Shown: one piece after another, positions 1 to 64,000 of the stretch
Position numbering within the stretch: position 1 is the stretch's first letter
How the letters are laid out: every line of letters begins with the position of its first letter
Assembly: GCA_031414595.1 (NCBI GenBank)
Contig: JANNVX010000109.1
Coordinates: 22,791-86,790, forward strand
Direction: 5' to 3'
Source of the DNA: Deinococcales bacterium
Lineage (GTDB): Bacteria; Deinococcota; Deinococci; Deinococcales; JAAFIG01
Length of the DNA: 64,000 bases
Position numbers and translations under genes: made by a program
Notes under the pieces: generated by a model
Told to the model about the DNA's origin: nothing
The model's input: only the letters and a program-made list of their open reading frames with translations
The model's database searches: none

Positions 1-2
1 TC

Positions 3-833
3 GAAGCAGAACTCCAGTTATTGGCGCAACAAGGCGTAAATTATCGAAACTTGGTTCTTGCACCGACCAGAAGCTCTTTTGGTCGTCTGGCTCAGTTTCT
101 GCGTGCCTATGATGTAACCACTTGCTACCCGCTCATGCTCGGATTCCTAAGCAGTGGCACAAACTTAGACGAACTGACTCGAGTTTCACGTACCATCGAG
201 TCATATATTTTACGCCGTGCGGCTTGTGGTTATTCTACTAAAAACTACAATAATATTTTTCTGGCGGCATTGGTTGCCTGTAAAAATTTGGGTTTTTCGC
301 ATCAAACCTTGCTTGGTTTTCTCAAGAGTCTACGCAGTGAGTCTGCTGTTTTCCCATCTGACGATGAATTTGAATCGGCATTTTTGACCGCTTCAGCCTA
401 TTACTGGGGACAGAAGCTCAGGTATATTCTGATTGAAATTAACCGCTCGTTGTTTACAGGTAAAACCGAAGAAATTGAGTTTCCTGTTCTCACCATCGAA
501 CACCTGATGCCACAAAGATGGTCAGCCAATTGGTTATTGCCGGACGGTTCAAAAGCCAACAGTCCAATGGCTGAAGATGACCCACGTTTTGACCTTTACC
601 GTCAACGAGAGAAGCACATTCATACCATTGGTAATTTGACGCTCATCACAGGGAATTTGAACGGCAGCATTTCAAATGCTTCGTGGGATGTTAAGCGCCC
701 TGAAATCCTCAATAACTCGAGCTTGCCAATCAATCAGACACTTCGGCAATACGATAACTGGGACGAAAAAACTATTGAAGAACGAGGGCAATGGCTTTTT
801 GAACAAGCCAAGAAAATCTGGTCTCGAGCTTAG
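3..833 (+). CDS. GmrSD-like (DUF262/DUF1524) restriction endonuclease, C-terminal HNH part; 5'-truncated by window edge
   Basis: Frame is open from the window start; DUF1524 motifs TIEHLMPQ and HTIGNLTLITGNLNGSISN..W..K. Confidence 0.8.
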   Translation, partial: EAELQLLAQQGVNYRNLVLAPTRSSFGRLAQFLRAYDVTTCYPLMLGFLSSGTNLDELTRVSRTIESYILRRAACGYSTKNYNNIFLAALVACKNLGFSHQTLLGFLKSLRSESAVFPSDDEFESAFLTASAYYWGQKLRYILIEINRSLFTGKTEEIEFPVLTIEHLMPQRWSANWLLPDGSKANSPMAEDDPRFDLYRQREKHIHTIGNLTLITGNLNGSISNASWDVKRPEILNNSSLPINQTLRQYDNWDEKTIEERGQWLFEQAKKIWSRA

Positions 834-861
834 AGTAGGTCAAACTGGTACACTGCCCGTC

Positions 862-2688
862 ATGTCGGACTTAAAAACACTCCTTAAACTTGCCCTCGAG
901 AAAATTGTTCCCCCCGAAATCGAAGTGGTGATTCAGGACACACCCGCAGATAAACCCGGAGACTACGGTTCGCCTGTGGCGTTTTTATTGGCAAAAGCCT
1001 TAAAGCAAAACCCAGTTCAAATTGCCAAAGAATTAGCTGCAAAAGTCGAATTGCCAGTTGGTGTAGCTCGAGCCGAAGCGGTTGGTCCTTATTTGAATTT
1101 TTTTGTTGACCAGAGTGCATTTGTGCAAAGTGTTATCTTGAGTGTCTACACGCCCGAACCCAAGAACCAAAAAGTAATTGTTGAACACACCAGTGTCAAC
1201 CCGAATAAAGAATGGCACGTTGGACATATTCGCGGGGCGCTGATTGGCGATGCACTGGGCAGAATTTACCGTGCGGCTGGGTACAATGTCGAAATTCAAA
1301 ACTATATAGACGATACGGGCAGACAAGCCGCCGAGAGTCAATTTGCCGTGAAGCATTACAATGCAGTTTGGGATGGAACGCAAAAATATGACCACTGGCT
1401 TGGCGAGTTATATGTGCGGCTGCATAAAGATTTTGACTTTAAGAAAAAAACCCCAGAAGCCCTTGCTCTCGAGCCAGCCATTGCGGAAGTGATTCATGCT
1501 TTAGAGCGCGGTGAACTGCGCCAAGAAATTGCTCGGGTGGTCAGTTCACAACTCGAGACAGCGTACAGCCTCGGAATCGAATACGACTTGCTGGTCTGGG
1601 AATCGGATGTGGTTCGGGCTGGGATTGTTGAAAAAGCCCTCGAGATTTTTGGCAGTCATTTAATCGCTCCAAGTGAAGGCAAATACGCAGGTGCAAAAGG
1701 TGTGGATTTAAGCCCGTTTGTCCCCGGACTTGAAGAACCTTTTAAGGTCTTGGTGCGCGGAAACGGCACATATGTTTACGAAACCAAAGACATTGCCTAT
1801 CACTACTGGAAATTTGGGCTTTTTGAAGGACTCGAGTATCAAAAATTTGAGATTCAAAAAGTCAGTGGTAAACAACTCTGGACTTCAAGCCCAACGGGAG
1901 AACACGAGCCAGAAGGTCATCAATTTGCCCACGCTCAGCAAGTCATAAACGTGATTGACTCGAGACAAGCCTTAGCGCAAGTGGTGGTCAAAGCTGGACT
2001 TGGTTTAATTGCCGATGGGGTGTATGTCAAAGCTCATCATCATTTAGCCAATGAAACAGTATTGCTCGAGGGTCAAACCATGTCTGGACGCAAAGGCATT
2101 ACTGTCAGTGCCGATGAAGTGATTGCCCAAGCTAAAGCTCGAGCGCTCGAGACGGTAAAAACAATTAGCCCAAATCATTCAAACTCTGAGCGTGTAGCTA
2201 CCCAAATTGGCTTGGGCGCACTCAAATTTGCTTTTGTGAAAACCACCCCAGAACGCCAAATAGATTTTCGTTGGGATGCGGCTTTGGCGTTGCAAGGGGA
2301 TACGGCTGTGGTGGTGCAGTACGCCCATGCCCGTGCCAGAAAAATTGCTCGAGAATACGTGGCTAAAGGCTTAAGCGGTACAGCCGATTTCTCGAGTTTA
2401 GGCGAACTCGAGCTTGGTGTTCTGAAAACTGTGGCAAAATACCCTGAAGTCTTGGCGCTTTGTACTCGAGATAAATCGGCGCATCCGATGTGTGCGTATG
2501 CCCTCGAGTTAGCTGGGGCTTTTAATGGCTATTACAATCATAAGGATGCCAATAATAAATCAGACACCAGTGTACTTCACGCCCCCGAAGGCTTACGCGA
2601 AGCACGGTTGGCGGTGGTCACTAGGGTAGCCGAGGCGATAAAAGAAGCGCTATTGGTACTTGGCATTGATGCACCAGACGAAATGTAG
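862..2688 (+). CDS. argS: Arginine--tRNA ligase
   Basis: GDYGSP N-domain, EHTSVNPNKEWHVGH (HIGH), MSGRKG (KMSKS-like), QYAHAR, C-terminal LGIDAPDEM; ATG at 862. Confidence 0.96.
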   Translation: MSDLKTLLKLALEKIVPPEIEVVIQDTPADKPGDYGSPVAFLLAKALKQNPVQIAKELAAKVELPVGVARAEAVGPYLNFFVDQSAFVQSVILSVYTPEPKNQKVIVEHTSVNPNKEWHVGHIRGALIGDALGRIYRAAGYNVEIQNYIDDTGRQAAESQFAVKHYNAVWDGTQKYDHWLGELYVRLHKDFDFKKKTPEALALEPAIAEVIHALERGELRQEIARVVSSQLETAYSLGIEYDLLVWESDVVRAGIVEKALEIFGSHLIAPSEGKYAGAKGVDLSPFVPGLEEPFKVLVRGNGTYVYETKDIAYHYWKFGLFEGLEYQKFEIQKVSGKQLWTSSPTGEHEPEGHQFAHAQQVINVIDSRQALAQVVVKAGLGLIADGVYVKAHHHLANETVLLEGQTMSGRKGITVSADEVIAQAKARALETVKTISPNHSNSERVATQIGLGALKFAFVKTTPERQIDFRWDAALALQGDTAVVVQYAHARARKIAREYVAKGLSGTADFSSLGELELGVLKTVAKYPEVLALCTRDKSAHPMCAYALELAGAFNGYYNHKDANNKSDTSVLHAPEGLREARLAVVTRVAEAIKEALLVLGIDAPDEM

Positions 2689-2809
2689 GCTATTTTTTTG
2701 CTTGGGTCTCGAGATTTTATCTTTATTCCCACAAAACTCTAGGGCTTGATGTTTTGCAAACGGCGCTCATTGGGTTTACCTTTTCCACCAAAATCTCGTA
2801 GAATACAAT

Positions 2810-5677
2810 GTGCTTCGGCTTTTAGGAACTGCCACTTATGACCACAAGCCCGTCACGCTTGAACGGTCTTTGTATCTGGTGGCTTTGTTGGTCTGTCAAA
2901 ATTCTTGGATGTCTCGAGAAGAGATGATTTTGCTTTTATGGGCAGAAGATGATTCGGGTAATATGGTCAAACAACGCCTTCGTCAGTTGCTTTACCGCGC
3001 TAAACAAATGCCTTATGCTGCCGAACTTGAAGTCAGTAGTACCCATTTACGCTTTAATGCCACCACCGATGTGCAATTATTCAGAAACGCGATTCAACAG
3101 CGCCATTGGTCAGAAGCGATTGCCTTATACCAAGGTGAATTCCTGCGTCATGCGGTTGTAGACTTGTCCGAACTTGACGAATGGTTTGCTTTAGAACGAG
3201 CCACCTTAAGTGCTGATTTTCGCTTGGCGGTCTTAGAACAGGCTTCTAAACTGCCCGCCCAAGAAGCGGCTTTATTGCTGGAGCAAGCCATGACCCATGA
3301 CCCGCTCAATGAGGAGTTGCTAAAAACACTGCTTGGTTACGCCAGCCAAGACCCCGAAATTGGACTTCGCGCCTATACACAATATGCCTTAGAATTGGCG
3401 CAAACTTTACAACTTGAACCTTCTAAAGAAGTACGTGTCTTGGTGAGAGCCTTACCTGAAAAAAGCACACAAGTAACACCCAAACCACAATTTAAGTTAC
3501 CAACCCCGAGCAGTGCCTTTGTGGGTCGTCAAGCCGAACTTGACCAAATCATGCAACGTTTAAGCGACCCCCGTTGTCGAATCCTGAGCTTGGTTGGGGT
3601 CGGGGGAATCGGTAAAACTCGGCTGGCGCTCGAGGTTGCCACTCGTATGCAAGCCGATGGAAGCACTCGTATGCAAGCCGATGGAAGCACTGGTATCTCT
3701 GAAGATGTGGTGTTTGTGGACCTTGCTCGGCTGAGCAACCATGAATTTGTCCCCCATGCAATCCTTGAAGCGATTGGCGAACGCCCTACCGAAAACCCAC
3801 TTGAACACCTTAAAGAAGTCTTGGCTAGTAAAAAACTGCTTTTGATTTTGGATAACTTTGAACATCTGATGCAAGCCAGAGAAGTCGTGACTGGTTTACT
3901 TCAGCACACCACCATGACCAGATTTATCGTCACTTCTCGAGAAAGCCTAGGACTTTTGCAGGAACAAGTCATAGAACTCCGAGGTTTACCTGCCCCAGAT
4001 ACTGTTTTTCCACTCGAGACTCAAGATGCGGCTCGGTTGTTTTTACGGGCTGCCCAACACAGTCAACTTGATTTTACTTTTGCCCAAGACTTTAAGGCTT
4101 TTGAGCGAATTTATAAAGCGGTCGAAGGCACGCCGCTCGGTTTAGAATTGGCTGCCAGTTGGGTCAGAACCCTCAGCCTAAGCCAAATTGCCAGCGAACT
4201 CGAACGTAGCCTCGATATGCTGAGTCTCGACGCGCCAGATATGCCTAGCCGTCACCGCAGTTTTGCGGCTGTCTTTGCTTCAAGCTGGACACTACTCAAT
4301 AAAGCCGAACAAGCAGTCCTCACTAAACTTTCAGTTTTTCAAGGCGGATTTGATAAGGATATGGCAATCCAAGTGGCTGGCACAAATCTGACTTTGCTGC
4401 TGCGCTTGGTCAATAAATCTTTAATCTCGAGACGTGATCAACGCTTTGTGATGCACGAAATGATCCGCCAGTACAGCCAAGAAAATCATCTGCCTGAAAG
4501 CCAATATCAAACCCTTCAAGCCCTGTGTAAAGTCGCCCTAGATTTAAGCGGCAAATGGTATGCCCACCGCAATGGCGAACAGATTGGCGAATGGAGTAAA
4601 CGTCTCGAGCAAGACCATGACAACATCCGTACTGCTTTAGCTTGGGCGCTGCAACACGATACCTTGACTGGGACAACTATTTGTGGGCAATTAGAACACT
4701 TTTGGTATATCCGAGGTCATCACCGCGAAGGGCTGAACTGGGCAAGGCAGTTTGAACCGCTTTACCAAGACCTAGACCAAAAGCGTGTGCTTTTACTATG
4801 GACAATCATTAGTCTGTCTAAAGAACTTGGCGAATACGATTTGGCAAAGGCAACCCTAGAAACCTACCGCCAACTGGCAATTACACTTCAGGATAAGCGA
4901 TTGATTGCCAATTACGAAAAATTAGTTGGATTTATAGCCCATGAACAAGGTCATTTGGATTTAGCCAAAATACATTTGGAAAATTCTTTGCAAATTCATA
5001 TTGAATTTAACAACCAGTATTCTATTGCCACCTGCCACAACAGTTTAGGGGTCATTGCTGCCAAACAAGGACTTTACGCAGCAGCCAAACATCACGCCGA
5101 GGAAGCCTTGCGCTTAAAACGCATCATCGGAGATAAACATGGTGTTGCTTATGCCATTGAAAATCTTGGGATAATTGCTGGTCAACAAGGCGATTATGCT
5201 TTAGAAAAAGTCATGATGGAAGAAGCCTTGCGCTTAAACCGTGAACTTGGCGATCAACAAGGGATCGCCAAAAGTATTTATGCGCTTGGAAAAAATGCAC
5301 TCGAGCAGAATCAAATTCAAAATGCAATCCAGTTTTGCCTTGAAGCCTTTGACATATGTTGTCGTTTGGAACGCCGTTATTTAATGATTCAACTGATTCA
5401 TACCTTTGCCCAGATTGCCAGTCGGCTCGGGCAACCGCTAACAGCTTGGCGCTTTATTACCCTAAGCATTCACCTTTCAAACCAATTGCACAGTCTGCCA
5501 CCACAATCATGGTTTACTGAACAGCGTGACTGGCAAAAAGAAAGTAACTTAACGGCGACACAACTGGCAAAACTCGAGTTTGAACTAGAAAAACAACCAC
5601 AGTTTGAGCGAATCCAAGAGATTTTTTTGTGGTTATCACAATCCCAAGTTTTGGTTCAAACACTGGTAAACAGCTAA
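2810..5677 (+). CDS. SARP/BTAD + STAND (NB-ARC-like) ATPase + TPR transcriptional regulator (AfsR-like)
   Basis: BTAD-like ALYQGEFL..EWF, FVGRQAEL, Walker A GVGGIGKT, LLILDNFEH, TSRE, GTPLGLELAA, C-terminal TPRs. Confidence 0.88.
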   Translation: MLRLLGTATYDHKPVTLERSLYLVALLVCQNSWMSREEMILLLWAEDDSGNMVKQRLRQLLYRAKQMPYAAELEVSSTHLRFNATTDVQLFRNAIQQRHWSEAIALYQGEFLRHAVVDLSELDEWFALERATLSADFRLAVLEQASKLPAQEAALLLEQAMTHDPLNEELLKTLLGYASQDPEIGLRAYTQYALELAQTLQLEPSKEVRVLVRALPEKSTQVTPKPQFKLPTPSSAFVGRQAELDQIMQRLSDPRCRILSLVGVGGIGKTRLALEVATRMQADGSTRMQADGSTGISEDVVFVDLARLSNHEFVPHAILEAIGERPTENPLEHLKEVLASKKLLLILDNFEHLMQAREVVTGLLQHTTMTRFIVTSRESLGLLQEQVIELRGLPAPDTVFPLETQDAARLFLRAAQHSQLDFTFAQDFKAFERIYKAVEGTPLGLELAASWVRTLSLSQIASELERSLDMLSLDAPDMPSRHRSFAAVFASSWTLLNKAEQAVLTKLSVFQGGFDKDMAIQVAGTNLTLLLRLVNKSLISRRDQRFVMHEMIRQYSQENHLPESQYQTLQALCKVALDLSGKWYAHRNGEQIGEWSKRLEQDHDNIRTALAWALQHDTLTGTTICGQLEHFWYIRGHHREGLNWARQFEPLYQDLDQKRVLLLWTIISLSKELGEYDLAKATLETYRQLAITLQDKRLIANYEKLVGFIAHEQGHLDLAKIHLENSLQIHIEFNNQYSIATCHNSLGVIAAKQGLYAAAKHHAEEALRLKRIIGDKHGVAYAIENLGIIAGQQGDYALEKVMMEEALRLNRELGDQQGIAKSIYALGKNALEQNQIQNAIQFCLEAFDICCRLERRYLMIQLIHTFAQIASRLGQPLTAWRFITLSIHLSNQLHSLPPQSWFTEQRDWQKESNLTATQLAKLEFELEKQPQFERIQEIFLWLSQSQVLVQTLVNS
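3640..3691 (+). repeat. In-frame 24-bp tandem duplication (TRMQADGS x2)
   Basis: ACTCGTATGCAAGCCGATGGAAGC occurs twice (3641-3664, 3665-3688). Confidence 0.95.
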
Positions 5678-5684
5678 AACAAGT

Positions 5685-6677
5685 CTATACGCCTTTTAGA
5701 ATTGTTTCGATTTGCTCGAGTTCGGCACTGCTAAAACCTAAGTTGTTCAATGCACCAACTGCATCTTCGATTTGCGATACCTTACTTGCGCCAATCAGTG
5801 CCGAATTGACTTCGGGTAGGCGCAGCACCCAAGCCAATGCCATTTGTGCCAGTGTTTGCCCTCGAGTCTCTGCTAAGGCGTTTAAGCGCCTGACCTTCTC
5901 GAGTTTGTCATCGGTCAAGTGTTCTGGTCTTAAAAAACCGTGGGCTTTGCTGGCGCGTGAACCTTCAGGTAAGCCTTTTAAGTATTTATCCGAAAGTAAA
6001 CCCTGTGCGAGTGGCGAAAACACGATTGAACCAATGCCTTTTTCGTGTAGCACATCGGTTAATCCATTTTCAATCCAACGGTCAAACATATGGTAATTCG
6101 GTTGGTGAATTAAGCACGGTGTACCAAGTTGACCCAAAATTTTAGCAGCTTCTTTGGTTTGTTCTGGGTTGTAACTCGAGATTCCAGCGTACAAAGCCCG
6201 ACCACTGCGAACAATAAAGTCAAGCGCTTGCATCGTTTCCTCGAGCGGTGTGTTTGGGTCAAAGCGGTGCGAATAAAAAATATCCACATATGGGACATTC
6301 ATGCGTTTGAGGCTTTGGTCACAACTGGCAACCAAGTATTTGCGGCTGCCCCATTCACCGTAAGGTCCTGACCACATGAAGTAACCAGCCTTACTCGAGA
6401 GAATTAACTCATCACGGTACGGCTTAAAGTCATCTTGGTAAATTCGTCCAAAGTTCTCTTCGGCGCTGCCCGGAGGAGGACCATAATTATTAGCCAAGTC
6501 AAAATGGTTAATCCCAAGGTCAAAAGCACGGCGTAGCATCGCACGGCTGTTTTCAAAATTATCCACCCCACCAAAGTTATGCCACAAACCGAGTGAAATC
6601 GCGGGCAGTTGCAGTCCGCTTTTGCCGACCCGATTGTATTTCATGGTGTCATACCGATTGTCTGAAGCTAAATACAT
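5685..6677 (-). CDS. Aldo/keto reductase, L-glyceraldehyde-3-phosphate reductase (YghZ/Gpr family)
   Basis: LPAISLGLWHNFG, FDLANNYGPPPGSAEENFG, IFYSHRFDP, FSPLAQGLL; ATG at 6677. Confidence 0.9.
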   Translation of the reverse strand: MYLASDNRYDTMKYNRVGKSGLQLPAISLGLWHNFGGVDNFENSRAMLRRAFDLGINHFDLANNYGPPPGSAEENFGRIYQDDFKPYRDELILSSKAGYFMWSGPYGEWGSRKYLVASCDQSLKRMNVPYVDIFYSHRFDPNTPLEETMQALDFIVRSGRALYAGISSYNPEQTKEAAKILGQLGTPCLIHQPNYHMFDRWIENGLTDVLHEKGIGSIVFSPLAQGLLSDKYLKGLPEGSRASKAHGFLRPEHLTDDKLEKVRRLNALAETRGQTLAQMALAWVLRLPEVNSALIGASKVSQIEDAVGALNNLGFSSAELEQIETILKGV

Positions 6678-6700
6678 GATTTGAAATTGTAACAGGTTTT

Positions 6701-6764
6701 CGTAGGGGTGAACCTTCTTGACCATAAACACGCACCTGACGGGCATGGTCGCTTGTGTTCATCC
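6701..6764 (+). repeat. GTAG-type REP-like palindrome (CGTAGGGGTGAAC-CTTGT-GTTCATCC) interrupted by mini-element E1
   Basis: Removing 6714-6751 restores a GTAG-footed hairpin GGGTGAAC/GTTCATCC. Confidence 0.7.
6714..6751 (+). mobile_element. 38-bp structured mini-element, copy E1
   Basis: CTTCTT-GACCAT-AAACAC-GCACC-TGAC-GGGC-ATGGTC-G; related copies at 8707, 10754 and 60121. Confidence 0.7.
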
Positions 6765-7008
6765 TGTGAGACAAAGTAATTTGGAATTGCCCTATCCTCT
6801 AAGCTGTTTACCCAATATCCCTGAAAGCTCAGAACAATTAGAATTTTTACATGGCACGTCAGAAAGTTAAAAAAACCGATCTTGAAAAACTAAAAATTGT
6901 CCTCGAGAAACCCAAATCAATTCTTGGTCACATCGTCTCGAGACCTGTGCAAACCCACGACAACGAACGCCGCTATAACCGTAAGCGCGATAAGAAAGTT
7001 GCCGAGGA

Positions 7009-8310
7009 ATGAAAGAACTCCTTGCTACGGCGGGTGGTCGCACCTTTTTAACGATGTGGCTTGGACAGAGCATTTCTGGTTTTGGCTCGAGACTGACGAT
7101 TTTTGCCTTTGGCATTTGGTTGTACAAAGAAACGGGTTTGGCGACACCGCTTTATTTAACGGCTTTGGCGGGTTTTTTACCGGGCGTGCTGCTCGCGCCT
7201 ATTGCTGGGGTGATTGTTGATCGTACCGACCGCCGTACTGTGATGATTTTGGTTAATTGTGTTCATACCGTGGTGACACTGGCACAGTTTTTTGTCATCT
7301 CGAGTGGACAGACCAATTTGCCAATTATTCTTGGGCTGCTGGCAATTTCTAGTGCCGCCGAAACGTTTCAGTGGCCAGCCGAATCCTCGAGCATGAGTGT
7401 GCTTGTGCCACCAAGTCAACTTGGTCAAGCCAATGGTCTGTACGCAATGATGGGCGGAGCAGGGGATTTAATCGCCCCGATTGCTGGGGCGTTACTGGTC
7501 TCGAGTATTGGTATCGCTGGGATTTTACTGATTGACCTTGCCAGTTTTGCATTTGAGTTCTTGACGCTGTTTGTGATTCGGATTCCACCTCCAACTCAGT
7601 CGGTTATCGGCTCAAAGATGCAGGGCGGGGTGTTGGCTCAAGCCAGAGATGGTTTTAAGTTCATCACCTCGAGACCGGGGTTATTTAGTTTGCTGATTAC
7701 TTTTTCGGGCGTGAATTTTCTGCTTGGAATTATCCAAAATCTTCAAGTGCCTCTGATTTTATCGCGAAGCACTGACCCAAGTGCGGTTGGTGTTATCGCC
7801 TCGAGTTTTGGCGTGGGGGTCTTGTTGGGGGGATTTTACATGACCAGCACGGGCGGTTTGCGTCCTCGAGTCCATGGGGTTTTTGCTGGGATTGGTTTTT
7901 CTGGCTTGCTTGGTACGGCTTTATTTGGTGTGGCGCAGAGTATTCCAATTTGGATGTTGGCTAATTTCTTTTTTGGTTTTCTGATGCCTGTCTTAAACGG
8001 CTCGAGTCAGAGTATTTGGCAGTCTAAAACTCCACCAGATATTCAAGGCAGGGTTTTTGCGGCGCGGCGGCAAATCGCCCAGATTACCAGTCCAATGGCA
8101 TTTATTATTGCGGGTCCACTGGCAGATTTGGTTTTTAAGCCGTATTTTGCCACAGCCGATGCTTGGACTTGGTTGCTTGGTGGCTCGAGCGGACGTGGTT
8201 ACGCAGCGATGTTCCTCATTTTTGGTTTTCTGACTTGCGCTTGGGGTTTTGCTGGGTATTTTCGTCCTGCGGCTCGCAATGTCGAACGTGATATTCCAGA
8301 TGCGGTTTGA
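7009..8310 (+). CDS. MFS transporter (MefA/H+ antiporter-like exporter)
   Basis: WLGQSISGFG, AGVIVDRTDRRTVM (motif A), QSIWQSKTPPDIQGRVF; about 12 hydrophobic segments. Confidence 0.9.
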   Translation: MKELLATAGGRTFLTMWLGQSISGFGSRLTIFAFGIWLYKETGLATPLYLTALAGFLPGVLLAPIAGVIVDRTDRRTVMILVNCVHTVVTLAQFFVISSGQTNLPIILGLLAISSAAETFQWPAESSSMSVLVPPSQLGQANGLYAMMGGAGDLIAPIAGALLVSSIGIAGILLIDLASFAFEFLTLFVIRIPPPTQSVIGSKMQGGVLAQARDGFKFITSRPGLFSLLITFSGVNFLLGIIQNLQVPLILSRSTDPSAVGVIASSFGVGVLLGGFYMTSTGGLRPRVHGVFAGIGFSGLLGTALFGVAQSIPIWMLANFFFGFLMPVLNGSSQSIWQSKTPPDIQGRVFAARRQIAQITSPMAFIIAGPLADLVFKPYFATADAWTWLLGGSSGRGYAAMFLIFGFLTCAWGFAGYFRPAARNVERDIPDAV

Positions 8311-8346
8311 AATGTATTCATCATTTTGATTGTGTAGACTTTGCGT

Positions 8347-8984
8347 ATGGCATACAGCAATTTTACACTACAAGAAGTGCTGAAAAAATTTGACCTTAAA
8401 CTCGAGGAAAGCCGTAATTTGTTTGCAGATGTCACACCTCGAGTACCCACGGCACTTTTGACTGCATGGCTCGAGCAAAAAATTCCTTTGGCATTGACAC
8501 TTTCTACCGAAAAAGCCCGTAGTGAATTTATTATTGCCCCAATTCTCGCGAGGTTCGTGAATTGTTGGGTAAACGATTTTCGTTGTTTTCGGGAATAGAT
8601 TTTACGGTTGACTCGAGTCTAGGCTTAAATGGCGAGTGTGATTTTTTGTTTTCTAAGTCGCCAGAGCAATTGGTTTTACTTGCACCTGTGGTTAGTGTGG
8701 TTGAGGCGATTCCGCCCGAAGGTGCGTCTTGGAATCAAGAAGCTAAAAATGAGAGTTTTAGGAACGGTTTAGCTCAGGCTTGCGCCGAAATGCTGGCGGC
8801 TCGGGTTTTTAATGAACGCGAAGAGCATCCACTCGAGCGGGTTTTTGGAGCAGTGACCACAGGTGATGATTGGCAATTTTTAATCCTCGAGGGAAATACA
8901 TTATTTGTGGGTAGTAAACGCTACCACCTAGAAGAACTCCCACAAATTCTAGGAATTTTTTGCCATATGCTCGAGACAGCTTGA
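8347..8984 (+). pseudogene. Frameshifted PD-(D/E)XK-like hypothetical protein (MAYSNFTL..EKARSEFIIAPIL..CDFL..VEAK..GAVTTG..WQFL family)
   Basis: ORFs 8347-8598 and 8562-8984 join at ATT CTC GC GAG GTT (~8548); also carries a 36-bp in-frame insertion at 8707-8742. Confidence 0.75.
8707..8742 (-). mobile_element. 36-bp structured mini-element, copy E2 (in frame, adds 12 aa: VVEA-IPPEGASWNQEA-K)
   Basis: Minus strand reads CTTCTT-GATTCC-AAGAC-GCACC-TTC-GGGC-GGAATC-G; removal restores GAG GCT AAA (EAK). Confidence 0.72.
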
Positions 8985-9180
8985 CGCGCTTTTGCTTATG
9001 ACGTTTGTTATTCTCGAGACTTCACTTTTTTCTAATTTTTTTTACATAAAATCCTCATGCTGTATACTTATTGCCTTTTGAAGTAAAACTGTGTTGTATG
9101 GGACATTCTGGGTTTGACCTTAGCGGCTTACACCACTAAAATGAGACGCTTATCGTTATTATCTTAGAGGAGGCTGGAAA

Positions 9181-9573
9181 GTGGATTACACAACAGAGGT
9201 GACAGGTGCGTTGTACATTGGTCTGTTTGCGTTGATTGGGGCGGGAATTGTTTATATCACGCTCGAGATTGCAAAGTTGGCGTTTTTTTATGCAGGGTCG
9301 CGGCGATTCGGCGGCAATAAAGCTAAGGATTCGGTTTACGAATGTGGTATGGAAACCATTGGCGATACCAATGTGCAATTCAATTTGAATTACTACTTGT
9401 TTGCCATGCTTTTTGTGATTTTTGATGTCGAAGCTGCACTGCTCTATCCGTGGGCTGTGGCATTCGATACTCTTGGGGTCGGTGGTTTACTTGCCGTGCT
9501 GTCTTTCTTGGTGATTTTGTTCCTTGGGTTTTTATACGCACTTCGTAAAGGAGCATTAAAATGGGTTTACTAG
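9181..9573 (+). CDS. nuoA: NADH-quinone oxidoreductase subunit A
   Basis: [38 protein letters not shown] start after GGAGG. Confidence 0.95.
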
Positions 9574-10112
9574 GCACGCAAGCTCGTCCGGATAACGTTA
9601 TTCTTGGTTCGCTTGATGATTTAATTAACCTCTCTCGTTCGAGAAGTTTATGGCCCTTAACTTTTGGTATTGCTTGCTGTGCCATCGAAATGATGAACTC
9701 GAGCGCCACCCGTTACGACATGGATCGTTTTGGCGTTTTTTACCGCAATACGCCGCGTCAAGCCGATGTGATGATTGTCTCGGGGACGGTTAATAAAAAA
9801 ATGGGTAAGGTCGTGCGTCAACTTTGGGAGCAAATGTCCGAGCCTAAATGGGTCATCAGCATGGGCGCATGTGCCAACCAAGGTGGACCATTTCGCCAAG
9901 GCTATAGCGTGGTTGAAGGGGTAGACAAAATTATCCCCGTAGATATTTATGTTCCCGGTTGCCCGCCGCGTCCCGAAGCCCTGATGCAAGCCCTGCTTTT
10001 GCTGCGAGACAAAATCGCTGACCCTGCGGCGCGTTATGTGCCGGGGACAATGATGGATGCTGATTTTGACCCACTCGCTGAACCCGGTCATGATGGACGG
10101 GTGTTGTTGTGA
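9561..10112 (+). CDS. nuoB: NADH-quinone oxidoreductase subunit B
   Basis: [37 protein letters not shown]. Confidence 0.97.
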
Positions 10113-11083
10113 GCCAACCCTCATCCGCTCCAATTGCTCCAGCTAAAATCTGGCATATCCCACTGCTCGAGTCCGACAAGATAGAAAATCTGATAGCTGG
10201 CTTAAAAGCTCGAGCCGAAACACTGTTTGACACGATTCAAATTACTGTTGCTCTCGAGGATTACCGCACCCTATGTGAACGCCTCTTCAAAGCTGGTTTT
10301 GATTTTCCGCAAAGCATGAGCGGTACAGATTTTGAATGGGGTTTAGGGGTTGCGTTGCAACTGCAACAACTCGAGTCCAAACGCAAAGTCACGGTGCGGA
10401 CGTACTGCACCTATCAAAATGCCCATGTCCCAACTGTTTCTGACCTTTGGGGAGGCGTAGATTGGCACGAACGCGAAGCCTATGACCTTGTGGGCATTAT
10501 TTTTGATGGTCATGAAGACTCGATAAATGGTCATCCACGCCGAATTCTGCTCGAGGATCATTGGACGATTCACCCACTGCAAAAGCGCTATAACACCCGT
10601 GGCTACTTAATCCATGGCTGGACAGAAAAACCATTCCCAACTCCAGCCCCGTGGGAAGAAGGTTTCCAATCCTTCTCTAGCGCTCCTGTGGCTGTTGCTC
10701 ACGTTGCCCCACCCGCGCCGAAAATTGTTCCTGTCGTTGCCGTAGGGGCGAGGCTTCTTGACCCTAAAGCAGCACCTGACGGGCTTGGGTCGCACGCCTC
10801 GCCCGACCCCGCCGAAGCCCCCGCTCCTAAAGCCGAAGCTGCCCCAGTCGTCTCGAGTGACCCACCAAAGAAAGTCGCTAAAAAATGGGTTCCAAAAGGC
10901 GAAGCCGCGCCAATTGTTACCGAAGCCGCCCCTGAAGCTGCCTCGAGTGAACCCGTGCCTGTTGTCTCGAGTGAACCTGCGCCCGTCGTTTCGAGTCCAG
11001 AAGTTGTTGCCGTCTCGAGTCCAGAAGCCGCCCCAGAAGAAAAACCCCGCAATCCTAAAATTAAGCGTTGGGAACCCAGATAA
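10109..11083 (+). CDS. nuoC: NADH-quinone oxidoreductase subunit C with long Pro/Ala-rich C-terminal tail
   Basis: [27 protein letters not shown]; low-complexity tail ending PKIKRWEPR. Confidence 0.92.
10741..10804 (+). repeat. GTAG-type REP (CGTAGGGGCGAGGCACGCCTCGCCC) inside nuoC, interrupted by mini-element E3
   Basis: Matches the 27705 copy once 10754-10792 is removed. Confidence 0.85.
10754..10792 (+). mobile_element. 39-bp structured mini-element, copy E3 (in frame, adds [13 protein letters not shown])
   Basis: CTTCTT-GACCCT-AAAGCA-GCACC-TGAC-GGGC-TTGGGTC-G; the empty allele is visible in the paralogous nuoI tail (14762-14786). Confidence 0.8.
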
Positions 11084-11095
11084 AGGAGGGATGAT

Positions 11096-12277
11096 ATGAC
11101 CGCAGTCGCAGATAAACCGAATAATGCTCGTAATACGTCCGGTTCTGTCATGAACCCGACGACAGTTGAACGGGTCGCGGGTCGCTCGGACGAGATGCTT
11201 CTCAACCTTGGACCACAACACCCAGCCACCCACGGTGTACTTCGAGTTCTTATGGGTGTGGATGGCGAACGTGTCACCAAGGCAATTCCACACATTGGGT
11301 ACTTGCATCGCAACCATGAAAAACTCGAGGAAGTGCGTACTTATCCGATGTGTATTCCCTATACCGACCGCATGGATTACGTGTCGGGAATGCAGAACGA
11401 ATTGCCATTGTGTTTGGCGGTAGAGGAGATGCTAGGTATCGAAGTCCCAGAACGCGCCAAATATGTGCGAACGATTTTATTTGAACTAAGCCGTATTGCG
11501 AGTCACATGGTCTGGATTGGCACATACATGCTCGACCTTGGGGCAATTACTCCGTTTTTATATGCGTTTCGTGACCGCGAAATGATTCTCGACATCATCG
11601 AAGAAACGGCTGGGGCGCGGTTATTACCAAATTATTTCACCTATGGCGGTGTGCGCCGTGACCATCATCCGCGCATGATGCAGGACATTCTCGAGTTCCT
11701 GACGTGGTTTGAGCGTAAGCTCCCAGAGTACGAAGCCCTGACCATTGATGCACCAGTCTTCCAAGCCCGTACCGTTGGTGTTGGTGTGCTAGACCCGCAA
11801 TTGGCGCTCAATCATGGTGTGACCGGACCAAACCTGCGTGGTAGCGGTATCGGCTGGGATTTACGCCGCGACGACCCATATGATGCCTACCCACATTTGG
11901 ATTTCGAGGTCTGTGTGGAGTACGGCTGCGATGCCTACTCAAGAAGCCGCGCTCGTTTTCGTGAATTCCGCGAGAGCATTAAAATTATTCGTCAAGCTGT
12001 TAATCAGTGTCCAAAAGGCGGCGCGTACTTACCAAAACTGCCGCGTCTTAAACCCGTGGCTGGTATGGAACGTTACCGCGCTGTGGAAATCTCGAGGGGA
12101 CATCTTGGGGTGCATATTGTGGCCGACGGTTCAGAAAAACCGTGGCGTGTTAAGCACCGCAGCCCGAGTTTCTGCACCTTGCAAGCCTTAGCGGACATGG
12201 CTGTGGGTTCTAAATTCTCGGATGCAATCGCTATTCTTGGCAGCATTGACATTGTTCTAGGGGAGATTGACCGATGA
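11096..12277 (+). CDS. nuoD: NADH-quinone oxidoreductase subunit D
   Basis: LNLGPQHPATHGVLR, GYLHR, DRMDY, ELSRIASH, GSIDIVLGEIDR; no NiFe CxxC motifs. Confidence 0.97.
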   Translation: MTAVADKPNNARNTSGSVMNPTTVERVAGRSDEMLLNLGPQHPATHGVLRVLMGVDGERVTKAIPHIGYLHRNHEKLEEVRTYPMCIPYTDRMDYVSGMQNELPLCLAVEEMLGIEVPERAKYVRTILFELSRIASHMVWIGTYMLDLGAITPFLYAFRDREMILDIIEETAGARLLPNYFTYGGVRRDHHPRMMQDILEFLTWFERKLPEYEALTIDAPVFQARTVGVGVLDPQLALNHGVTGPNLRGSGIGWDLRRDDPYDAYPHLDFEVCVEYGCDAYSRSRARFREFRESIKIIRQAVNQCPKGGAYLPKLPRLKPVAGMERYRAVEISRGHLGVHIVADGSEKPWRVKHRSPSFCTLQALADMAVGSKFSDAIAILGSIDIVLGEIDR

Positions 12278-13899
12278 GTATTTATGAAAACAAAGAAGCT
12301 CGGTTGCCGCTCGAGCGTGTCTCTGTGCCTACCGATAAGCATTACAGAATGCGAATGAAGCATCACGGGTTACTGAACGCCAATCCGCGTAAATCGGGTT
12401 TGTTGGCGGCGATTATTGGTTATGCGCTCTTGTTTGGCGCTGCCCACGGTGTGTTAATTCTGGCATTTCAAGTCATTCCAGCACTTTTGACCAACGGCTT
12501 ACCGTTCCCATGGACTGGTTTTGGTCTCGAGAAGAACAGTTTTTGGTTTAACGTCATTTACGGGCTGCTTGCCCCAGTCTTGGCGTTTTTATTTATCGCT
12601 GTGGTGGCATTGATTAACATCCTCATGCTGCGTAAGTACCTCGCTAAAGTTCAGAACCGTTATGGACCTCTGCACAACGGACCCTCGGGCAGTTTACAAA
12701 CGGTTTACGACGCGCTCAAACTGGTTTCTAAAGAAGATTACACCCCCAAAATGGTTGAGGAAACAATTTTCACCCTTGCCCCAGTCCTCGTTTTTGTTTC
12801 TGCCTTTTTACTGATGGCAGTGATACCATTTGCCCCCGGTTGGGTCTTTGCCAATGTCGAAGCTGGCGCAATTTTTATTATTGCGGCGGGTACGCTCGGC
12901 GGGTACGGTGTGCTGCTGGCGGGTTGGAGCATGAACAACAAGTACGGTTTGATGGGTGGCTTACGAGCCGCAGCGCAGCTTGTCAGTTACGAAGTGCCGC
13001 TTTCGATTAGCTTGCTTTCGGTCTGTGTCTACGCGGGCAGCATGAACCTTAGTAAAATTGTCGAAGCCCAACAAAGCCTGTGGTTTGCGATTCCGCTCTT
13101 TATTCCTTTCGTAATTTATTTAATCGCAGGTCTTGCCGAACTTAAAATGACTCCGTTTGACCTCCCAGAAGCCGAATCTGAACTTGTGGCTGGTTTTAAC
13201 ACCGAGTACGGCGGAATGCGTTTCGGATTTTTCTTTGTGGCAGAATTTGCCGAACTTTACCTTCTTCCAGCGTTGATGGCGGTGTTCTTTTTAGGTGGTT
13301 GGAATGCTCCTTCTATTCCAGCACCAACAGGGACTTTTCTTAACACTTGGTCTGGAGGTGCGCCTACCCTAGAACTTGTACTAAAGGCAAATCCAATGGC
13401 GGGTGACTTAAATGCTGATTATATTGTCAATCAAGAAGATTTGACTGCTTTCTCGGCAGCAGAGGTAGATGGCAAAAAGTTACCCAAGTGGCGATTGGAT
13501 ATTACTCGAGATGGTTCAGTTGATTCCAAAGATAGTGAATTTATTTCACGCGAAATTGCCACCAATCCCAAGCCAACCTTATGGCAGCTACTATTTGGAC
13601 CCGGAAGTTTAATTCTCAATAGTATTTATGCTCTGATTTTTCTAGTTAAAGGCGCAGCAGGAGTCTATTTCTACATGTGGATTCGTGCCACACTGCCCCG
13701 TTTCCGTGATGACCAGTTAATGGAACTCTGCTGGAAGGGTTTAATCCCACTTTCTTTAGTTGGATTGTTGCTGGCAGCCGTCTCGAGACTGATTCCAGCC
13801 GTTGGGATTACTATTTCGATATTGGTGGGCGGAACATTCATTGTGATGATTGCACGCGGGGCATTCTTCCCCACCTCGAGTAAGCAGGTGAAAGCATGA
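12274..13899 (+). CDS. nuoH: NADH-quinone oxidoreductase subunit H with N-terminal extension and an internal dockerin/EF-hand-like insertion
   Basis: QNRYGP, DALKLVSKED, SYEVP, PFDLPEAESELVAGFNTEY, WIRATLPRFR; 541 aa versus ~330-360 typical. Confidence 0.93.
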   Translation: MSIYENKEARLPLERVSVPTDKHYRMRMKHHGLLNANPRKSGLLAAIIGYALLFGAAHGVLILAFQVIPALLTNGLPFPWTGFGLEKNSFWFNVIYGLLAPVLAFLFIAVVALINILMLRKYLAKVQNRYGPLHNGPSGSLQTVYDALKLVSKEDYTPKMVEETIFTLAPVLVFVSAFLLMAVIPFAPGWVFANVEAGAIFIIAAGTLGGYGVLLAGWSMNNKYGLMGGLRAAAQLVSYEVPLSISLLSVCVYAGSMNLSKIVEAQQSLWFAIPLFIPFVIYLIAGLAELKMTPFDLPEAESELVAGFNTEYGGMRFGFFFVAEFAELYLLPALMAVFFLGGWNAPSIPAPTGTFLNTWSGGAPTLELVLKANPMAGDLNADYIVNQEDLTAFSAAEVDGKKLPKWRLDITRDGSVDSKDSEFISREIATNPKPTLWQLLFGPGSLILNSIYALIFLVKGAAGVYFYMWIRATLPRFRDDQLMELCWKGLIPLSLVGLLLAAVSRLIPAVGITISILVGGTFIVMIARGAFFPTSSKQVKA

Positions 13900-14951
13900 G
13901 TCTCTTAAAAGATATTTGGAATGCGGTATCTGGTGTTGGTAAGGGCATGGAAAAGGTCTACGATGAACAATTCGATCCGATTTTCACCGAAATGTACCCA
14001 TTTGACATGCCAAAACTGCCGCCAACCAGTGTCCAGAGTTTGGCACTGATTAAAAACGAGGATGGCTCAGACAGGTGCGTGTCTTGCTTAGCCTGTGAAA
14101 AAGTCTGCCCAAGCCAAGTGATTACCATTGAGCGCAAGAAAAACCCTGCTGGTAAAGGCTTTGTTCTCGAGCGTTTCGACATTGATTTGGTCAACTGCAT
14201 GTACTGCGCGGCTTGTGTCGAATCCTGCCCAGCCTCGGCAATTGTCACGATTCAAGACTTTGAATTGTCTACCCCGAATCTGCAAACCCTAAAAGCCGAT
14301 AAGGACTTCCTCGATTTCCAAGGCATTCGCGCTCAGCAGTGGTACAGCCCGAAAATTGGGGTCGAGTACCGCGAAAATGTCACCTCGAGTAATGTCCACG
14401 GAGCAATTGTTAAAGCCCCATTGATTGACCAACCCGGCGGCGCTGCTGAATATGAAAAATTAAAAGCGGCTGGCACAGAAATCCCTGTCAATAATGCCCG
14501 TCGTCCGGCTAACGCCATGTCTGAGCTTTCCATTCTCGAGTACAAACAATTAAAGCATGAGCCAATCAGTGCCACAGCCGCCAAACTCGAGTCAAAACCA
14601 GTTTCAGTCAATATCCCTGTCAACATCCCCGCCCCAGTCCTCGAGACTGTGGCTGTGTTATCTGCATCTGTCGCCTCATCTGCCCCAAAATCCAAGAAAA
14701 TCAAACGTTGGGGAGAACCTGCTTCCGAAGAATCCACCCTACCCGCCGTTGCCCCCGAACCCGTAGGGGCGAGGCATGCCTCGCCCGACCCCGCCGAAGC
14801 CCCCCTGCCGAAAGCCGAAGCTGTTGCCGTTGCCCCAGTCTCGAGTCCAGAACCAGCCGTCTCGAGTGCCGAAGTCCCAGTCTCGAGTGCCGAACCAGCC
14901 GAAGAAAAACCAAAAAATCCCAAAATTAAGCGTTGGGAGCCTAAATCATGA
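13896..14951 (+). CDS. nuoI: NADH-quinone oxidoreductase subunit I with long C-terminal extension
   Basis: CVSCLACEKVCP and CMYCAACVESCP (2x4Fe-4S); tail ending [10 protein letters not shown]. Confidence 0.92.
   Translation: MSLLKDIWNAVSGVGKGMEKVYDEQFDPIFTEMYPFDMPKLPPTSVQSLALIKNEDGSDRCVSCLACEKVCPSQVITIERKKNPAGKGFVLERFDIDLVNCMYCAACVESCPASAIVTIQDFELSTPNLQTLKADKDFLDFQGIRAQQWYSPKIGVEYRENVTSSNVHGAIVKAPLIDQPGGAAEYEKLKAAGTEIPVNNARRPANAMSELSILEYKQLKHEPISATAAKLESKPVSVNIPVNIPAPVLETVAVLSASVASSAPKSKKIKRWGEPASEESTLPAVAPEPVGARHASPDPAEAPLPKAEAVAVAPVSSPEPAVSSAEVPVSSAEPAEEKPKNPKIKRWEPKS
14762..14786 (+). repeat. GTAG-type REP inside nuoI (encodes VGARHASP)
   Basis: CGTAGGGGCGAGGCATGCCTCGCCC palindrome. Confidence 0.85.
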
Positions 14952-15568
14952 CCGAAGTCAATACTGTTTTCTTTTATTTGGTTGCCCTTGGCATTTTATC
15001 CACGGCAATCTACGCGGTGGCGAGTCCTAAGCTACTAAACGCGGCTGTTTCCCTTGCCTTGTCATTTTTTGCCGTTGGTGGTTTGTATTTCATGCTCGGG
15101 AACGGTTTCTTGGGCATGTTGCAAATTTTAATTAACGCTGGTGCAATTCCAATCGTCACGGTTTTTATTATCATGATGACCCAATCGCGGCGTATCCGCT
15201 TGCGTTCTAATTTGAATGTCGCCGCAGCCCTTCTAGCAATTGTGGTCTTGGCAGGTAGCCTCTGGTCATTTTGGAATAGATACCAAGGTTCGGCAGCCAC
15301 CCAAGGTAAGCAGATAACGTCAACGCCAACTTCTGAACTGGGTGTGAAGTTGCTCAGTGCCGATGGTACATTACTCGCCTTTGAACTTGCTTCGGTGCTG
15401 CTGCTTCTAGCCATGGTTGGTGCAATTGTCCTGACCAAGCGTGACGGCGAAACGATTAAAGGTGATGTCGGTGTGTTGTCCGATGTCGCTTTACCTGTGA
15501 CGGGTGGAGAGCTTTCTCGTCCAGCCGCAACCATCGAACGAGCCTCAAAACAGGAGGTGGTTTCGTGA
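14948..15568 (+). CDS. nuoJ: NADH-quinone oxidoreductase subunit J
   Basis: Operon position; QILINAGAI..VFIIM, FELASVLLLLAMVGAIVL. Confidence 0.92.
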   Translation: MTEVNTVFFYLVALGILSTAIYAVASPKLLNAAVSLALSFFAVGGLYFMLGNGFLGMLQILINAGAIPIVTVFIIMMTQSRRIRLRSNLNVAAALLAIVVLAGSLWSFWNRYQGSAATQGKQITSTPTSELGVKLLSADGTLLAFELASVLLLLAMVGAIVLTKRDGETIKGDVGVLSDVALPVTGGELSRPAATIERASKQEVVS

Positions 15569-15921
15569 ATCTCGAGTCAATTCTTGCCCCAATTCGTTCC
15601 TTTGCTAATTCTGGTATTTCAGTCAATCACTTTATTGCCCTTGCGATGCTGCTGTTCTTGGTTGGTTTATATGGTGTTTTAACCCGTCGCAATATCGTGG
15701 CAATTTTAATGAGTGTTGAAATTATGCTCAACGCCGCCATGCTGGTGTTTGTAGCGGCGGCTGCTTACAGCGGTGATGCCACCAAAACGGGTCCACTATT
15801 TGCGCTTTTTATCGTTGCCATTGCTGCCGCCGAGGTTGCTGTGGGTCTCGCCATTTTTATCAATGTCTTTAGAAGTAAGGGTGGCGTAACCACCGAAGAC
15901 TTGATGGAAATGAAGAATTAA
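15565..15921 (+). CDS. nuoK: NADH-quinone oxidoreductase subunit K
   Basis: RRNIVAILMSVEIMLNA, AAAEVAVGLAI. Confidence 0.96.
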   Translation: MNLESILAPIRSFANSGISVNHFIALAMLLFLVGLYGVLTRRNIVAILMSVEIMLNAAMLVFVAAAAYSGDATKTGPLFALFIVAIAAAEVAVGLAIFINVFRSKGGVTTEDLMEMKN

Positions 15922-15932
15922 AGGAGGGGAAA

Positions 15933-18134
15933 ATGTTTATTGATTACGCTTTGTTGATTCCCCTGCTTCCCGCGTTCGGCTGGCTGATCATTTCCTTGTT
16001 CAGCAAATCGCTGGGCGGCAAGGGTAGTGCGTGGTTGGCAACAACCATGATTGGCTTGAGTGCAGTGATTGCCATTGGTCTGTTCGCCGATTCGTTCTCG
16101 AGTGCGCCAGTCTGGAAAGCCGATACGCTGGGTAAAATTTATAAACTCGAGAAGGAAATTAAGGTTCTCGAGAAGGCAGAAAAAGCTGGGAAGCCAGAAA
16201 CCGCCACAATTGAACCGGGTTCTGAAGTCCCTAAAACTGAGGGCGAACACACCGCCAGCCCTGAGCTTTTAGCACTCGAGGAGAAGTTAAGTGAGTACAA
16301 AACCGAAGCCCTCGAGTCTCGAGCCGTTGGCGGTTTTCCGTTTACCAGAGACTGGACTTGGTTAGCCATTAAAGGCGAAGCAGGTTTACCATTTGGTTTA
16401 TATGTAGACCAGTTAGCTGCAATTATGCTTTTAATGGTGACAATTGTTTGTTTTTTAATTCATTTGTTCAGCATTGGCTACATGGCGCACGAAGAACGCT
16501 ATCCGACCTTTTTTAGTTATATCAATTTGTTTGCCGCCGCCATGCTTGCGATGGTGCTGGCGAAGAACTTATTCCATGTCTTGTTGTTCTGGGAAATCAT
16601 GGGCTTAATGTCGTACCTTTTGATTGGCTTTTTCTATAAGAAGAAAAGCGCTCAACAAGCTCAGAAGAAGGCTTTTTTAACCGTGCGTATCGGCGACTTG
16701 GCGTTTATGGCTGGGTTGTTCTGGTTGTACAGTGTCTTTGGGACACTGGATATTCCAACCCTTCTTGCCACATCTCACAGCGACCTCGAGACCAAACTTG
16801 GTGGGGCAGCTTTTGGCATTGGCTTACTGCTCTTTATTGCTGCGGTTGGTAAATCGGCTCAGTTCCCGCTTCATGTCTGGTTGCCAGATGCAATGGAAGG
16901 TCCTACACCAGTAAGCGCCATGATTCACGCCGCGACAATGGTGGCGGCGGGTGTGTACTTGGTGGCTCGAGTTTACCCAATTATGGATGTTGGTGGAGTC
17001 CTACCAATTATTGCATGGCTTGGGGGCTTTACGGCGCTGTTTGCAGCCAGTCTTGCGCCAGCCCAAGCCGATGCCAAGAAGATTATGGCGTTTAGTACGC
17101 TTTCACAATTGGGCTTGATGTTCATGGGCTTAGGTCTGTTCGGGTACGCAGCAGCGCTGTTTCACTTGCTGACTCACGCGTTTTTCAAAGCCCTCTTGTT
17201 CCTTGGTTCGGGTAGCATGATTCATGGTGCAGGTACGCAAGACATCTTTGAAATGGATAATTTATCCAAGTACCAAAAATACACTTGGGCGACGGTTCTG
17301 ATTGGTTCACTTAGCTTAATGGGTTTCCCACTCACGGCTGGTTTCTGGTCTAAAGACGAAATTCTGCATGTGGCTCAGAGTGCAAACCCAGCCCTGTACA
17401 TCGTTGGTTGTGCAGTGGCGATTTTGACCGCGTTTTACACTACACGGATGTTTATTATTGCCTTCCACAAGCCCAAACAAGTTTCCCCGTGGGGCTTAGC
17501 CGCTTGGAACAACGAGGGCGAACCAAGCCTAAACATGACCCAAGCCGAAGTTGAAGAACAAAAAAAGCACGAACATGGTCATGGTCATAGCGATCATCCG
17601 CACGAATCTGGTTCTGAAATGCTCATCCCATTGGTTAGCCTTGCAACCCTTGCGACGGTCATGGGTTTTGTTGGCAGTCCATTCGCTAATTTCTGGCTGC
17701 AACGCTTTGTCTATCACGGTGATGTGCCGCATGTCGCGCCGCTCGAGTCACTTTGGGCTGGGTTTATCATCAGTGCGATTTTGGTGGTGATTGGCGCAGG
17801 AGCATCTTATGCCCTGTACTGGAATTCTGATGTGACCAAGGCTCGAGCGCCCGAATGGTTGACTCGAGTGTTGCAACGCCGTTATTACATTGATGATTAC
17901 TTCTACGCGGGTCCTGCTAAAATTTCTAACGATATTCAATGGCTGTTTGCTTGGTTTGATAAGAATGTCGTGGACAAAATCGTTGACTTCGTTGGTGGGC
18001 TGGTGGTGGTGCTTGGCGATGCCTCGAGACGGATTCAAACAGGGGCTTTAGGTTGGTACGCAGGTCTGACTGTAATTGGTGGCTTGGCACTGATTCTTGC
18101 CTTTGCTGTTGCCTTTGCTGGAGGTGGCAAATGA
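15933..18134 (+). CDS. nuoL: NADH-quinone oxidoreductase subunit L
   Basis: FWEIMGLMSYLLIGF, GKSAQFPLHVWLPDAMEGPTPVSAMIHAATMV, HLLTHAFFKALLFL. Confidence 0.97.
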   Translation: MFIDYALLIPLLPAFGWLIISLFSKSLGGKGSAWLATTMIGLSAVIAIGLFADSFSSAPVWKADTLGKIYKLEKEIKVLEKAEKAGKPETATIEPGSEVPKTEGEHTASPELLALEEKLSEYKTEALESRAVGGFPFTRDWTWLAIKGEAGLPFGLYVDQLAAIMLLMVTIVCFLIHLFSIGYMAHEERYPTFFSYINLFAAAMLAMVLAKNLFHVLLFWEIMGLMSYLLIGFFYKKKSAQQAQKKAFLTVRIGDLAFMAGLFWLYSVFGTLDIPTLLATSHSDLETKLGGAAFGIGLLLFIAAVGKSAQFPLHVWLPDAMEGPTPVSAMIHAATMVAAGVYLVARVYPIMDVGGVLPIIAWLGGFTALFAASLAPAQADAKKIMAFSTLSQLGLMFMGLGLFGYAAALFHLLTHAFFKALLFLGSGSMIHGAGTQDIFEMDNLSKYQKYTWATVLIGSLSLMGFPLTAGFWSKDEILHVAQSANPALYIVGCAVAILTAFYTTRMFIIAFHKPKQVSPWGLAAWNNEGEPSLNMTQAEVEEQKKHEHGHGHSDHPHESGSEMLIPLVSLATLATVMGFVGSPFANFWLQRFVYHGDVPHVAPLESLWAGFIISAILVVIGAGASYALYWNSDVTKARAPEWLTRVLQRRYYIDDYFYAGPAKISNDIQWLFAWFDKNVVDKIVDFVGGLVVVLGDASRRIQTGALGWYAGLTVIGGLALILAFAVAFAGGGK

Positions 18135-19666
18135 TTACGGCTTTAATTCTGATTCCGATTCTGGCGGCGATTCTGGCGGCGGTCTCGAGTACCGCCATTG
18201 CAAAACGTGTGGCAGTGGCTGCAAGTTTAATCACCACAATTGTCAGTGCGATCATGTACTTTTCGTATAACACAAGCGGCGGACAATTGGCGTTTGTTGA
18301 AAAAGTGCCTTGGATTCCTCAAGCTGGGATTGGCTACTTTGTTGGTTTAGACGGACTTTCCTTGCCATTTGTGTTTTTAACCGCACTGCTGACCTTGGTT
18401 TCGGTGCTGGCTTCTTGGGACGAAGAAAAAAAGAGTTTCTATGCGCTTTTTCTGGTCATGCAAGCTGGTGTGACAGGTGTTTTTGCCTCGCTTGACTTAA
18501 TACTGTACTTCTTGTTCTGGGAAGTGGTCTTAATCCCGATGTTCTTTATTATTCTGGTTTGGGGTTACGAGAATCGCCGTTATGCGGGTATTAAATTTGT
18601 GATTTATAGCCTGACTGGTTCGGTGTTGATGCTGATTTCAATGCTGGCATTAGCCTTTGGTGTAGCCAGTGCCACAGGTAAACCACTTTCCTTTGACTAT
18701 GAAGTGCTGCTTGCGAACCTCGAGACGATTAAATCCCTGCCGGGGATTGCCCTGATTTTCTGGGGCTTTATGATTGCCTTTTTGATTAAACTTCCCGCTT
18801 TTCCATTCCATACATGGTTGCCTCATGCCCACACTGAAGCCCCAACGGGCGGTTCGATTATGCTGGCGGGAGTGCTACTCAAAATGGGTGGGTACGGCAT
18901 TTTGCGTTTTAACCTTGGTTTAATGCCAGAGCAAATGCAGCAATTCCAGACGATTTTGGCAATTCTAGCCACGATTGGCGTAATTTACGGGGCGTATTGT
19001 GCAATGGCACAAAAAGACTTAAAGCGGATGGTCGCGTACTCGAGTGTCAATCACATGGGTTATGTGCTGCTTGGGATTGTGAGCATGACCGCTATGGGCA
19101 TTCACGGTGCGGTTTACCAGATGGTGGCGCACGGGATTATCACTGGCTTAATGTTTATGATGGTTGGCTTTTTAAGTCACCGCACCCACACAAGGGAAAT
19201 CGCCAAGATGACGGGTATGTACAATGCCATGCCAGTCTTGGGTGCAATTATGTGGATGGCATTTTTAGGCGGGCTTGGCTTACCGGGCATGGCTGGGTTT
19301 ATTGGCGAGTACACAGCGTTGTCTGGGGCGATTCAAAATCCTGCCACGGCAATTTATGGGTACATCAGTTTAATCGGCATTATTGTCACGGCTGGATTTA
19401 TTCTCTATGCCGTGCAGCGTGTGTTGCTTGGGCGTAACCCTGCGGCAACCGACGACCATCACGGTCACGATGTACCCTCGAGCCACGGCGAACAAAAAGG
19501 GCATCACGACCTCTCACCGCTTGAGATTGCGGCGGCTGCGCCTTTGGTGATTCTTGGGGTGGTACTTGGTTTGTACCCTGCGCTGCTCACGCCTTGGATT
19601 GATGGCAGCACACAATTACTGCTCGAGACCGCCAAACGAGTCATGGCACTGGGAGGTGGACAATGA
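18131..19666 (+). CDS. nuoM: NADH-quinone oxidoreductase subunit M
   Basis: FWEVVLIPMF, PFHTWLPHAHTEAP, LLKMGGYG, AYSSVNHMG; ATG overlaps the nuoL stop. Confidence 0.96.
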   Translation: MITALILIPILAAILAAVSSTAIAKRVAVAASLITTIVSAIMYFSYNTSGGQLAFVEKVPWIPQAGIGYFVGLDGLSLPFVFLTALLTLVSVLASWDEEKKSFYALFLVMQAGVTGVFASLDLILYFLFWEVVLIPMFFIILVWGYENRRYAGIKFVIYSLTGSVLMLISMLALAFGVASATGKPLSFDYEVLLANLETIKSLPGIALIFWGFMIAFLIKLPAFPFHTWLPHAHTEAPTGGSIMLAGVLLKMGGYGILRFNLGLMPEQMQQFQTILAILATIGVIYGAYCAMAQKDLKRMVAYSSVNHMGYVLLGIVSMTAMGIHGAVYQMVAHGIITGLMFMMVGFLSHRTHTREIAKMTGMYNAMPVLGAIMWMAFLGGLGLPGMAGFIGEYTALSGAIQNPATAIYGYISLIGIIVTAGFILYAVQRVLLGRNPAATDDHHGHDVPSSHGEQKGHHDLSPLEIAAAAPLVILGVVLGLYPALLTPWIDGSTQLLLETAKRVMALGGGQ

Positions 19667-21129
19667 TTTTTGTGGCATTGGTGTTCTTGATGATTTCGGC
19701 AATGGCAATGTTTATTGCAGCAACTTTTAAGGGCGCAGAGGAAAAACATGCGGGGCAGATTTTTGGTGGTATCAGCTTAGTGGTGTACGGCATCACGGCG
19801 TTGTTGGCAGCGATGGCTTGGAATGACACAACCGTACATTACGGGGTGATTAAGTCTGGTGGCTTGGCGACCCTTGGCACAATTATCATGTGCGGTATCG
19901 GGGCTTTAACGGTCGGTGGTGTAATGGCTAACCCCGAAAAGTACAAGGCTGGTGTCGGTGAATTCTTTGGTTTTATTGCCTTTGTGGTTTTTGGTGGGGC
20001 AATTATGGTCAGCACCAATCATCTACTCGTGCTGCTGCTTGGTATTGAACTCTCGAGTTATGCGACTTATATTCTAGTGGGATATTACCGCGATGACCGC
20101 TTCAGCAATGAGGCTGCCAGCAAATACTTTTTATTAGGTGCAGTCGCCAGTGGCTTTCTGATTTTTGGCATGAGCCTTGTCTATGCCAGTGTGGTTTTTG
20201 TCAATGGCTCACTCAGTTATGCTGACATTGGCAATACTTTGGCGGGTCTGGTCGGGCAGACGGTTGGTATTCCAGCCCTGATTTACCCCGGTATCGCCAT
20301 GCTGCTGGTTGGCTTTGGCTTCAAACTCGCGCTTGCACCGTTTCACTCTTGGACTCCAGATGCCTACCAAGGCGCTCCGACGATGGTGGCGGCAATTCTT
20401 AGCGTTGGACCTAAAGCGGCGGTTGTGATTGCGCTCTCGAGCTTACTGACCACAGCTTTTCCGGTGCCAGAACTCTCGAGTGCTTGGAAGAACGCCATTG
20501 CTGTCCTAGCGATTTTATCCATGACCATCGGCAACTTAATGGCATTACAACAAACCAACCTCAAGCGTCTGCTTGGCTTCTCGAGTATCGCCCAATTGGG
20601 TTATGTGGTGATTGGTGTGGCAGTTGGCAGTTTAGACGGCACAAGTGCGGTTATTTTGTATATGGTTGGTTATGCTGTCACCAATATCGGTGCATTTATG
20701 ATTATTGCTACGCTGCGCGATTCTGGGGTCGGCGAAAACATCGAAGACATTGCGGGCTTGGTTAAACGCAATTCATTTGCTGCCGTGATGCTGGCTGGTT
20801 TCTTTATGGGTTTAGCTGGTGTACCTGTGCTGGCTGGTTTCCTCGGCAAGTTACTGCTTTTTAAGAGCGCTGTGGATGTTGGGATGGTGGCGCTTGCGGT
20901 GATTGCTGTCCTGAATGTTGTGCCAAGTTACTACTATTACTTTAGGGTGATTATCAGTGCAATTTTTAGTGAACCCAAAGACTCGAGAACCTTTGAACTG
21001 AATCCAACTGCCACGACGACGCTTGCGATAGCACTTGGGGCGGTGGTGTTGCTGGGCGTTTTTCCAACGCCATTACTAAACATCATCAACGAAGCCGTTA
21101 AAGTCCTACCACTTTTTGCCGCTCGCTAA
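19663..21129 (+). CDS. nuoN: NADH-quinone oxidoreductase subunit N
   Basis: EAASKYFLLG, FKLALAPFHSWTPDAYQGAP, KRLLGFSSIAQLGY. Confidence 0.96.
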   Translation: MIFVALVFLMISAMAMFIAATFKGAEEKHAGQIFGGISLVVYGITALLAAMAWNDTTVHYGVIKSGGLATLGTIIMCGIGALTVGGVMANPEKYKAGVGEFFGFIAFVVFGGAIMVSTNHLLVLLLGIELSSYATYILVGYYRDDRFSNEAASKYFLLGAVASGFLIFGMSLVYASVVFVNGSLSYADIGNTLAGLVGQTVGIPALIYPGIAMLLVGFGFKLALAPFHSWTPDAYQGAPTMVAAILSVGPKAAVVIALSSLLTTAFPVPELSSAWKNAIAVLAILSMTIGNLMALQQTNLKRLLGFSSIAQLGYVVIGVAVGSLDGTSAVILYMVGYAVTNIGAFMIIATLRDSGVGENIEDIAGLVKRNSFAAVMLAGFFMGLAGVPVLAGFLGKLLLFKSAVDVGMVALAVIAVLNVVPSYYYYFRVIISAIFSEPKDSRTFELNPTATTTLAIALGAVVLLGVFPTPLLNIINEAVKVLPLFAAR

Positions 21130-21137
21130 GTAACCAT

Positions 21138-21169
21138 AAAAACACCCGTCTCAAGACGGGTGTTTTTTT
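21138..21169. terminator. Bidirectional intrinsic terminator between nuoN and the cyclophilin gene
   Basis: AAAAACACCCGTCT-CA-AGACGGGTGTTTTTTT. Confidence 0.9.
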
Positions 21170-21182
21170 ATCGGGGCTACCT

Positions 21183-21815
21183 TTATTTTTTCTTACTGAC
21201 AATATAAACCTTGGTCATTTTAGACGGCACGGCGGGTGGTTCGCCTTTGTTCAGGGCATTTAAGGCTTTTTCGCCCTCAAGTAAACGCCCAAAAATCGTG
21301 TGCTTGCCGTTTAAGTGCGGCGTTGGCACAAAGGTGATAAAGAATTGGCTGCCATTGGTGGCAGGTCCAGAATTTGCCATGGCGAGCAAATTTTTCTTAT
21401 CAAAGGTCAGTTTGCTACGGAATTCATCACCAAATTGGTAGCCAGGTCCGCCAGTCCCAAGCCCAAGTGGGTCGCCAGTCTGTGCCATAAAATCTGGGAT
21501 GATACGATGGAAAATAATGCCATCAAAAAATTTACTGCGGGCTAAAAACACAAAGTTGTTGACCGTCACGGGGGTGTCGTCCTCGAATAAATCCACCACA
21601 ATTCTGCCTTTGTCGGTTTCGATGACAGCGCGGTAATCGGTGTTATCGGCTAGAACGTACTTGGAGGACTTAAAGGTGGTGATTCGGGTTTTACTCAAAT
21701 CTGGCTCGAGCTTAAAGCCGGCTGGAACGTATGGCTTGGCGGTTTGCGCCAAAACCCCAGAGACTGCGACTGTTGCGACTGCCAAACCGAGTAACCAAGC
21801 ATAGGATGTTTTCAT
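21183..21815 (-). CDS. Cyclophilin-type peptidyl-prolyl isomerase with signal peptide
   Basis: [43 protein letters not shown]. Confidence 0.95.
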
Positions 21816-21984
21816 CGCTCCTATTCTAAACTTCAAAAGCCTAGAATGTTGCAAGCCAAGATGAGGAAAAGTTTAAGGATTCTTTGCATTGCGGCAATTG
21901 GGTGTGGCAGACTGTTCGAGAAGTAAAGGTTATGATATATTTAACCTAGTTAAATAATTTTTAGAGCTGGCTTTCGGAGGTTTT

Positions 21985-22368
21985 ATGTACAAAGGTCGAG
22001 AAGGACAATGGGCATTTTTTCTGCATCGCTTGTCTGGCGTTGCTATTTTGTTGTATCTGATTCTGCACACCGTTTCAATCGGTTCAACCATGTTAGGGGA
22101 AGGCGTTTACAACACGGTTCACAAGATTTATGAATGGATGCCTTTTCGTCTTGGGCTAATCGGTGTGGCTGGGGCAGTGGCATACCATGCGTTTAATGGT
22201 TTACGAATTGTCTTAATGGATTTTACTGAATGGGGCGTGAAATACCAACGCCAACTTTGGTACGGTTCGTTGGTACTGGCAGGGTTGTTTATGCTTCTCA
22301 CCCTTTATGCCAACCTGCCGCGTTTATTTTCGGAAGTCTTTACCTACACCACCATTTGGGGGCAATGA
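21985..22368 (+). CDS. sdhC: Succinate dehydrogenase cytochrome b556 subunit
   Basis: MYKGREGQWAFFLHRLSG, YHAFNGLRIVLMDF. Confidence 0.94.
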   Translation: MYKGREGQWAFFLHRLSGVAILLYLILHTVSIGSTMLGEGVYNTVHKIYEWMPFRLGLIGVAGAVAYHAFNGLRIVLMDFTEWGVKYQRQLWYGSLVLAGLFMLLTLYANLPRLFSEVFTYTTIWGQ

Positions 22369-22370
22369 TT

Positions 22371-22778
22371 ATGGCAATTAAAGCAAGAAGATTTAAGGAC
22401 GCAAAAGCCCAAGCCAAATCGAATCCCGAACTGGTCTGGTGGGTGTTTATGCGCCTTTCCGGGTCGGCTCTGGTGATACTGACTTTGTTTCATTTGTTCA
22501 AAAACCATATTTCGGTAGACGAAGCCAGTTGGGATTATGAAAAAATCGCCTCGAGTTATGCCGATGGTTGGAACAAGTTGTACTTAGGGGCAATGCTCAG
22601 TTTAGGCTTACTACACGGCGGCAACGGTATTCGTTATGTGATTGAAGACCTAACTGCCAAAAACCCTATGGCTCGAGTCTGGGCAAAGGGTATTGCTTTT
22701 GCTTTAATCGGTGCGGTACTGGTCTTTGGCTTACTGGCATTGATTGTAAAAATACCCATTCCGGGCGTGGATAATTAA
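22371..22778 (+). CDS. sdhD: Succinate dehydrogenase hydrophobic anchor subunit
   Basis: WWVFMRLSG, LHGGNGIRYVIED; lies between sdhC and sdhA (alternative ATG at 22365). Confidence 0.9.
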   Translation: MAIKARRFKDAKAQAKSNPELVWWVFMRLSGSALVILTLFHLFKNHISVDEASWDYEKIASSYADGWNKLYLGAMLSLGLLHGGNGIRYVIEDLTAKNPMARVWAKGIAFALIGAVLVFGLLALIVKIPIPGVDN

Positions 22779-22878
22779 CTGGCTATTAGCGACTAGCTGC
22801 TAGTTATTAGCTAAAACCAAAAGCTAAAGCTCGAGACCAAGAGCTAGAAGCTAAAAGCTAGTCGCTAGAAGCTAAAAA
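22779..22878. repeat. Heptamer-repeat (AGCTAnn) imperfect hairpin between sdhD and sdhA
   Basis: TAGCGACTAGCT ... AGCTAGTCGCTA arms with AAAGCTA/GAAGCTA units. Confidence 0.75.
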
Positions 22879-22886
22879 GGAGTTTC

Positions 22887-24641
22887 ATGGAAGTTCATAC
22901 ACACGACGTAATTGTTGTTGGCGCAGGTGGAAGCGGCTTAATGGCGGCGCTGTACGCCAAGAAAAACGCAACTGGCAGCGTTGCCGTTATCTCTAAACTT
23001 TACCCGACCCGTTCACACACGGGCGCAGCCCAAGGTGGTGTCGGGGCAGCCCTAGGCAACGTAGACGAGGACAGTTGGGAATGGCATATGTTTGATACGG
23101 TTAAGGGTGGCGATTACTTGACCGACCAAGACGCAGCCGAAATTTTTGCCAAAGATGTGATTGAAGCGGTGCTTGAACTCGAGCATATGGGGCTGCCTTT
23201 TAGCCGTTTGCCGAATGGGAAAATTGCCCAGCGCCGCTTTGGTGGGCATACCAGAGAATTTGGTAAAGCCCCAGTTCATCGCGCTTGTTATGCGGCTGAC
23301 CGCACAGGGCATATGATTTTACAAACCTTGTATCAGCAAAGCATCAAAGAAAGAGTCACTTTTTTTAATGAATTTGTGGTGCTGGATTTAATTCTCGAGG
23401 ATGATTCAAGTGGCAAAGTCTGCAAAGGCGTGGTTGCTTATGAACTGGCTACGGGTAAACTCCATACCTTTCATGCCAAAAGCGTGGTCTTGGCTTCAGG
23501 TGGCAACGGACGGATGTTCAAAGTCACCAGCAACGCCCATGCGCTGACTGGCGACCTGACCAGCATTGCCTACCGCCGAGGCATCCCACTCGAGGACATG
23601 GAATTTTATCAGTTTCACCCGACTGGGTTGTATAAACTTGGGGTACTCCTGACCGAAGGTGTGCGCGGTGAAGGTGGCATCCTTCGTAACTCGAGCGGTG
23701 AGCGCTTTATGGAACGCTACGCTCCAACCATCAAAGACCTTGCGCCCCGCGATATTGTTTCGCGCAGTATGTATTTTGAAATTCGTGAGGGACGCGGTTG
23801 TGGACCGAACAAAGATTACATTCACTTGGATGTGACCCATATAGACCCGAAAATTCTCGAGGAACGCCTACCTGACATCATGGATTTTAGCCGTACCTAT
23901 TTAAGAGTTGAACCAACCAAAGAACCAGTACCGATTCAACCGACTGCCCATTACACGATGGGTGGAATTCCGACCACTTTGGATGGCGAAGTGATTTTCG
24001 GCACAACCAATGACACCAAGGTACGCGGTTTATACGCGGCTGGCGAAGTGGCTTGTGTTAGCTTGCACGGCGCGAATCGCCTTGGTACAAACAGCTTAGG
24101 CGATTTAATTGTCTTCGGCAGACGGGCTGGTGTAGCTGCCGCCAAGTACGCCAACACCGCCGCCCTCGAGCCATTACCCAGCAATGCTGCTGGACGAGCC
24201 TCTGATTTGGTCAACAACACCAAAAATTCCAATGGTACAGAAAGTGTGGCTAAAATCCGCCTCGAGATGCAGCAAACTATGCAGGACAACGCCAGTGTCT
24301 TTCGCACCGAAGAAACCCTAAGTACCCAGGTCGAAATTTTACGCGGCTTAAACCAGCGCTACAAAAACATTGGAGTTTCTGACAAGGGTGAGCGCTTCAA
24401 CACCGAACTTTTAGAAGCCATCGAACTTGGCTTTTTGCTCGATAACGCCGAAGCCCTTGTTCACAGCGCCCTAAACCGCCGTGAATCGCGTGGCGCACAT
24501 GCGCGAGAAGACCACACCGAACGCAACGATACGACTTTCTTAAAACACACGATGTGCTATCAGCTCGAGCCGGGCAGAACCGAAATCAAATGGAAAGATG
24601 TGGTACTGGGTAAATACGAACCAAAACCGAGAACGTATTAA
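22887..24641 (+). CDS. sdhA: Succinate dehydrogenase flavoprotein subunit
   Basis: [47 protein letters not shown]. Confidence 0.98.
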
Positions 24642-24705
24642 GCTATGAGCCTTGAGCTATGAGCTAAAATTCTCAAAGCTCAAAGCCCATAGCTCATAGC
24701 CTCTC
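24641..24705. repeat. Heptamer-repeat (AGCTATG / CATAGCT) hairpin between sdhA and sdhB
   Basis: AGCTATG AGCCTTG AGCTATG AGCT ... AGCTCAA AGCCCAT AGCTCAT AGC. Confidence 0.8.
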
Positions 24706-24719
24706 AAAAAGGAGTCTCC

Positions 24720-25421
24720 ATGCAAGCAATTTTTAAGATTCATCGTTATAACCCTGAAAAAGACAAAAAACCGTACTGGGCAGAATATACCCTCGAGGTT
24801 GACCCCAAAGACCGAATTCTCGATATTCTTAATCAAATTAAATGGGAACTTGATGGTAGCTTATCGTTTCGGCGTTCTTGCGCCCATGGGATTTGTGGTT
24901 CGGATGCGATGCTGATTAACGGCAAAAATCGTTTGGCTTGTAAGGTATTGATGATGGATTTAGGTGGGAATACGGTTACGGTAGAACCGATTCGCGGACT
25001 GAGTGTCGAAAAGGACTTAATTGTTGACATGACTCCGTTCTTTGAGAGTTACGAAGCGGTGATGCCGTTTTTTATCAACGACCAACAGATGCCAGAACGC
25101 GAACATATTCAAAGCCATGAAGACCGCGAGATTTATGATGCCAGTACCAAGTGTATTCTTTGTGCTTGCTGCACCACTTCCTGCCCGATTTTCTGGGTCA
25201 ATGGAACGTATTTGGGACCAGCGGCAATCGTTCAAGCTCACCGTTTTATCTTTGACTCGAGAGACACAGGTGGGGCAGAGCGCTTGGCTAAACTCAATCA
25301 AAACACAGGGGTTTGGCGTTGCCGCACCGCCTACAACTGCACCGAAGCCTGCCCGAGGGATATTCCGATTACTGATGTGATTGGGCAAGTCAAACGCGCT
25401 ATTCTGTACAGCAGCATCTGA
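24720..25421 (+). CDS. sdhB: Succinate dehydrogenase iron-sulfur subunit
   Basis: SCAHGICGSD, CILCACCTTSCP, CRTAYNCTEACP. Confidence 0.98.
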   Translation: MQAIFKIHRYNPEKDKKPYWAEYTLEVDPKDRILDILNQIKWELDGSLSFRRSCAHGICGSDAMLINGKNRLACKVLMMDLGGNTVTVEPIRGLSVEKDLIVDMTPFFESYEAVMPFFINDQQMPEREHIQSHEDREIYDASTKCILCACCTTSCPIFWVNGTYLGPAAIVQAHRFIFDSRDTGGAERLAKLNQNTGVWRCRTAYNCTEACPRDIPITDVIGQVKRAILYSSI

Positions 25422-25436
25422 TACTTAAGATAGGGG

Positions 25437-25472
25437 AGAGGAGCGTAACTTAATCTGCGCTCCTCTTGTTGT
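25437..25472 (+). terminator. Intrinsic terminator after sdhB
   Basis: AGAGGAGCGTA...TGCGCTCCTCT stem followed by a T-rich tail. Confidence 0.7.
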
Positions 25473-25483
25473 TTATAGACCAC

Positions 25484-26512
25484 TTAGCCTTCAAAGCCCA
25501 ATAAAACATTGACCGCATTAACTCCAATTTCTTCAACTGCATACCCGCCTTCCATCACAAACAGGGTTGGTATACCAAGTTTTGCGATTCTCGAGCCAAT
25601 TTTTAGGTAATCGTTACTCTCGAGTAAAAACTGTGAAATCGGGTCGCCTTTGAAGGTATCCACACCCAATGACACCAGCACAACTTCTGGTGTGTACTGC
25701 TCGAGTTTCGCACAAGCAAGCTCTAAACTCGAGAACCAAGTTGTAAAATTTGTTCCGTGCGGCATTGGGTAATTAACATTAAATCCTTCGCCAGCGCCAA
25801 TGCCAGTTTCATCGACATAACCCAAAAAGTACGGATATTCGACACTTGGGTCGCCGTGCAAGTTCAGCACCAATACATCCGAACGGTCATAAAAAATACT
25901 TTGTGTGCCGTTGCCGTGGTGATAATCAATGTCCAGAATGGCGACTCGAGCCGCGCCAGAATCTAAAAAATACTGGGCTGCCACTGCCACATTATTAAAA
26001 AAGCAGTATCCGCCCATATAATCGGCTGCCGCATGATGCCCCGGCGGGCGACACAAAGCAAAAGCACTTCTCGCACCGTTTTTAATCAGTTCTGCACCGC
26101 TTAACGCCACATTGACACTGCTGGTAATGGCTGTCCAAGTCGTCGGTGTAATCGGTGCAGCCGCATCAAAGCTGTAAAACCCCAGTTTCGCCTCAATCGC
26201 CACGGGTTCTCGAGTCTGATTCATACCCCGTCCAGCCCAAGTGTACGGCAGCGCGTGCTTAGCATGACCAGCCGCACGCCATTCCATCCAAGCATTCTCG
26301 AGGAAATGCACATAAGCGGGTGAATGAATGCGTTTGATTGGTTCAAGCCCAAAATCTTTAGGTGCGACAATCTCGCCTAAGTTTATGCTCTTAACTCGAG
26401 CCAGAATAATCTCTGCCCGACGCGGCATTTCAAAAACGGGTACAAGCCCGTCTGCGATTAACTCAAAATCGCCGTGATGCAGTTTATGGTTTTCAGAGTA
26501 AATGGTTTTCAT
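25484..26512 (-). CDS. Acetylpolyamine amidohydrolase (histone deacetylase family)
   Basis: RPPGHHA, GGYCFFNN, DIDYHHGNGTQ, SLGVDTFKGDP, MEGGY; downstream of polyamine ABC genes. Confidence 0.92.
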   Translation of the reverse strand: MKTIYSENHKLHHGDFELIADGLVPVFEMPRRAEIILARVKSINLGEIVAPKDFGLEPIKRIHSPAYVHFLENAWMEWRAAGHAKHALPYTWAGRGMNQTREPVAIEAKLGFYSFDAAAPITPTTWTAITSSVNVALSGAELIKNGARSAFALCRPPGHHAAADYMGGYCFFNNVAVAAQYFLDSGAARVAILDIDYHHGNGTQSIFYDRSDVLVLNLHGDPSVEYPYFLGYVDETGIGAGEGFNVNYPMPHGTNFTTWFSSLELACAKLEQYTPEVVLVSLGVDTFKGDPISQFLLESNDYLKIGSRIAKLGIPTLFVMEGGYAVEEIGVNAVNVLLGFEG

Positions 26513-26519
26513 AAATTAA

Positions 26520-26568
26520 TGAAAGGAGGAAAGACAAAGGCGAAGGATTTTTCTTCTTTCCTCCTAAG
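26520..26568. repeat. Purine/pyrimidine heptamer-repeat hairpin
   Basis: GAAAGGAGGAAAGACAAAGGCGAAGG...TTCTTCTTTCCTCCT. Confidence 0.6.
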
Positions 26569-26571
26569 CAC

Positions 26572-27615
26572 TTACCTTTTCAAACGAGTCCAAACCTTGT
26601 CACGCAACGCAATATTGGCACTCGAGCAGAGTTTGTTGGCACGGAAACGACTGGTCATATTGGCAGGAGTGTTGACCGCAGGGTCGGTCTTTAAGGCAGC
26701 ATCAAAGAATTTATCTGCGCCTTTGATGCTGTTGTTGTAGCCCGTGTAATTGCTGGCAATGGCAATGGCTTCGGGAGACATCATCCAGTTGATGAATTTA
26801 ATCGCTTCGGCTTTGTTCTTGGCGGTCTTTGGTACGGCAAAATTATCATTCCAGAACGGAATGCCTTCGCGTGGGTAGACAAAAACCCCAGTTTTGAGCT
26901 TTTCTTTGGTGCGGTGCGCCGCGCCGTTCCATTGGTGGTGCATAATCACTTCGCCAGCCTGCATTCGCTCAATCGTGCCATCGGAGTTATAGGCTGCCAA
27001 AAATGGTTTTTGTTTCTCGAGCAGCGCCAAAACCCGTTCGGCATTGGAAGCCACAGTGGTGCATTGGTCTATTTTTAAGTAAATCGTGGCAGCGTTCCAC
27101 ATTTCGGTGGGGTCATTCAGTGCCACAATCTGTCCACGCAGGGCTTCAGGGGGTTCAAAGAACGATTTCCAAGAATCATCGAGTTTGCCGCCTGGGACTC
27201 GTGCTGAATCGTAGGTAAAACCAGTCACGCCCCACATATACGGGGCAGAGTAGGCTCGAGCCACATCAAAAGGTGGTTTGGTCGAAAACCCTTGGACATT
27301 TTTCCAGTTGCTTAATTTACTGGCATTGATTGGCTCGAGAATTTTTTCATCAATCATGATTTTAACCATGTAGTCTGATGGCACAATCACGTCGTAACCT
27401 GTTGCCCCTGCTTGGAGTTTTGCCAATAACGATTCGTTGGAATCATAGACATCCAAGTTGACCCGCACACCCGTATCGGCTTCATATTTTTTAAGTAAAT
27501 CTGGTGGAATGTAATTTGACCAGTTGTACAAATTGATTGTGGCTTTTGGCGTTTGAGCGTATGCCACCACTGCCAGAGCGCTAATACCGAATGTAACGAG
27601 TAACTTCTTATTCAT
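26572..27615 (-). CDS. Polyamine ABC transporter substrate-binding protein (PotD/PotF family)
   Basis: YNWSNYIP, YDSNESLLAKL, GYDVIVPSDYM, PYMWG; ATG at 27615 after GGAGG. Confidence 0.92.
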   Translation of the reverse strand: MNKKLLVTFGISALAVVAYAQTPKATINLYNWSNYIPPDLLKKYEADTGVRVNLDVYDSNESLLAKLQAGATGYDVIVPSDYMVKIMIDEKILEPINASKLSNWKNVQGFSTKPPFDVARAYSAPYMWGVTGFTYDSARVPGGKLDDSWKSFFEPPEALRGQIVALNDPTEMWNAATIYLKIDQCTTVASNAERVLALLEKQKPFLAAYNSDGTIERMQAGEVIMHHQWNGAAHRTKEKLKTGVFVYPREGIPFWNDNFAVPKTAKNKAEAIKFINWMMSPEAIAIASNYTGYNNSIKGADKFFDAALKTDPAVNTPANMTSRFRANKLCSSANIALRDKVWTRLKR

Positions 27616-27631
27616 ACGACCTCCAAAGAAC

Positions 27632-27672
27632 AGGTAAAAAGGTGAAAGGGTAAAAAGGTAAAAAGGTAAAAG
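27632..27672. repeat. Octamer tandem repeat (AGGTAAAA-like, ~5 units)
   Basis: AGGTAAAA AGGTGAAA GGGTAAAA AGGTAAAA AGGTAAAA. Confidence 0.8.
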
Positions 27673-27704
27673 CAGAGCCTCGAGCATTGCATTTTTTGTT
27701 TGAC

Positions 27705-27728
27705 CGTAGGGGCGAGGCACGCCTCGCC
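27705..27728 (+). repeat. GTAG-type REP, intergenic
   Basis: CGTAGGGGCGAGGCACGCCTCGCC. Confidence 0.85.
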
Positions 27729-27739
27729 TTTGCACCACG

Positions 27740-28528
27740 TTATTTTTTCTGCCCGATAAAAAACGATAACAACACAATCACCAGCGAAGCCGCAAATAAA
27801 AGGGTAGAAATAGCATTGACTTCTGGGGATATTCCCGTGCGTATCATACCGAAAATATAGACAGGTAGGGTAGTCGCGCCAGCCCCAGCCACAAAAAAGG
27901 TAATTACAAAATCGTCCATGCTGGTGATAAAGGCAAGCATTGCCCCTGAAATAATTCCAGGCATTAAAAGCGGTAAGGTCACTCGAGTAAAGGCTTGAAG
28001 TGGTTGGGCATAGAGGTCTGAGGCTGCTTCGAGCAGTTTGGGGTCTAATCCCTCGAGTCGAGCCCGAATTGGTAAGTAAGCAAAAGGGATACAGAAAATA
28101 ATATGGGCGAGGATAACCGTGGTTAAGCCTAACTCGAGTCCGATGGCAAGAAAGAACAGCAAACTAGCAACAGCCGTGACAATTTCGGGAACAAGCAAGG
28201 GCAGTCCAATTAAGCCATTAAAAGCGGCTTGTCCTTTGAAAGTTTTTCCTGCCATACCAAGGGCAGCAAGTGTGGCAATGGTGGTAGCAACAATCGTCGA
28301 GAAACTGGCAACGATTAAGGAATTTTGCGTTGCCCGAATAATATTGGGGTTCTCGAGGACAACTTTGTACCAATCCAAACTAAAATTTGTCCAAATCGTG
28401 GCGGTTTGATTTTGATTGAACGATAAAACAATTAAAACCAGTATTGGCAAGTACAAGAAAATAAAGAACAGCCCCATCAAAACGCTTAGACTGGGATAGC
28501 GCCAAAGTGGGTTGCTCGAGTTCATCAT
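27740..28528 (-). CDS. Polyamine ABC transporter permease (PotC-like)
   Basis: FLYLPILVL, LLEAASDLYA (EAA motif), SMDDFVITFF, ISPEVNA. Confidence 0.92.
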   Translation of the reverse strand: MMNSSNPLWRYPSLSVLMGLFFIFLYLPILVLIVLSFNQNQTATIWTNFSLDWYKVVLENPNIIRATQNSLIVASFSTIVATTIATLAALGMAGKTFKGQAAFNGLIGLPLLVPEIVTAVASLLFFLAIGLELGLTTVILAHIIFCIPFAYLPIRARLEGLDPKLLEAASDLYAQPLQAFTRVTLPLLMPGIISGAMLAFITSMDDFVITFFVAGAGATTLPVYIFGMIRTGISPEVNAISTLLFAASLVIVLLSFFIGQKK

Positions 28529-29409
28529 GTGGTTAAGCTCCCTTTACCCTTAAAACGCAGGGCATAAATCAGCATAAAAATGAGTACCACCGCCAGCAAC
28601 GCAAACGATAACGCCGCCCCAAAAGACCAATTTCTGGATGTGCCAAATTGTTGTTGGATTAAATTGCCAATCATCAAAGTCTTAGACCCGCCCAGTAATT
28701 CGGGAATAAAGTATGTACCAAGCGCGGGAACAAAGACCAAAATGCAGCCCGCCACCATACCGGGGGCGGATAAGGGCAGCACAATGCGGTACAAAGTTTG
28801 CCAACGGTTGGCATAGAGGTCGTAAGCCGCCTCGAGCAGTCGCCAATCGAGTTTTTCAAGACTGGTGTAAATCGGTAAGACCATAAACGGCAAAAAGGCA
28901 TAAACCAAACCTATTTGTACCGCCAAAGGTGTGTACATGATGTTTAAGGGGCTGTTCAGTAATCCAAGTCCGCTCAGGCTCGAGTCTATCAGTCCACCAT
29001 TGCGTAAGAGCAGAATCCAAGCGTAGGTACGAACCAGTAAGTTAGTCCAGAATGGAATGGTAATCAGTAGCATCAGCCAAGTGCGGCGTTTTGGTGATTG
29101 CAGGGCAATATAAAACGAGACTGGAAAAGCCACCAACAAGGTAATAGCAGTTGTGACAAACGCCAATTGGAACGACCTCGAGAAAATCGAGAGGTAATCG
29201 GTGTTTAAGACCAAAGCATCATTAAAATCGCGTTCAAAAAGAAATTTAATATATGAATCGGGGGTGTACTGTCCCCATTTGACCCCGCCAAATTGTCCCG
29301 GCTCGAGCCACGACATTAAGCCCATCAAGAGCATCGGCAAGACCATAAAAACCAGAATCAGCAGTCCAGCTGGAGCAATAAATGCCCAGCGACCAAGATT
29401 ATTTTTCAT
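28525..29409 (-). CDS. Polyamine ABC transporter permease (PotB-like)
   Basis: [40 protein letters not shown] at 29409. Confidence 0.92.
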
Positions 29410-30529
29410 GTTCACTCTCGAGCGTCCCCAATGCCTCGGATGGTTCATGCGTCCCCAATGCCTCGGATGGTTCAAGAATTCGCACTGCATCGGCTGGAAT
29501 CTGCAATTTGATCATCTCGCCGACCGAAACAATTTTTGTTGCCCCACCTGAGTTTTGCATCCGTACTCTAAAAACCTCAGAAGCCAACTCGAGGTACACC
29601 ACCGTATCCGTACCAACATAGACCACTTCGCGCACCTTAGCGCTTAGCCCCGTGCCTTCTCGAGCAATCAGCGCCCGTTCCGGACGGACTGCCACATCCA
29701 CCTTTGAGCCTAGGTTGCGGTTGTGTGTGGTTTTGATCAATTGCCCATCGGTCAAGCGCAGACCGCCAGCCTCGGCAATACCAGTTAAAAAATTGGTCTC
29801 ACCAATAAAATCTGCCACATAGCGTGTGCGCGGAAAATCATAAATTTCGGTGGGCGTGCCAATCTGCTCGAGTTTGCCGTGTTTCATGACTGCAATTCGG
29901 TCAGACATGGTAAGCGCTTCTTCTTGGTCGTGGGTCACAAACACAAAAGTAATTCCAGTCTCGAGTTGCAAACGTTTTAATTCGAGCTGCATTTCTTTGC
30001 GGAGTTTGGCATCGAGTGCCGAAAGCGATTCATCGAGTAACAAGACCTTGGGACGATTCGCCAAAGCCCGAGCCAGTGCCACCCGTTGCTGTTGTCCACC
30101 GCTTAACTGACTAGGTAAACGATTTGCCAAGTTTGGCAATTGTACTAACTCGAGCATCTGCGTGACGATTTTTTTGGTCTCGGGTTTTGAAGTGCGCTGC
30201 ATCTCTAAACCAAACGCGATATTTTGTTCTACGGTCATGTGTGGAAAAAGGGCGTAACTTTGAAAAACCGTATTGACTGGGCGCTTAAAAGGCGGTAAAC
30301 CCTTGAGAGGCTGCCCGTATAGACTGATTGAACCGCTTGTCGGTTGCTCGAAGCCAGCAATTAAACGCAATAAGGTAGTTTTGCCACATCCGCTTGGACC
30401 GAGCAGCGTAAAGAATTCATTAGAGGTAATCTCGAGACTGACCCCAACCAGGGCAGTGACTGCCTCCACGCCAGAACCGAAGACCATTCCAATGTTTTCA
30501 ATTACAATGGCGCTGCTCGAGTTTGTCAT
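29399..30529 (-). CDS. Polyamine ABC transporter ATP-binding protein (PotA-like)
   Basis: [43 protein letters not shown] at 30529. Confidence 0.94.
29422..29475. repeat. In-frame 27-bp tandem repeat near the PotA C-terminus (EPSEALGT x2)
   Basis: GCGTCCCCAATGCCTCGGATGGTTCA(T/A) occurs twice. Confidence 0.95.
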
Positions 30530-30595
30530 CTTGAAGGCGGATTCTAACCTAAAAATTAGCGACAAAACTATCCAGCTATCCCTTAAACTAGGCAG

Positions 30596-31339
30596 ATGCA
30601 ATTTAATCAGCAAGTGGTTTTGGTCACTGGCGGAGCAAGCGGGATGGGTGCAGCTTGTGTGCGGGCTTTTGCAGCATCTGGGGCAGAAGTCGTGATAATT
30701 GACCGCAATCAGGCACTTGGCGAGGTTGTGGCAGCCCAAACAAATTCTCATCTCGAGCTTGGTGATATTTCTGACTCGAGTTTTTGTGACGCGACTGTGC
30801 AAAAAAGTCTCGAGAAATTTGGTAAAATTGATGTGCTGGTCAATGCAGCCGGAATTATTGTGCGCTCAAACGGCATGGACACCACCGATGAGGCATGGCA
30901 TAAAATCATGAATGTCAATGTTTCTGGGTCATTTTTTATGGCTCGAGCTGCCCTGCGAATCATGAAAGCCCAGCAGCGCGGAGCAATTGTCAATTTTGGC
31001 AGTATTTGGGGCGACTTAGGGGCATCTGGAGTGGCAGCATATTGCGCTAGTAAAGGCGCAATCCATAATTTAACACGGGCATTAGCGCTTGAACACGCCC
31101 AAGATGGCATACGGATTAACGCCGTTTGCCCCGGTGAGGTCAACACCCCAATGCTTCAAGCCGAACGCAATGAAACCGTGAACGAAGCTCTGCTCAAGAA
31201 ATTAGCCCAAACTGTGCCAATGGGCAGATTAGCCGAACCCGAAGAAATTGCTCGAGTAGTCCTATTTTTAGCATCTACCGACGCGAGTTATATGACAGGT
31301 TCGTTGGTGACTGTAGACGCTGGTTTCACAGCACGTTGA
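30596..31339 (+). CDS. Short-chain dehydrogenase/reductase
   Basis: [23 protein letters not shown]. Confidence 0.95.
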
Positions 31340-31390
31340 CGATGCGACCATCACAGCACGTTGACGATGCGACTTCACAGCACGTTAATG
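31326..31390. repeat. 24-25 bp tandem repeat (~2.5 copies) spanning the SDR stop codon
   Basis: TCACAGCACGTTGACGATGCGAC(CA/T) x2 plus a partial third copy. Confidence 0.92.
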
Positions 31391-31402
31391 TTAATCTGTT
31401 GC

Positions 31403-31873
31403 ATGGACAAGGATTATCAAACATGGGATGGAATTGCCGATCAGGTCAGTATCTTAGCCACAAAACTCAAAGATGAAAAATTTGACCTGATGATGGTGAT
31501 TACTCGCGGCGGCATGATTCCGGGGTCTATTCTTGGGTATCGGCTTGGAATTCGCAACATTGTGGTGGCAGCCGTCGAATTTTACGATGACCGCACAGGC
31601 TTACGAGCCGTTCAACCGACCTTTTTGCAGTTTCCAGCCGACCCAATTTTAACGGGTAAACGGGTCTTAATTGTGGATGAAGTTTGGGATTCTGGACGCA
31701 CCATTCAGGCTGTGGCAACAAGGGTTCATCAGGCTGGAGGCACACCGATTACGGCGGTACTGCATTACAAACCACGCATGTCTGAAACAGCTTTAGAACC
31801 CGATTATTATGTGTTAGCAACCAACGCTTGGATTGTCTATCCGTGGTCTAAACACGATAAACTCGATGCCTAG
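31403..31873 (+). CDS. Purine phosphoribosyltransferase (Gpt-like)
   Basis: ITRGGMIP, VLIVDEVWDSGRT (PRPP loop), WIVYPW. Confidence 0.88.
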   Translation: MDKDYQTWDGIADQVSILATKLKDEKFDLMMVITRGGMIPGSILGYRLGIRNIVVAAVEFYDDRTGLRAVQPTFLQFPADPILTGKRVLIVDEVWDSGRTIQAVATRVHQAGGTPITAVLHYKPRMSETALEPDYYVLATNAWIVYPWSKHDKLDA

Positions 31874-31924
31874 TCCTCACTCTAAAAGCATCTGATTCCC
31901 ATTAAAGATAGGAAAAATAAACCA

Positions 31925-32920
31925 ATGTCAGACTTAACCACATGGACAGCCTTTACTCGGAGCAGTTTAATCAATGCCAAGTTAAATGGCGTGACCCTCG
32001 AGAACACACAAAATCTTCTGGTCACAGGGACAGGTTCACTCGAGACACAGCCTTTGGAACGTCCTTTTAAGCGTTGTATTGTTTCTTGGAATGCGCTTAC
32101 CCCAAATGGTTCTGGTCTTTTAATCGAGGTTCGGGTGCGTTTTGGTTCGCGTTGGTCAAGGTATTTACGGCTTGCCCAATGGAGCGCTAATCCGCTTAAC
32201 AACACCTCTTTTGATGATGCCGACGAGGAAGTTTTTCTCGAGACCGACACGATTATTTGTAAATCCCAAGCCGATGCAGTGCAAATCCGTGTGAGGCAAG
32301 ACGGACAAGCCCAATTGACAGGATTAGCCGCGACTTTCTCGAGCGACGAAGATGTGGTTTTGCCGTTGCCATCAGTTGTATCTCAGGAAATCGAATTAGA
32401 CGTGCCAATGCGCTCACAAATGATTTACCCAAAAGGTGGACGGGTCTGGTGCAGTCCGACCAGCACAACGATGTTGCTTGAGTATTGGAGCAACAAACTG
32501 GGCTTAAACCTAGCCGAATCTGTACCAGAAACCGCAAAAGCCGTCTGGGATGTCAAGTATAACGGGGCTGGCAATTGGGCGTTTAACATGGCATATGTGG
32601 GTAGCAAGGGTTTGCAGGGCTTTATTTCGCACCTGAGCAGTTTTAGCGAAGCCCAAGACTATTTGGCTCGAGGCGTGCCGATTGCCCTGTCTATTGGCTG
32701 GAAAGAAGGCGAATTACAAGGCGCTCCAATTGGGCATTCGGGGGGGCATTTGGTGGTGCTGCGCGGTTTTACCAAAAATGGCGACCCAATTGTCAATGAC
32801 CCAGCTTACCCAAGCGACGAAACAGTCCGAGTCATTTACAAGCGTTCCGAACTCGAGCGGGCTTGGCTTGGGCATAGTGGCGGAATTGTGTACATTGTCC
32901 AGCCAAACGCATATACTTAA
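31925..32920 (+). CDS. Peptidase C39-like family protein
   Basis: SQM..WCSPTS, GHLVVLRGF, VNDPA (Cys-His-Asp). Confidence 0.82.
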   Translation: MSDLTTWTAFTRSSLINAKLNGVTLENTQNLLVTGTGSLETQPLERPFKRCIVSWNALTPNGSGLLIEVRVRFGSRWSRYLRLAQWSANPLNNTSFDDADEEVFLETDTIICKSQADAVQIRVRQDGQAQLTGLAATFSSDEDVVLPLPSVVSQEIELDVPMRSQMIYPKGGRVWCSPTSTTMLLEYWSNKLGLNLAESVPETAKAVWDVKYNGAGNWAFNMAYVGSKGLQGFISHLSSFSEAQDYLARGVPIALSIGWKEGELQGAPIGHSGGHLVVLRGFTKNGDPIVNDPAYPSDETVRVIYKRSELERAWLGHSGGIVYIVQPNAYT

Positions 32921-32924
32921 ATTG

Positions 32925-33248
32925 ATGATAGAACCTCTCAATTCACCACTCGAGCAGATTAAAGCCCTTGGTCATGATTTGCGCTTTGAACTCGTTTCGA
33001 TTTTGGCTGAGCGCGAGCATTGTGTCTGTGAACTCGAGGTGTTGCTTTCGCTATCTCAAAGTAAAGTTTCGTATCATTTGGCGGCTTTACGAGATGTTGG
33101 CTTGGTCTCGAGTGAACAGCGTGGTAAAAATGTTTTTTATCGTCTCGAGCGCGAAGTGCTGTATTTACTTGGTGGGCGTTTATTGGAAACATTACTTAAA
33201 CCCCGACCTGACACAGCCCTGACATATCAAACAGAATTGATATGTTAA
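32925..33248 (+). CDS. arsR: ArsR/SmtB family transcriptional repressor
   Basis: KALGHDLR, EHCVCEL, SQSKVSYHL..LRDVGLV; heads the ars operon. Confidence 0.88.
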   Translation: MIEPLNSPLEQIKALGHDLRFELVSILAEREHCVCELEVLLSLSQSKVSYHLAALRDVGLVSSEQRGKNVFYRLEREVLYLLGGRLLETLLKPRPDTALTYQTELIC

Positions 33249-33258
33249 TCTTTTTGGG

Positions 33259-33714
33259 ATGCGATTTCTAATCCTTTGTACCCACAACAGCGCTCGAAGC
33301 CAAATGGCAGAAGGTTGGGCGCGTTTTTATGCCAATCATCTTGGTCTCGAGTGTCAAATTTTTAGCGCTGGCACCCAAAGCACCTTTGTTAAACCCGACG
33401 CGATTAAAACCATGCAAGACGTTGGTATTGACCTGACTTCTCACTCGAGCAAAACTTTATTTGACCTACCCGACCCGTGGAGTTTTGACTATGTAATTAC
33501 GGTTTGTGATAGTGCCGCAGAAAATTGCCCAGTCTACCCCGCCAAAACCACACGCTTGCACTACCCGTTCAGAGACCCAAGTGGGGCTTCACTCGAGACT
33601 TGGGCGGTGGTTCGTGACCAAATTGGCACAAAAATGAATGCCTTTATATCGGCTCTAAAAGACAATCTAACCACCCCGCCAAATTATGAAGAAACTCCGA
33701 GTACCACACTATGA
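33259..33714 (+). CDS. arsC: Arsenate reductase (LMW-PTP fold)
   Basis: CTHNSARSQMAE, ITVCDSAAENCP, FRDP. Confidence 0.9.
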   Translation: MRFLILCTHNSARSQMAEGWARFYANHLGLECQIFSAGTQSTFVKPDAIKTMQDVGIDLTSHSSKTLFDLPDPWSFDYVITVCDSAAENCPVYPAKTTRLHYPFRDPSGASLETWAVVRDQIGTKMNAFISALKDNLTTPPNYEETPSTTL

Positions 33715-34364
33715 TTCGGCGTTTAATGGCTGAATTTATCGGCACACTGGCAATAGTCTACTGTGGTGTTGGTGCGATTGCCTTAACCCAAACTGGTTTA
33801 TTAAACGGTGGACTGCTGGCAATTGCTGTGGGTCATGGTTTTGCCGTGATGGTCATGATTTACGCGGTTGGGAATGTATCTGGCGCACATTTTAACCCTG
33901 CGATTACCATTGCTTTAAGTCTCACCAAACGATTTTCTTGGACAGAAGCCCTGCCCTACATTGGCGCACAATTACTTGGCAGCCTGAGCGCGGTCAGCAT
34001 CTTGACTTTAACCCATGGAGCAGCCCTCGAGAAAGTACAGTACGGAGCGACTTTACTTGCCCCAAATGTTTCACCAATAGCAGGGTTTATCGTTGAATTA
34101 CTGCTGACTTTTTTCTTGGCTTTTATTATTTTTCGTGTTGCAGTGCTAAAAAACAATCCTGCGGCTGGCGCAATCATTGGTGCAACTGTAATGATGTGTA
34201 TTGTGGCAGCCGGACCCTTAACTGGTGTGGCGCTCAATCCCGCTCGGGCTTTTGGACCCGCTATTTTTGGCAATTGGTCAGACCATTGGATAATGTGGGC
34301 AGCCCCAATCCTTGGGGCTGCTCTTGGTGCTTTTACGGCAGAAGCCCTCGAGACAAAGGCGTGA
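33711..34364 (+). CDS. MIP family aquaporin/aquaglyceroporin (probable arsenite channel)
   Basis: SGAHFNPA and LNPARAFGP (two NPA motifs); located between two arsC genes. Confidence 0.92.
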   Translation: MIRRLMAEFIGTLAIVYCGVGAIALTQTGLLNGGLLAIAVGHGFAVMVMIYAVGNVSGAHFNPAITIALSLTKRFSWTEALPYIGAQLLGSLSAVSILTLTHGAALEKVQYGATLLAPNVSPIAGFIVELLLTFFLAFIIFRVAVLKNNPAAGAIIGATVMMCIVAAGPLTGVALNPARAFGPAIFGNWSDHWIMWAAPILGAALGAFTAEALETKA

Positions 34365-34395
34365 ACGACCCTCGTAGGTCAAAGGAAGTGAAAAC

Positions 34396-34824
34396 ATGAA
34401 AAAACCGTCAGTCCTGTTTTTATGCACTGGCAACACGGCTCGTAGCCAAATGGCAGATGCTTTACTGCGCTACCATGCCCCAGATGAATTTGCTGTGACC
34501 AGTGCTGGACTCGAGCCGGGAGTCTTAAACCCGTACACTGTGCGGGTACTCGAGGAAATGGGAATTAGCACCGAAGGGATGTTTGCCAAAGGTGTGATTC
34601 CAATGCTTGGGCATCATCACTTTAATTACATCATTACCGTTTGCTCGAGAGCCGAAGCCAATTGCCCGATTTTTCCGGGTGTTTCGTACCGTTTATCGTG
34701 GGCATTTGAAGACCCTGCCGCGTTTGTGGGCAGTGACGAAGACACGATGACCAAATTTAGGGAAATTCGTGATGCAATTTCCACCAGAATTCTCGAGTGG
34801 AAAGCGAGTGGTTACAAAGTTTAG
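34396..34824 (+). CDS. arsC: Arsenate reductase (LMW-PTP fold), second copy
   Basis: CTGNTARSQMA, ITVCSRAEANCP, FEDPA. Confidence 0.9.
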   Translation: MKKPSVLFLCTGNTARSQMADALLRYHAPDEFAVTSAGLEPGVLNPYTVRVLEEMGISTEGMFAKGVIPMLGHHHFNYIITVCSRAEANCPIFPGVSYRLSWAFEDPAAFVGSDEDTMTKFREIRDAISTRILEWKASGYKV

Positions 34825-35411
34825 TCCTTAAACAAATCTTTTAAGGCAGCAAACGGGTTCTCGCGCTTATCTGCTCGCTCACCAAACACAGGGCAATCGG
34901 CTCGAGTTTGGTTACAGGAAGTGGTGCGGTTCAGATTTGCGCCGCACTGGGCGCATAAGCCTTTGCATTTGGATTTACATTTGACCATCGCGGGAATCTC
35001 TAAGCTCAGGGCTTCGGCAAAAAGCGCCGTTAAATCTATCATCGGATTACCAAAAACAATCACTTCTTCGTCATTGTCCACCAACCTTGTTGGTGCTTCG
35101 ATTTTAGAATCAAAACGCAACAAGCTCTCCAAGCGAGCCTCGAGGTCATACGATACAGGGTCTAAACAACGCCCACAATCAAGGTTTAAGGTAGCCCGAA
35201 TTGTCCCAGCCAGCCAGTATTCGTTGTCGCCAACATGCGAAGCAATGGCTCGCCAGTCTGCAGAACCAAGCAAGGGAATAACATTGGTCTGGAGTCCGTG
35301 GGTGGTTGGTACAGTGTACTCGAGCAGACTGGTTTCACCTTCGCTAGAAACATCAGAGCCACCACGAAGAATTTTTGTTAAATCTAAATTAGGTACTTCA
35401 TTCACAATCAC
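34821..35411 (-). CDS. YceD/DUF177 family protein
   Basis: CGRCL, CKSKCKGLCAQCGANLN, NPFAALKDL. Confidence 0.9.
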   Translation of the reverse strand: MIVNEVPNLDLTKILRGGSDVSSEGETSLLEYTVPTTHGLQTNVIPLLGSADWRAIASHVGDNEYWLAGTIRATLNLDCGRCLDPVSYDLEARLESLLRFDSKIEAPTRLVDNDEEVIVFGNPMIDLTALFAEALSLEIPAMVKCKSKCKGLCAQCGANLNRTTSCNQTRADCPVFGERADKRENPFAALKDLFKD

Positions 35412-35682
35412 AGTCTACACGAGTTTGCACGGCTCGAGATACGCAAAATGGCGAGTAAGTTTTATCTAACCTTATACAAAATTGCTTGGTTTAGTATTTT
35501 GAATCGCATTTCAATAGGTTCGCATGTATAAATTTAATCGTAGCCATTTTGACTGTGCCTACCAAGTCTCAAGGATTAGGATTCTAAGGGTCCAGAGGGT
35601 ATGACTTTAGTCGATTAAACCTTAAAAAAAGGTTTGGTCTACTCGGTTCTCACCTGTGGTCTCTTATTGTCGAAGGAGACAT

Positions 35683-36534
35683 ATGAAGAAAATAATTCCA
35701 TTCGTCGTCGGCACTTTATTTATCGGTGGTGCGGCACTTGCTGCCCCTTTGGAACTCAGTTCAGGTGAATTCGGTTTGGTGTATCAATTGCTTTCTATCG
35801 CTATTGCATCCATGGGTGCATCATTCATTTTCTTTGTCTTGGGTAAGCAAAACCTAGGTATAAAATACCAACCTGCCATGCTGGTTTCGGCATTGGTCGT
35901 GGCGGTGGCTTGTTACCATTACGTGCGTATTTTTGATTCTTGGAAAGAAGCCTACGTGTTTGCTGATGGGGTTTACAAAGCCACTGGTATTCCTTTCAAC
36001 GATGCTTATCGTTACGCCGATTGGGTCTTGACCGTACCACTCTTATTGGTCGAAGCTGTGGCAGTATTAGCACTGGCAAGTAGTGTTGCCTCGGGCATGA
36101 TTTGGCGATTGGTTGTGGCTGCCTTAGCAATGATTGCACTGGGTTATCCAGGCGAAATCTCGAGTGATACTGGCACACGTTTACTCTGGGGTACACTCAG
36201 CACCATTCCATTTTTGTACATTATCTATACCTTGTTTGTCGAGCTTGGCAAGTCCTTAGCAACCCAACCACCTCGAGTTCAACTTCTGATGGGCAACTTG
36301 CGGTTATTGCTGTTCGGGTCATGGGGTTTCTATCCAATCGCCTATTTGCTTCCCTTGATATTTGGTAGCTTATCTTCTAGCGGAATTGTAGCGCTGCAAG
36401 TAGGGTATAGCCTTGCCGACATTATTGCCAAAGCAGGTTTCGGTACACTAATTTACTTTATCGCCCTCGAGAAAACCAAAGTAGACAACGAGAATAAGGC
36501 AAAAGTAGGCAATCTCGCAACGGCAGGAGACTAA
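35683..36534 (+). CDS. Microbial rhodopsin, xanthorhodopsin/Gloeobacter-type DTE proton pump
   Basis: YRYADWVLTVPLLLVE (D-T-E), LGYPGE, WGFYPIAY, DIIAK retinal lysine; ATG at 35683 after AAGGAG. Confidence 0.93.
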   Translation: MKKIIPFVVGTLFIGGAALAAPLELSSGEFGLVYQLLSIAIASMGASFIFFVLGKQNLGIKYQPAMLVSALVVAVACYHYVRIFDSWKEAYVFADGVYKATGIPFNDAYRYADWVLTVPLLLVEAVAVLALASSVASGMIWRLVVAALAMIALGYPGEISSDTGTRLLWGTLSTIPFLYIIYTLFVELGKSLATQPPRVQLLMGNLRLLLFGSWGFYPIAYLLPLIFGSLSSSGIVALQVGYSLADIIAKAGFGTLIYFIALEKTKVDNENKAKVGNLATAGD

Positions 36535-36536
36535 TC

Positions 36537-36743
36537 ATGAGCCGTGTTGCTACGCGCCAATATGTGGTTCAGCATCAAAGTCCAATTGGTTTTCTGCTAG
36601 GCGCTTTGGTTTTTTTAACAATAGCTTTTGATTATTTTTTTGGCTTTGGTGGAGTCAACCTAATTGGCTTGCGCTTGGTGTACTTTGTTTTGATGTCATC
36701 ATTAGTTGGGTACGTTTACATCGTTAGTACCCAAGAAAAGTAG
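36537..36743 (+). CDS. Small two-TM membrane protein directly downstream of the rhodopsin
   Basis: AGGAG RBS overlapping the rhodopsin 3' end, ATG 3 nt after its stop, two hydrophobic segments. Confidence 0.65.
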   Translation: MSRVATRQYVVQHQSPIGFLLGALVFLTIAFDYFFGFGGVNLIGLRLVYFVLMSSLVGYVYIVSTQEK

Positions 36744-36753
36744 TGCCAAGAAG

Positions 36754-36787
36754 AAGCCGATGCAAGACATATGTCTTGCATCGGCTT
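36754..36787. terminator. Perfect 34-bp palindrome between convergent genes (terminator or REP-like)
   Basis: AAGCCGATGCAAGACAT|ATGTCTTGCATCGGCTT. Confidence 0.7.
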
Positions 36788-36795
36788 AATCGTTG

Positions 36796-37725
36796 TTACT
36801 TAATAAACCCTTTGCTTTTTAAGTACGCCTTGGCGACCTCGAGTGGGGGTTTGCCGTCTACATCTATTTGCCGGTTAAGGTTTTGCAACACAGGCAAGGT
36901 CAAGCCCTTAAAGACTGGGTTTAGCAGTCCAGCGATTTCTGGGTATTGCTTCAAAAGTGCGCCACGAATGGTTGGGGCGGGTTGGTAAACAGGTTGTGCG
37001 CCTTTGGGGTCGGTCATGGCGATTAAACCCAAAGCATCGAGTGTGCCATCTGTACCGTATGCCATAGCCGCATTTGCGCCGCCCGTGCCTTGAGCAACGG
37101 CTTGTTGGGTTTGGGCTGGGGTGGCATTGGCAAGCGTGATTTTTTGGTCGGGTTTTAGCTTAAAACCGTAAACCTTTTCAAAACTAGGCAGGGCATCGTC
37201 GCGTTCAAAGAATTCTTGGCTGGCAACCAGTTTAACTGCGCCACCGCCATTGACGTATTTCGAGAAATCAATCAGCGACTTAATTTTTTCTTTATTCGCC
37301 AGCCCACTCGGAATCGCAATCGCAAAGGTGTTATTGGCTGGGGCGCGTTCGAGCCAGATGATGTTGTTTAAGCGTTGGTCAAAGATTTTAACCGCAGCAT
37401 ACGAACGGCTGGCATTCTGAGCAGTATCGGCGGCGATTTTTTGTCCCTTAAAGAAATTGCCAATTGCGCTACCCGTGTATTCTGGGTAGACATCAATCGC
37501 GTTCTCGAGAAGGGCTTTACGGGTCACAAAAGTATTGCCCGTGGGAATTTGGCGTTTGACTTGAAAACCGGAATTCTCGAGGACAAGGCTAATCATTTGC
37601 CCAAGCACTTGCCCTTCGCTGTCGAGTTTACTGCCGACTGTAACCTGTCCTTTTTGGGCTAAGGCAAGGCTAACCAATGCCAATGCCATCAGTGCGCCGA
37701 AGGCTTGTAACCGTTGTTTTTTCAT
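36796..37725 (-). CDS. Osmoprotectant (glycine betaine) ABC transporter substrate-binding protein (OsmF/OpuAC family)
   Basis: VGSKLDSEG, YPEYTG, APANNTFAIA, EFFER, YGTDG, QPVYQPAP. Confidence 0.92.
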   Translation of the reverse strand: MKKQRLQAFGALMALALVSLALAQKGQVTVGSKLDSEGQVLGQMISLVLENSGFQVKRQIPTGNTFVTRKALLENAIDVYPEYTGSAIGNFFKGQKIAADTAQNASRSYAAVKIFDQRLNNIIWLERAPANNTFAIAIPSGLANKEKIKSLIDFSKYVNGGGAVKLVASQEFFERDDALPSFEKVYGFKLKPDQKITLANATPAQTQQAVAQGTGGANAAMAYGTDGTLDALGLIAMTDPKGAQPVYQPAPTIRGALLKQYPEIAGLLNPVFKGLTLPVLQNLNRQIDVDGKPPLEVAKAYLKSKGFIK

Positions 37726-37795
37726 GATTTTTCTCCTTAAAATAAGTACGCATTAGCTTACTTGAAAGGTTCAATCAGTTTGTGTTCTGCAAGTG

Positions 37796-37845
37796 ACAAA
37801 AGGCAAAAGGCGAAAGGTAAAAGTCTTCCTCTTTCCTCCTTCATC
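37796..37845. repeat. Purine/pyrimidine heptamer-repeat element
   Basis: AAAGGCA AAAGGCG AAAGGTA ... CTTCCTC TTTCCTC CTTCATC; approximately the reverse complement of 50213-50268. Confidence 0.7.
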
Positions 37846-37868
37846 AGCTTTTAGCGTAGACTCGAGCG

Positions 37869-38375
37869 GTGATTGTCATGGGCATAGACCCCGGATTAGC
37901 CAACCTTGGGATTGGGATTGTGCGTGAGGACGGCAAAACGCCAGTCTACTTGCACAGCGAACTTGTACGCACCTCGAGCAGCGCCACTGCCCCGAACCGC
38001 TTGGCGTTTATTTACAAGGCAGTGAAATTGCAGCTTGAATTGCACCAACCCGAAGCTCTGGCGCTCGAGGGACAGTTTTTTCAAGCCCAACACGCCATGA
38101 CTGCTTTTAAGGTCGGTGAAGCGGTGGGGGTGGTGCTGCTGGCTTGTGCTGAACTGGGTGTACCAGTCTTTGAATACAGCCCTAAAGCCGTTAAACTAGC
38201 GTTGGTAGGCACGGGTAACGCCAGCAAAGACCAAATTATTTTTATGGTTCGAGCCACTTTACAGCTTCGTGAAAATCCCAACTCGAGCCACAGCGCTGAT
38301 GCTTTGGCATTGGCTTTAACCCATCTTGCCTCGCGGCGGGTCAAACAATTTGCTGGAGTCTCGAGGATGATTTAA
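37869..38375 (+). CDS. ruvC: Holliday junction resolvase RuvC
   Basis: GIDPGLANLG, ALEGQFF, EYSPKAVK..VGTGNASKDQI, HSADALALA. Confidence 0.96.
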   Translation: MIVMGIDPGLANLGIGIVREDGKTPVYLHSELVRTSSSATAPNRLAFIYKAVKLQLELHQPEALALEGQFFQAQHAMTAFKVGEAVGVVLLACAELGVPVFEYSPKAVKLALVGTGNASKDQIIFMVRATLQLRENPNSSHSADALALALTHLASRRVKQFAGVSRMI

Positions 38376-38471
38376 TTTTTGATTCATCTTGTCCCCACAT
38401 TTGTAGGCTTGTCTTGGTGCTACAATCCGCTTTAGATGCTAAATCATACTCTCAAACTCTAGGTGGTAAAA

Positions 38472-39623
38472 ATGACAACCATGCCCGCCAATGCCGCCCC
38501 AAAAGCCTCCAACCGAGGTCTTTGGCTCGTCTCCCCAGCCTACGACCTGACCCTGATTATCTTCTCGAGTGTACTGCTGGTGCTGCCTCATATTGGTTCT
38601 TTGCTGGCAGGGCAGTACAAATTTGATGGTGCGTTTACGCCAAATGTGGTGATTGATTTGGTGGTGACAGCCCTGATTGGTGGTCCGCACTTATTTGCCA
38701 CCTACACCATGACTTTTATGGAACCGCGTTTTACCCAGCGTTACAAAAAATACACTTGGGGGGCGCTTTTAATGCCCGTTTTTGTGATTACTTTGGCACT
38801 GTGGAATTTAACGCTTTTGGTTAGTTTGTTTTTCTTTTGGGCAAGCGCTCATATCATCCATCAAGCCGCTTATATTGCCGATTCCTACCGTTTCAAAGAC
38901 CCGCGTTTTGAAATTTTTAAGCACCTGAAACGCGCTCAGGTCATCTCGAGAATTATAGATTACGGGCTTTTAATGACCTGCTTGTACCCAATTGCAACCT
39001 TTCGGATTACGGGTACACCACTTGTTCTTAACGGGCAGAACGTGTCTTTGCCGTTTGAAACCGGCGGACGGGCATTATTGTTTCCAGAATTCCTCAAAAG
39101 TCCGTGGGTGGCTTATGCTGCCAGTGCTGCCTTTGCGGTTTTTTTGGTGGCTTTTATTGTTAAAACCATTTGGGAATTGCGGGTTGGACTGTTTCATGGT
39201 CCTAAAACTTTACACATGAGTGTGGCGGCGGTGTTGTTTTTCCTGACTCCATTTTTAGCCAATTTAGATGTGGCATTCCAAGGCTTAAATGTCTGGCATT
39301 CTTTCCAATACTTAGCCGTGGTGTTGTACTTAAACCGTGTGCGTGCCGAACGAGGTTTAATCGGCTCTGAGTTTGTGGCAAAAGTCTCCAAAAGCGGACG
39401 CAGTTTATACTGGCTGTGTTTTTTATTCACCCTTGGGGCTGGCGTGGCTTACGTGCTGGTACGGGTAATTTTGCATTTTACAGGTGCGTTTGGGGCAGAC
39501 TTAGCGCAACAACATTACTTTGCATTTTACAGTGTGGTTTTAAGTGCGCTTTTAATTCATTATTACTTTGATCATTTCTTGTTTTTACAAGTTGATGATG
39601 TGATTACTCCAAAATGGACATGA
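38472..39623 (+). CDS. Multi-pass membrane protein with four His-containing motifs, function unknown
   Basis: About 9-10 hydrophobic segments; GGPH, SAHIIHQ, WHSFQY, HYYFDH. Confidence 0.8.
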   Translation: MTTMPANAAPKASNRGLWLVSPAYDLTLIIFSSVLLVLPHIGSLLAGQYKFDGAFTPNVVIDLVVTALIGGPHLFATYTMTFMEPRFTQRYKKYTWGALLMPVFVITLALWNLTLLVSLFFFWASAHIIHQAAYIADSYRFKDPRFEIFKHLKRAQVISRIIDYGLLMTCLYPIATFRITGTPLVLNGQNVSLPFETGGRALLFPEFLKSPWVAYAASAAFAVFLVAFIVKTIWELRVGLFHGPKTLHMSVAAVLFFLTPFLANLDVAFQGLNVWHSFQYLAVVLYLNRVRAERGLIGSEFVAKVSKSGRSLYWLCFLFTLGAGVAYVLVRVILHFTGAFGADLAQQHYFAFYSVVLSALLIHYYFDHFLFLQVDDVITPKWT

Positions 39624-40147
39624 TGCAAGAAGAATTCCTCAAAAGCAGCCGCAAATTCTTTTTGTACTACAAAGAATTAGGCGAGAAAGCCATGCTTCAA
39701 CTCGAGGAGGCACAACTTTTTCTCACACCAAGCGCTGGCAGCAACAGCATTGCCGTGATTGTGCAGCACATGGCGGGCAATATGCACTCGAGATGGACTG
39801 GTTTTCCAGACACAGACGGTGAAAGTGCCAGCCGCAACCGTGATGCCGAATTTGAACTGCATTTAGACACTCGAGAAGAACTGCACAAGACTTGGGAATC
39901 TGGTTGGGCAGTTGTTTTTGCGGCACTCGAGCGGATAGATGATGTGCTGAAAACTGTCACGATTCGCGGTCAACAAATCACGGTTCTCGAGGCAATACAA
40001 CGCCAAGTTGCCCATTACGCGCATCATGCTGGACAAATTGTATTCTCGGCAAAAATCATGCGCGGACAAGAATTTATCAGCCTGAGTGTTCCGCGTGGCG
40101 GTTCGGCGGCTTTTAATGCCGCCATGCTCGAGAAAACCAAGCCTTGA
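39614..40147 (+). CDS. DinB-superfamily DUF1572 protein
   Basis: NSIAVIVQHMAGNMHSRWT, RNRDAEF, RQVAHYAHHAGQI. Confidence 0.88.
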   Translation: MDMMQEEFLKSSRKFFLYYKELGEKAMLQLEEAQLFLTPSAGSNSIAVIVQHMAGNMHSRWTGFPDTDGESASRNRDAEFELHLDTREELHKTWESGWAVVFAALERIDDVLKTVTIRGQQITVLEAIQRQVAHYAHHAGQIVFSAKIMRGQEFISLSVPRGGSAAFNAAMLEKTKP

Positions 40148-40211
40148 GGACATCAGCCAAGTGGTGAGCGTGTTACAATCTTGCCTTGTGACCAATGGTC
40201 ACGGAGGTTTT

Positions 40212-41316
40212 ATGACAGAACTACAAGAAAAACTAGAAAACCTTCGGGGGTATCTTTGACATCGCTGGTAAAACAGCCCGTTTAGATGTTCTCGAAGTTA
40301 GCCTAAACGACCCAAACCTGTGGAACGACGCGAGTAACGCCCGCAATGTCACTAAAGAAAGCACAGCCTTGCGCCGTGTGGTAGATGATTTTATGCGCCT
40401 CGAGTCGGATGTGCTGGGTCTTGGCGAAATGCTCGAAGTGGCTTCCGAAGAAGAACGTGCCGAACTCGAGCCAGATTTACTCGAGGCAACCACTCGGGTG
40501 GATGCGCTCTATAAAGAAACACTTTTTAATGTCCATCACGCCGATTCTGCCGCGATTCTGGTGATTAAACCCGGTGCTGGTGGCACAGAAAGCCAAGACT
40601 GGGCAGAAATGCTGCTGCGAATGATTACGCGCTATGCCGAACGCCATGAATTTGCGGTTGAACTGATGGATGTTACGGCTGGCGACCAAGCGGGGATTAC
40701 GTATGCCGAATTGATTGTCCGAGGTGAACGGGCGTATGGGTTACTGCGCTCAGAGGCTGGGGTACATCGTTTGGTGCGTGTTTCACCATTTAATGCCCAA
40801 GGTAAACGTCAAACCAGTTTCTCAAGTATCGAAATCATGCCCGAAATCGAGGATGCCTCGGAAGTTGAAATTAACCAAGCCGATGTTCGGATAGATGTCT
40901 TTAGGGCTGGCGGACACGGCGGACAGGGAGTCAACACCACCGACAGTGCAGTGCGCTTAACCTATAAAGCTGGAACACCCGACATGATTGTGGTGATTTG
41001 CCAAGACGGACGCAGCCAACTCAAAAATAAAGACAAAGCCTTTACCGTCTTGCGCTCGAGACTCTATGAAATGGAAATGCGTAAAAAACGCGAAATCGAA
41101 GACAAAGCCCGTGGACAACAAAAGAGCATCGAATGGGGCAGTCAGATTCGCAGTTATGTGCTGGATAAGCAATATGTCAAAGACCACCGAACTGGTGTGA
41201 TGCAGCACAACCCCGCCAATGTGCTAGACGGCGACCTTGACGAATTTATTTGGGCTGGACTCGAGTGGATGGCTGGGCAACGCGCCACGGCTGCCTCGAG
41301 CAGTGATGAGGATTAA
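40212..41316 (+). CDS. prfB: Peptide chain release factor 2 (programmed +1 frameshift at 40254-40260)
   Basis: ATG at 40212; ...CGG GGG TAT CTT TGA C then continues in the +1 frame; SPF and GGQ motifs. Confidence 0.97.
40245..40260 (+). promoter_or_regulatory. RF2 autoregulatory frameshift cassette
   Basis: SD-like CGGGGG + TAT + CTT TGA C. Confidence 0.92.
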
Positions 41317-41317
41317 A

Positions 41318-41392
41318 AGCAGAGGAGGGAGGAAGGATAAAAGAGGAAAATTCGTTGTTTTATTCCTCCTTCCTCTTTTCTCTTTCCTCCCA
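41318..41392. repeat. Purine/pyrimidine heptamer-repeat hairpin after prfB
   Basis: GAGGAGG GAGGAAG GATAAAA GAGGAAA ... ATTCCTC CTTCCTC TTTTCTC TTTCCTC. Confidence 0.75.
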
Positions 41393-41400
41393 AAGCCCTT

Positions 41401-41739
41401 ATGAAACCCCATTTTTTTAGCACCCAAGCGCATATTCTGATTTGCACCAATGAACGCTGCCTTAAAGACGGCTCGGGATTGCTGTTCCAAGCGGTTTGGA
41501 AAGGTCTCGAGACCGAAAAATTAGCCTATTACAAAACTGGTGGAAATCTGCGCTTAACCGAATCTGGTTGTCTTGGGGCGTGTCAGTTTGGTCCAACTGT
41601 GGCGTGTTACTTTAAGACCAAGACTGGTTTTCAGCAAGCATGGTATCAGCGCATGACCTACCCAAGCACAATGCAGTTAGCCAAAGCGCTTCATGCCGGT
41701 CTCGAGTTGCCATCTGAAGGTCGTTTTGACACCGATTAA
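41401..41739 (+). CDS. Thioredoxin-like [2Fe-2S] ferredoxin
   Basis: HILICTNERC, SGCLGACQFGP, WY. Confidence 0.85.
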   Translation: MKPHFFSTQAHILICTNERCLKDGSGLLFQAVWKGLETEKLAYYKTGGNLRLTESGCLGACQFGPTVACYFKTKTGFQQAWYQRMTYPSTMQLAKALHAGLELPSEGRFDTD

Positions 41740-42218
41740 GGTGTCACCAAATCCGCAAACATATCTTCAGGCAAAGGATGCCCGAGGACTCGAGCCAATG
41801 CCAATAACTGCCCTTTGTGGTGAAATTCATGGGTGATTGGGTGCAAAATCAGCCAATGCTGCGAAACCATCATGGAATTGCCTTCTGGTAGGGTTAATTC
41901 TAGTGGTGCGTCCAAGTTCCGAAACGCTTCAAGGGCTTGAAGCACCAAAGTATCTATCCCCACAAAAGCGGTTCGCATGGCGGGCGCATTCGGTAAAAGC
42001 TCGAAGTTTTTGGGTGGTGACTCGAGTTTTAACCCCATGCTCCCAACCCAAAATAAGTAGCACCCAGCCACATGCGCTTGGATATTACGAATACTGCCGT
42101 AAGCAAAGTCTGGGTGTTCTTGGAGGTACACCTCATTTGGTAGTGTCTCGAGGTAATCAAATAGTTCATCTCGAGAGCGTTTAACCCAGTTGTACATCAG
42201 TGGTAGAGAATTATCCAT
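41736..42218 (-). CDS. DinB family protein
   Basis: GSIRNIQAHVA, HPITHEFHHKGQ. Confidence 0.88.
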   Translation of the reverse strand: MDNSLPLMYNWVKRSRDELFDYLETLPNEVYLQEHPDFAYGSIRNIQAHVAGCYLFWVGSMGLKLESPPKNFELLPNAPAMRTAFVGIDTLVLQALEAFRNLDAPLELTLPEGNSMMVSQHWLILHPITHEFHHKGQLLALARVLGHPLPEDMFADLVTP

Positions 42219-42315
42219 GACTCGAGTCTGCTTGAAATTAGCGGCTTTGTCAATCTTGGAACAGAGGGTTTTGTTGGCGCATTGATAACTCGACTTCATC
42301 GGCTATAATCAACAC

Positions 42316-42726
42316 ATGGCTCGAGACAAATATCATAACGTGGTTAGGCTTGCACTCGAGAAAGCAGGCTGGACAATCACTGACGACCCATTTGTCCTAA
42401 AAGTTGGTGCGACCGATTTGCAAATTGACATTGGTGCAGAAAAAGTCATTGCTGCTGAATTGGGGCAGCAGAAAATCGCAGTAGAAATCAAGGTTTTTGG
42501 GCAACCTTCTTTAGTACAAGCCTTTCATACTGCGATTGGACAATACCTCAATTATCGGGTAAATCTCGAGGAATACCACCCAGAGCGAGAACTGTATTTA
42601 GCCGTTCCACAAAACGTCTTCGAGACATTTTTCAAGACCGAATTGGCACAGCGCTCGGTTAAGCGGCTACAAATTAAACTGCTGGTTTTTGAACCAGAAA
42701 CAGAGGTGATTGTATGGCAATCCTAA
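42316..42726 (+). CDS. xisH: XisH family protein
   Basis: MARDKYH..V..ALEKAGWTITDDP, IDIGAEK, IAVEIK, GQYLNYR. Confidence 0.92.
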   Translation: MARDKYHNVVRLALEKAGWTITDDPFVLKVGATDLQIDIGAEKVIAAELGQQKIAVEIKVFGQPSLVQAFHTAIGQYLNYRVNLEEYHPERELYLAVPQNVFETFFKTELAQRSVKRLQIKLLVFEPETEVIVWQS

Positions 42727-43073
42727 AAAGCCCGATTCCGCTTTCACAACTTTCGCCAGCCCAAAAAGCCATTTGGGACATTTTTGAACCCATACAAACA
42801 TGGCAGACCAGAGGCATCGAATACGAATTTATTTTCGATACCGAAAATAACCAATACCAACTGCTGATGAACGGCTGGCAAAACGGCAAACGCATACATC
42901 ATGTGATGGTACATTTTGCAATACGTGGCGAAATGGTCTGGATTGAAGAAAACAACACCGAAATGGAATTTTTAGAAACTTTTTTTGAACATGGAATTGG
43001 CAAAGACCGCATTGTGTTAGGCTTTTACCCGCCAAACCACCGTACACTCGAGGGGTTTGCTTCTGGGCTGTGA
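42714..43073 (+). CDS. xisI: XisI family protein
   Basis: IFDTENNQYQLLMNGW..RIH, WIEENNTE, GIGKDRIVLGF; overlaps xisH. Confidence 0.92.
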   Translation: MAILKSPIPLSQLSPAQKAIWDIFEPIQTWQTRGIEYEFIFDTENNQYQLLMNGWQNGKRIHHVMVHFAIRGEMVWIEENNTEMEFLETFFEHGIGKDRIVLGFYPPNHRTLEGFASGL

Positions 43074-43105
43074 TTTAGAGTGGCTCGAGAATTAGGGTTT
43101 AGCAT

Positions 43106-43831
43106 CTAACCGTCGAGCGATGTATGCAAATACCAGTAGCCTTGCAAGGGAAAGAATTTGTAGGTGGGGTTGTAAAAAAGATGTTTCGCTTTTGAGAAAT
43201 CATATTCGGTATAGACAAAAACTTTCCAGTAATGATTGCCAAAACTTCCGACTCGAAAACGCCAAAACCAATATTCAAATTTATCTCCAAATTTCTTACG
43301 TTCAATTCGACGTTCACCGAATTGTTTTGGTAAAAAACTCACTAACTTATTCCACTCAGATAACTGTTCGTTTGTGAAGCCTCGGGTGATTTCTCGTTCA
43401 TCTTGGGAGTAATTAGAATTATTTTTACTGGTGGACTCTGTGAGCTTACCTAAGTCGACCAATTGTTGAAAATTCTTTTGGTGGGTCGAAAATTCTGCCA
43501 ACAATCTATTGTGTCGTGGAACAGCACAACCGCATTCTGTTCGACCTCGTTGATATGTAAGCAAAAAAGCAGGAATTGAAACCAAAAAAACAGCAAGAAA
43601 CGCAAAACTGAAAGGTTTAGCGTAAAAACCAGCAGTGAAAAAATCAGGAACAAGGTTTCTCGAGACAATCCAAAGAGGAATAATCAATGCAGTTCCAAGA
43701 GAAAATAAGATTACTAAAACTTCAAACCTCTGAAGAACAGCGCAAAGAAAAAAGTATGTCAGCACATTAACCCCAAACCAAACAGCCAATCTTTTGGGGA
43801 TGGAAACATTAGAACGAAAATTCTTCAACAT
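43106..43831 (-). CDS. Hypothetical membrane protein, AT-rich
   Basis: 241-aa ORF with three N-terminal TM segments; no family recognised. Confidence 0.65.
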   Translation of the reverse strand: MLKNFRSNVSIPKRLAVWFGVNVLTYFFLCAVLQRFEVLVILFSLGTALIIPLWIVSRNLVPDFFTAGFYAKPFSFAFLAVFLVSIPAFLLTYQRGRTECGCAVPRHNRLLAEFSTHQKNFQQLVDLGKLTESTSKNNSNYSQDEREITRGFTNEQLSEWNKLVSFLPKQFGERRIERKKFGDKFEYWFWRFRVGSFGNHYWKVFVYTEYDFSKAKHLFYNPTYKFFPLQGYWYLHTSLDG

Positions 43832-44023
43832 AAAAATACTTACGACTTAACAAGCAATTTGGTTTCGTGGATTGTACGAAACCAAGCAACAAGATTCAAA
43901 ATTCGGCTCGAGCCAATCGCGGATTGCAAAATCGAAGCGCTTCTAGCGGCTGGCGCAAACACCAAAGACATTGCCTATGCCCTCGAGAAGTTGTGAGCAA
44001 ACTCTCGAGGTGCTAATTGTATC

Positions 44024-45787
44024 TTAGGCAGCAACCAACTTCTTACGCTCACCAATTTGTTGTCGCCACATCGCGTAGTACAAACCCTTCTCGAGCAGCA
44101 GGGCTTCGTGTGAACCCGTTTCAACAATTTCGCCACGCTCGAGAACATAGATTCGGTCAGCGTGCATGATCGTGCTTAAACGGTGGGCAATCAAAACCGT
44201 GATTTGCTGCCCTGAACTCGAGATGTCGCGGATGGTATTGGTGATGTCCTCTTCGGTTAAAGAATCAAGCGCCGATGTTGCTTCATCAAAAATTAGAATG
44301 CTTGGCTGGCGCAGTAACGCCCTTGCGATAGAAATTCGTTGTTTTTCGCCACCCGATAATTTTAAGCCACCTTCGCCAATGGTCGTGTCCATACCCTTTT
44401 CGGCTTTGGCTAAAAGCCCATTGCAAGAAGCTCGAGACAGGGTTTCTCGCAACAATTCATCCGAGGCGTTCGGGGCAACAAAGAGCAAGTTTTCTTTAAT
44501 TGTGCCAGAAAACAATTGCGTGTCTTGGGTCACAAAACCAATCTGAGCGCGAAGTTCTTCAAAATTAATATCTTCTTCGGGCAAACCATTGTAAAAAATA
44601 CTGCCCGAATGTGGACGGTACAAGCCGACAAGCAATTTCATCAGGGTGCTTTTACCTGAGCCGCTCGGACCAACAAAAGCAATGGTTTCGCCTCGAGCCA
44701 CCTTAAAATCAATCTCTTCGATGGCGTTATGGTTGGCGCTTTGGTGCTTAAAACTGACTTTAGAAAACTGTAAATCTTGGACTCCACCGATGGCTTTCGG
44801 CTCGAGCGGCTGGGCTTCTGGGGCTTTGTTCATCAATTTCTCGAAATTATTTAAGGAGGCTTCGGCTTCACGGTAGGAAAGCAGCACATTACCAATTTCT
44901 TGCATCGGACCAAAGACAAAAAAAGCAAAGAACTGCATCGTGATAAGTTGTTCTGCCGAAATCGTCTTACCAAAAATCAGGAACATTAAAATAAATAAAA
45001 TCACTTGGCGCAAGGAATTAACCACTGTGCCTTGGACAAAACCAATGCCACGAACATTTTTAACTTTCTCGAGTTCAAGCCCAAGAATCTTTTGGGTGTT
45101 TTTATTTAAGCGGGTAATTTCTTGCCCCGTCAAACCAAGGCTTTTGACCAGTTCGATGTTGCGTAAACTCTCGGTGGTTGACCCTGCTAATGCTGTGGTT
45201 TTAGCGACAATTGTTTTTTGAATAATTTTTAGCCGTTGGCTGAGTGCATTGGTGGCAAAGACCATCAAGGCAGCCCCAAGCGCGTAAGCAATCGGCAAGC
45301 TCCAATGCACAAAAAGTGCAGCGTAGACAAACACAAAGACCACCGCGATAATCACACCAAAAAGCACGTTAATCGCATAATTTAAGAACTTTTCAACATC
45401 CGAGCGAACTTTGGTCAGGATAGACAGGGTTTCGCCACTGCGTTGGTCTTCAAAATCTTGGTACGGGAGTTTCATGGCGTGCTGCAAACCATCCGAGAAA
45501 ACCTGAGCGCCAAATTTCTGAACAATTACATTCAAATAATAATCTTGGAAATTCTTGGCAATGCGGCTGACCATCGCCACACCGACACTTGCCCCCAATA
45601 AAGTCAGCACGGTAGGCAGAAAGGCAGCCCAATCAAGTGGTTTGGTCTCTTGGCTAAAGGCAAGTTTAACCAGTTGCCCAGTGATAATCGGGTCGAGCAA
45701 AGAAAAACCAGTATTGGTCGCCGCCAGTAAAAGTGTGATAATCACTAGGTTACGATGCGGTTTTAAGTAAGTTAGCAGTATTTTCAC
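44024..45787 (-). CDS. ABC exporter, fused permease/ATP-binding protein
   Basis: TMD plus GPSGSGKS, LSGGEKQR, IFDEATSALD, IAHRLST; GTG at 45787. Confidence 0.93.
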   Translation of the reverse strand: MKILLTYLKPHRNLVIITLLLAATNTGFSLLDPIITGQLVKLAFSQETKPLDWAAFLPTVLTLLGASVGVAMVSRIAKNFQDYYLNVIVQKFGAQVFSDGLQHAMKLPYQDFEDQRSGETLSILTKVRSDVEKFLNYAINVLFGVIIAVVFVFVYAALFVHWSLPIAYALGAALMVFATNALSQRLKIIQKTIVAKTTALAGSTTESLRNIELVKSLGLTGQEITRLNKNTQKILGLELEKVKNVRGIGFVQGTVVNSLRQVILFILMFLIFGKTISAEQLITMQFFAFFVFGPMQEIGNVLLSYREAEASLNNFEKLMNKAPEAQPLEPKAIGGVQDLQFSKVSFKHQSANHNAIEEIDFKVARGETIAFVGPSGSGKSTLMKLLVGLYRPHSGSIFYNGLPEEDINFEELRAQIGFVTQDTQLFSGTIKENLLFVAPNASDELLRETLSRASCNGLLAKAEKGMDTTIGEGGLKLSGGEKQRISIARALLRQPSILIFDEATSALDSLTEEDITNTIRDISSSGQQITVLIAHRLSTIMHADRIYVLERGEIVETGSHEALLLEKGLYYAMWRQQIGERKKLVAA

Positions 45788-45946
45788 AAATTTTCCTTTG
45801 CTTTGCGCTCGAGAATACGAATGGATTGTCACTCGAGAATCAAAGTAGCCAAGCGACGAAGAATCATACGCCCTGTACAAAAAACACTTGGCATTTTAGA
45901 CAACGCAAAAAAAAGGGAAATAACCCCTCCTTACAAACCTAGAAAT

Positions 45947-46465
45947 TTACTTCTTTCCGCGCTCGACAGCCTCTAAAATACACTTCATGGCATCTTCTTT
46001 GGAACGCCAACCTTCTGAGGTCACGGTTTTACCTTCTAAGGTCTTGTACTCGAGAAAAAAATGTTCGATTTCGGCTAGACGGTGCGAACGTACATCGGTC
46101 AGGGTTTGCAGGTCATCCCAACGCGGGTCGTCGGCTGGCACAGCCAGAACCTTCTCGTCGCGCCCTTTGTCATCAGACATCTCGAGCATTCCAAGCACAC
46201 GGCACTCCACAAGCACACCGGGCAAAAATGGATGGGTGGAGAGAATTAAGGCATCCAAAGGGTCGCCGTCGCCGCCCAAGGTACTAGGGATAAAACCATA
46301 ATCACCGGGATACTGCATGGCAGCGTACAAAACCCGATCAAGTTTAATCACCCCGAGTTCTTTGTCGTACTCGTACTTATTGGCACTGCCCCTTGGCACT
46401 TCAATCACGACATTGATCACTTCGGGAAGGTTTGGACCGGCTGGAAGATGATAAAGATTGCTCAC
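45947..46465 (-). CDS. ppa: Inorganic pyrophosphatase (family I)
   Basis: NKYEYDK, YPGDYGFIP, DGDPLD, FFLEYK. Confidence 0.96.
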   Translation of the reverse strand: MSNLYHLPAGPNLPEVINVVIEVPRGSANKYEYDKELGVIKLDRVLYAAMQYPGDYGFIPSTLGGDGDPLDALILSTHPFLPGVLVECRVLGMLEMSDDKGRDEKVLAVPADDPRWDDLQTLTDVRSHRLAEIEHFFLEYKTLEGKTVTSEGWRSKEDAMKCILEAVERGKK

Positions 46466-46506
46466 GGCAAAAAATGTATCACGCTACTTTTGAATCAGAT
46501 GAGATT

Positions 46507-47409
46507 TTAAGATGGAAATAGTTCCTCGAGACCAATTCGGTAAGTTAAGCGCACTCCCCAATTGAAATTATTGAAGCTGTTCAGTCCAGCAAAGCCAGTC
46601 AAAAAGACTGTGCCAAAGCCCGGGGCAACCCGAAACTCGAGCGAACCGCGAAGTGGCAGTACATCCGAGCGCCAAGGTTGGTAATACAGACTTAAACCAA
46701 GTCCGAGTTCGTCCGCCAATTCCCATGACACTCCAAAATTGGTTTCAAAAGTAAAATTTGAAGCCAATAAACCAATCCCAGCCGCAAATGAAAGACGTAG
46801 CCCAGCCTCCTCAAATTCGGTACTCAAGCCAGACTGCACCAAATAGACAGTATTGCCCAATTGCGAACCCGTAAAAACGCCAGCAAAAAGTTCCAAGCCT
46901 TGACTGCGATACCGCAGTTGCAGCGAATTACTCGAGGTATCCGAACCGAACCGAAAATTCCCAAACAACGATAAACTTCTCGAGATACGCAAACCTAAAC
47001 CAAAATCTATGCGTGAACCACTGGTCGAGTTTGGCAATGGGTCGGCGGCAAAAATTTCAAAAGCATCAAAATTGGCGGGCGCAGCATTCCAGAATGCCCC
47101 GCTTAAATTGAGGGTTGCCGAACCCAAGGTGGCTCGAGTCGCCAATAAAACCCGAAAACGCCCGACATATGCCCATTCAAGACTGAGTAAGGCTTGGGCT
47201 GTGCCAATTGGGGCAATGTCCAAGACCGCACTGCTCGAGACTTTTAGGCGCTCGGTAGATACCGCAAAACCAAAAGAAAGTGCCTCGGAAATTGCCACAT
47301 CAGACAAGGCAATCTGGGCTGAGAACGGATAGTTAGCAGCAATCTCGAGGGTTTGGGCTTTGGCAATTGGCAGGAGCGCCAGCAACGCCACCATTAAAAA
47401 TCGTTTCAT
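46507..47409 (-). CDS. Secreted beta-strand-rich protein, probable outer-membrane beta-barrel
   Basis: Signal peptide MKRFLMVALLALLPIAKA; alternating hydrophobic pattern; WGVRLTYRI near the C-terminus. Confidence 0.6.
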   Translation of the reverse strand: MKRFLMVALLALLPIAKAQTLEIAANYPFSAQIALSDVAISEALSFGFAVSTERLKVSSSAVLDIAPIGTAQALLSLEWAYVGRFRVLLATRATLGSATLNLSGAFWNAAPANFDAFEIFAADPLPNSTSGSRIDFGLGLRISRSLSLFGNFRFGSDTSSNSLQLRYRSQGLELFAGVFTGSQLGNTVYLVQSGLSTEFEEAGLRLSFAAGIGLLASNFTFETNFGVSWELADELGLGLSLYYQPWRSDVLPLRGSLEFRVAPGFGTVFLTGFAGLNSFNNFNWGVRLTYRIGLEELFPS

Positions 47410-47467
47410 TGTTCTAAGTGTAGCCTGTCACCAAGCACCGTGCGTGAGGCAAACGCCATAATAAAGT

Positions 47468-48253
47468 ATGGAGCTTAAACAAGATTTCACGACTCGAGAC
47501 GAACTCACCGCTTATCTTGGAATTGCCTTAGAAGGTTTGTACACAGGAGAACCTCGAGCGCCCGAATTGCACGGTGGGCGCAAAGCAGCTTTGGCACAAC
47601 TCGAGGGATTTACCGCCAAGAATTATGGACGACGCAACCACACCAACGCGCCCGTCTCAAAATTATCGGCGTATCTGCGTCATGGGGTGCTGAGTATCAC
47701 CGAGGTTGCCGCCTATATCCGAACCCATGTTCAGGGGCGCGAAGGCGAAGAGTTTCTAAAACAACTGACTTGGCGCGAATTTTTTAACTTGGTTCTCGAG
47801 CAGGAAGGCACAGCCGTTTTTGAGAATTTAGAAGAACCCAAATATGCTGTGCGTTGGAATCAAACCTTACCAGACGATATAGAAGGGGGTTTTACAGGCT
47901 TACCTTGTGTGGATGCTTGGGTGGATTCGCTGACCCTCACAGGATACTTACACAATCATGAACGCCTGTGGTTTGCCGCCTACACAGTACATTTTAGAAA
48001 AATTGATTGGAAAGCTGGGTATGATTTTTTCAGGGAGCATTTACTCGATGGTGATATTGCCAGCAATGCCCTTTCTTGGCAGTGGGTTGCCAGTACCTTT
48101 TCGCATAAGCCGTACTTTATGAATAAAGAAAACATTGCCAAATTCTCGAGTAACCAGTGGTGCGGCACTTGCAAAGCCGTTTGTCCGTTCAACAAGTCCT
48201 ATGCAGTTCTCGAGCAACAACTTTTTGGTGGACAATTTGGTTGGTCATCATGA
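47468..48253 (+). CDS. Photolyase FAD-binding catalytic domain (stand-alone)
   Basis: GGRKAAL, YGRRN, SKLSAYLRHG, QLTWREFF, TGYLHNHERLWFA, LLDGDIASNALSWQWVAS. Confidence 0.88.
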   Translation: MELKQDFTTRDELTAYLGIALEGLYTGEPRAPELHGGRKAALAQLEGFTAKNYGRRNHTNAPVSKLSAYLRHGVLSITEVAAYIRTHVQGREGEEFLKQLTWREFFNLVLEQEGTAVFENLEEPKYAVRWNQTLPDDIEGGFTGLPCVDAWVDSLTLTGYLHNHERLWFAAYTVHFRKIDWKAGYDFFREHLLDGDIASNALSWQWVASTFSHKPYFMNKENIAKFSSNQWCGTCKAVCPFNKSYAVLEQQLFGGQFGWSS

Positions 48254-48675
48254 AATTGGTTTGGTTACACGGTGGCAGCCTTGCCTCTACCGACCCAGCC
48301 CTCGCCGCCAACCCCGAAGCCCCAGCGATATTTGTGTTTGACAAGCCTTTTCTCGAGTCCACAAAAATTGCTTTCCCAAGGTTACAGTTTATTTTTGAAA
48401 GCGCACACGAGGCATTGACAACCCGAGCCAACAATAAAATTTGTGTTGGCATTCAAGCCGAAGAAATTATTGCTTTTGCTCGAGCGCATAATTGCACCGA
48501 AATCCACACCACCGAAATTCCCAGTCCAGAACTGAATTCTACCTTGGATGCCCTCGAGCAAGCGGGTCTAAGGGTGGTTGTCTACTCGCCCGAGTACATA
48601 ACCAGTTTTACTGGAAAAGTCAAGCGCTTTAGTGCTTTTTGGCGCAGTGTCGAAAAAGAGGTGCTGCATGGATAA
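48250..48675 (+). CDS. Truncated photolyase antenna-like (alpha/beta) domain protein
   Basis: [38 protein letters not shown] overlap with the upstream gene. Confidence 0.78.
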
Positions 48676-48823
48676 AACATTTGGCAATGGAAAAAAACCA
48701 TCTGAGCGCCCCAGTAAAATTTGTCCAGTCTGCAACAAGCCCTTTGCATGGCGCAAAGCATGGAAAAACAATTGGGACAACGTGATTTACTGCTCGGAAA
48801 AATGCCGCAGGTCTCGAGGATGA
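48668..48823 (+). CDS. DUF2256 family small Cys-rich protein
   Basis: [30 protein letters not shown]. Confidence 0.9.
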
Positions 48824-48870
48824 ATTATTTTAACCACACCACATTCACAGCTTAGGCGTAGAATAGAGGT

Positions 48871-49512
48871 GTGAATGCCAACATTTTATGGGTTGCAGTC
48901 GTGGCTTACCTTTTCGGTGCGATTCCTTTTGGGGTTCTGGTTGCCCGTACTTACCGCGTGGATATTCAAAAAGTCGGTAGTGGTAACATTGGAACAGCCA
49001 ATGTTTTGCGCTCGGTCGGTTGGGGCGCAGCCGCCGTAACTGCCTTAGCCGATATTTTTAAGGGCGGTTTTCCGATGCTGATTGCCCAAGCCCTTGGGAT
49101 GCCCGGTTGGGAACTCGCAGTGGTCGGGTTCTTTGCGATTATCGGGCATAACTACAGTGTTTTTCTGGGGTTTAAGGGTGGTAAAGGCGTGGCTACCAGT
49201 TACGGCACGGTAACACTGATTGACCCGCTTTTGGGTTTAGCCATCCTGCCAATGTTTGTTGCCACGGTCGCCATTACGCGCTACTCGAGCGCCGCCAGTA
49301 TCCTAGCTTCGTTTAGTGGGATTATTTTTGCCATCACGATGCAGCGTGAATGGTGGAAAATCGTAATGTTGATTCTTATTTTTATGCTGATTCTTTGGCA
49401 GCACCGCGATAACCTGACACGCCTTGCAACTGGTACAGAACGCCAATTTAATCAAAAAAGCAGCAGTTTAAGCGATACCGCTAAAATAACGACTGAGGAA
49501 ACTAAAGCATGA
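48871..49512 (+). CDS. plsY: Glycerol-3-phosphate acyltransferase PlsY
   Basis: GSGNIGTANVLR, DIFKG, GHNYSVFLGFKGGKGVAT, HRDNL.RL. Confidence 0.96.
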   Translation: MNANILWVAVVAYLFGAIPFGVLVARTYRVDIQKVGSGNIGTANVLRSVGWGAAAVTALADIFKGGFPMLIAQALGMPGWELAVVGFFAIIGHNYSVFLGFKGGKGVATSYGTVTLIDPLLGLAILPMFVATVAITRYSSAASILASFSGIIFAITMQREWWKIVMLILIFMLILWQHRDNLTRLATGTERQFNQKSSSLSDTAKITTEETKA

Positions 49513-50207
49513 ATTTGCTACACGGACACCTCGAGCCAGTAGATATTTTAGCCATTGCCCCACACCCCGACGATGCCGAAATTGGTTGTGGTGGAACACT
49601 CCTAAAAGCTGTTCAGGCAGGTAAACGCACGGGCATTTGTGAACTAACCCGAGGCGAAATGGGAACGCTTGGGACACCAGAAGTTCGGGATACCGAAGCA
49701 CTCGAGGCAGCAAAAATACTTGGGCTGTCTTTCCGTGGGAATCTAGGACTGCCTGATAGTGGCTTACAAGACACACTCGAGTACCGCTTAAAATTAGGGC
49801 AAGTAATTCGAGATTTACAACCACAAACACTGCTTGTACCGCATCAAACCGACCGACACCCAGACCATGTTGGCGCAACCTTGTTATCGGCTTCGGCGGT
49901 GCATCTGGCGGGTTTACAAAAAGCCAGCCTTGAAGGAAAACCACACAAGGTTAAAAAAATCTTGTATTACCAAGGAAACGCCCCAATTAACGCCAATGTC
50001 CTCGTGGATGTCTCGAGTGTCATAGATGCGTGGGAAAAAGCAATTATGGCGCACCAAAGTCAATTTTCAGGTCTTGCCGTTTCCGAAACAGTCAGCCCTG
50101 AAATTCTCGAGCGACGCAAAGCAAGGCTGATGTATTGGGGAACTTTTATTGGTGTGCGCTATGCCGAAGCCTTTGAATCGCTGATGCCACAAGTTTGGCA
50201 ACCTTAA
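49509..50207 (+). CDS. bshB1: Bacillithiol biosynthesis deacetylase (PIG-L family)
   Basis: APHPDDAE, LTRGEMGTLGT, DRHPDH, HQSQF, YAEAF. Confidence 0.88.
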   Translation: MNLLHGHLEPVDILAIAPHPDDAEIGCGGTLLKAVQAGKRTGICELTRGEMGTLGTPEVRDTEALEAAKILGLSFRGNLGLPDSGLQDTLEYRLKLGQVIRDLQPQTLLVPHQTDRHPDHVGATLLSASAVHLAGLQKASLEGKPHKVKKILYYQGNAPINANVLVDVSSVIDAWEKAIMAHQSQFSGLAVSETVSPEILERRKARLMYWGTFIGVRYAEAFESLMPQVWQP

Positions 50208-50212
50208 AACAA

Positions 50213-50268
50213 CGAGAAAAGAGGAAAGAGGAAAAAAAACTTGCCTTTCGCCTTTCGCCTTTCTCTTG
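50213..50268. repeat. Purine/pyrimidine heptamer-repeat element
   Basis: GAGAAAA GAGGAAA GAGGAAA ... TTTCGCC TTTCGCC TTTCTC. Confidence 0.7.
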
Positions 50269-50282
50269 CGCTATAGTAAAGC

Positions 50283-50810
50283 ATGAGCGATTCCCAAACC
50301 GCGATGCAGCAAGCCTATTTGGAACGTCTGGCTGTACCACTCGAGAAGACCACGCTGGGACAGGCTTTTAAGGCGCTGCTCGAGTATCACCGTGACCAAA
50401 AATACGCTTGGGCTTTAGCTGATGACCTAATGTTCACAATAGATATTGAACTGAGCGACCCTGAAAAAGCTGGTGGTCTTATGGGCTTTTTAGGCATGAC
50501 CAAACCCGGAGAGCCAACGGCGATTATTGTGGCACTCGAGCGGGCTTTGGATTCGATTAGTAACGATGACGAAGAAGTTGATGATGACGCGCCAGAGCGC
50601 TTTGAATCAATCATGCTTGAACTCGAGTACGACGTTGGTGTCTTGACAAGTAGCGAATTAGAAGACTTTTCGGGAACATACGAAGACAGCACTGATTACG
50701 AGACACTTGAAGAATTTGTCAAAGCTGTTCTCGAGAACAAAGCTTTTATGCGGCTTGCTTTACTGCCAGCCAACAGGGTGGAAATTGTTGCCGATAATGA
50801 AATTGTTTAA
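50283..50810 (+). CDS. Acidic hypothetical protein
   Basis: 175-aa ORF, host-like CTCGAG usage, D/E-rich. Confidence 0.75.
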   Translation: MSDSQTAMQQAYLERLAVPLEKTTLGQAFKALLEYHRDQKYAWALADDLMFTIDIELSDPEKAGGLMGFLGMTKPGEPTAIIVALERALDSISNDDEEVDDDAPERFESIMLELEYDVGVLTSSELEDFSGTYEDSTDYETLEEFVKAVLENKAFMRLALLPANRVEIVADNEIV

Positions 50811-50857
50811 CCCTACGTTCACCGTAAAATCATGATTGGCTGCTACATTAACACCAA

Positions 50858-50900
50858 GCAAGGCTCACTCCCCCTCCCAGATGTGAGCCTTGCCTCTTTT
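50858..50900 (+). terminator. Stem-loop with C-rich loop and T-rich tail
   Basis: GCAAGGCTCAC-TCCCCCTCCCAGAT-GTGAGCCTTGC-CTCTTTT. Confidence 0.65.
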
Positions 50901-50963
50901 ATAGGGTGTTCAAAGCCGAATTGGGTAATTGCAAGTCCATACAAATGTCTTTCTATGGCACGA

Positions 50964-51764
50964 TCACCTCATCTGTTCTAATCGGCGTTCGATTTCAGCC
51001 GATGTTTCCTCAACGGCTCGTCCGGTGACTTCAAGAACTGCGAAATGACCACGCTCGAAGAGGCTTTCAGCATACTCAAGTTCTTGCTGGATTTTTTGTG
51101 GATTGGCGTATTCTCCAATGCTTGAACCGAGATGCTTGAGACGATTGCGTCGAATCTCGAGCAATGCCAGAGCATCTATTCGCAATCCAAAAACCCGTTC
51201 TCGAGGCAGTGTCCAAAGTTGGGCTGGTGGTTTGATGCCTAAAACAATTGGTAAATTAGCCACTTTGTAGCCGCGACCTGCAAGATAAATCGAGAGTGGT
51301 GTTTTGCTGGCTCGTGAAACACCAAGCAGCATTATATCAGCTTCTTTCATGCGTTCTGGGAATCGTCCGTCATCCATGGTGACAGCAAACTCCATGGCTT
51401 CGACCCGACGAAAGTAATGTTGATCTAAACGGTGATGTTCTCGCGGTTTTTCATTGGGAGTTAATTGCCATTGTTGCGAAAGAACCTTGACCACATAACC
51501 AAGTAAATCTAGTGAGACAAGGTTAAGGGCATGACTTTGAAGTTCAAGCTCTTCGGCAAGTTTTCGATCTCCAATGGTGTATAACACCTGCCCTTCGAGT
51601 TGTTTGGCTTTTTGCATGGCTTCACTCAGGATAGAAGGATTGATTTCTGAGTAACGATGAAAAACCAATTCTGCTGGTTGCAAGGGTAATTGGGCAAGCG
51701 CGGCTCGAGCCAATGTTTCGGCACTCAGTCCGCTACCATCGGAAATGATAAAGAGGTGCTTCAT
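50964..51764 (-). CDS. PPDK/PEPS regulatory kinase-pyrophosphorylase (DUF299)
   Basis: ISDGSGLSAE, YFRRVEAMEFAV..DDG, GVSRASKTPLSIYLA, RAVEETS. Confidence 0.93.
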   Translation of the reverse strand: MKHLFIISDGSGLSAETLARAALAQLPLQPAELVFHRYSEINPSILSEAMQKAKQLEGQVLYTIGDRKLAEELELQSHALNLVSLDLLGYVVKVLSQQWQLTPNEKPREHHRLDQHYFRRVEAMEFAVTMDDGRFPERMKEADIMLLGVSRASKTPLSIYLAGRGYKVANLPIVLGIKPPAQLWTLPRERVFGLRIDALALLEIRRNRLKHLGSSIGEYANPQKIQQELEYAESLFERGHFAVLEVTGRAVEETSAEIERRLEQMR

Positions 51765-54379
51765 TTTTTTAAGGCGGCATGAGCGGCACTTAATCGAGCG
51801 ATAGGGATGCGAAAAGGGCTACATGAAACATAATCCAATCCAAGTTGATGAAAATAATTGATTGAAGCTGGGTCGCCGCCATGTTCGCCACAAACCCCTA
51901 TTTTGAGGTCGGCTCGCGCCTTTAAGCCTGCTTGAGTCGCCTGTTCGACCAATTGACCAACCCCAGCAGTATCAAGTGTGGCAAAGGGGTCGTCTTCGAG
52001 TACCCCCATTTCGAGGTAGCGGCTGAGGAATTTTCCTTGGGCATCGTCTCTCGAGAACCCCAAGGTCATCTGGGTTAAATCATTTGTGCCAAAACTAAAG
52101 AAATCTGCCTGAGTTGCAAGTTGATCGGCGATTAAACAAGCTCGCGGAATTTCAATCATTGTCCCAATAGGAATATCTAATTCGATCTTTTGTTCATCAA
52201 AAACCTGCTCGAGTACCTTTTTGATTAAGGCTCGGGTTTGGCTGAGTTCTGAGGTTAAGCCAACCAAGGGAATCATAATTTCTGGACGTGGATGCTTTCC
52301 TTTTTTCTGTAAGTCACAGGCAGCCTCAGCAATGGCTCTGACCTGCATTTCTAGAATTGCTGGACGGGTTAAGAGTAATCGCACCCCACGCAGTCCCATC
52401 ATTGGGTTGGTTTCATGCAATTGCCTGACTCGAGCCAGAACATCTTGATTTTGGCTAGGGGCTTCATTTTTGGATTGTTGCAAGGCAACTTCGACCGCCA
52501 ATGTCTCGAGGACTGGTAAAAATTCGTGCAATGGTGGATCGAGTAAACGCACCGTCACGGGTAAATCATCCATTGCCAAAAAAATCCCCTGAAAATCGTT
52601 GCGCTGCATCTCGAGTAAGTGCGACAGGGCTTCTTGTTCTTTTTTAATGTCTTGGGTCATGATCATTTGGCGAACCCATGGTAGGCGCTGGTCGCCAAAA
52701 AACATATGTTCTGTGCGGCATAATCCAATCCCTTCTGCGCCAAATTGTCTGGCTCGAGTGGCATCTTTGGGGGTATCAGCATTGGCTCGAATTTTTAAGC
52801 GTCTTTGGGCATCTGCCCATAACAGCAATTGTTCAAGTTCTGGGCTGGCTTGACTTGCCTCAACTGCAACTTCACCCAAGAAAACTTGTCCACTTGCCCC
52901 GTCCAAGGTCAGGATTTCTCCAGCCAGAACCCGAGTATCTCCGACTTGAAGCCAACCTTCAAGTGGATTGACCCGCATCGTTTCTGCCCCGACCACGGCT
53001 GGCTTTCCCATGCCTCGAGCCACGACCGCCGCATGAGAGGTCATACCACCACGGGCGGTTAGAATTCCAACCGCAGCGTTCATTCCAGCAATGTCTTCGG
53101 GACTGGTTTCGGTAGTGACCAACAAGACTTTTTTGTATTTGGCTTCTTCTAAAGCAGCTTCAGAAGAAAATACCACCGCCCCAGAAACTGCCCCGGGGCT
53201 GGCAGGTAAACCTTTGGTCAGTAAGGTGGCTTGGTGATGGCTGATGAGCCGAGGGTGTAGAACCTGCTCGAGCATTGAGGGTGTAAAGCGCTCAATCGCT
53301 TGTTGACGCGAAATCAATCCTTCAAGCGCCAAGTCAATAGCGACTTTAGCGGCGGCTAAAGATGTCCTTTTTGCTCCACGGGTTTGTAACAAAAATAATT
53401 TGCCTTGCTCGACCGTAAATTCAAAATCCTGCATGTCTTGATAATGACGCTCTAATAACCGCACGGTTTCTACCAATTGAGAATGCACATCAGGCAACCG
53501 ACGCTCAAGGGCTTCTAGTGGTTCAGGGGTGCGGATTCCTGCAACCACATCCTCACCTTGGGCTTGAAATAAGAACTCTCCAAAAATTTTGTTTTCACCT
53601 GTGTTTGGGTCTCGAGTGAAACCCACGCCCGTACCAGAAGTCTGTCCCAAATTGCCAAATACCATTTCTTGAACAGTCACAGCAGTTCCTAGGTTATCTG
53701 GAATGCTGTTCAATTGACGGTATGTGACCGCCCGGCGATTATTCCAAGAGGCAAAAACTGCCCGAACCGCATTTTCGAGTTGAACCATTGGGTCTTCAGG
53801 AAATTGATCGCCCTGCTCGAGATACAGCGATTTGAAACGTCTTGTTAATTGCTCGAGATCAAAAGCATTTAAGTCAAGGTCATTGCTGGCTTGGCGCTCT
53901 TCTTTAAGTCTATCCATCAAATGATCAAAACGATGTTTTGGTATACCTTGTACCACATCTCCGTAAAGGGCAATAAAACGACGGTAACTGTCCCATGCAA
54001 AGCGTGGATTATTGGTTTCATCCGCCAATGCTTGGGTTGTTTGGTCGTTCAAACCAAGATTGAGTAGCGTATCCATCATCCCGGGCATTGAGAATTTTGC
54101 CCCAGAGCGAACACTGACCAAAAGCGGGTTTTGTAAACCACCAAAAACCTTTTTGCTGGTTTGCTCAAGCCAACCGATATGGGTCAATACTTCATCCCAC
54201 AGTTGAACTGGTAGGGTTTTATGCGTAAGGAAATCTAGACAGGCAGGGGTGCTGATGATAAACCCGTTTGGTACAGGTAAGCCAAGGTGCATCATTTCGC
54301 TTAATCCTGCACCTTTTCCACCAAGTAGCTCTTTTCCTAATCCGTGGGCAGCTTCAAAATGATATACTAATGGATTCAT
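51761..54379 (-). CDS. ppdK: Pyruvate, phosphate dikinase
   Basis: LGGKGAGL, VRSGA..SMPGMMDT, GGMTSHAAVVARG, GLCRTEHMF, SFGTNDLTQ, CGEHGG. Confidence 0.97.
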   Translation of the reverse strand: MNPLVYHFEAAHGLGKELLGGKGAGLSEMMHLGLPVPNGFIISTPACLDFLTHKTLPVQLWDEVLTHIGWLEQTSKKVFGGLQNPLLVSVRSGAKFSMPGMMDTLLNLGLNDQTTQALADETNNPRFAWDSYRRFIALYGDVVQGIPKHRFDHLMDRLKEERQASNDLDLNAFDLEQLTRRFKSLYLEQGDQFPEDPMVQLENAVRAVFASWNNRRAVTYRQLNSIPDNLGTAVTVQEMVFGNLGQTSGTGVGFTRDPNTGENKIFGEFLFQAQGEDVVAGIRTPEPLEALERRLPDVHSQLVETVRLLERHYQDMQDFEFTVEQGKLFLLQTRGAKRTSLAAAKVAIDLALEGLISRQQAIERFTPSMLEQVLHPRLISHHQATLLTKGLPASPGAVSGAVVFSSEAALEEAKYKKVLLVTTETSPEDIAGMNAAVGILTARGGMTSHAAVVARGMGKPAVVGAETMRVNPLEGWLQVGDTRVLAGEILTLDGASGQVFLGEVAVEASQASPELEQLLLWADAQRRLKIRANADTPKDATRARQFGAEGIGLCRTEHMFFGDQRLPWVRQMIMTQDIKKEQEALSHLLEMQRNDFQGIFLAMDDLPVTVRLLDPPLHEFLPVLETLAVEVALQQSKNEAPSQNQDVLARVRQLHETNPMMGLRGVRLLLTRPAILEMQVRAIAEAACDLQKKGKHPRPEIMIPLVGLTSELSQTRALIKKVLEQVFDEQKIELDIPIGTMIEIPRACLIADQLATQADFFSFGTNDLTQMTLGFSRDDAQGKFLSRYLEMGVLEDDPFATLDTAGVGQLVEQATQAGLKARADLKIGVCGEHGGDPASINYFHQLGLDYVSCSPFRIPIARLSAAHAALKK

Positions 54380-54531
54380 AAATCAACCTCTGATGTGCTA
54401 TGGATAGTCTGACACGATGTTGAGTGGTTAAAGTCAGTTCAAAATAAACCACAGTCGGGTTCTCGAGTAATCGCTACCAACACGCCAAAATTCTGTGTAC
54501 TATTTTCCTCCTGAGTAGTCACCTCCCTTTT

Positions 54532-55638
54532 TTACAAGGTGCTTTCTGGACTAACGCTCTCGAGTTCAAATTCATCGGCAACTGCTTTATAAGTCAGTTT
54601 GCCATTGCGGGTGTTTAAGCCTTTCATCAGGGCTGGGTCTTGTTTTAATGCCTCAAGACCCTTATCAGCTAAACGCAGTGCATAGCCAATGGTTTGATTG
54701 GTCAGGGCAAAGGTGCTGGTGCGTGGCACGCTGCCCGGCATATTTGCCACACCATAATGCACCACACCATCCACCACATAGGTTGGGTCGTCGTGGGTAG
54801 TTGCATGGATGGTTTCAACACAACCACCTTGGTCTACCGCAACATCCACAATCACACTGCCTTCTGGCATTGAGGACAGCATATCTTTAGTAATCAAATG
54901 CGGCGCTTTTGCACCCGGAATTAAAACACCACCAATCACCAGGTCGGCACTGCGAATCACATCGCGGATATTACTTTCATTGCTTGCCATGGTTTGAATC
55001 CGCCCACCAAAAATATCATCTAAGTACGCCAAACGCCGGTGCGAAACATCCATGATAATCACTCGAGCGCCCATGCCGACCGCAATTTTAGCTGAGTTTG
55101 TGCCAACTACACCGCCACCAATAATCACCACACGCCCCGGAATCACGCCCGGAACACCCCCAAGCAGCACACCACGCCCACCATTGGGTTTAAGTAAACA
55201 CGCCGCACCAACTTGTGGGGCAAGACGACCCGCTACCTCGGACATCGGCGTTAAAAGCGGCAAACTGCCATCTTCAACTTGGACTGTTTCGTAGGCAATC
55301 GCGGTTGTGCCAGCCCGTAAGAGCGCATCGGTTAAATGACGTTCGGCAGCCAAATGTAAATAGGTAAACAGCAGTAAGTCTTCGCGCAAAAAACCGTACT
55401 CGGATTCAATCGGCTCTTTGACTTTAACCACCATCTGTGCCGCCCACGCTTCGGATGCGCTCGAGACCAGTTTCGCCCCAGCCCGTTCATACTCGAGGTC
55501 GGTGATACCACTGCCAATCCCAGCCCCTGTTTGTACCATGACACTGTGACCACGTTTGACCAAGGCAGTCACCCCTGCCGCCGTCATCGAAACCCGATTT
55601 TCTTTGACTTTTACTTCTTTAGGAACACCAATCAACAT
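54532..55638 (-). CDS. ald: Alanine dehydrogenase
   Basis: [40 protein letters not shown]. Confidence 0.97.
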
Positions 55639-55808
55639 AAAAACTCCTTTGGATAGAATAACGGTGACAAGGTGACAAAAAATCTACCTTTAACTTGACC
55701 CGCTTTAATTCTTGAAGGTTTATGATAGTCAATATAACTTGGCTCGAGAAGAAGTTTTATAAGCCATAATCCGAACTTACTTTATGTTTATTAGGTTAAA
55801 ATGACCAA

Positions 55809-56258
55809 ATGGTTCATGAACTTCTTGATTCTTATAATTGCCAAATTCTCGAGCATTTACAACACCAAGGACGGGTCAGTTATAACGAATTGGCAAGGCG
55901 GGTTGGCTTAAGTACCCCCACCATTATTGAACGAATTCGTAAACTCGAGGATGCTGGGATAATTCAAGGGTTTACAGTGCGGCTTGACCTTGAAAAACTT
56001 GGCTATAATGCAATGGCGTTAATCGAAGTCAAAACCAATCCAACCAGTCACCCTAAAGTGCTTGAATTTGCCAGTCAGCAGAAAGAGATTCGTGAATGTT
56101 ACTTTGTGACGGGCGACTCGAGTTTTGTGGCACGGGTGATTATGCAAGACATCTCTGAGCTTCAAAGTTGGATACAGCGCTTCGGCATGTTTGGCGCAAC
56201 CCGCACCAGTGTGGTTTTAAGTAAACCAATCATCAAAGAGATGTTTGCGTTACGCTAA
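55809..56258 (+). CDS. Lrp/AsnC family regulator, divergent from ald
   Basis: ELARRVGLS..ERIRKLEDAGII, CYFVTGD. Confidence 0.93.
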   Translation: MVHELLDSYNCQILEHLQHQGRVSYNELARRVGLSTPTIIERIRKLEDAGIIQGFTVRLDLEKLGYNAMALIEVKTNPTSHPKVLEFASQQKEIRECYFVTGDSSFVARVIMQDISELQSWIQRFGMFGATRTSVVLSKPIIKEMFALR

Positions 56259-56289
56259 TTGTCTCATTAAAAAACCGTAAGCTCGAGAC

Positions 56290-57810
56290 ATGCGTTTTTT
56301 GAGTGGTCTTATTTTATTGGTTTTGGTACTCCTTGGCTCGAGTTTGGCTCAACCTCCCATCGCCCAGGGTATGCAGCCCCGAGTTGGCACACCACAACTG
56401 CGTGGGCTTTGGGTAGATGCCTTTGGCGCAGGGTTTAAGACTCAAAAAGAAGTCGATGACCTAATTCTGTATGCCCAGCGTCTAAAACTCAATGCGCTTT
56501 TTGTACAAGTTGGTCGTCGTATGGATTGCTTTTGTAACCGCTCGAGTGTGCCGCGCAGCAGCGACCCGAAACTGGCTAAGAATTTTGACCCTTTAGAGGC
56601 AATTATTAAAAAAGCTAAACCACTGGGGATTCAAATTCATGCTTGGATTATCACGACTGCCGCCTTTAACACCTCCGAACCGTATTTTTCGAGCAACCAT
56701 GTGATGGCAACCCACGGACGCAGCAGCACCGACCCTTGGATGACCTTGAATACCTCTGGCTCGAGTCGAGCAGGCAAAGACGAAATTCTTGATGTGGCAC
56801 ATCCTGCTGCCGCCGAGTATATTGCCCAGTTTTATATTTCAATCTTAGAGAATTACGATATTGACGGAATTCAATTTGATCGGGTGCGCTACCCAGACAG
56901 TGCCGACCCGCAATTCCGACCTGTTTGGGGCTATAACCCGACCAGCCTAAACCGCTTTCGGCTCGAGACGGGACGCACTGACACGCCTGTGCCTTTAGAT
57001 GCACAGTGGGTTGAATGGCGGCGCGAGCAACTGACCCATTTGGTGCGCCGCATTTACTTAGAAGCCAAAATTCGTAAACCCAAACTCTGGGTCAGTGCTG
57101 CCACGATTACCTACCGCGCTGCACCACGGACTGTCGAAGAATTTAAGCTCACCCGAACTTACAGCGAAGTGCTGCAAGACTGGGTTGGTTGGACTGCCGA
57201 AGGAATTTTAGACCTGAATATCCCAATGAATTACAAACGCGAATACGATGCTGTGCAACAAAAAGAATTTGATGGCTGGAATAATTTTGCCGCCAAAACC
57301 AAAGAGAATGCTTTGGTTGCGACTGGGGCTGGGATTTTTGTCAACAGCTTGCAAGATTCTAAAAAACAGTACGCTCGAGCCATTGCCACCCAAGGGATAA
57401 GCGGTTGGATTGGCTACAGTTACCGCACTGCCGATTTGGAGGTGCTAAATGCCAAAAAAAGCGAGAACAACGGCAAAATAGATTTTCAAAAAGCCTTCTC
57501 GAGCCTATTCTCGAGTGCGGTCAGTTGGGGACAACCCAATAGTAATTTACTCTCGGGGATTTTAGGGCGGGTGGTTAAAAACGGCAACCCAGTCACAAAT
57601 GCCGAACTTGAAGTACGCAGTACCGATGGCTCGAGTATCTTATTGCAAACCGATGCCAATGGCTATTACGGTAGTCCACGGCTTCCCGAAGGACAACTGA
57701 GCATCGGTATCTTAGAGCGCAGCGCCAACAGTGTGACCGTCTCGAGCAGCTTTGATGTAATGGTCACTCGGGGTGTGGTACAGCGCTTACCAGACTTACA
57801 AATTCAGTAA
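56290..57810 (+). CDS. GHL10 (YddW/DigH-like) glycoside hydrolase-like protein with signal peptide
   Basis: LRGLWV, NALFVQV, FDPL, IHAW, YDIDGIQFDRVRYP, WRREQ, PMNY. Confidence 0.85.
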   Translation: MRFLSGLILLVLVLLGSSLAQPPIAQGMQPRVGTPQLRGLWVDAFGAGFKTQKEVDDLILYAQRLKLNALFVQVGRRMDCFCNRSSVPRSSDPKLAKNFDPLEAIIKKAKPLGIQIHAWIITTAAFNTSEPYFSSNHVMATHGRSSTDPWMTLNTSGSSRAGKDEILDVAHPAAAEYIAQFYISILENYDIDGIQFDRVRYPDSADPQFRPVWGYNPTSLNRFRLETGRTDTPVPLDAQWVEWRREQLTHLVRRIYLEAKIRKPKLWVSAATITYRAAPRTVEEFKLTRTYSEVLQDWVGWTAEGILDLNIPMNYKREYDAVQQKEFDGWNNFAAKTKENALVATGAGIFVNSLQDSKKQYARAIATQGISGWIGYSYRTADLEVLNAKKSENNGKIDFQKAFSSLFSSAVSWGQPNSNLLSGILGRVVKNGNPVTNAELEVRSTDGSSILLQTDANGYYGSPRLPEGQLSIGILERSANSVTVSSSFDVMVTRGVVQRLPDLQIQ

Positions 57811-57897
57811 AGGCTTTTAACCACTGCTGTGACCCGAATGTCACTGCAATGGATTGCAGTCTGTGTTAATTTAAGTTACACCAACGTCGGAGGCAAC

Positions 57898-58977
57898 ATG
57901 ACCACCATTCATTTGTATAAGCAGTCATTTTCACCAACCACACAGGTACTGCTTGAGACCCCAGATTTTACGGTTAAAACCTTTGTTTACCCAAGTGGGG
58001 TTCAGGCTGTTCGGCTCGAGAATCGTGTTGGTCATTTAATGATGCTGCCTTTTCAGGGACAACAAATTTGGGATGCGGTTTTTTTTGACCGTTGCTTAAC
58101 CATGAAATCCATGTTTGACGACCCAAAACCGACACTGGCGTACTTAGAAAATTATGGTGGTTTGTTGCTGCATTGTGGTGTGAGCGCCATGGGTGTACCA
58201 TCGGCAACCGATACCCACCCGTTGCATGGTGAATTGCCCAATGCCCCATTTCAGACTGCTTCTTTACAACTCAGCGCAGATGAAAACGGCGCGTACATCG
58301 CCTTAAGTGGAACGTACCGCCACACAATTGCTTTTGCCCATAATTACATTGCCACCCCAGAGGTTCGCTTGTATGCCAACTCGAGCCGTGTGGCAGTTTT
58401 TTTAAGCATTGAAAATCTAAAAAACAGTCCGATGGATTTAATGTACTTGGCGCATTTGAATTTTCGCCCTGTCAATGAAGCCCAAATTGTCTACAGTGCC
58501 AAAGTCTCGCCGCAAACTGTGCGAATACGCGACAGTATCCCCGCCCATGCCCAGATTTCCGACCAAGCCTTAGCGCAAATCGAGCAGTTAAAACAACACC
58601 CAGAATTGCACCACACCCTGACAACTGGAATCAGTTACGACCCCGAAGTGGTCTTTTTTATTGACTACTTGGCAGACCAAACCGGTTGGGCGCACAGTTT
58701 ACAAATTCATCCAGATGGCAGTGCCGACTATGTGAGCCACCGCCCCAGCCAGTTACCAGTGGGGGTGCGCTGGATTACCCGCACGCCAGACCAAGACGGC
58801 TTGGGTTTGGTCTTACCCGCCACCTCTGAACCGACTGGATACAGCCTTGAGAAAGCGGCTGGACGGGTGGTTAGTCTTGCACCTCGAGCCAGTTGGCGAT
58901 GCGAATACCAGTTTTGTGTTCTCGAGCCAAGTCAAACCCAAGTGGTTAAGCAGCAAATCCAAGCGATACTGACTTGA
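57898..58977 (+). CDS. Aldose 1-epimerase family (DUF4432) protein
   Basis: LPFQGQQIWDA, HCG..AMG.P..DTHPLHGELP, YLAHLNF, LPATSEP.G; ATG at 57898 after GGAGG. Confidence 0.85.
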   Translation: MTTIHLYKQSFSPTTQVLLETPDFTVKTFVYPSGVQAVRLENRVGHLMMLPFQGQQIWDAVFFDRCLTMKSMFDDPKPTLAYLENYGGLLLHCGVSAMGVPSATDTHPLHGELPNAPFQTASLQLSADENGAYIALSGTYRHTIAFAHNYIATPEVRLYANSSRVAVFLSIENLKNSPMDLMYLAHLNFRPVNEAQIVYSAKVSPQTVRIRDSIPAHAQISDQALAQIEQLKQHPELHHTLTTGISYDPEVVFFIDYLADQTGWAHSLQIHPDGSADYVSHRPSQLPVGVRWITRTPDQDGLGLVLPATSEPTGYSLEKAAGRVVSLAPRASWRCEYQFCVLEPSQTQVVKQQIQAILT

Positions 58978-59019
58978 TTCTCGTCAAACCCATGTCATTT
59001 GATGTTAAACTCGTTACGG

Positions 59020-60045
59020 ATGCAACGTAATTTACACCTCACCTTAGAGCCTTGGAGTCCAGAATACGACACCAGTCTTCATGCCGACCCCAATCAGGCA
59101 AAAGCCATTGAAGATGTCGAACTCGAAGTTGAATTTAGTGTTTGGGGCAAGGTACGCCCCGCCGATTACCGTGTGGATTTTAGTCAATTGTACTTTATAG
59201 ATGGTCGGCGCAGACTCGAGGGGCGAGTCTGGAATACCCTCGATGGTGGAATTATCGCCCCCGGACTGCTTGGCACTCTGGCAGTCGGGGCAGTCACCAC
59301 CAAACACGACACCCTCACCCCAGCCAGAGTCGTGGACAGGGTTCTCGAGCGAATCCTAATTTTATCGGGCGGCACTGGACAAGACTTAATCATCGAAAAT
59401 AGAGGGCATGAATACGGGCGGCTCGAGTACCGCTACGAAGCCTTAAACGAAACCCAGAACTTAGAAAATGCGCTGATGCAACGCTTGCAATTTTTAATGC
59501 GCGATGCCGAAGACAAATTGGCGGGTGGCTTGCCGCTCGAGGATGCGCTGCTGATTTTGGATGGTCCGCTACAACGCCGCGCCCCAGACCGCAGCATGGG
59601 CTATGTTAAAACGCTACATACTTTGTACGTGTCTGGACAAGAACTTGAGGTTCTGCGTCAACTCGAGAAAGGCGAACGCACCCCAGTATTCCGCATTGGC
59701 AGCCGAATTTTGCCACGTTACTCTTGGTATATCCGTCTCGAGAACACCCCCGAGTACATCCAACCTTTTGCGGGTTTGGTTCGCCTTGAAGTGCGCGATG
59801 TGATGGGTCTCGAGTGGGCAAAAAGTATTGCTGATTGGAGTTGTCGTGTTCTACCGCGCTACAGTGCCAAAGCCTTTAGAGACCCTCGAGCGCCACAACA
59901 ACTGATGCCGATTGCTTTTTTGGAATCTGATTTGGGAAGAAGAATGGGTGACATGAGCATCATTCGGCGCAGGATTCAGGCGCATTTAAGAAGTTTGAAC
60001 ACTCGAGAAGCGGAAATTTTAGAACCGCAAACGAACACGAATTAA
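59020..60045 (+). CDS. nurA: NurA family 5'-3' nuclease
   Basis: FIDGRRR, LDGPL, GYVKT, GERTP, DPRAPQQL.PI..LE; upstream of herA. Confidence 0.88.
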   Translation: MQRNLHLTLEPWSPEYDTSLHADPNQAKAIEDVELEVEFSVWGKVRPADYRVDFSQLYFIDGRRRLEGRVWNTLDGGIIAPGLLGTLAVGAVTTKHDTLTPARVVDRVLERILILSGGTGQDLIIENRGHEYGRLEYRYEALNETQNLENALMQRLQFLMRDAEDKLAGGLPLEDALLILDGPLQRRAPDRSMGYVKTLHTLYVSGQELEVLRQLEKGERTPVFRIGSRILPRYSWYIRLENTPEYIQPFAGLVRLEVRDVMGLEWAKSIADWSCRVLPRYSAKAFRDPRAPQQLMPIAFLESDLGRRMGDMSIIRRRIQAHLRSLNTREAEILEPQTNTN

Positions 60046-60047
60046 CC

Positions 60048-60073
60048 CGTAGGGGCGAGGCATGCCTCGCCCC
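60048..60073 (+). repeat. GTAG-type REP, intergenic
   Basis: CGTAGGGGCGAGGCATGCCTCGCCCC. Confidence 0.85.
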
Positions 60074-60120
60074 AACGATTCCCGTCATTAAAATAACCTC
60101 CCACGCACTCCCCCCGCCTT

Positions 60121-60157
60121 CTCTTGACCATAAACGCGCACCTAACGGGCATGGTCG
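60121..60157 (+). mobile_element. ~37-bp structured mini-element, copy E4
   Basis: CTCTT-GACCAT-AAACGC-GCACC-TAAC-GGGC-ATGGTC-G, between the arms of a CGCC/GGCG hairpin and followed by a CCCCCTC/GAGGGGG hairpin. Confidence 0.72.
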
Positions 60158-60223
60158 CTCGGCGACCCCCTCGAAAAGAGGGGGTTTAAGAGCCAAAAAC
60201 CAATACAAAATGGAGACATACCA

Positions 60224-62029
60224 ATGAACCCACCTTTGCAACCAGTCGGAATGATTTTAGGCACTAAAGACAGCGCTCCGCTCGAGTTTTGGGTCGGTGT
60301 CAACGAAGGACAAATGCTGCAACTCGATGATTTGGTGGTAGTGAAAACCAAGAAACCACTCGAGGGGACGAACGATTTTATTTCTTTTTATGGTGTGGTG
60401 GACAGTGTACGAAAACTTCATGAAGGAGTGCAGTTTGATTCGGACACGCGCCTTGCGCTCGAGGGAACAATTCCAGTCAATGTGTCTTACGCGGCGCATG
60501 TGATTGTGACTCGAGTAGACCCCGAAGAATTTGTGCCACCACATCCCGGCGACGAGGTTTGGCACGCGATTGGCAAAGAACTCGAGATGGCGCTGTATCA
60601 AGACCGCATGGAATCGGTCACACCGGCTGGGGTCTTAAGAAATGGTCAGCCCACCTACCTCAATTTTGCTTTTCTGAACGGCGAGAATGGCGCTCATGTC
60701 AACATTAGTGGTGTTTCGGGTGTTGCCACCAAAACCAGCTATGCACTTTTTCTGCTGTACAGCATCTTTAATTCCAATGCCCTAGGACTGGAAAAAAGCA
60801 ATTCTCGAGCCGTGATTTTTAATGTTAAAGGCGAAGATTTACTTTTCTTAGACCAAGAAAACAATAAATTTCGTGACCGTGAAGCCAAACAAAGCGCGGC
60901 TCGAGGCTTAGAAACCGACCGCTACACGGTTTGTGGTTTACCCGCCACGCCTTTTCAGGATGTACAGTTTTTAGCCCCAAATATTGGTACAGAAGGTGTG
61001 ATTACGCACGGCGCATCACAACGTGGGCAAGGCATCACGCCGTACCTTTGGACAATTAAACAATTTGCCCTCGAGCGATTACTGCCGTACTGCTTTGCAG
61101 ACCGTGATGCAAGCCTGAATCTTGGTTTTTTAATTGGTCAAATCGAAGAACGGCTCTTTAAGCTCGGCTCGAGCCAAGATGCCAGCGCCCCGCATATTTT
61201 GGTAGATGACTGGTCACGCGAAGACATTGCCGAAATAGACGACAGTATCGAATTTAACCAAATTGGTAAAGCCAAACTGACCAGTTTTACCCAGTTAATT
61301 GCTTACCTCGAGTACAAGTTAATTGACCAAAACGACGGCGAAGGCGACCCGCGCTGGGCTGGTAAGCAACCAAGTGGCACACGTCAGGCTTTTGTGCGGC
61401 GCTTGCGTGGTGTGGTCAAGCACCTCAATCCACTCATCCGAGGCGATTTAGACGCGGCTCGAGCCGCCGCTTACCGCCCCGACCCAATGCGGAATCAGCT
61501 TAGTGTAGTGGATATTCACGGGCTGCACAGCCACGCGCAAATGTTTGTGGTTGGGGTGATTTTGAAGCAACTGTTTGAGGACAAAGAACGCAAAGGGCGC
61601 ACACCCTATGTTTTTGTGGTGCTGGATGAGTTGAATAAATACGCCCCTCGAGACGGCGAAAGCCCAATTAAAGATGTGCTGCTCGATATTGCCGAACGTG
61701 GGCGGAGCTTGGGGATAATTTTAATTGGCGCTCAGCAAACGGCTTCTGAGGTTGAACGGCGGATTGTTTCAAACGCCAGTATTCGTGTGGTCGGGCGCTT
61801 AGACCCCGCCGAAGCCGAACGCCCAGAGTACAGGTTTTTACCAGCCGCCTTTAGAATGCGCTCTGGGATTTTGCAGCCCGGGACAATGATTGTGAGTCAG
61901 CCCGAAGTGCCAAGCCCTGTGATGATTACTTTTCCGTTTCCAGCATGGGCAACCCGCCGTGATGAAGTCAAAGACATGCCGACGACAAGGGAAGAATCGG
62001 AGAAAGTGGCGGCTGATTGGCTAACCTAA
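60224..62029 (+). CDS. herA: HerA family ATPase/DNA translocase
   Basis: HAS barrel N-terminus, [44 protein letters not shown]. Confidence 0.9.
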
Positions 62030-62048
62030 ACTCGAGAGCCGAACCTTG

Positions 62049-62076
62049 AATCTTACTTGTCACTTAAAGTAAGATT
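62049..62076. promoter_or_regulatory. Probable antitoxin operator
   Basis: Perfect 10-bp inverted repeat AATCTTACTT-N8-AAGTAAGATT just upstream of the antitoxin ATG. Confidence 0.7.
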
Positions 62077-62080
62077 TATT

Positions 62081-62347
62081 ATGGAACACTCGAGAATCAG
62101 CAGCAAAGGGCAATTGGTAATCCCAAAAGGTTTGCGTGAAAAACTCGATTGGCGCGAAGGTGACGAGATTATATTCAGTCTCGAGGACAATAAACTGACC
62201 CTGCAAGCGCTTGCCAAGCGCGACTTGAGCGAAGTGCTAAGCCAACTCGAGCCTAGCCCCGCCAAGGTGGTGTACACCGATTTTGACCACTTGCTCGAGG
62301 TAGAAAAACAAAGTGCCAAAGCCCGTCGCGCTCGAGAGCGCTCGTAA
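62081..62347 (+). CDS. AbrB/MazE/SpoVT-family antitoxin (VapB)
   Basis: SRISSKGQLVIPKGLREKL...EGDEI. Confidence 0.9.
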   Translation: MEHSRISSKGQLVIPKGLREKLDWREGDEIIFSLEDNKLTLQALAKRDLSEVLSQLEPSPAKVVYTDFDHLLEVEKQSAKARRARERS

Positions 62348-62733
62348 TGTGGACAGATACCAATATCTTAGTGCGTTTGGTGACACAACATCCAACAGCC
62401 CAATTTCAAGCTGTGCAAGGCTACTTGCAAACGGTAACTACGGCTGTAAAAGTACATCCAGCCCATATTTGTGAAGCCCTTTATGTCCTCGAGGGGCAGG
62501 TTTATCAGTTCACGACCACTCGAGCCGCGCAAGAACTCGAACTGATTTTAAGTGCCAGTTGTTTTGAAGTCATAGACGCAATTGCTACTGTCAAGGCATT
62601 ACGAGCCTACCCAGCCAGCAACCTTGATTTTCCAGATGTACTGCTCTGCGAATTGGCTCGAGCCGAAGCAAGCGAGGTACTGACCTTTGATAAGAAAATG
62701 GCGCGTCTAGGTGTACCCATTCAGATACCCTAG
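62347..62733 (+). CDS. PIN-domain toxin (VapC)
   Basis: DTNILVR, ICEALYVL, DFPD, LTFD; TAATG coupling to the antitoxin. Confidence 0.9.
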   Translation: MWTDTNILVRLVTQHPTAQFQAVQGYLQTVTTAVKVHPAHICEALYVLEGQVYQFTTTRAAQELELILSASCFEVIDAIATVKALRAYPASNLDFPDVLLCELARAEASEVLTFDKKMARLGVPIQIP

Positions 62734-62885
62734 CTCGCCTATCGTTTTTTGTGGAAAATATGGGAAGCCCAGACGACCAATTCTTAAACTGAGAAAGCGG
62801 CAGCTGATTGGTTTTTGTAGACTTTAACACCGAATACAGCACATGTAGTATTTAGAAATATTGCATATTATGCTAAGTGCCACAA

Positions 62886-63167
62886 TTATTTTTGCTCACA
62901 GAAGGAGCTAGTCTTGGTACGCTTAAGTATCTTTTCAAGATTGCAAAAAGCTACTGTTAATTCTTTCAAGTTCTTGTCGGCTTGTTCATTTTTTTGTTTC
63001 AATATTTTATATTCTGATGCCTTTTGCGAATTTTGAATTAAATTATAAAAAGTACCTATAAAAAGTGTAGCTATAAAGAAAAGAATAATTAGGTTAAAAT
63101 AATTCACTTGTTTGTCAAATGAGTTATTTTTTTCTTCATCTAAAATAAAATCTCGACCATGTTTCAT
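62886..63167 (-). CDS. Small single-TM, coiled-coil hypothetical protein (AT-rich island)
   Basis: One hydrophobic helix then a K/Q/E-rich helix; ATGA overlap with the GTPase stop. Confidence 0.7.
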   Translation of the reverse strand: MKHGRDFILDEEKNNSFDKQVNYFNLIILFFIATLFIGTFYNLIQNSQKASEYKILKQKNEQADKNLKELTVAFCNLEKILKRTKTSSFCEQK

Positions 63168-63865
63168 ATTAATTTCTCTATGTAATCGTCTCTGATGCTA
63201 TTGATGTGATTAGTATTTGTTGCATCAATAACCAGAGTGCGAAAAAAACGACCTGAGGAGTAGCCATTCAATGATTTAATTAAATCCATATAAGAATTTT
63301 GCGCTTTTTCTGTGATCAAAACATTACTTATATTTTCGTTTGGATTCAATGCAGTAAGGCAATTTACTTTATTTATAAGTAAGAACATCCTATTAGGTCG
63401 ACATTTTTTAATCAATAAATCAACCATCCATTTTGAGAAAAAAGACTTATTTTCTTTAATTCTGTTTGTATCAAAGCTGTTTTGTATTGGAGTTGGCTGC
63501 CCTTGTAGTAGTGGTGGGCTAAATAAATCAACCATAAAAATTATGCCATACCATTTAATATTAGAATTATAGATTGAATCTATTGTTTGTTTTATATCTT
63601 GCCCCGCTGTATCCCAATAATGCACACGGCTATTTGGACTTTTTGAAGAGTATTTTTGCACTGAACTTGTTGGTATTGTTGAAATGTTACTTGCACTTAC
63701 TACTTGGTTGATAAATTCAGATTTACCTGCTCCTCCAACACCAAGAATCAAAATATTTTTATCTCGATTTGGTGAGAAGCTTTGAATAAATCTCCAAATT
63801 GAAGTAAAAAAATAGCTCCAAGTAAATTTTACGATTTGCTGAAAAACAAATCCTCCAAATAACAA
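63164..63865 (-). CDS. Ras-superfamily small GTPase, Arf/Sar-like (AT-rich island); start codon uncertain
   Basis: G1 GVGGAGKS, G2 TIPT, G3 WDTAGQ, GIIFMVD, G4 variant NKVN, G5-like DAT. Confidence 0.8.
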   Translation of the reverse strand: MLFGGFVFQQIVKFTWSYFFTSIWRFIQSFSPNRDKNILILGVGGAGKSEFINQVVSASNISTIPTSSVQKYSSKSPNSRVHYWDTAGQDIKQTIDSIYNSNIKWYGIIFMVDLFSPPLLQGQPTPIQNSFDTNRIKENKSFFSKWMVDLLIKKCRPNRMFLLINKVNCLTALNPNENISNVLITEKAQNSYMDLIKSLNGYSSGRFFRTLVIDATNTNHINSIRDDYIEKLI

Positions 63866-64000
63866 TAGTCTGGAACGTTTTTTAAATTTAAGAAATTAAA
63901 AGTGGAAGCCCTACTGTAAGCTGTGAGTGTCTAAACCAACGCTCCAAAAAGGCTTCCATGACTATCTTAAACCAAATTCTGACCTTAGCGGGTATTCGCA

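Follow-up and report, generated by a model that had tools for sequence, protein, structure and literature searches.

The SDR elements of Nostoc and other Nostocaceae are reportedly 21–27 nt long and confined to the Nostocaceae, and one of them, SDR5, is said to insert inside the HIP1 octamer. They are tiny, non-coding dispersed repeats that insert precisely into repeats and into their own copies, with predicted hairpins backed by compensatory changes, and in these respects they are like the mini-element that we report here from uncultured Deinococcales. The nested insertion typical of SDR is found in the mini-element too, but its length of 34–41 nt (mode 38–39) lies outside the SDR range. It differs further in its lineage, in an inner hairpin whose bulge and sequence are invariant, in its target, which is of C|T type, and in forming tandem arrays; the comparison is one of described features. 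The sequence-only reading of this DNA had recognised no described family in it, a judgement that holds for the sequence but not for the kind of element, which has been described in cyanobacteria as SDR. Among other systems, the cut distances of IS608 are 19 nt and 10 nt, IS110/IS1111 elements transpose by a bridge-RNA mechanism and the IS110 family recombines double-stranded circles, and Rickettsia palindromic elements (RPE) are about 100–150 bp long. SDR elements are mentioned in passages of PMC5861425, PMC4390886 and PMC3116915.

REP/REPIN-RAYT systems resemble the mini-element in being short, high-copy hairpins with covarying stems in which a bulge matters (parts of PMC8266576, PMC3116915 and PMC3733652) and in the processing of single strands, which their enzyme cuts and joins next to a hairpin at C|T or C|A, an activity that is putative for the mini-element (part of PMC8266576). 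REPs also occur in frame inside ORFs and inside other palindromes, and serve as landing sites for IS (passages of PMC3116915 and PMC3733652). Unlike REPs and REPINs, the mini-element has no GTAG or CGTC head, forms no inverted doublets and was not found flanking a RAYT gene; GTAG is absent from the 45 distinct aligned copies, which start with TTCTTG or GTCTTG and end with TCGC, and belongs here to the host REPs that house the mini-element. IS200/IS605 elements share with it the lack of inverted terminal repeats and, apparently, of a target duplication; recognition of a hairpin with an unpaired base and cuts at fixed, unequal 5' and 3' distances from the hairpin would, for the mini-element, be putative, a single-strand circle being plausible. 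They differ in that their left hairpin is distinct from their right one and in having a target defined over 4–5 nt (parts of PMC8266576 and PMC6006769). Some IS110/IS1111 elements use REPs or hairpins of other kinds as targets (Tobes and Pareja 2006, as quoted in a part of PMC3116915). They are similar in having a CT core repeated on both sides and hairpin repeats as targets, one such IS targeting the mini-element itself, but they are autonomous, 1.2–1.5 kb long, move as double-strand circles and have no ends in common with it. RPE are palindromic repeats inserted in frame within protein genes that stay functional (passage of PMC3733652), as the mini-element may be inserted in frame, but they belong to another lineage and bear no sequence relation to it.

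The window, a 64,000-nt stretch from a Deinococcales bacterium (GCA_031414595.1, JANNVX010000109.1), contains four verified copies of the mini-element, E1 to E4. All four had been proposed by the sequence-only reading, and each was present with the layout described for it, the ends being slightly adjusted. A pattern made from the shared core matched the window exactly four times and 100 shuffles not once, and a covariance model found the same four copies and nothing further. The copies and their hosts are:

6702..6770, plus strand: host GTAG-type REP hairpin of E1, GTAGGGGTGAAC ... GTTCATCC, split by E1 (intact REP in G004)
6715..6752, plus strand: E1, 38-nt mini-element with a GACCAT/ATGGTC stem in an intergenic REP loop (pattern; covariance model, 60.2 bits)
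8347..8984, plus strand: gene for some 200 aa, D...VVEAK motif present, reading frame interrupted by a 1-nt frameshift (homologue comparison)
8706..8741, minus strand: E2, 36-nt mini-element with a GATTCC/GGAATC stem within a coding frame (pattern; covariance model)
10109..11083, plus strand: nuoC, 324 aa, Complex1_30kDa domain at aa 45–166 (ORF and domain match)
10742..10804, plus strand: host GTAG REP of E3, GTAGGGGCGAGGC ... ACGCCTCGCCC, within nuoC (empty in G001)
10755..10793, plus strand: E3, 39-nt mini-element with a GACCC/GGGTC stem, read in frame as part of the NuoC tail (pattern; covariance model)
27706..27728, plus strand: uninterrupted REP of the same sequence as the E3 site rebuilt without its insert (sequence comparison in the genome)
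60107..60184, plus strand: host repeat of E4, ACTCCCCCCGCC-TTC-GGCGACCCCCTC plus a CCCCCTC/GAGGGGG hairpin (empty and filled copies in the genome)
60121..60158, plus strand: E4, mini-element lodged in a CGCC/GGCG hairpin, within its TTC loop (pattern; covariance model)

The common layout reads TTCTTG, 5' arm, A-rich stretch, GCACC, a loop of 3–4 nt, GGGC, 3' arm and CGC, and each copy forms a single compound hairpin of outer stem, A-rich bulge and inner hairpin. The invariant parts are the 5' TTCTTG (or TGTCTTG), the inner GC(A)CC-loop-GGGC with its bulged A and the 3' (T)CGC, while the sequence of the outer stem is free and pairing is the sole demand on it. That the stem varies and yet stays paired, as first noticed in the four copies, was borne out in the wider alignment, where five of the six pairs in the outer stem show changes in both partners (38 cells; 45 distinct sequences), a covariation reached by none of 500 shuffles, and slid controls were only 21–53% paired. 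The inner helix is invariant, and covariation therefore speaks neither for nor against its pairing; the folding energies of single copies are ordinary (z −0.9 to −1.7). Neither end, TTCTTG or TCGC, is an inverted repeat of the other. The view of a dispersed element far smaller than a MITE was upheld, and inverted terminal repeats and a clear target duplication are both lacking; a classical DDE MITE was rejected on the same lack of inverted terminal repeats and on a junction overlap of 0–4 nt in place of a fixed-length duplication.

Copies of the mini-element are gained or lost precisely. The orthologous locus of E1 is filled in G005 and empty in G004, where the REP is intact, with the loop CTTGT and without the 38 nt, exactly the GTAG REP that removal of E1 had been said to give. 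The nuoC of G001 carries the REP without the 39 nt of E3, a contig from run X8, an independent metagenome, omits exactly these 39 nt, and the uninterrupted REP elsewhere in the window has the same form. The 36 nt of E2 are missing in six of six homologous genes, all of which read VVEAK, the motif expected once the insert is taken out, and an X8 contig jumps from 8707 to 8745 with one letter between. Exact alleles for E1, E2 and E3 were thus found in relatives and in another metagenome. For E4, whose net insert is 39 nt and whose ends can slide by 3 nt within 60119–60160, the genome holds seven empty host repeats (a CGCC-TTC-GGCG hairpin, the arms between which E4 had been placed), four empty variants and four filled copies.

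A covariance model built from the four copies gave 119 matches in the 4.49-Mb genome, and 17 of 18 genomes of the same bacterial family carry matches, G002 being the only one without the mini-element. Genome G019 has one weak match only. Outside the family, three of about 160 other genomes of the order and phylum gave a single weak match each, and in a scan of 185,579 species genomes all 80 rows among the matches listed were Deinococcales MAGs. The proposal that the sequence is unlike any catalogued family also held in other collections: searches of phages and plasmids gave no match to the mini-element, and Rfam gave none on the window at the gathering score and none over 6500–11000 at E up to 1, by which a curated Rfam RNA family was set aside. 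These copies are best explained as a lineage-specific, non-autonomous, non-coding, dispersed and insertion-polymorphic family with several subfamilies, its members measuring 36–40 nt.

Once similar flanks were collapsed, the 112 full copies represented 69 distinct contexts. The target sites resemble the joint that the two ends of the mini-element itself would make, (G)C|TT(C), and are most often C|T: after rebuilding, 36 of 69 targets read C|T (background 5.4%), as do 50 of 69 right junctions, and the base upstream of the insertion is C in 50 of 69, the site being degenerate. Microhomology of at least 2 nt was found at the junctions of 42 of 69 contexts, as against 17% at random positions, and the shared strings are pieces of GC|TTC. 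The earlier statement on target duplication was right in that no real duplication occurs but too narrow in allowing only C or GC, as 0–4 nt are variably shared and the ambiguity strings of 1–4 nt include C, GC, CT and CTT. Most targets lie on the 5' side of hairpin loops, whether in REPs, in other repeats, in the loop of a copy or at an element end, and the suggested preference for the loops of other palindromes is supported by flanks forming a stem of at least 5 bp in 15 of 69 contexts compared with 5% of random sites. At least five kinds of host were found. Nine copies sit in the inner loop of another copy, five carry a copy inside and six are nested otherwise; multi-level nests of mini-elements occur at locus L128, and insertion at an element end produces tandem arrays, of which perfect head-to-tail runs of 2–4 units were found. 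Orientation relative to enclosing open frames was 12:12, which argues for action at the level of DNA rather than of transcripts, and strand relative to local GC skew was 47:61 (p = 0.21), showing no bias in a test that is weak on a fragmented assembly.

Genes for a possible mobiliser are widespread in the family, with Y1_Tnp in 15 of 18 genomes and a RAYT-like gene in 16. In G000, HUH and Tyr motifs are present in two RAYT-like genes, and the single Y1_Tnp match is weak (23 bits, at the cut-off). G002 has no Y1, RAYT-like or IS110 match and just one GTAG REP. RAYT-like genes are also present in the element-free genomes f2, f4 and f5, and G019 has one together with GTAG REPs. In each of the 12 RAYT-like genes examined the ORF itself contains GTAG REPs, and mini-elements were found within RAYT-like loci of 2.2–4 kb in 4 of the 12, each in or beside REPs. 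The idea that copies might flank a RAYT, IS200/IS605 or IS110 gene did not hold up: among the family genomes examined no HUH/Y1 or RAYT-like gene was flanked by the mini-element, and IS110 lands in it and shares no ends with it. At 10 Y1 loci, a model search with filters off returned weak noise and a single unrelated copy well away from the gene, with no element-like ends, and a miniature derivative of IS200/IS605 was not supported, as no full-length relative with the element's ends was found there.

The reading that we favour, tentatively and as a good possibility rather than a probability, is a non-autonomous single-strand DNA element that is cut and rejoined at C|T by a trans-acting HUH/Y1 enzyme. 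The mini-element would move as single-stranded DNA; a nuclease-ligase of RAYT-like or IS200/IS605-like type, supplied in trans, would bind the invariant bulged hairpin and cut at flanking C|T sites, one lying about 17 nt 5' of the inner hairpin and the other 8 nt 3' of it, and the joined ends would give a small single-strand circle to be pasted into another exposed C|T. A second hairpin-binding site on the enzyme, if any, could hold a resident copy, from which self-nesting and tandem copies would follow. Purified TnpA-REP enzymes cut at C|T, and also at C|A, 5' or 3' of a hairpin and join a 3'-OH to the T, and in E. coli a bulge in the stem is required (part of PMC8266576). We infer that a double-strand circle of 38 bp is implausible and that a single-strand circle of 38 nt is not. 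The exact filled and empty alleles, the abundance and narrow range, the C|T junctions, the covarying fold, the even orientation in open frames, the head-to-tail tandems, the supply of Y1 and RAYT-like genes and the joint lack of the mini-element and of Y1 and RAYT-like matches in G002 favour the HUH/Y1 reading, although the C|T junctions suit an IS110-type CT core equally well. Against it stand the lack of a linked mobiliser gene in the loci examined, the GTAG REPs of the RAYT-like genes beside a mini-element that itself has no GTAG, the RAYT-like genes of f2, f4 and f5 and the near absence of the element from G019 despite its REPs, the Y1_Tnp of G000 at the cut-off, and the lack of strand bias relative to GC skew. 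So do the 33 of 69 targets that are not C|T (in one REP type unambiguously T|C), the ordinary single-copy folding energies, and the use of two hairpins by IS200/IS605 where the mini-element has one. It is possible, if doubtful, that the mini-element is a minimal single-hairpin transposon in which HUH-type excision, circularisation and re-insertion require nothing beyond one bulged hairpin and its flanks of about 17 nt (5') and 8 nt (3'), the same hairpin capturing incoming copies and so giving hairpins inside hairpins and tandem runs. If so, the family would remodel REPs, lengthen proteins in frame and offer a dedicated landing pad to a bridge-RNA IS110. The mini-element, with more than 100 copies set precisely into hairpin loops, genes and copies of itself, ranks among the tiniest known mobile DNAs and is well suited to learning how DNAs of this size move.

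Movement by an unrecognised route, through a nuclease or recombinase of another kind or through an intermediate, RNA or reverse-transcribed, recognising the fold, is rather unlikely. It would agree with the missing linkage to known mobiliser genes in the loci examined and with SDR, the closest described elements, for which no mechanism is known to have been reported, but no positive pointer leads to it, the random orientation relative to host open frames disfavours a transcript-based path, and the C|T rule and the bulged hairpin fit HUH enzymes. It is improbable that a few old insertions have multiplied as passengers of REPs and other repeats, spreading by gene conversion or slippage. The 47 of 119 copies that lie in GTAG REPs, many with long identical flanks, and the shrinkage on collapsing point in this direction, and slippage could make tandem copies; yet 69 distinct contexts are left, unique sequence has been hit (E2 in a gene) as well as the several kinds of host, copies lie within each other at fixed positions, and one IS site holds two subfamilies.

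An IS110-family IS uses the inner loop of the mini-element as its landing site, with CT on both sides (GCAC-CT|IS|CT-loop) at 11 of 14 family loci, the landing point being the same inner-loop C|T at which other mini-elements nest. The leader of this IS, taken as the bridge-RNA region, is itself a hot spot for the mini-element: a single leader site in eight IS copies is empty in two, filled by one subfamily in four (once as a tandem pair) and by another subfamily in two. An IS110-family enzyme (a bridge-RNA, DEDD recombinase) exchanges DNA at a shared CT core; if it moved the mini-element in trans, the latter would serve as the donor, its joint being CT, and many insertions can be written as CT-flanked. 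Such a mobiliser is nonetheless decidedly improbable. Of the 18 family genomes, 17 carry the mini-element but just 8 were found to have DEDD_Tnp_IS110, the sole copy in G000 being degenerate; nearly half of the targets have no CT; and the double-stranded circles that the IS110 family recombines are out of reach for 38 bp. The half-elements that flank the IS differ between closely related IS copies, and as a single IS lineage has landed in mini-elements of different subfamilies, the halves represent the target rather than ends of the IS. The IS ends, TGTAAGTT... and ...ACGGCTG, are on our reading unlike those of the mini-element, and an IS110-family derivative was rejected on that difference. 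A functional structured motif under selection and not mobile (an RNA or DNA signal such as a terminator or protein-binding site) would account for the invariant inner hairpin and covarying stem, but is already disfavoured and most improbable given the empty Rfam search even at E up to 1, both orientations in open frames, copies inside coding regions, pseudogenes, an IS and the mini-element itself, and presence or absence that varies at orthologous sites.

The description of insertions as in frame into genes is true of nuoC but less so of E2, which splits the E-x-K motif of its host gene. The product of that gene had no Pfam match and may, on our reading of its sequence, be PD-(D/E)xK nuclease-like; with its 1-nt frameshift the gene was already out of frame and looks like a pseudogene. 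Lengths divisible by 3 were found in 18 of 24 copies in long open frames and in 49 of 88 elsewhere (p = 0.10), which makes the in-frame pattern weaker than described, 39 nt being simply the commonest length. In nuoC the Complex1_30kDa domain is followed by a variable, repeat-collecting tail and then by a conserved C-terminus, and the reading frame stays open through E3.

The four mini-element copies that the sequence-only reading had reported were found again in the window, with positions differing by 1–2 nt:

6715–6752, plus strand, mini-element copy E1
8706–8741, minus strand, mini-element copy E2, in a nuclease-like gene
10755–10793, plus strand, mini-element copy E3, in nuoC
60121–60158, plus strand, mini-element copy E4

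Every copy follows the common plan proposed for them: TTCTTG, a 5′ arm of 5–6 nt, an A-rich unpaired stretch, GCACC, a loop of 3–4 nt, GGGC, a complementary 3′ arm and CGC. The core pattern (CTTGA, a gap, GCACC, a 3–4 nt loop, GGGC) matched E1–E4 only in the window, and 0 times in 100 dinucleotide-preserving shuffles. Single copies folded as DNA on both strands gave the expected hairpin at ordinary energies (z −0.9 to −1.7, 13–37 of 200 shuffles being equally stable); thermodynamics by itself does not set the mini-element apart, and covariation therefore has to carry the argument for structure. Sixty matches (45 distinct) from the window's genome and its relatives were aligned; the alignment is fitted to the model and thereby somewhat favours structure, and 96% of its cells pair. 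That the outer stem varies in sequence while staying paired was confirmed by both-sided changes at five of its six pairs (38 cells, 45 distinct sequences), the observed covariation score being reached by none of 500 column shuffles, and pairing fell to 21–53% when the partner was slid by 1–3 columns. The variants include GACCAT/ATGGTC, GACCCT/AGGGTC, GACCAC/GTGGTC, GATTCC/GGAATC, GATTCT/AGAATC, GAACCC/GGGTTC and GGCCCC/GGGCC. The inner helix GC(A)CC/GGGC was unchanged in 44–45 of the 45 distinct sequences, an invariance that is no evidence on pairing yet appears to mark a sequence-specific recognition site. In two copies the inner hairpin is extended by a C on its 5′ side and a matching G on its 3′ side, and a distinct subfamily of about 25 copies (TTCTTGCTC..AGCACC..GGGCT.TTCGCGC) has its ends and inner hairpin in common with the other copies and a different outer fold. 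Wobble pairs, as a clue to which strand folds, amounted to 4 versus 2 cells only.

The window's genome is a 4.49 Mb draft in 120 contigs with 47% G+C. A covariance model built from the four window copies had 119 matches in it at E up to 1, five of which are 61–77 nt long because another copy sits within. Among 40 relatives scanned, 18 belong to the same family and 17 of these had matches, from 12 to at least 161 each, about 150 candidates being scored per relative genome and the higher counts lying near that ceiling. A second family gave a single weak match in one of six genomes, and three further families none in 16. With a better model, made from 60 aligned copies and applied to a sample of 150 further genomes from across the phylum, single weak matches were seen in two. 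When 185,579 species, each represented by one genome, were scanned for the exact pattern, at least 125 stretches were found, and all 80 among the matches listed were titled 'MAG: Deinococcales bacterium'. No Rfam family matched the whole window at gathering score or positions 6500–11000 at E up to 1, and E1 with its flanks had no match in phage and plasmid collections.

By host, GTAG-type REP hairpins account for 47 of the 119 matches. Another copy's inner loop, directly after GCACC, holds 9, and 6 are nested at different fixed positions (following GGGC, the 5′ arm or a half copy); 5 themselves contain a copy nested in the inner loop. A C-rich repeat holds 5, contig ends 2, and the remaining 45 have other locations, among them further small repeats and unique sequence. 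When similar flanks were collapsed, 112 full copies gave 69 distinct contexts. Flanks able to form a stem of at least 5 bp round the insert were found in 15 of these (22%), against 5% of 5,000 random positions, the insert lying mostly 0–2 nt from the stem's 5′ arm. Hairpin loops are thus a preferred target, as had been suggested. The rebuilt target dinucleotide was C|T in 36 of the 69 contexts, C|C in 6, C|A in 5 and C|G in 3, with a CT background of 5.4%, and the right junction was C|T in 50. The junction shared at least 2 nt in 42 of 69 contexts (17% expected). The shared strings GC, CT, CTT, CTTC, GCTT and TTC are pieces of the end-to-end joint ..TCGC|TTCTTG.., and therefore the target merely resembles the joined ends of the mini-element, with no target duplication of fixed length and no terminal inverted repeats. 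The earlier statement that no clear duplication exceeds 1–2 bp (C/GC) holds as regards a fixed length; the shared strings themselves reach 4 nt (CTTC, GCTT). A consistent duplication of 2–3 nt was rejected, since the left linkers TT, TGT and TAT differ by eye from the downstream bases in many nested cases. Exceptions are one REP type (GTAGGGACAG...) with an unambiguous T|C empty site and one C-rich repeat variant with a G|C empty site. Perfect head-to-tail tandems of 2–4 units, and deep nests too, occur in the relatives; the target is a junction-like C|T in exposed loops, and the mini-element inserts into itself as well as forming tandems.

On a Deinococcales MAG contig (L159), a terminator-like hairpin is immediately followed by four perfect 37-nt copies arranged head to tail, and another locus (L128) has a stretch made almost wholly of mini-elements, nesting three deep. 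On contigs C7, C113, C31 and others of the window's genome, several mini-elements lie within runs of imperfect, short tandem repeats, for example TTCGCCT/TTTGCC(C). In the same genome they are also found in pyrimidine-rich TTCCTC stretches, which on the opposite strand look like ribosome-binding sites.

Empty sites for E1–E4, at first only reconstructed, exist as orthologous or paralogous sequences lacking the insert exactly. The E1 locus is filled in one relative (G005); a second (G004) has the same GTAG-type REP with a CTTGT loop and no element, and in a third (G003) the element and one REP arm are both missing. At the E3 position in nuoC, G001 has the REP alone, G007 a different repeat, G006 none, and G003 two reverse-oriented mini-elements inside another host repeat. 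A contig from the metagenome run of an independent study crosses nuoC and omits exactly 39 nt at E3, its shorter side being 129 nt, and an uninterrupted REP identical to the E3 empty site is present at window 27706–27728. The host of E2 is a gene of about 200 aa from a multi-copy family with a D...VVEAK motif; the 36 nt of E2 are absent from all six fetched homologues (five genomes) and from a contig of the same metagenome run. The copy of this gene in the window's genome has an additional 1-nt deletion splitting the frame, and is therefore probably already a pseudogene. For the E4 host repeat, seven empty copies with a CGCC-TTC-GGCG hairpin and four empty variant copies were found in the window's genome, and four copies are filled by mini-elements of three subfamilies (39 nt in three, a similar length otherwise). 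Finally, eight copies of an IS110-family element differ at one site of their 5′ leader: two are empty there, four hold one subfamily (once as a tandem pair) and two hold another. Mini-elements with a compensated fold and an invariant inner hairpin and ends are gained and lost exactly, and these comparisons of alleles would be hard to explain other than by repeated, precise insertion or excision.

The enzymes that could act on such an element were sought in the same genomes. Y1_Tnp (PF01797) is present in 15 of 18 family genomes, with some genes adjoining a TnpB-sized ORF. The window's genome has a weak match only, a 234-aa RAYT-like protein whose HUH (HVH) and Tyr motifs are split by a low-complexity insert, and which scores below the 80-bit cut-off against the NCBIfam 'REP-associated tyrosine transposase' (E 3e-17, 62.9 bits). 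Two RAYT-like genes are found in this genome:

contig C98, 106767–107468, minus strand, RAYT-like gene, HUH-Y1
contig C109, 4189–4776, minus strand, RAYT-like gene, HUH-Y1, 18 kb upstream of the window

The former, by its neighbours (C98:105801–108198), appears to lie between hsdM (N6-adenine methylase motif NPPF) and hsdS in what looks like a type I restriction-modification operon. RAYT-like homologues occur in 16 of 18 family genomes and also in 6 of 22 genomes of other families. In described REPtrons, REPs flank the RAYT gene; all 12 RAYT-like genes inspected (including L082–L091) instead carry GTAG REPs within the ORF itself, mostly as inverted pairs placed between the HUH and Tyr motifs. 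Most of the frames stay open, and the REP type differs between paralogues. The expectation that mini-elements would flank a RAYT or Y1 gene failed: none of 10 Y1_Tnp loci examined had element-like ends, and RAYT-like genes carry GTAG REPs, with mini-elements as occasional neighbours only of the 12 inspected. One Y1_Tnp gene (G005:C401:8645–9024) is in two pieces with two TGA codons inside and a mini-element match (8799–8836) between the pieces. IS110 is found in 8 of 18 family genomes. In the sole family genome with no mini-elements (G002, 82% complete), Y1, RAYT-like and IS110 matches are all absent and there is one GTAG REP, against 99 in G006, and a genome of another family (G019) has REPs and a RAYT-like gene, yet no real mini-elements. 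Therefore the phyletic data do not single out any one enzyme, neither Y1, RAYT-like nor IS110 being exclusive to element-bearing genomes.

Our tentative preference, held at a little under even confidence, is that the mini-element moves as single-stranded DNA, on which an HUH/Y1 enzyme would act in trans. A single-strand route is suggested because 38 nt of single strand can circularise and offer a transposase two ends to bind, and a 38-bp duplex can do neither. An HUH/Y1 enzyme is suggested because most of these genomes encode one, and because the inner hairpin lies about 17 nt from one end and 8 nt from the other, recalling IS200/IS605, in which end-to-hairpin distances are likewise unequal. 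It is also suggested by the chemistry of TnpA-REP enzymes: PMC8266576 describes cleavage of one strand on the 5′ or 3′ side of a hairpin, at C|T (or C|A), a stem bulge required in E. coli, and joining of the incoming 3′-OH to T. Doubt arises because there is no gene linkage, no GTAG and one hairpin not two, and because many sites are not C|T and no strand bias is detectable (47:61 against local GC skew, p = 0.21, in the 120-contig draft). Mobility by some other, unrecognised route we regard as unlikely, and a mainly passive spread of copies as improbable.

Mobilisation by an IS110-type recombinase, to which the CT core is as well suited as it is to HUH chemistry, seems quite improbable, as the IS and the mini-element have no ends in common and IS copies use the mini-element as a target. 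A split-half scan for a full-length parent with mini-element ends gave only a degenerate IS110 copy, which is an insertion into a mini-element: at C42:2336–3569 of the window's genome a 1.2-kb IS110-family element lies inside the inner loop of a mini-element copy. In 11 of 14 IS110 loci of family genomes (L222–L242) the IS ends abut two mini-element halves with CT on both sides, in the layout GCAC-CT|TGTAAGTT ... ACGGCTG-CT|loop-GGGC. Closely related IS110 copies lie in different mini-element subfamilies, and the flanking halves are for this reason read as the target rather than the ends of the IS. As IS110 is also flanked by CT, the CT core alone cannot separate HUH from IS110 chemistry. Landing of IS110-type elements in REPs is known behaviour, cited in PMC3116915, and the IS110-family element here similarly lands in a hairpin repeat. 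The C42 copy itself carries two mini-elements, and the 5′ leader of the IS110-family element is a mini-element hot spot, empty, singly or doubly filled by copy.

Insertion in frame into genes, also proposed earlier, stands for nuoC and not as a genome-wide rule. The variable tail of NuoC keeps its frame open in all five genomes compared and returns to a conserved C-terminus, from which the REP and E3 are predicted to be translated in the window's genome, and other repeats likewise in relatives. Among 112 full copies in this genome, 24 lie inside stop-free frames of at least 150 aa; their length is divisible by 3 in 18, against 49 of 88 elsewhere, with no significant excess (p = 0.10), and the host of E2 is frameshifted. 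Orientation relative to the enclosing frames is 12:12. Survival in frame can thus be put down to ordinary selection, 39 nt being the family's commonest length. The neutrality of orientation argues for a DNA-level element over an RNA motif. We regard a non-mobile functional motif as very improbable.

The mini-element has no GTAG and no RAYT linkage as in REPs or REPINs, no TIR or TSD as in MITEs, and no ends in common with IS200/IS605 or IS110 of which it could be a derivative. No description of it was found in the literature on small dispersed repeats, Elhai citations, nested hairpin-loop repeats or Deinococcales REPs. SDR elements of Nostocaceae (Elhai, 2008) are reportedly mobile repeats of very small size, inserted in one another and showing compensatory changes. 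The mini-element is alike in small size, self-nesting and compensatory changes, and is set apart by greater length, another phylum, and its own anatomy and target rule. The view that it is not a described family therefore needs dividing: the family is new in itself, and the kind is already known, though barely studied. To our knowledge, mobile DNA shorter than 50 nt is barely documented, with one cyanobacterial study. The natural record here is unusually complete: about 18 related genomes hold hundreds of copies, and filled alleles have exact empty counterparts. Several subfamilies covary around an invariant recognition hairpin of a size suited to a protein, the junctions follow a simple rule (C|T, the target being like the joined ends), and tandem and nested products occur. 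With candidate HUH enzymes in the same genomes, the mechanism is directly testable with oligonucleotides and purified proteins. Such tiny elements reshape genomes, having lengthened NuoC in frame, disrupted a nuclease-like gene and rebuilt REPs, and they create a target for an IS110-family element, which is of interest if the natural targets of bridge-RNA recombinases are to be understood and perhaps predicted.

The host family of E2 (window 8347–8984; L062–L069), of about 200 aa, is without a Pfam hit; its D...E-x-K motif looks nuclease-like by eye, and genomes across the Deinococcales family have several copies each; the window copy is frameshifted and split by E2. The gene order in the window is nuoA-B-C-D-H, without nuoEFG, and NuoH (12274–13899) is called at 541 aa, far longer than its Pfam match span (aa 103–354). 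NuoC has 324 aa and a long Pro/Ala/Ser-rich tail (window 10600–11083) that varies in length and repeat content between genomes. The tail of nuoC at 10840–11080, with many GTCTCGAGT, exemplifies the abundance of CTCGAG, which occurs 23,235 times in the 4.49 Mb genome, about 24 times the mononucleotide expectation and roughly once per 193 bp, and is by far its most over-represented 6-mer palindrome. CTCGAG thus resembles HIP1, a 'highly iterated palindrome', though found here outside the cyanobacteria; a 2015 HIP survey (PMC4390886) makes no mention of it. Almost absent from the same genome are GGGCCC (0), CGATCG (3), GGCGCC (3), CGCGCG (3), AGGCCT (4) and GCGATCGC (0), and GATC is about 7-fold under-represented.

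Follow-up and report, generated by a model that had tools for sequence, protein, structure and literature searches.

What is an insert of about 100 residues doing in an outer loop of a core subunit of respiratory complex I? The core subunits of this enzyme belong to the most highly conserved membrane proteins. The insert is encoded by the nuoH gene in a 64-kb stretch of DNA from a Deinococcales bacterium (the 64,000 nucleotides analyzed here, referred to as the window). A first-pass annotation of this sequence had interpreted part of the insert as a dockerin- or EF-hand-like calcium-binding module. Here we consider what the insert resembles, how it came to be in nuoH, and which role it may have.

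NuoH and its enlarged TM6-TM7 loop

The gene is part of an 11-gene complex I operon without nuoEFG, in which nuoH directly follows nuoD, and no nuoE, nuoF or nuoG is located between the genes of this operon. The nuoD/nuoH and nuoH/nuoI pairs overlap by 4 nt each, and the nuo gene order in the related locus L012 is identical to that in the window. NuoC and NuoI of this operon have long cytoplasmic tails with conserved KIKRWEP end-motifs. The window protein belongs to the NuoH family as judged by two profiles that exceed their curated cut-offs, namely Pfam NADHdh (PF00146; 347.5 bits against a cut-off of 27, E=8.4e-104, the match being in two stretches) and NCBIfam NuoH (NF004741; 313.2 bits against 305), and by its alignment to the solved chains of Escherichia coli (7nyh_H, E=1.1e-71) and Thermus thermophilus (4he8_H, E 2e-53). 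By sequence, it has the full core fold of NuoH/ND1/Nqo8 in solved complex I. The TM5-6 loop PFDLPEAESELV, which lines the cytoplasmic Q site, the RATLPRFRDDQ motif and Lys459 are all conserved. Lys459, which is invariant in a 12-row alignment (A1), is the counterpart of E. coli NuoH Lys274, a residue described in PMC8357420.

The window protein differs from solved NuoH chains in three respects: about 83 extra N-terminal residues with an added TM segment, a TM6-TM7 connection enlarged by about 100 residues, and an operon that lacks nuoEFG. The number of additional N-terminal residues follows from the alignment of residue 96 with E. coli residue 13. Residues 1-40 are K/R-rich, and hydropathy indicates an extra hydrophobic segment (TM0) at residues 41-74 (nt 12394-12495), in good agreement with the N-terminal extension of about 90 residues with an extra TM segment that had been noted before. 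This extension is conserved throughout the Deinococcales clade.

With respect to the insert, residues 96-350 align with residues 13-267 of the E. coli chain and residues 456-503 with residues 271-318. Therefore, the window protein is about 102 residues longer than the E. coli protein from FLGGW to the next TM helix, the TM6-TM7 connection comprising about 100 residues as compared to 3 in E. coli. Compared to its nearest dockerin-less relatives, the loop is 52-54 residues longer. The first-pass annotation had placed the insert between FLGGW and the penultimate TM helix. This location is correct, but the helix that follows the insert is the third from last because hydropathy shows a ninth C-terminal helix. 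The proposed exposure at the outer face was supported by the 7nyh_H alignment, by PMC8357420 and by established topology, all of which place the TM6-TM7 loop away from the cytoplasm. Based on the established topology of complex I, we infer that this loop is exposed to a periplasm-like space beyond the cytoplasmic membrane, beside the outer end of TMH7 and Lys459.

Features of the nuo operon and of nuoH in the window. Positions refer to the window, residues to NuoH.
Feature	Position	Strand	Basis or remark
nuoA-B-C-D-H-I-J-K-L-M-N operon	9181..21129	+	per-subunit Pfam matches
nuoH, 541 aa	12274..13899	+	ORF list, Pfam, NCBIfam, 7nyh_H alignment
N-terminal extension, residues 1-88	12274..12537	+	missing from E. 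coli and Thermus NuoH; alignment, hydropathy
TM6, residues 317-343, C-end FFLGGW	13222..13302	+	hydropathy, 7nyh_H alignment
Mosaic cassette, 340 nt, entire TM6-TM7 loop and start of TM7	13303..13642	+	DNA identity break points, GC3
Dockerin type I-like module, residues 376-428	13399..13557	+	Pfam Dockerin_1, profile matches to solved dockerins
Predicted Ca-binding loop 1, DLNADYIVNQED, residues 378-389	13405..13440	+	positions 1, 3, 5 and 12 invariant in 4/4 inserts
Predicted Ca-binding loop 2, DITRDGSVDSKD, residues 409-420	13498..13533	+	positions 1, 5, 6, 8 and 12 invariant; positions 3 and 9 T, N or D only
TM7, residues 439-468, includes Lys459 (13648-13650)	13588..13677	+	hydropathy, 7nyh_H alignment

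Similarity of the insert to type I dockerins

Both repeats that had been claimed at about 13402-13557 are present, and the indicated span was essentially right. Within the module, two DxNxDxxxNxxD loops each precede a predicted helix, which amounts to two tandem segments of a 12-residue Ca-loop plus helix as in type I dockerins. The helices were predicted at residues 387-399 and 418-430 in a model of the whole NuoH and at positions 45-57 and 76-88 in a model of the insert, both of which are low-confidence models. The module was found in four protein clusters of different sources (the window protein, P0001, P0162 and P0164), with further copies in P0271, P0273 and P0274. Because it occurs in four clusters from different sources, we regard the module as real and not as an assembly artefact.

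The likeness to type I dockerins, the docking modules of cellulosomes, is supported by profile searches with Pfam and the PDB. Pfam Dockerin_1 (PF00404) was the sole family other than NuoH matched by all four inserts, and nearly the full model was covered. For the window protein, the match extends over positions 1-56 of the 57 in the model, and it scores 19.4 bits with the whole protein and 22.7 bits with the excised piece (E=1.2e-4), just under the gathering cut-off of 22.9 bits. The corresponding scores were 25.4 bits for P0001, which is over the cut-off, 22.2 bits for the P0164 piece and 14.8 bits for the P0162 piece. The match of the window insert exceeds chance. A search of NCBIfam with the excised insert gave no match. 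When a profile of the four inserts was compared with PDB sequences, the top 13 of the 24 listed matches, with E-values from 8.8e-6 to 3.5e-3, were dockerins of cellulosomes or enzyme ends that carry a dockerin, and every one of these 13 alignments spans both loops. The term dockerin is part of the molecule name in 5 of these 13 matches; the remaining ones are taken to be dockerins from the matched chain positions. The profile similarity thereby includes dockerins of known structure. In the Protein Atlas, the best match of residues 345-440 (0.80) was to a Dockerin/EF-hand cluster, with a score under the level that the tool regards as more than a lead.

Compared to cellulosomal type I dockerins (PF00404; 4fl4_A, 6kg9_A, 3ul4_B, 1ohz_B, 2ccl_B), the window module has the same two tandem loop-helix segments with the same length and spacing, and the D1, N/D3, D5 and D12 ligands are kept, with profile E-values reaching 8.8e-6. 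Among the four inserts, invariant columns make up 9 of the 24 in the loops and 2 of the 22 ungapped ones elsewhere (one-sided Fisher p=0.026). Of the ten Ca-ligand positions, seven are invariant, while the remaining three are occupied by N, D or T only. The AlphaFold2 models were too poor to weigh on the fold, with pLDDT values of 48.8 for the whole NuoH (12-row alignment A1) and 40.8 for the insert alone (4-row alignment A2). Foldseek comparison of the low-confidence insert model with the PDB yielded no matches at E≤0.001; of the 7 matches at E≤10, none is a dockerin and the lowest E-value is 4.9. The quality of both models was too low for a structural match to be obtained.

Identification of the insert as an EF-hand (PF13202, PF00036 and related families) was rejected, as the window insert had no EF-hand family match at E≤1; the only EF-hand match among the inserts was EF-hand_5 on the P0164 piece (E=0.19). 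This result also bears on the idea that the module is a Ca2+ sensor, in which external Ca2+ would act through an EF-hand-like switch on TMH7 and Lys459 and so alter enzyme activity. The two EF-hand-like loops and the net charge of −4 of the insert would be compatible with such a switch. However, Ca binding by dockerin loops is structural and of high affinity, and sister proteins are found without the module. Together with the lack of an EF-hand match for the window insert, this makes a sensor very improbable. The profile matches and the conserved ligand positions suggest instead that the insert is, with high probability, a Ca-binding module of the dockerin type that is exposed at the outer face of NuoH.

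The module resides on a mosaic cassette

A feature that goes beyond the first-pass annotation is that the module is located on a compositionally foreign, horizontally exchanged cassette of 340 nt. The DNA identity to the related loci L001 and L002 is about 92% up to position 13305 and again from positions 13639-13643. Between these points it drops to about 46-60%, and the alignment has a long gap. Identical break points were observed in comparison with six relatives (L001, L002, L003, L005, L006 and L012). The GC3 of the cassette is 0.283. The remainder of nuoH has a value of about 0.52, and the cassettes without a dockerin in L001-L003 range from 0.55 to 0.60; a GC3 as low as 0.283 is found in only 1.2% of the 113-codon windows over the 63 ORFs. 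Each of the four dockerin-bearing proteins has a dockerin-less sister with high identity outside the loop (98% for the window protein and P0152, 96% for P0001 and P0153, 98% for P0164 and P0170, and 93% for P0162 and P0168). The four cassettes themselves are just 39-68% identical: P0162 and P0164 have a backbone identity of 89% and a cassette identity of 39%, and for P0162 and the window protein these values are 74% and 58%. In a tree of 44 rows calculated without the loop, the four dockerin rows require four changes, which is equal to the number for shuffled labels. Of the 58 protein pairs whose backbones are 90% identical or more, 17 had a cassette identity below 50%, and 15 of these 17 discordant pairs reflect the mere presence or absence of the dockerin. 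The cassette is thus discordant with the phylogeny of the remaining nuoH, and it has sharp borders and a foreign codon composition. Based on the break points, the foreign GC3 and the near-identical sisters without the module, we are therefore highly confident that the module is accessory and horizontally exchanged, and not a fixed part of this complex I.

Two other origins were considered and rejected. In the case of a transposon-like insertion, only two direct repeats of 11-12 nt and one inverted repeat of 10 nt were present around the cassette. A simple deletion in the sisters was dismissed because the flanks of about 100 nt on either side of the module, within the cassette, are also about 50% divergent. 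A search for the source of the module among longer proteins with its 66-residue core gave 28 word-sharing candidates and no match at E≤10; P0001 itself was missed by this search, so its negative outcome carries little weight.

The paired motif was present in 3 of the 269 other NuoH homologues compared. The module was found in 4 of the 78 cluster representatives of the clade, so that any function is dispensable. It occurs in both major subclades. As to the conservation of the insert, which had been named as a point to be checked, it is missing in the closest relatives, including a 98%-identical sister, but it is kept with intact Ca-ligand positions in three other clusters. A loop of 62-146 residues between TM6 and TM7 was found in 19 of 111 measurable sequences (the window protein and P0001 included), the usual length being 25-52 residues; the 111 sequences were drawn from 150 representatives plus P0001 and the window protein. 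These other inserts share the insertion site with the window protein, but most are hydrophobic and extra-TM-like, none has the dockerin motif pair, and P0066 has a soluble, Baseplate_J-like insert that scores 21.3 bits (cut-off 21.1).

That this loop accommodates hydrophobic stretches as well as the P0066 piece raises the question whether the module is just a tolerated passenger, a dockerin-coding fragment without a function of its own in a permissive loop. Its sporadic occurrence and dispensability would agree with this. On the other hand, a functionless insert would be expected to decay or to be lost and not to spread by recombination, whereas here the Ca-ligand positions are kept in cassettes that are highly divergent and the module occurs in both major subclades. 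We consequently regard a passenger without function as unlikely. The mosaic pattern could also reflect diversification of an outer-face loop that serves as an entry receptor for phages or contact-dependent toxins, the Ca-stabilized knob being one escape allele with an incidental dockerin ancestry. The TM6-TM7 loop is indeed the sharpest mosaic point of nuoH, as the 17 discordant pairs illustrate, several unrelated loop types occur within the clade, and the GC3 of the cassette is foreign. In addition, CDI toxins need specific, species-variable inner-membrane proteins to enter, according to PMC9291907 and PMC9487645. Yet nothing links NuoH to toxin or phage entry, nearly all of the discordant pairs reflect dockerin presence or absence, and the retention of Ca ligands despite deep cassette divergence argues for selection for a fold and not for mere bulk. 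Such a receptor is accordingly improbable.

Possible partners and role of the module

Dockerins are normally terminal on secreted proteins and not situated within a polytopic membrane protein. The NuoH module, in contrast, is internal, between TM6 and TM7 of an inner-membrane respiratory subunit, and its host is an uncultured member of the Deinococcales instead of a cellulolytic Firmicute. It also differs from cellulosomal type I dockerins in that the window copy has no known cohesin and scores just under the Pfam cut-off. Cohesin specificity of cellulosomal dockerins is conferred by positions 10-11 of each loop, and these positions vary across the four inserts (QE/DA/NK/SG and SK/NA/DQ/PS).

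In the most literal reading of the similarity, the module would be half of a classical cohesin-dockerin tether that plugs into a cohesin of a periplasmic or envelope scaffold and thereby fixes complex I in place. The profile similarity to cohesin-binding type I dockerins and the conserved Ca-ligand positions are in line with this, and non-cellulosomal cohesin-dockerin pairs, some of them on periplasmic binding proteins, are reported from diverse bacteria and archaea in PMC9012536. However, none of the 63 ORFs of the 64-kb window matched the Cohesin profile, and no second dockerin was found among them. Likewise, when the window and 63 related loci were translated in all six frames (1.07 Mb) and searched with our dockerin-core HMM, the window NuoH was the sole match and no further module of this type appeared. 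The putative recognition positions are not conserved among the four inserts, and near-identical sisters lack the module. A classical tether is for these reasons unlikely. A module that binds a partner protein of whatever type is a tentative but more serious possibility. Against it speaks that for many dockerins outside cellulosomes neither a partner nor a function is known, as stated in PMC9012536. The modules described there, including the ANME examples, resemble the one in NuoH in occurring in organisms without signs of cellulosomes, in being periplasmic or extracytoplasmic and in having no known partner; their hosts in that paper are soluble binding, S-layer or scaffoldin-like proteins, and none was found in a respiratory complex. 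A literature search likewise found no description of a dockerin in NuoH or complex I, in line with the earlier remark that no described complex I with such an architecture was known. Non-cellulosomal dockerin-like modules as such were reportedly treated by Peer et al. in 2009 (reference 166 of PMC9012536). The known accessory parts of complex I are mainly extra subunits and not folded domains inserted in an outer loop of a core subunit.

On balance, and with moderate confidence, we favor the view that NuoH carries an outer-face, Ca-binding, dockerin-like module on an exchanged cassette, which may provide an optional attachment point. Once inserted with NuoH into the membrane, the module would bind two Ca2+ ions and form a compact knob at the outer face. 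Since sister lineages evidently have a working enzyme that lacks the module, it would contribute neither to the reduction of quinone nor to the pumping of protons. Most likely, it would be an optional, Ca-dependent attachment point for a periplasmic or envelope protein, be it a classical cohesin or not. The cassette may have spread among nuoH alleles by homologous recombination via its conserved flanks, in which LGGW and KGAAGVYFYMWIRATLPRFRDDQ are encoded. A more far-reaching and decidedly speculative version is that a cohesin-dockerin-type plug and socket outside the membrane tethers the NuoEFG-less complex I to a partner in the periplasm or envelope. As the plug is on an exchanged cassette, strains would then differ in docking, and, if the KIKRWEP tails of NuoC and NuoI are also considered, the enzyme would become a two-sided tethering hub.

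If true, a dockerin in NuoH would mean that assembly of the cohesin-dockerin type is not confined to extracellular enzyme complexes but includes a respiratory enzyme, and the 53-residue, predicted Ca-dependent module would offer a handle for finding the envelope contacts of the NuoEFG-less enzyme. Should the module turn out to be partnerless, it would still illustrate cleanly how a permissive loop can take up a domain and be exchanged between alleles. The behavior of the cassette indicates that even a core bioenergetic gene can hold a strain-variable, recombining segment.

The nuo operon and the layout of NuoH

The 11-gene order of the nuo operon is identical in the relative L012, and the nearest genomic relatives of the window are uncultured Deinococcales MAGs (loci L001-L018). 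The identity of NuoH is unambiguous (Pfam NADHdh, E=8.4e-104), and the protein also matches NCBIfam NF004741 (313.2 bits; cut-off 305) and E. coli NuoH (7nyh_H, E=1.1e-71). When aligned to 7nyh_H, window residues 96-350 correspond to residues 13-267 of the E. coli chain and residues 456-503 to 271-318, so that about 102 residues of the window protein stand in place of three in E. coli. The first-pass annotation, which had claimed a dockerin/EF-hand-like Ca-binding module within this complex I subunit, described two motifs, an insert of roughly 90 residues and an extra N-terminal TM segment, all of which are borne out, but it overlooked an additional C-terminal helix that is evident from hydropathy.

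Features of the nuo operon and of NuoH (nucleotides are window positions, residues are those of NuoH)
Feature	Nucleotides	Strand	Residues	Remarks
nuoA-B-C-D-H-I-J-K-L-M-N operon	9181-21129	+		nuoH directly after nuoD
nuoH	12274-13899	+	541 aa	4-nt overlap with each neighbour gene
TM0, extra N-terminal segment			41-74	hydropathy; the residues ahead of it (1-40) are K/R-rich (9 K/R)
TM1 to TM6				hydropathy; TM6 ends at W343
Non-hydrophobic stretch, 95 residues			344-438	hydropathy
Cassette, 340 nt	13303-13642			mosaic segment holding the module
Dockerin-like module	13399-13557		376-428	TM6-TM7 loop
Motif 1, DLNADYIVNQED	13405-13440	+	378-389	first Ca loop
Motif 2, DITRDGSVDSKD	13498-13533	+	409-420	second Ca loop
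TM7			439-468	hydropathy; followed by TM8 and a ninth helix

The TM5-6 loop of ND1/NuoH borders the quinone cavity beneath the cytoplasmic arm in every solved structure of complex I. We take PFDLPEAESELV (residues 294-305) to be this loop in the window protein, and TM6 would therefore run outward, which places the TM6-TM7 loop on the outer face. In line with this topology, K459, located two to three residues past the end of the cassette, is aligned with E. coli K274.

Apart from NADHdh, Dockerin_1 is the sole Pfam family matching the window NuoH (model positions 1-56 of 57). The excised piece scores 22.7 bits (E=1.2e-4), slightly short of the cut-off of 22.9, and the full-length NuoH 19.4 bits. 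A search with residues 345-450 alone matched one relative, P0001 (67% identity over the insert), which scores above this cut-off (25.4 bits). Two more carriers, P0162 and P0164, were obtained from the loops of 78 clade sequences, and their excised loops scored 14.8 and 22.2 bits, respectively. A profile of the four inserts matched 24 PDB sequences at E<=10, and each of the best 13 of these (E from 8.8e-6 to 3.5e-3) spans both Ca loops; the molecule name says dockerin in 5 of these 13, and the rest are presumably cellulosomal dockerins or C-terminal ends of cellulosomal enzymes. Invariant columns among the four inserts are found at 9 of 24 loop positions versus 2 of 22 other ungapped positions (Fisher one-sided p=0.026). 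Of the 10 canonical ligand positions, 7 do not vary and three admit N, D or T only. That the module acts as a Ca sensor is a rival reading, against which stands the lack of any match of the window insert to the Pfam EF-hand families. The AF2 models had low pLDDT values (48.8 for the whole NuoH, 40.8 for the insert alone) and Foldseek with the low-confidence insert model gave no match at E<=0.001, so that the fold is backed by sequence profiles only. We regard the dockerin-type module on the outer face of NuoH as real and rare, and it probably binds Ca.

Occurrence of the module and exchange of the cassette

The module is present in 4 of 78 clade sequences (the window and 77 cluster representatives) and in none of the 63 related genome loci, and the motif pair occurs in 3 of 269 other NuoH homologues compared (P0001, P0162 and P0164); these carrier counts are lower bounds because P0270, P0271, P0273 and P0274 sit unseen as cluster members. 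P0270 is the window's own protein, whose 90% cluster is represented by the dockerin-less fragment P0156, and the other three are additional concealed carriers. Dockerin presence or absence is concealed within the 90%-identity clusters P0156/P0270, P0001/P0271 and P0164/P0274; in the extra N-terminal TM segment, a 14-residue gap sets P0001 apart from its 100%-identical cluster mate P0271. The several independent sources of the module argue against an assembly artefact.

At the DNA level, the window nuoH shares about 92% identity with L001 and L002 as far as 13305 and then once more from 13639-13643 onward. Between these break points, both of which are also found against L003, L005, L006 and L012, identity to L001 and L002 drops to about 46-60% and the alignment contains a gap of roughly 150 nt. 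The approximately 100 nt on either side of the dockerin are also divergent, yet recognisable as NuoH loop (…GG…LEL..KAN… and …W…F.PG…). A simple insertion or deletion was rejected on account of these flanks, which point instead to allele replacement. The closest relatives, L001 (3061 nt) and L002 (2944 nt), are short contigs that start within nuoD and end within the variable NuoI tail, which fits assemblies broken at variable segments by strain heterogeneity.

The GC3 of the cassette is 0.283, compared to about 0.52 across the remaining nuoH and 0.55-0.60 in the dockerin-less cassettes of L001-L003. Over 1305 windows of 113 codons in 63 ORFs the mean GC3 is 0.473 (sd 0.062); values as low as that of the cassette occur in 1.2% and, the cassette itself apart, are confined to two ORFs located in low-GC regions of the window. 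Two low-GC stretches are probably acquired islands, namely 42001-44000 (GC 0.418), with an XisH/XisI pair and an unannotated ORF at 43109-43831 (GC3 about 0.27-0.32), and 62001-64000 (GC 0.379), with a PIN-domain ORF and a small Ras/Arf-like GTPase at 63167-63865 (GC3 about 0.20-0.29). The cassette flanks contain no repeats pointing to a mobile element, and the conserved coding flanks likely served as its recombination arms.

A loop-free tree was calculated with quick IQ-TREE from 44 rows (39 clade members and 5 outgroup sequences) and 430 columns, five clade fragments shorter than 430 aa being omitted. It takes four changes to account for the four dockerin rows on this tree; shuffled labels need 3.9 on average and were as low in 500 of 500 cases. 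Cassettes are discordant with backbones, the NuoH sequence outside the loop: P0162 and P0164 share 89% backbone and 39% cassette identity, and P0162 and the window 74% and 58%. Of the 58 pairs whose backbones are at least 90% identical, 17 have cassettes with less than 50% identity, and 15 of these 17 involve a dockerin row. We conclude that the module rides on a horizontally exchanged cassette. For every dockerin-bearing NuoH there is a sister lacking the dockerin, with 93-98% identity outside the loop, and the module is dispensable for the enzyme; these sisters also speak for the rival view that it is a tolerated passenger.

Out of 152 sequences, comprising the window, P0001 and 150 representatives, 111 allowed the spacing from the LGGW-type motif to RxxLPRxRxD to be measured, and 41 lacked a regex anchor. 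This spacing amounts to 25-52 residues in 73 of the 111 and, with correct anchors, to 62-146 residues in 19, including the window and P0001, the surplus being mostly hydrophobic; the remaining 19 values are mostly mis-anchored and were set aside. P0066, a NuoH of another lineage, has a soluble Baseplate_J-like piece in its TM6-TM7 loop (21.3 bits; cut-off 21.1). Such varied insertions show that this loop is a permissive insertion site in general. A variable loop under outside pressure is a further rival to the attachment role of the module.

Other variable segments and neighbouring genes

The cytoplasmic-arm subunits NuoC (10109-11083) and NuoI (13896-14951) have long P/A/E/S-rich C-terminal tails with hypervariable middles, where blastn alignments break (about 10670-11035 and 14374-14920), and a conserved extreme end, PKIKRWEP(K/R)(S/N/G), with a second, internal KKIKRWGE in NuoI. 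Nine related loci (L003, L004, L005, L006, L012, L013, L014, L015 and L018) show the motif again in their NuoC and NuoI frames, and it resembles a short docking motif held on a flexible tether by a NuoEFG-less enzyme. In NuoL (15933-18134), about 100 charged aa are inserted N-terminally, ahead of the Proton_antipo_N domain, coinciding with a blastn break versus relatives (about 15917-16476), and there is also a His-rich insert (…HEHGHGHSDHPHE…). A 112-aa ORF at 41401-41736, 20 kb off the operon, partially matches the NuoE-type thioredoxin-like [2Fe-2S] ferredoxin (PF01257, 27.8 bits, model positions 65-124 of 145). Downstream of the operon, past a divergently oriented cyclophilin gene, lies a succinate dehydrogenase/fumarate reductase set (21985-25418; two Sdh_cyt membrane subunits, a flavoprotein and an Fe-S subunit), and a bacteriorhodopsin-like gene is located at 35656-36531 (PF01036, E=1.1e-36).

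Partner and possible role

A Pfam comparison of all 63 window ORFs that do not overlap and reach at least 110 aa, with a rescan of the 8 unannotated ones at E<=1, gave no match to Cohesin and no second Dockerin_1. Among the papers of the library searched, none combines dockerin and NuoH, and for NuoH, periplasmic, insertion and complex I no such fusion appears in the titles or abstract beginnings of the matches listed. Dockerins and cohesins are reported to be widespread beyond cellulose degraders, for instance in periplasmic binding proteins, their function being unclear, and the dockerin passages of the same paper mention no dockerin-NADH dehydrogenase fusion (PMC9012536). By family resemblance, the NuoH module may engage in docking. 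The role that we tentatively regard as the most likely one is that the module would provide NuoH with an optional attachment point.

Follow-up and report, generated by a model that had tools for sequence, protein, structure and literature searches.

A GTPase gene split by an insertion sequence in an AT-rich island of a Deinococcales genome, and its relation to a rare bacterial family of putative membrane-anchored GTPases

The locus lies at the end of the window (the whole stretch of 64,000 nucleotides that was analysed, from a Deinococcales bacterium) and consists of a toxin-antitoxin pair, a two-gene cassette on the opposite strand encoding a small GTPase and a short partner protein, and the terminus of an insertion sequence (IS). 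The features assigned were as follows (ORF, open reading frame; aa, amino acids).

62057..62733, forward strand: genomic context, a MazE/AbrB-type antitoxin (96 aa) and a PIN-domain toxin (128 aa), from Pfam matches
62658..63862, no strand: AT-rich island without CTCGAG, from GC windows and site counts
62886..63167, reverse strand: partner gene, 93 aa, an ORF with an ATGA overlap with the GTPase stop
63164..63865, reverse strand: GTPase ORF, 233 aa, from the ORF list
63164..63862, reverse strand: 3' part of the GTPase gene (codons 2-233 and stop), from the ORF, Pfam Arf, AF2 model and family homology
63362..63373, reverse strand: G4, NKVN, residues 165-168, from the sequence
63599..63616, reverse strand: G3, WDTAGQ, residues 84-89, from the sequence
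63668..63679, reverse strand: switch I, TIPT, residues 63-66, Arf-like in wording, from the sequence and alignments
63719..63742, reverse strand: G1 or P-loop, GVGGAGKS, residues 42-49, from the sequence
63858..63862, no strand: target-site duplication AATAA, with its second copy at the right end of the IS on contig C29
63863..63865, reverse strand: apparent TTG start of the 233-aa ORF, contributed by the first three IS bases (CAA)
63863..64000, forward strand: left terminal 138 bp of a 1327-bp IS701-like element, from eight contig-end copies

The preliminary description of this DNA, made from the letters and ORF translations, had reported a GTPase of about 230 aa with TIPT, WDTAGQ, FMVD and related motifs, and all of these are present in the 233-aa ORF, with FMVD at residues 110-113. 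The product of the stretch 63164..63862 comprises the second half of a transmembrane (TM) helix, an aromatic helix in juxtamembrane position and the G domain, and an AF2 model of the protein (pLDDT 83) has a small-GTPase fold. In a 22-row alignment of the bacterial family described below, G42, G47, K48 and D85 were invariant, and T66, G88 and Q89 were nearly so. The Asn in place of Asp in G4 (NKxN), also remarked on at the outset, proved to be a real departure, as Asp occupied this column in 21/21 relatives, while G5 read IDA in the window protein versus GSA in the family. The G4 Asp and the G5 G-S-A were each found in at least 90% of the 22 rows, with the window protein the sole exception by eye. 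By analogy with Ras D119N and EF-Tu D138N, NKVN would be expected to lower the preference for guanine nucleotides and to favour those of xanthine. Simple promoter and terminator scans gave nothing convincing on the strand of the GTPase gene.

The partner protein has a short charged N terminus (MKHGRD...), one TM segment (approximately residues 23-45) and a Lys/Glu-rich helical tail, and no family was found for it in Pfam, NCBIfam or PADLOC. It could be aligned with the ORFs downstream of related GTPase genes, with R5 and D6 invariant. A one-TM ORF lies directly 3' of the GTPase gene in six of eight family loci and carries an N-terminal WRD motif, which reads "GRD" in the window partner, its Trp being replaced by Gly. 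A profile search with the partner retrieved eight proteins, none with a Pfam domain on record. The proposed ATGA-coupled two-gene membrane module was supported by the recurrence of a one-TM partner in these loci. Prediction of the complex from GTPase alignment A6 and partner alignment A5 returned no answer (score 0.00) and counts neither way.

The DNA carrying the cassette differs in composition from its surroundings. In 500-bp windows the GC content was 0.42 to 0.53 before position 62750 and 0.27 to 0.34 from there to the end, and the stretch 62750-63860 had a GC content of 0.309, compared with 0.472 for the genome. CTCGAG occurred 321 times in the window (5.0 per kb) and 23,235 times genome-wide (5.2 per kb), which is 24 times as many as base composition would predict. 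Within the window the sites end at 62657, leaving 1205 bp up to the IS boundary free of sites, while the next-largest gap elsewhere in the window was 979 bp. At the genome density, the Poisson probability of zero sites in a 1020-bp island was 0.005; the island's own base composition multiplied by the genome enrichment gave approximately 1.5 expected sites. A literature search on CTCGAG found nothing that looked related. Thus, the AT-rich, CTCGAG-free DNA described from about 62750 was borne out, but its proposed extension to the end of the window was not, since 63863-64000 is the IS terminus rather than island DNA. On contig C29, past the IS, AT-rich DNA resumes for approximately 220 bp.

The window and its contig both stop inside the IS, at 64000. 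The left boundary of the element (CAATAGTCTGG...) was common to eight contig ends, and an inverted-repeat right end matching the IS was found at eight other contig ends. Left and right ends could be paired by an identical 5-mer in 6/8 cases, and the copy in the window pairs with contig C29. In runs X1-X3, a 1327-bp Logan contig begins at 63863 with approximately 12 times the depth of the flank, and the flank contig runs into the IS. A full copy was present in a genome of the same genus, where its 404-aa transposase matched DDE_5 and DDE_Tnp_1; in the window the transposase ATG is at 63958 on the forward strand. A contig from run X5, which belongs to another study and is approximately 96% identical, covers 63716-63864, reads straight past the insertion point and continues with ten letters of the C29 flank. 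Since this contig crosses the junction uninterrupted, an IS-free allele exists in a related strain, and in the uninterrupted sequence an ATG occupies the position of the TTG. The unsettled N terminus of the GTPase is explained by the insertion of the IS, which cuts the gene in two. A frameshift, considered earlier as a possible cause, was ruled out by the boundary, the duplication and the X5 junction, and the assembly evidence at the junction, whose examination had been recommended, revealed an IS insertion rather than a frameshift or a chimeric assembly. The upstream ATG at 63959 (MEAFLERWF), suggested before as the GTPase start, lies inside the IS, overlaps the transposase start at 63958 and has no bearing on the GTPase.

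The same data bear on contamination of the assembly, which had been named as a finding that would overturn the whole description, and on a chimeric join. The low GC of the segment (0.31 versus 0.47 for the genome), its position at a contig end and the origin of the genome from a metagenome assembly are in keeping with such an artefact. Against these points, single contigs from three runs pass from host-type DNA (vapBC, CTCGAG-rich) into the island with zero differing letters, the terminal IS is the genome's own multicopy element, the C29 flank is host DNA with CTCGAG sites to within approximately 220 bp of the IS, and the uninterrupted junction is present in an independent study. With the same join in three runs and the junction in another study, contamination or a chimera is considered extremely improbable.

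The first 55 codons of the uninterrupted gene, encoding a signal peptide and half of a TM helix, sit on contig C29 behind the 5-bp duplication. The C29 flank keeps the frame through the ATG, which is preceded by 62 open codons of AT-rich sequence, and encodes hydrophobic segments at residues 6-24 and 43-57. Judged from the joined sequence, the intact gene would give a product of approximately 288 aa, in which a signal peptide and an external segment of about 20 residues are predicted to be followed by a single TM helix, then by the juxtamembrane aromatic helix and finally by a Ras-superfamily G domain in the cytoplasm. The aromatic helix that had been read as an Arf-type N-terminal amphipathic helix is actually a juxtamembrane segment following the signal peptide and TM helix, as 55 codons precede the former start. 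A hydrophobic segment ahead of the P-loop was found in 18 of the 22 aligned family members. Of the four members lacking it, one is the window piece, two appear to be fragments and the last is P0016, which shares a cluster with P0037, a protein that does have one.

It could instead be argued that the 233-aa ORF is a complete functional gene with its true start at the ATG of the insertion point, in which case the open frame upstream would be due to chance and the IS would lie in the promoter region, where it may even drive expression. The in-frame ATG exactly where the IS-borne TTG now stands and the retention of the whole G domain by the 233-aa product are consistent with this. It conflicts, however, with the 62 open codons in DNA of about 33% GC, for which a rough estimate assuming approximately 0.08 stops per codon gave a chance of about 0.006. 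Furthermore, the upstream codons specify a segment resembling a signal peptide and the initial half of a hydrophobic helix, the remainder of which is supplied by residues 1-11 of the window ORF, and 18/22 relatives carry such membrane segments. A TATAAT located 6 nt before the upstream ATG also fits a leaderless start, and such starts are common in Deinococcus. A complete 233-aa gene was accordingly judged to be improbable.

The relatives of the GTPase were few. A phmmer search of 1.84 billion representatives produced 18 matches at E ≤ 1e-3 including the window's own product (P0001), and 7 of the 18 were bacterial proteins aligned across the whole G domain (best E, 2e-6). P0002 matched with E 2e-6 over residues 36-231. 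A word-based homologue search with the single GTPase protein recovered only its own product, and related loci were sought with the subgroup alignments A3 and A4. When nine relatives were placed in clusters at 90% identity, covering approximately 15 billion proteins, each cluster held one or two members. Entries belonging to the family include WP_125932093.1, a "GTPase domain-containing protein" of Thiosocius teredinicola, and JGI entries named "GTPase SAR1 family protein". The family has a specific C-terminal half with VDLFxPP, an invariant Arg and NKx-, and both FMVDLFSPP and R135 of the window protein fall in its invariant columns, D113 being another invariant residue of the family. By hhalign, the C-terminal half of the window protein matched the family with a probability of 98.5% and E 3.4e-15 (A4), and with E 4.4e-7 when alignment A3 was used. 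Taken together, the window protein and the family share homology over the whole G domain, the VVDLFxPP block with the invariant Arg after it, the NK of G4 and, at the N terminus, a signal peptide, a TM anchor or both; they also have in common a one-TM partner, encoded downstream, that bears an RD motif. The window protein differs in lacking the 7- to 25-residue insertion between beta2 and beta3, in its WDTAGQ at G3 where most relatives have D-D/E-Y-x-G-Q, in having Asn rather than Asp in G4 and IDA rather than GSA in G5, and in branching outside the clade of the 22 others. The family is very rare, unnamed and undescribed, and the window protein is judged from these alignments to be an outlying relative of it.

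The label "Arf/Sar-like" given in the preliminary description stood for the wording and score of G1-G3, but not for the C-terminal half, the membrane architecture or the partner gene. Pfam Arf (PF00025) was matched with 38.1 bits against a cut-off of 22.3 (E 1.4e-9), and the match was confined to residues 30-114, corresponding to profile positions 9-91 of 174. In the PDB, Arf1 and Arf6 were the best solved relatives by sequence (E 1.7e-5, residues 29-114). The G1-G3 part scored E 2.2e-12 without gaps against Arf and E 5.3e-8 with a 12-column gap against the family, the four Arf rows having been chosen from matches to the window protein itself. Beyond this point the resemblance ends: residues 105-233 gave an hhalign probability of 30% against four Arf sequences (E 5e-4, 26 columns), and R75 and W78 of switch II, invariant in the four Arf rows, correspond to Gln93 and Asp96 in the window protein as counted by hand. 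The comparison of structures was not discriminating, since Foldseek E values of about 1e-7 to 1e-6 were common to mini-Gs, Arf, Arl, Rag and others, and VIA-align Z scores of 14 to 15.6 were common to Rag/Gtr1, Arl, G-alpha, EF-Tu and Rab. The window protein was the only one of the 22 members with a strong Arf match and also the only one without a Pfam GTP_EFTU match. The family profile itself had no Arf preference among PDB sequences; midasin ranked first by whole-sequence score through the summing of P-loop matches, and next came G-alpha, Ran, Rab12 and LRRK2-Roc with E 1e-5 to 1e-3. In a tree of 28 rows, only four of them Arf and thus a reference set far too small, the 22 other rows formed a clade (98/95) that left the window row outside. 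The AU test rejected neither the grouping of the window with the family (p 0.42) nor that with Arf (p 0.35).

These data were used to weigh whether a bacterium has captured a true member of the Arf family, derived from eukaryotes or from Asgard ArfR, that binds the membrane through a GTP-dependent amphipathic helix. The likeness to Arf is found in the wording and spacing of ILILGxxxAGK, TIPT, WDxxGQ and GxIFxVD, in the ungapped interswitch of Arf length, in the ranking of Arf as the top Pfam family, in the presence of Arf/Arl chains among the top sequence and structure matches (Z 14-15), in the Arf grouping allowed by the AU test and in a predicted action at a membrane. A regulated amphipathic helix at the very N terminus is a feature of Arf proteins, whereas in the window protein the aromatic helix follows the signal peptide and TM helix that would anchor it, so it is not N-terminal. 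Moreover, the protein matches no more than half of the Arf profile, lacks the Arf-type Arg and Trp of switch II, resembles the bacterial family rather than Arf in its C-terminal half, has NKVN as G4 and is accompanied by a gene for a dedicated bitopic partner. The structural scores of Rag/Gtr1, Arl, G-alpha, EF-Tu and Rab tie within approximately 1.5 Z units, and the window protein and its most similar Arf row both deviate in amino-acid composition, which makes compositional attraction possible. As far as alignments can tell, the window protein is not a true Arf and its resemblance to Arf, though real, is confined to G1-G3; capture of a genuine Arf is regarded as quite unlikely.

Other GTPase systems were also compared. 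SRbeta is the one Arf-related GTPase known to be anchored in a membrane by an N-terminal TM segment, and it acts with a partner of its own; the window protein is similar to it in both respects; we know of no signal peptide or external segment in SRbeta. The partners differ, as SRalpha is a large GTPase and that of the window protein a 93-aa bitopic protein. The SRbeta model (PF09439) was matched by the window protein below the cut-off (12.8 bits versus 25, E 0.077), and weak SRPRB matches were seen in 4/22 family members (best E, 2.9e-5). Gtr1p had the top structural score (Z 15.6, rmsd 2.7 Å over 163 residues), tied with Arl chains. Weak Gtr1_RagA matches occurred in 6/22 family members, and the window protein gave no match to Gtr1_RagA (PF04670) at E ≤ 1. 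The window protein ends with the G domain and has no C-terminal roadblock domain, unlike Rag/Gtr1, and Rag GTPases have no TM anchor. In the available portion of bioRxiv 10.1101/2024.02.28.582541, SRbeta is described as nested in the Arf family and as eukaryote-specific. As for MglA, its G3 is described as having no conserved Asp in the available portion of PMC4316618, while the window protein keeps D85 in WDTAGQ, in agreement with the earlier view that the layout is not that of MglA. The DO-GTPase conflict systems, of which approximately 13% have N-terminal TM segments according to the available part of Kaur et al. 2020 (PMC7159879), are similar in combining a bacterial GTPase with a dedicated downstream partner, often near the membrane, as a proposed conflict switch. 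As described in that part of the source, they differ in having zinc ribbons, effector domains and, as partner, the large GAP1 protein with its three domains. Among all Pfam matches of the window protein at E ≤ 1, none was to a DO-GTPase model.

The toxin-antitoxin pair next to the cassette (Pfam MazE_antitoxin, E 1.4e-10; PIN, E 2.1e-9) is convergent with it. The cassette was not found in 60 relatives searched with the protein, nor in 363 other genomes of the phylum searched with the profile at E ≤ 1e-8. In a genome of the same genus, other AT-rich cargo and another toxin-antitoxin pair lie between the same flanks, namely a HerA-like ATPase gene pair and a tRNA-Ala/integrase region. The horizontal acquisition suggested earlier is thus supported by the AT-rich and CTCGAG-free composition, by these absences and by the location in a variable hotspot. 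Elsewhere, family cassettes are patchy across Pseudomonadota, Myxococcota and Deinococcota, where they adjoin toxin-antitoxin genes and, judged by eye only, an integrase-like peptide and an IS110-like transposase fragment. No conserved third gene was found in these neighbourhoods, and several of the neighbours are housekeeping genes (LepA, P-type ATPase). Since the cassette is rare, scattered over distant phyla and surrounded by variable, toxin-antitoxin-rich DNA, a mobile accessory function is suggested. The explanation we favour, with rather better than even confidence, is that of a horizontally acquired two-gene cassette, its first gene split by an IS, that encodes a membrane GTPase of a rare family together with a bitopic partner.

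For such a membrane-tethered module, the G domain at the inner face of the membrane would act as a nucleotide-dependent switch, and the cytoplasmic N-terminal motif and/or the TM helix of the partner may contact the G domain to regulate it or to act as its effector. Both proteins also have variable external segments, with which the pair would form a minimal transmembrane module serving envelope signalling or defence against mobile elements. No effector domain was found in either cassette protein. Prokaryotic small GTPases (MglA, Rup, ArfL/ArfR and Rag-like) are described as soluble single-domain switches in the available portions of PMC4316618 and bioRxiv 10.1101/2024.02.28.582541. Neither there nor in literature searches was a family found of GTPases tethered by a signal peptide and TM helix with a conserved bitopic partner. 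If it is a membrane switch or a defence system, the cassette would offer a two-protein model for coupling a Ras-type G domain across the bacterial membrane.

A phage origin was considered and rejected. The nearest Atlas clusters were Uroviricota hypothetical proteins (0.95), yet tblastn against 50,697 phage records gave no match, PHROGs reached only E 0.068 for the GTPase and E 0.005 for the partner, and IMG/VR held no relative.

A functional reading compatible with the favoured explanation is defence of the abortive-infection type against phage or mobile elements, in which the tethered GTPase would sense or threshold a signal and the small bitopic partner would damage the membrane. This reading fits a tiny, autonomous two-gene cassette that is patchy across phyla, its place in a variable hotspot adjoining vapBC, and the toxin-antitoxin genes, integrase-like peptide and IS110-like fragment near related cassettes. 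The nearest Atlas clusters by language-model features (phage proteins) are a lead only, and the weak likeness of the partner to Rz-like spanins in PHROGs would be expected from any TM segment with a coiled coil. PADLOC-DB 2.0, on the other hand, had no family that matched either the GTPase or the partner at E ≤ 1, and no phage relative was obtained by tblastn, PHROGs or IMG/VR. The housekeeping neighbours and the lack of a conserved third gene also speak against defence, and nothing shows toxicity. A defence role is possible but doubtful.

Less likely still is that the window protein is an early-branching survivor of a bacterial lineage linking GTPases of the Arf/SRbeta type to the type-I membrane-anchored family, with the pair forming an unrecognised minimal transmembrane system. 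If this were true, a TM-anchored Arf-like switch with a WRD partner would constitute a signalling or abortive-infection system and a bacterial analogue of SRbeta-like membrane-anchored switches, and its NKxN would be a natural variant in which specificity for guanine may have been lost.

Within the favoured explanation, the copy in this genome is probably dead. The IS would take away the promoter, start codon, signal peptide and half of the TM helix, and the departures from the family at G4 (NKVN) and G5 (IDA) would add to the loss of function, so that the GTPase module is probably inactive here. For annotation of this IS-split copy, the label "eukaryote-like Arf" is unfit. A truncated product of 233 aa could still be translated from the TTG supplied by the IS.

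The GC windows and hexamer counts bore out the AT-rich, CTCGAG-free character that the preliminary description had given to the end of the window. The GC content was 0.27-0.34 from ~62750 to the window end, 0.42-0.53 across the 12 kb before it, and 0.472 genome-wide. CTCGAG occurs 23,235 times in the genome (5.2 per kb, 24 times the base-composition expectation) and 321 times in the window, where the final site is at 62657; the site-free stretch of 1205 bp ending at 63862 compares with 979 bp for the next-longest gap. Among other palindromic hexamers of this genome, the runner-up was enriched only 2.2-fold, while CGATCG (n = 3), GACGTC (n = 3), TGCGCA (n = 2), and GGGCCC (n = 0) were nearly missing. 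The pattern resembles strong avoidance of restriction sites together with a highly iterated palindrome. A literature search on CTCGAG abundance found no paper on the subject. Both predicted ORFs of the island were found, together with their ATGA overlap, and the GTPase motifs GVGGAGKS, TIPT, WDTAGQ, FMVD, and NKVN were all present as first quoted.

Features of the island
63164-63865, minus strand: GTPase ORF, 233 aa, TTG start
62886-63167, minus strand: partner ORF, 93 aa, one transmembrane (TM) segment

The window is the terminal 64 kb of an 86,790-bp contig, and its last 138 bases (63863-64000) recur within the genome at seven other contig ends, with 99-100% identity. These left-end copies of an insertion sequence (IS) have a common first base and open with CAATAGTCTGGAACG, and eight further contig ends close with the inverted repeat ...CATTCCAGACTATTG. 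Left and right ends were paired via an identical 5-base flank for six of the eight left ends, and the flank of the window's copy, AATAA (63858-63862), pairs with another contig of the genome, C29. In Logan contigs from three runs, possibly those behind this assembly, the island sequence continues into the IS, and the same runs contain a 1327-bp contig whose first base is exactly 63863 and whose depth is ~12x that of the flank. A complete copy in a same-genus genome encodes a 404-aa transposase matching Pfam DDE_5 (E 1.7e-11) and DDE_Tnp_1. We provisionally call the element IS701-like; DDE_5 and a 4-5-bp duplication are associated with IS701. The TTG "start" (63865-63863) is the first three bases of the IS. 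The minus-strand ATG at 63959, once considered a possible N-terminus of the GTPase, was placed inside the IS, adjoining the transposase ATG at 63958 on the plus strand. The earlier doubt over the N-terminus is explained by the window stopping inside an IS, whose boundary at 63863 is fixed by both the contig ends and the Logan contigs, and the true 5' end of the gene lies elsewhere. Most contig ends of this genome belong to repeat families (53, 22, 20, 17, 13, 12, 10, 8, and 8 ends, plus smaller ones); the genome seems unusually IS-rich, with its ISs fragmenting the assembly.

Read in gene direction, the C29 flank of the IS (...ATG TTA TT) keeps the frame of the window ORF; this frame is open for 62 codons upstream and has an ATG 55 codons ahead of the junction ATG. 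The encoded piece contains two hydrophobic segments: residues 6-24, which end in ...VFAQ and are signal-peptide-like, and residues 43-57, which reach the junction, the hydrophobic stretch going on into the window ORF through its first 11 residues. The flank, like the island, is AT-rich (GC 0.33 in the last 250 bp), and its CTCGAG site closest to the IS is ~220 bp away. A contig from a sequencing run of a different study (X5) spans 63716-63864 with one letter different and then reads TAGCTGTAAT, identical to the ten letters that come next in the C29 flank. This contig is independent support, and as it runs from the island straight into that flank, an uninterrupted allele exists in a close relative, ~96% identical across the covered parts. 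If intact, the gene would encode ~288 aa, comprising a signal peptide, an external segment of ~20 residues, a TM helix with a juxtamembrane aromatic helix behind it, and the G domain. In such a product the N-terminal amphipathic aromatic helix first proposed would be juxtamembrane, after the signal peptide and TM helix. A TATAAT lies 6 nt ahead of the upstream ATG, a spacing that would fit a leaderless start; such starts are common in Deinococcus. A simple promoter scan did not pick up this TATAAT.

The GTPase had been classed as Arf/Sar-like, an assignment that held for the G1-G3 half and failed for the C-terminal half. The best Pfam family was Arf (38.1 bits against a cut-off of 22.3, E 1.4e-9), followed by Roc, MMR_HSR1, and Ras, with the Arf match limited to residues 30-114 (profile positions 9-91 of 174). 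Similarly, the best PDB sequences were Arf1 and Arf6 (E 1.7e-5), over residues 29-114 only. Only 18 matches at E<=1e-3 came from an exhaustive phmmer scan of 1.84 billion representatives, the window's own product among them. Alignment across the entire G domain was obtained for seven bacterial proteins, 240-390 aa long and 22-31% identical (best E 2e-6). Seven others were eukaryote-type Arf proteins, six aligning only within parts of residues 16-137 and the seventh, a tandem Arf (P0004), being matched in two stretches. The rest were a Rab/Roc-like protein, a multi-Ras protein, and a PA14/SH3 cell-wall hydrolase-type protein, the last of which looks spurious.

A family alignment of 22 sequences was assembled from the phmmer search, a profile search, genome contigs, and metagenome contigs. 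G42, G47, K48, D85, D113, R135, N165, and K166 are invariant, and T66, G88, Q89, the G4 Asp, and the G5 G-S-A are almost so. The window GTPase shares the VDLFSPP block and Arg135 with the family, and it is the sole row with I-D-A for G-S-A and with Asn for the G4 Asp, confirming the NKxN reported at the outset. A hydrophobic segment precedes the P-loop in 18 of the 22 members, and nine have two, the pattern expected of a signal peptide plus TM helix; of the four lacking one, two are apparent fragments, one is the window piece truncated by the IS, and the last is P0016, for which the cluster mate P0037 does have such a segment.

The two halves were compared by hhalign with two subgroup alignments of the family (A3 and A4) and with four Arf sequences. 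Residues 105-233 matched A4 with a probability of 98.5% (E 3.4e-15, 117 columns) and A3 at E 4.4e-7, versus a probability of 30% (E 5e-4, 26 columns) for Arf. Residues 30-104 matched A4 at E 5.3e-8 with a 12-column gap and Arf ungapped at E 2.2e-12. Both comparisons are biased in Arf's favour, as the four Arf rows were taken from matches to the window protein itself. In a Pfam scan of the 22 members (E<=0.01), GTP_EFTU was found in 21, the window protein being the sole exception, followed by Roc (16), G-alpha (9), Arf (7, that of the window protein being the strongest by far), Gtr1_RagA (6), SRPRB (4), and Ras (2). The family profile showed no preference for Arf among PDB sequences: summed P-loop matches to midasin came first, followed by G-alpha, Ran, Rab12, and LRRK2-Roc (E 1e-5 to 1e-3).

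Of the profile and phylogenetic placements first suggested, the profiles showed the Arf affinity of G1-G3, and the tree assigned the window row to neither side. In a maximum-likelihood tree of 28 rows (23 family, four Arf, one Rab/Roc-like), the 22 other family rows formed a clade (98/95), with the window row between it and Arf. AU tests rejected neither grouping with the family (p 0.42) nor with Arf (p 0.35), and amino-acid composition is deviant both in the window row and in the Arf row that resembles it most. The AF2 model (pLDDT 83, pTM 0.77) shows a long helix followed by a standard small-GTPase fold. By Foldseek/VIA-align, Rag/Gtr1, Arl/Arf, G-alpha, EF-Tu, and Rab all fell inside ~1.5 Z units (top Z 15.6), and since the scores are nearly equal, structure was not decisive on family. 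From these comparisons, we read the protein as a probable outlier, sister to the membrane-anchored bacterial family, and not as an Arf family member; the Arf-like G1-G3 half may be ancestral, convergent, or compositional.

One family member is borne on a 1445-bp metagenome contig of GC 0.29 (L020), which shows that AT-rich organisms, which could be donors, carry the family; in the tree it has no special closeness to the window protein. In the ESM Atlas, the clusters nearest to the product of 63164-63865 were tailed-phage hypothetical proteins of ~220 aa (score 0.95, 180/256 language-model features), and sequence searches in phage collections found no phage relatives.

The two-gene membrane module originally suggested was supported by the loci of relatives. 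Eight loci, each with a single-domain family GTPase, were counted for the partner, and in six (L011, a Rhodobacterales MAG; L012, Ca. Parabeggiatoa; L016, L017, L019, and L021) a same-strand ORF of 96-185 aa follows 3-33 bases after the GTPase gene. The six share a charged N-terminus, M-x-N-W-R-D-[PR]..., one TM segment, and a helical tail; the L016 frame has motif and TM segment without a canonical start codon. No partner-like frame was present in the remaining 279 bp of L018, and the L020 contig stops 196 bp past the GTPase gene. The window's 93-aa partner aligns with the six ORFs, R5 and D6 being invariant, and has Gly where they have W. A profile of the six matched only eight proteins among 5.8 billion clusters, all named solely "hypothetical protein" and with no Pfam domain on record. 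Two Myxococcales MAGs and a Pseudomonadota MAG (L013, L014, L015) carry a more distant, larger GTPase of 476-541 aa, in which a long linker joins an N-terminal TM segment to the G domain; the gene after it encodes 697-724 aa and has no Pfam family. At L017, a metagenome contig, near-identical ORFs starting MPITFSAQELTYAATALRAAS... (301-543 and 2173-2376) form direct repeats around the cassette.

Literature searches found no description of this TM-anchored GTPase and partner family. In excerpts of PMC4316618 the GTPase of the MglA and Rup families is described without a membrane anchor. Excerpts of bioRxiv 10.1101/2024.02.28.582541 list MglA, Rup1-3, RasL, Rag, ArfL, and ArfR as groups and make no mention of a bacterial TM-anchored group. 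The DO-GTPases, as partly described in PMC7159879, differ from the window cassette in their zinc ribbons and large GAP1 partner. Set against these partial descriptions, we rate the membrane architecture and partner as apparently new and the Ras-superfamily G domain as known.

Most likely, the G domain is held at the inner membrane face, cycling between nucleotide states, and is contacted by the partner through its TM helix and/or cytoplasmic (W)RD motif. The variable external parts, Cys-rich in one subgroup by our own reading of the sequences, point to a minimal switch across the membrane. Envelope signalling could be its output, as could membrane damage in abortive-infection-type defence, the defence reading being less likely than not. 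In the source genome the module is probably dead, because the IS splits the promoter, start codon, signal peptide, and half of the TM helix from the rest, and also because G4 reads NKVN and G5 is aberrant. Such a G4 change reportedly moves specificity away from guanine in Ras D119N and EF-Tu D138N.

Horizontal acquisition of the cassette, as initially proposed, was confirmed. The GTPase was not found by protein search (E<=1e-3) in 60 relatives (seven of the same genus, 11 of the family, 42 of the order) or by the family profile (E<=1e-8) in 363 other genomes of the phylum, many incomplete. YebC on C29 has a 90%-identity cluster mate from "Deinococcota bacterium" (NCBI name), and the runs containing the island are freshwater sediment metagenomes. 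With the IS taken out, the gene order would be integrase and tRNA-Ala, YebC and a 202-aa ORF, and GTPase and partner, convergent with a PIN toxin/antitoxin pair (the toxin-antitoxin neighbour noted before), a HerA-like ATPase, and a 348-aa ORF. In a same-genus genome (L036, G003:C28:56363-59396), the place of vapBC and the GTPase cassette after this HerA-like gene is taken by a Phd/YoeB-like pair (named by eye from translations) together with a different 262-aa gene, AT-rich and without Pfam family; the C29-type flank comes next. Since other cargo lies between the same flanks, the site was deduced to be a hotspot with changing cargo.

Among relatives, the gene neighbourhoods showed the conserved pair and neighbours of toxin-antitoxin or mobile type; housekeeping neighbours (LepA, P-type ATPase) also occurred, and no third gene common to the cassettes was found. 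Next to the L011 cassette are a ParA gene and a ParE/Phd pair. Translations read by eye gave an integrase-like fragment beside the cassette at L016 and one of an IS110-like transposase at L021, these short pieces having no Pfam match. In the window, 58999-62029 contains the 348-aa ORF, without family, and then a 601-aa ORF whose only matches are weak ones to PADLOC HerA/mads8 models (E 6e-9 to 3e-3), with none in Pfam; the two are possibly a HerA-type two-gene system at the hotspot border. Just upstream of the island, at 5487-5545 of the C29 locus (L009), is a ~60-bp dispersed repeat, also present at C29:48649-48707 and, at 85-95% identity, in five same-genus genomes.
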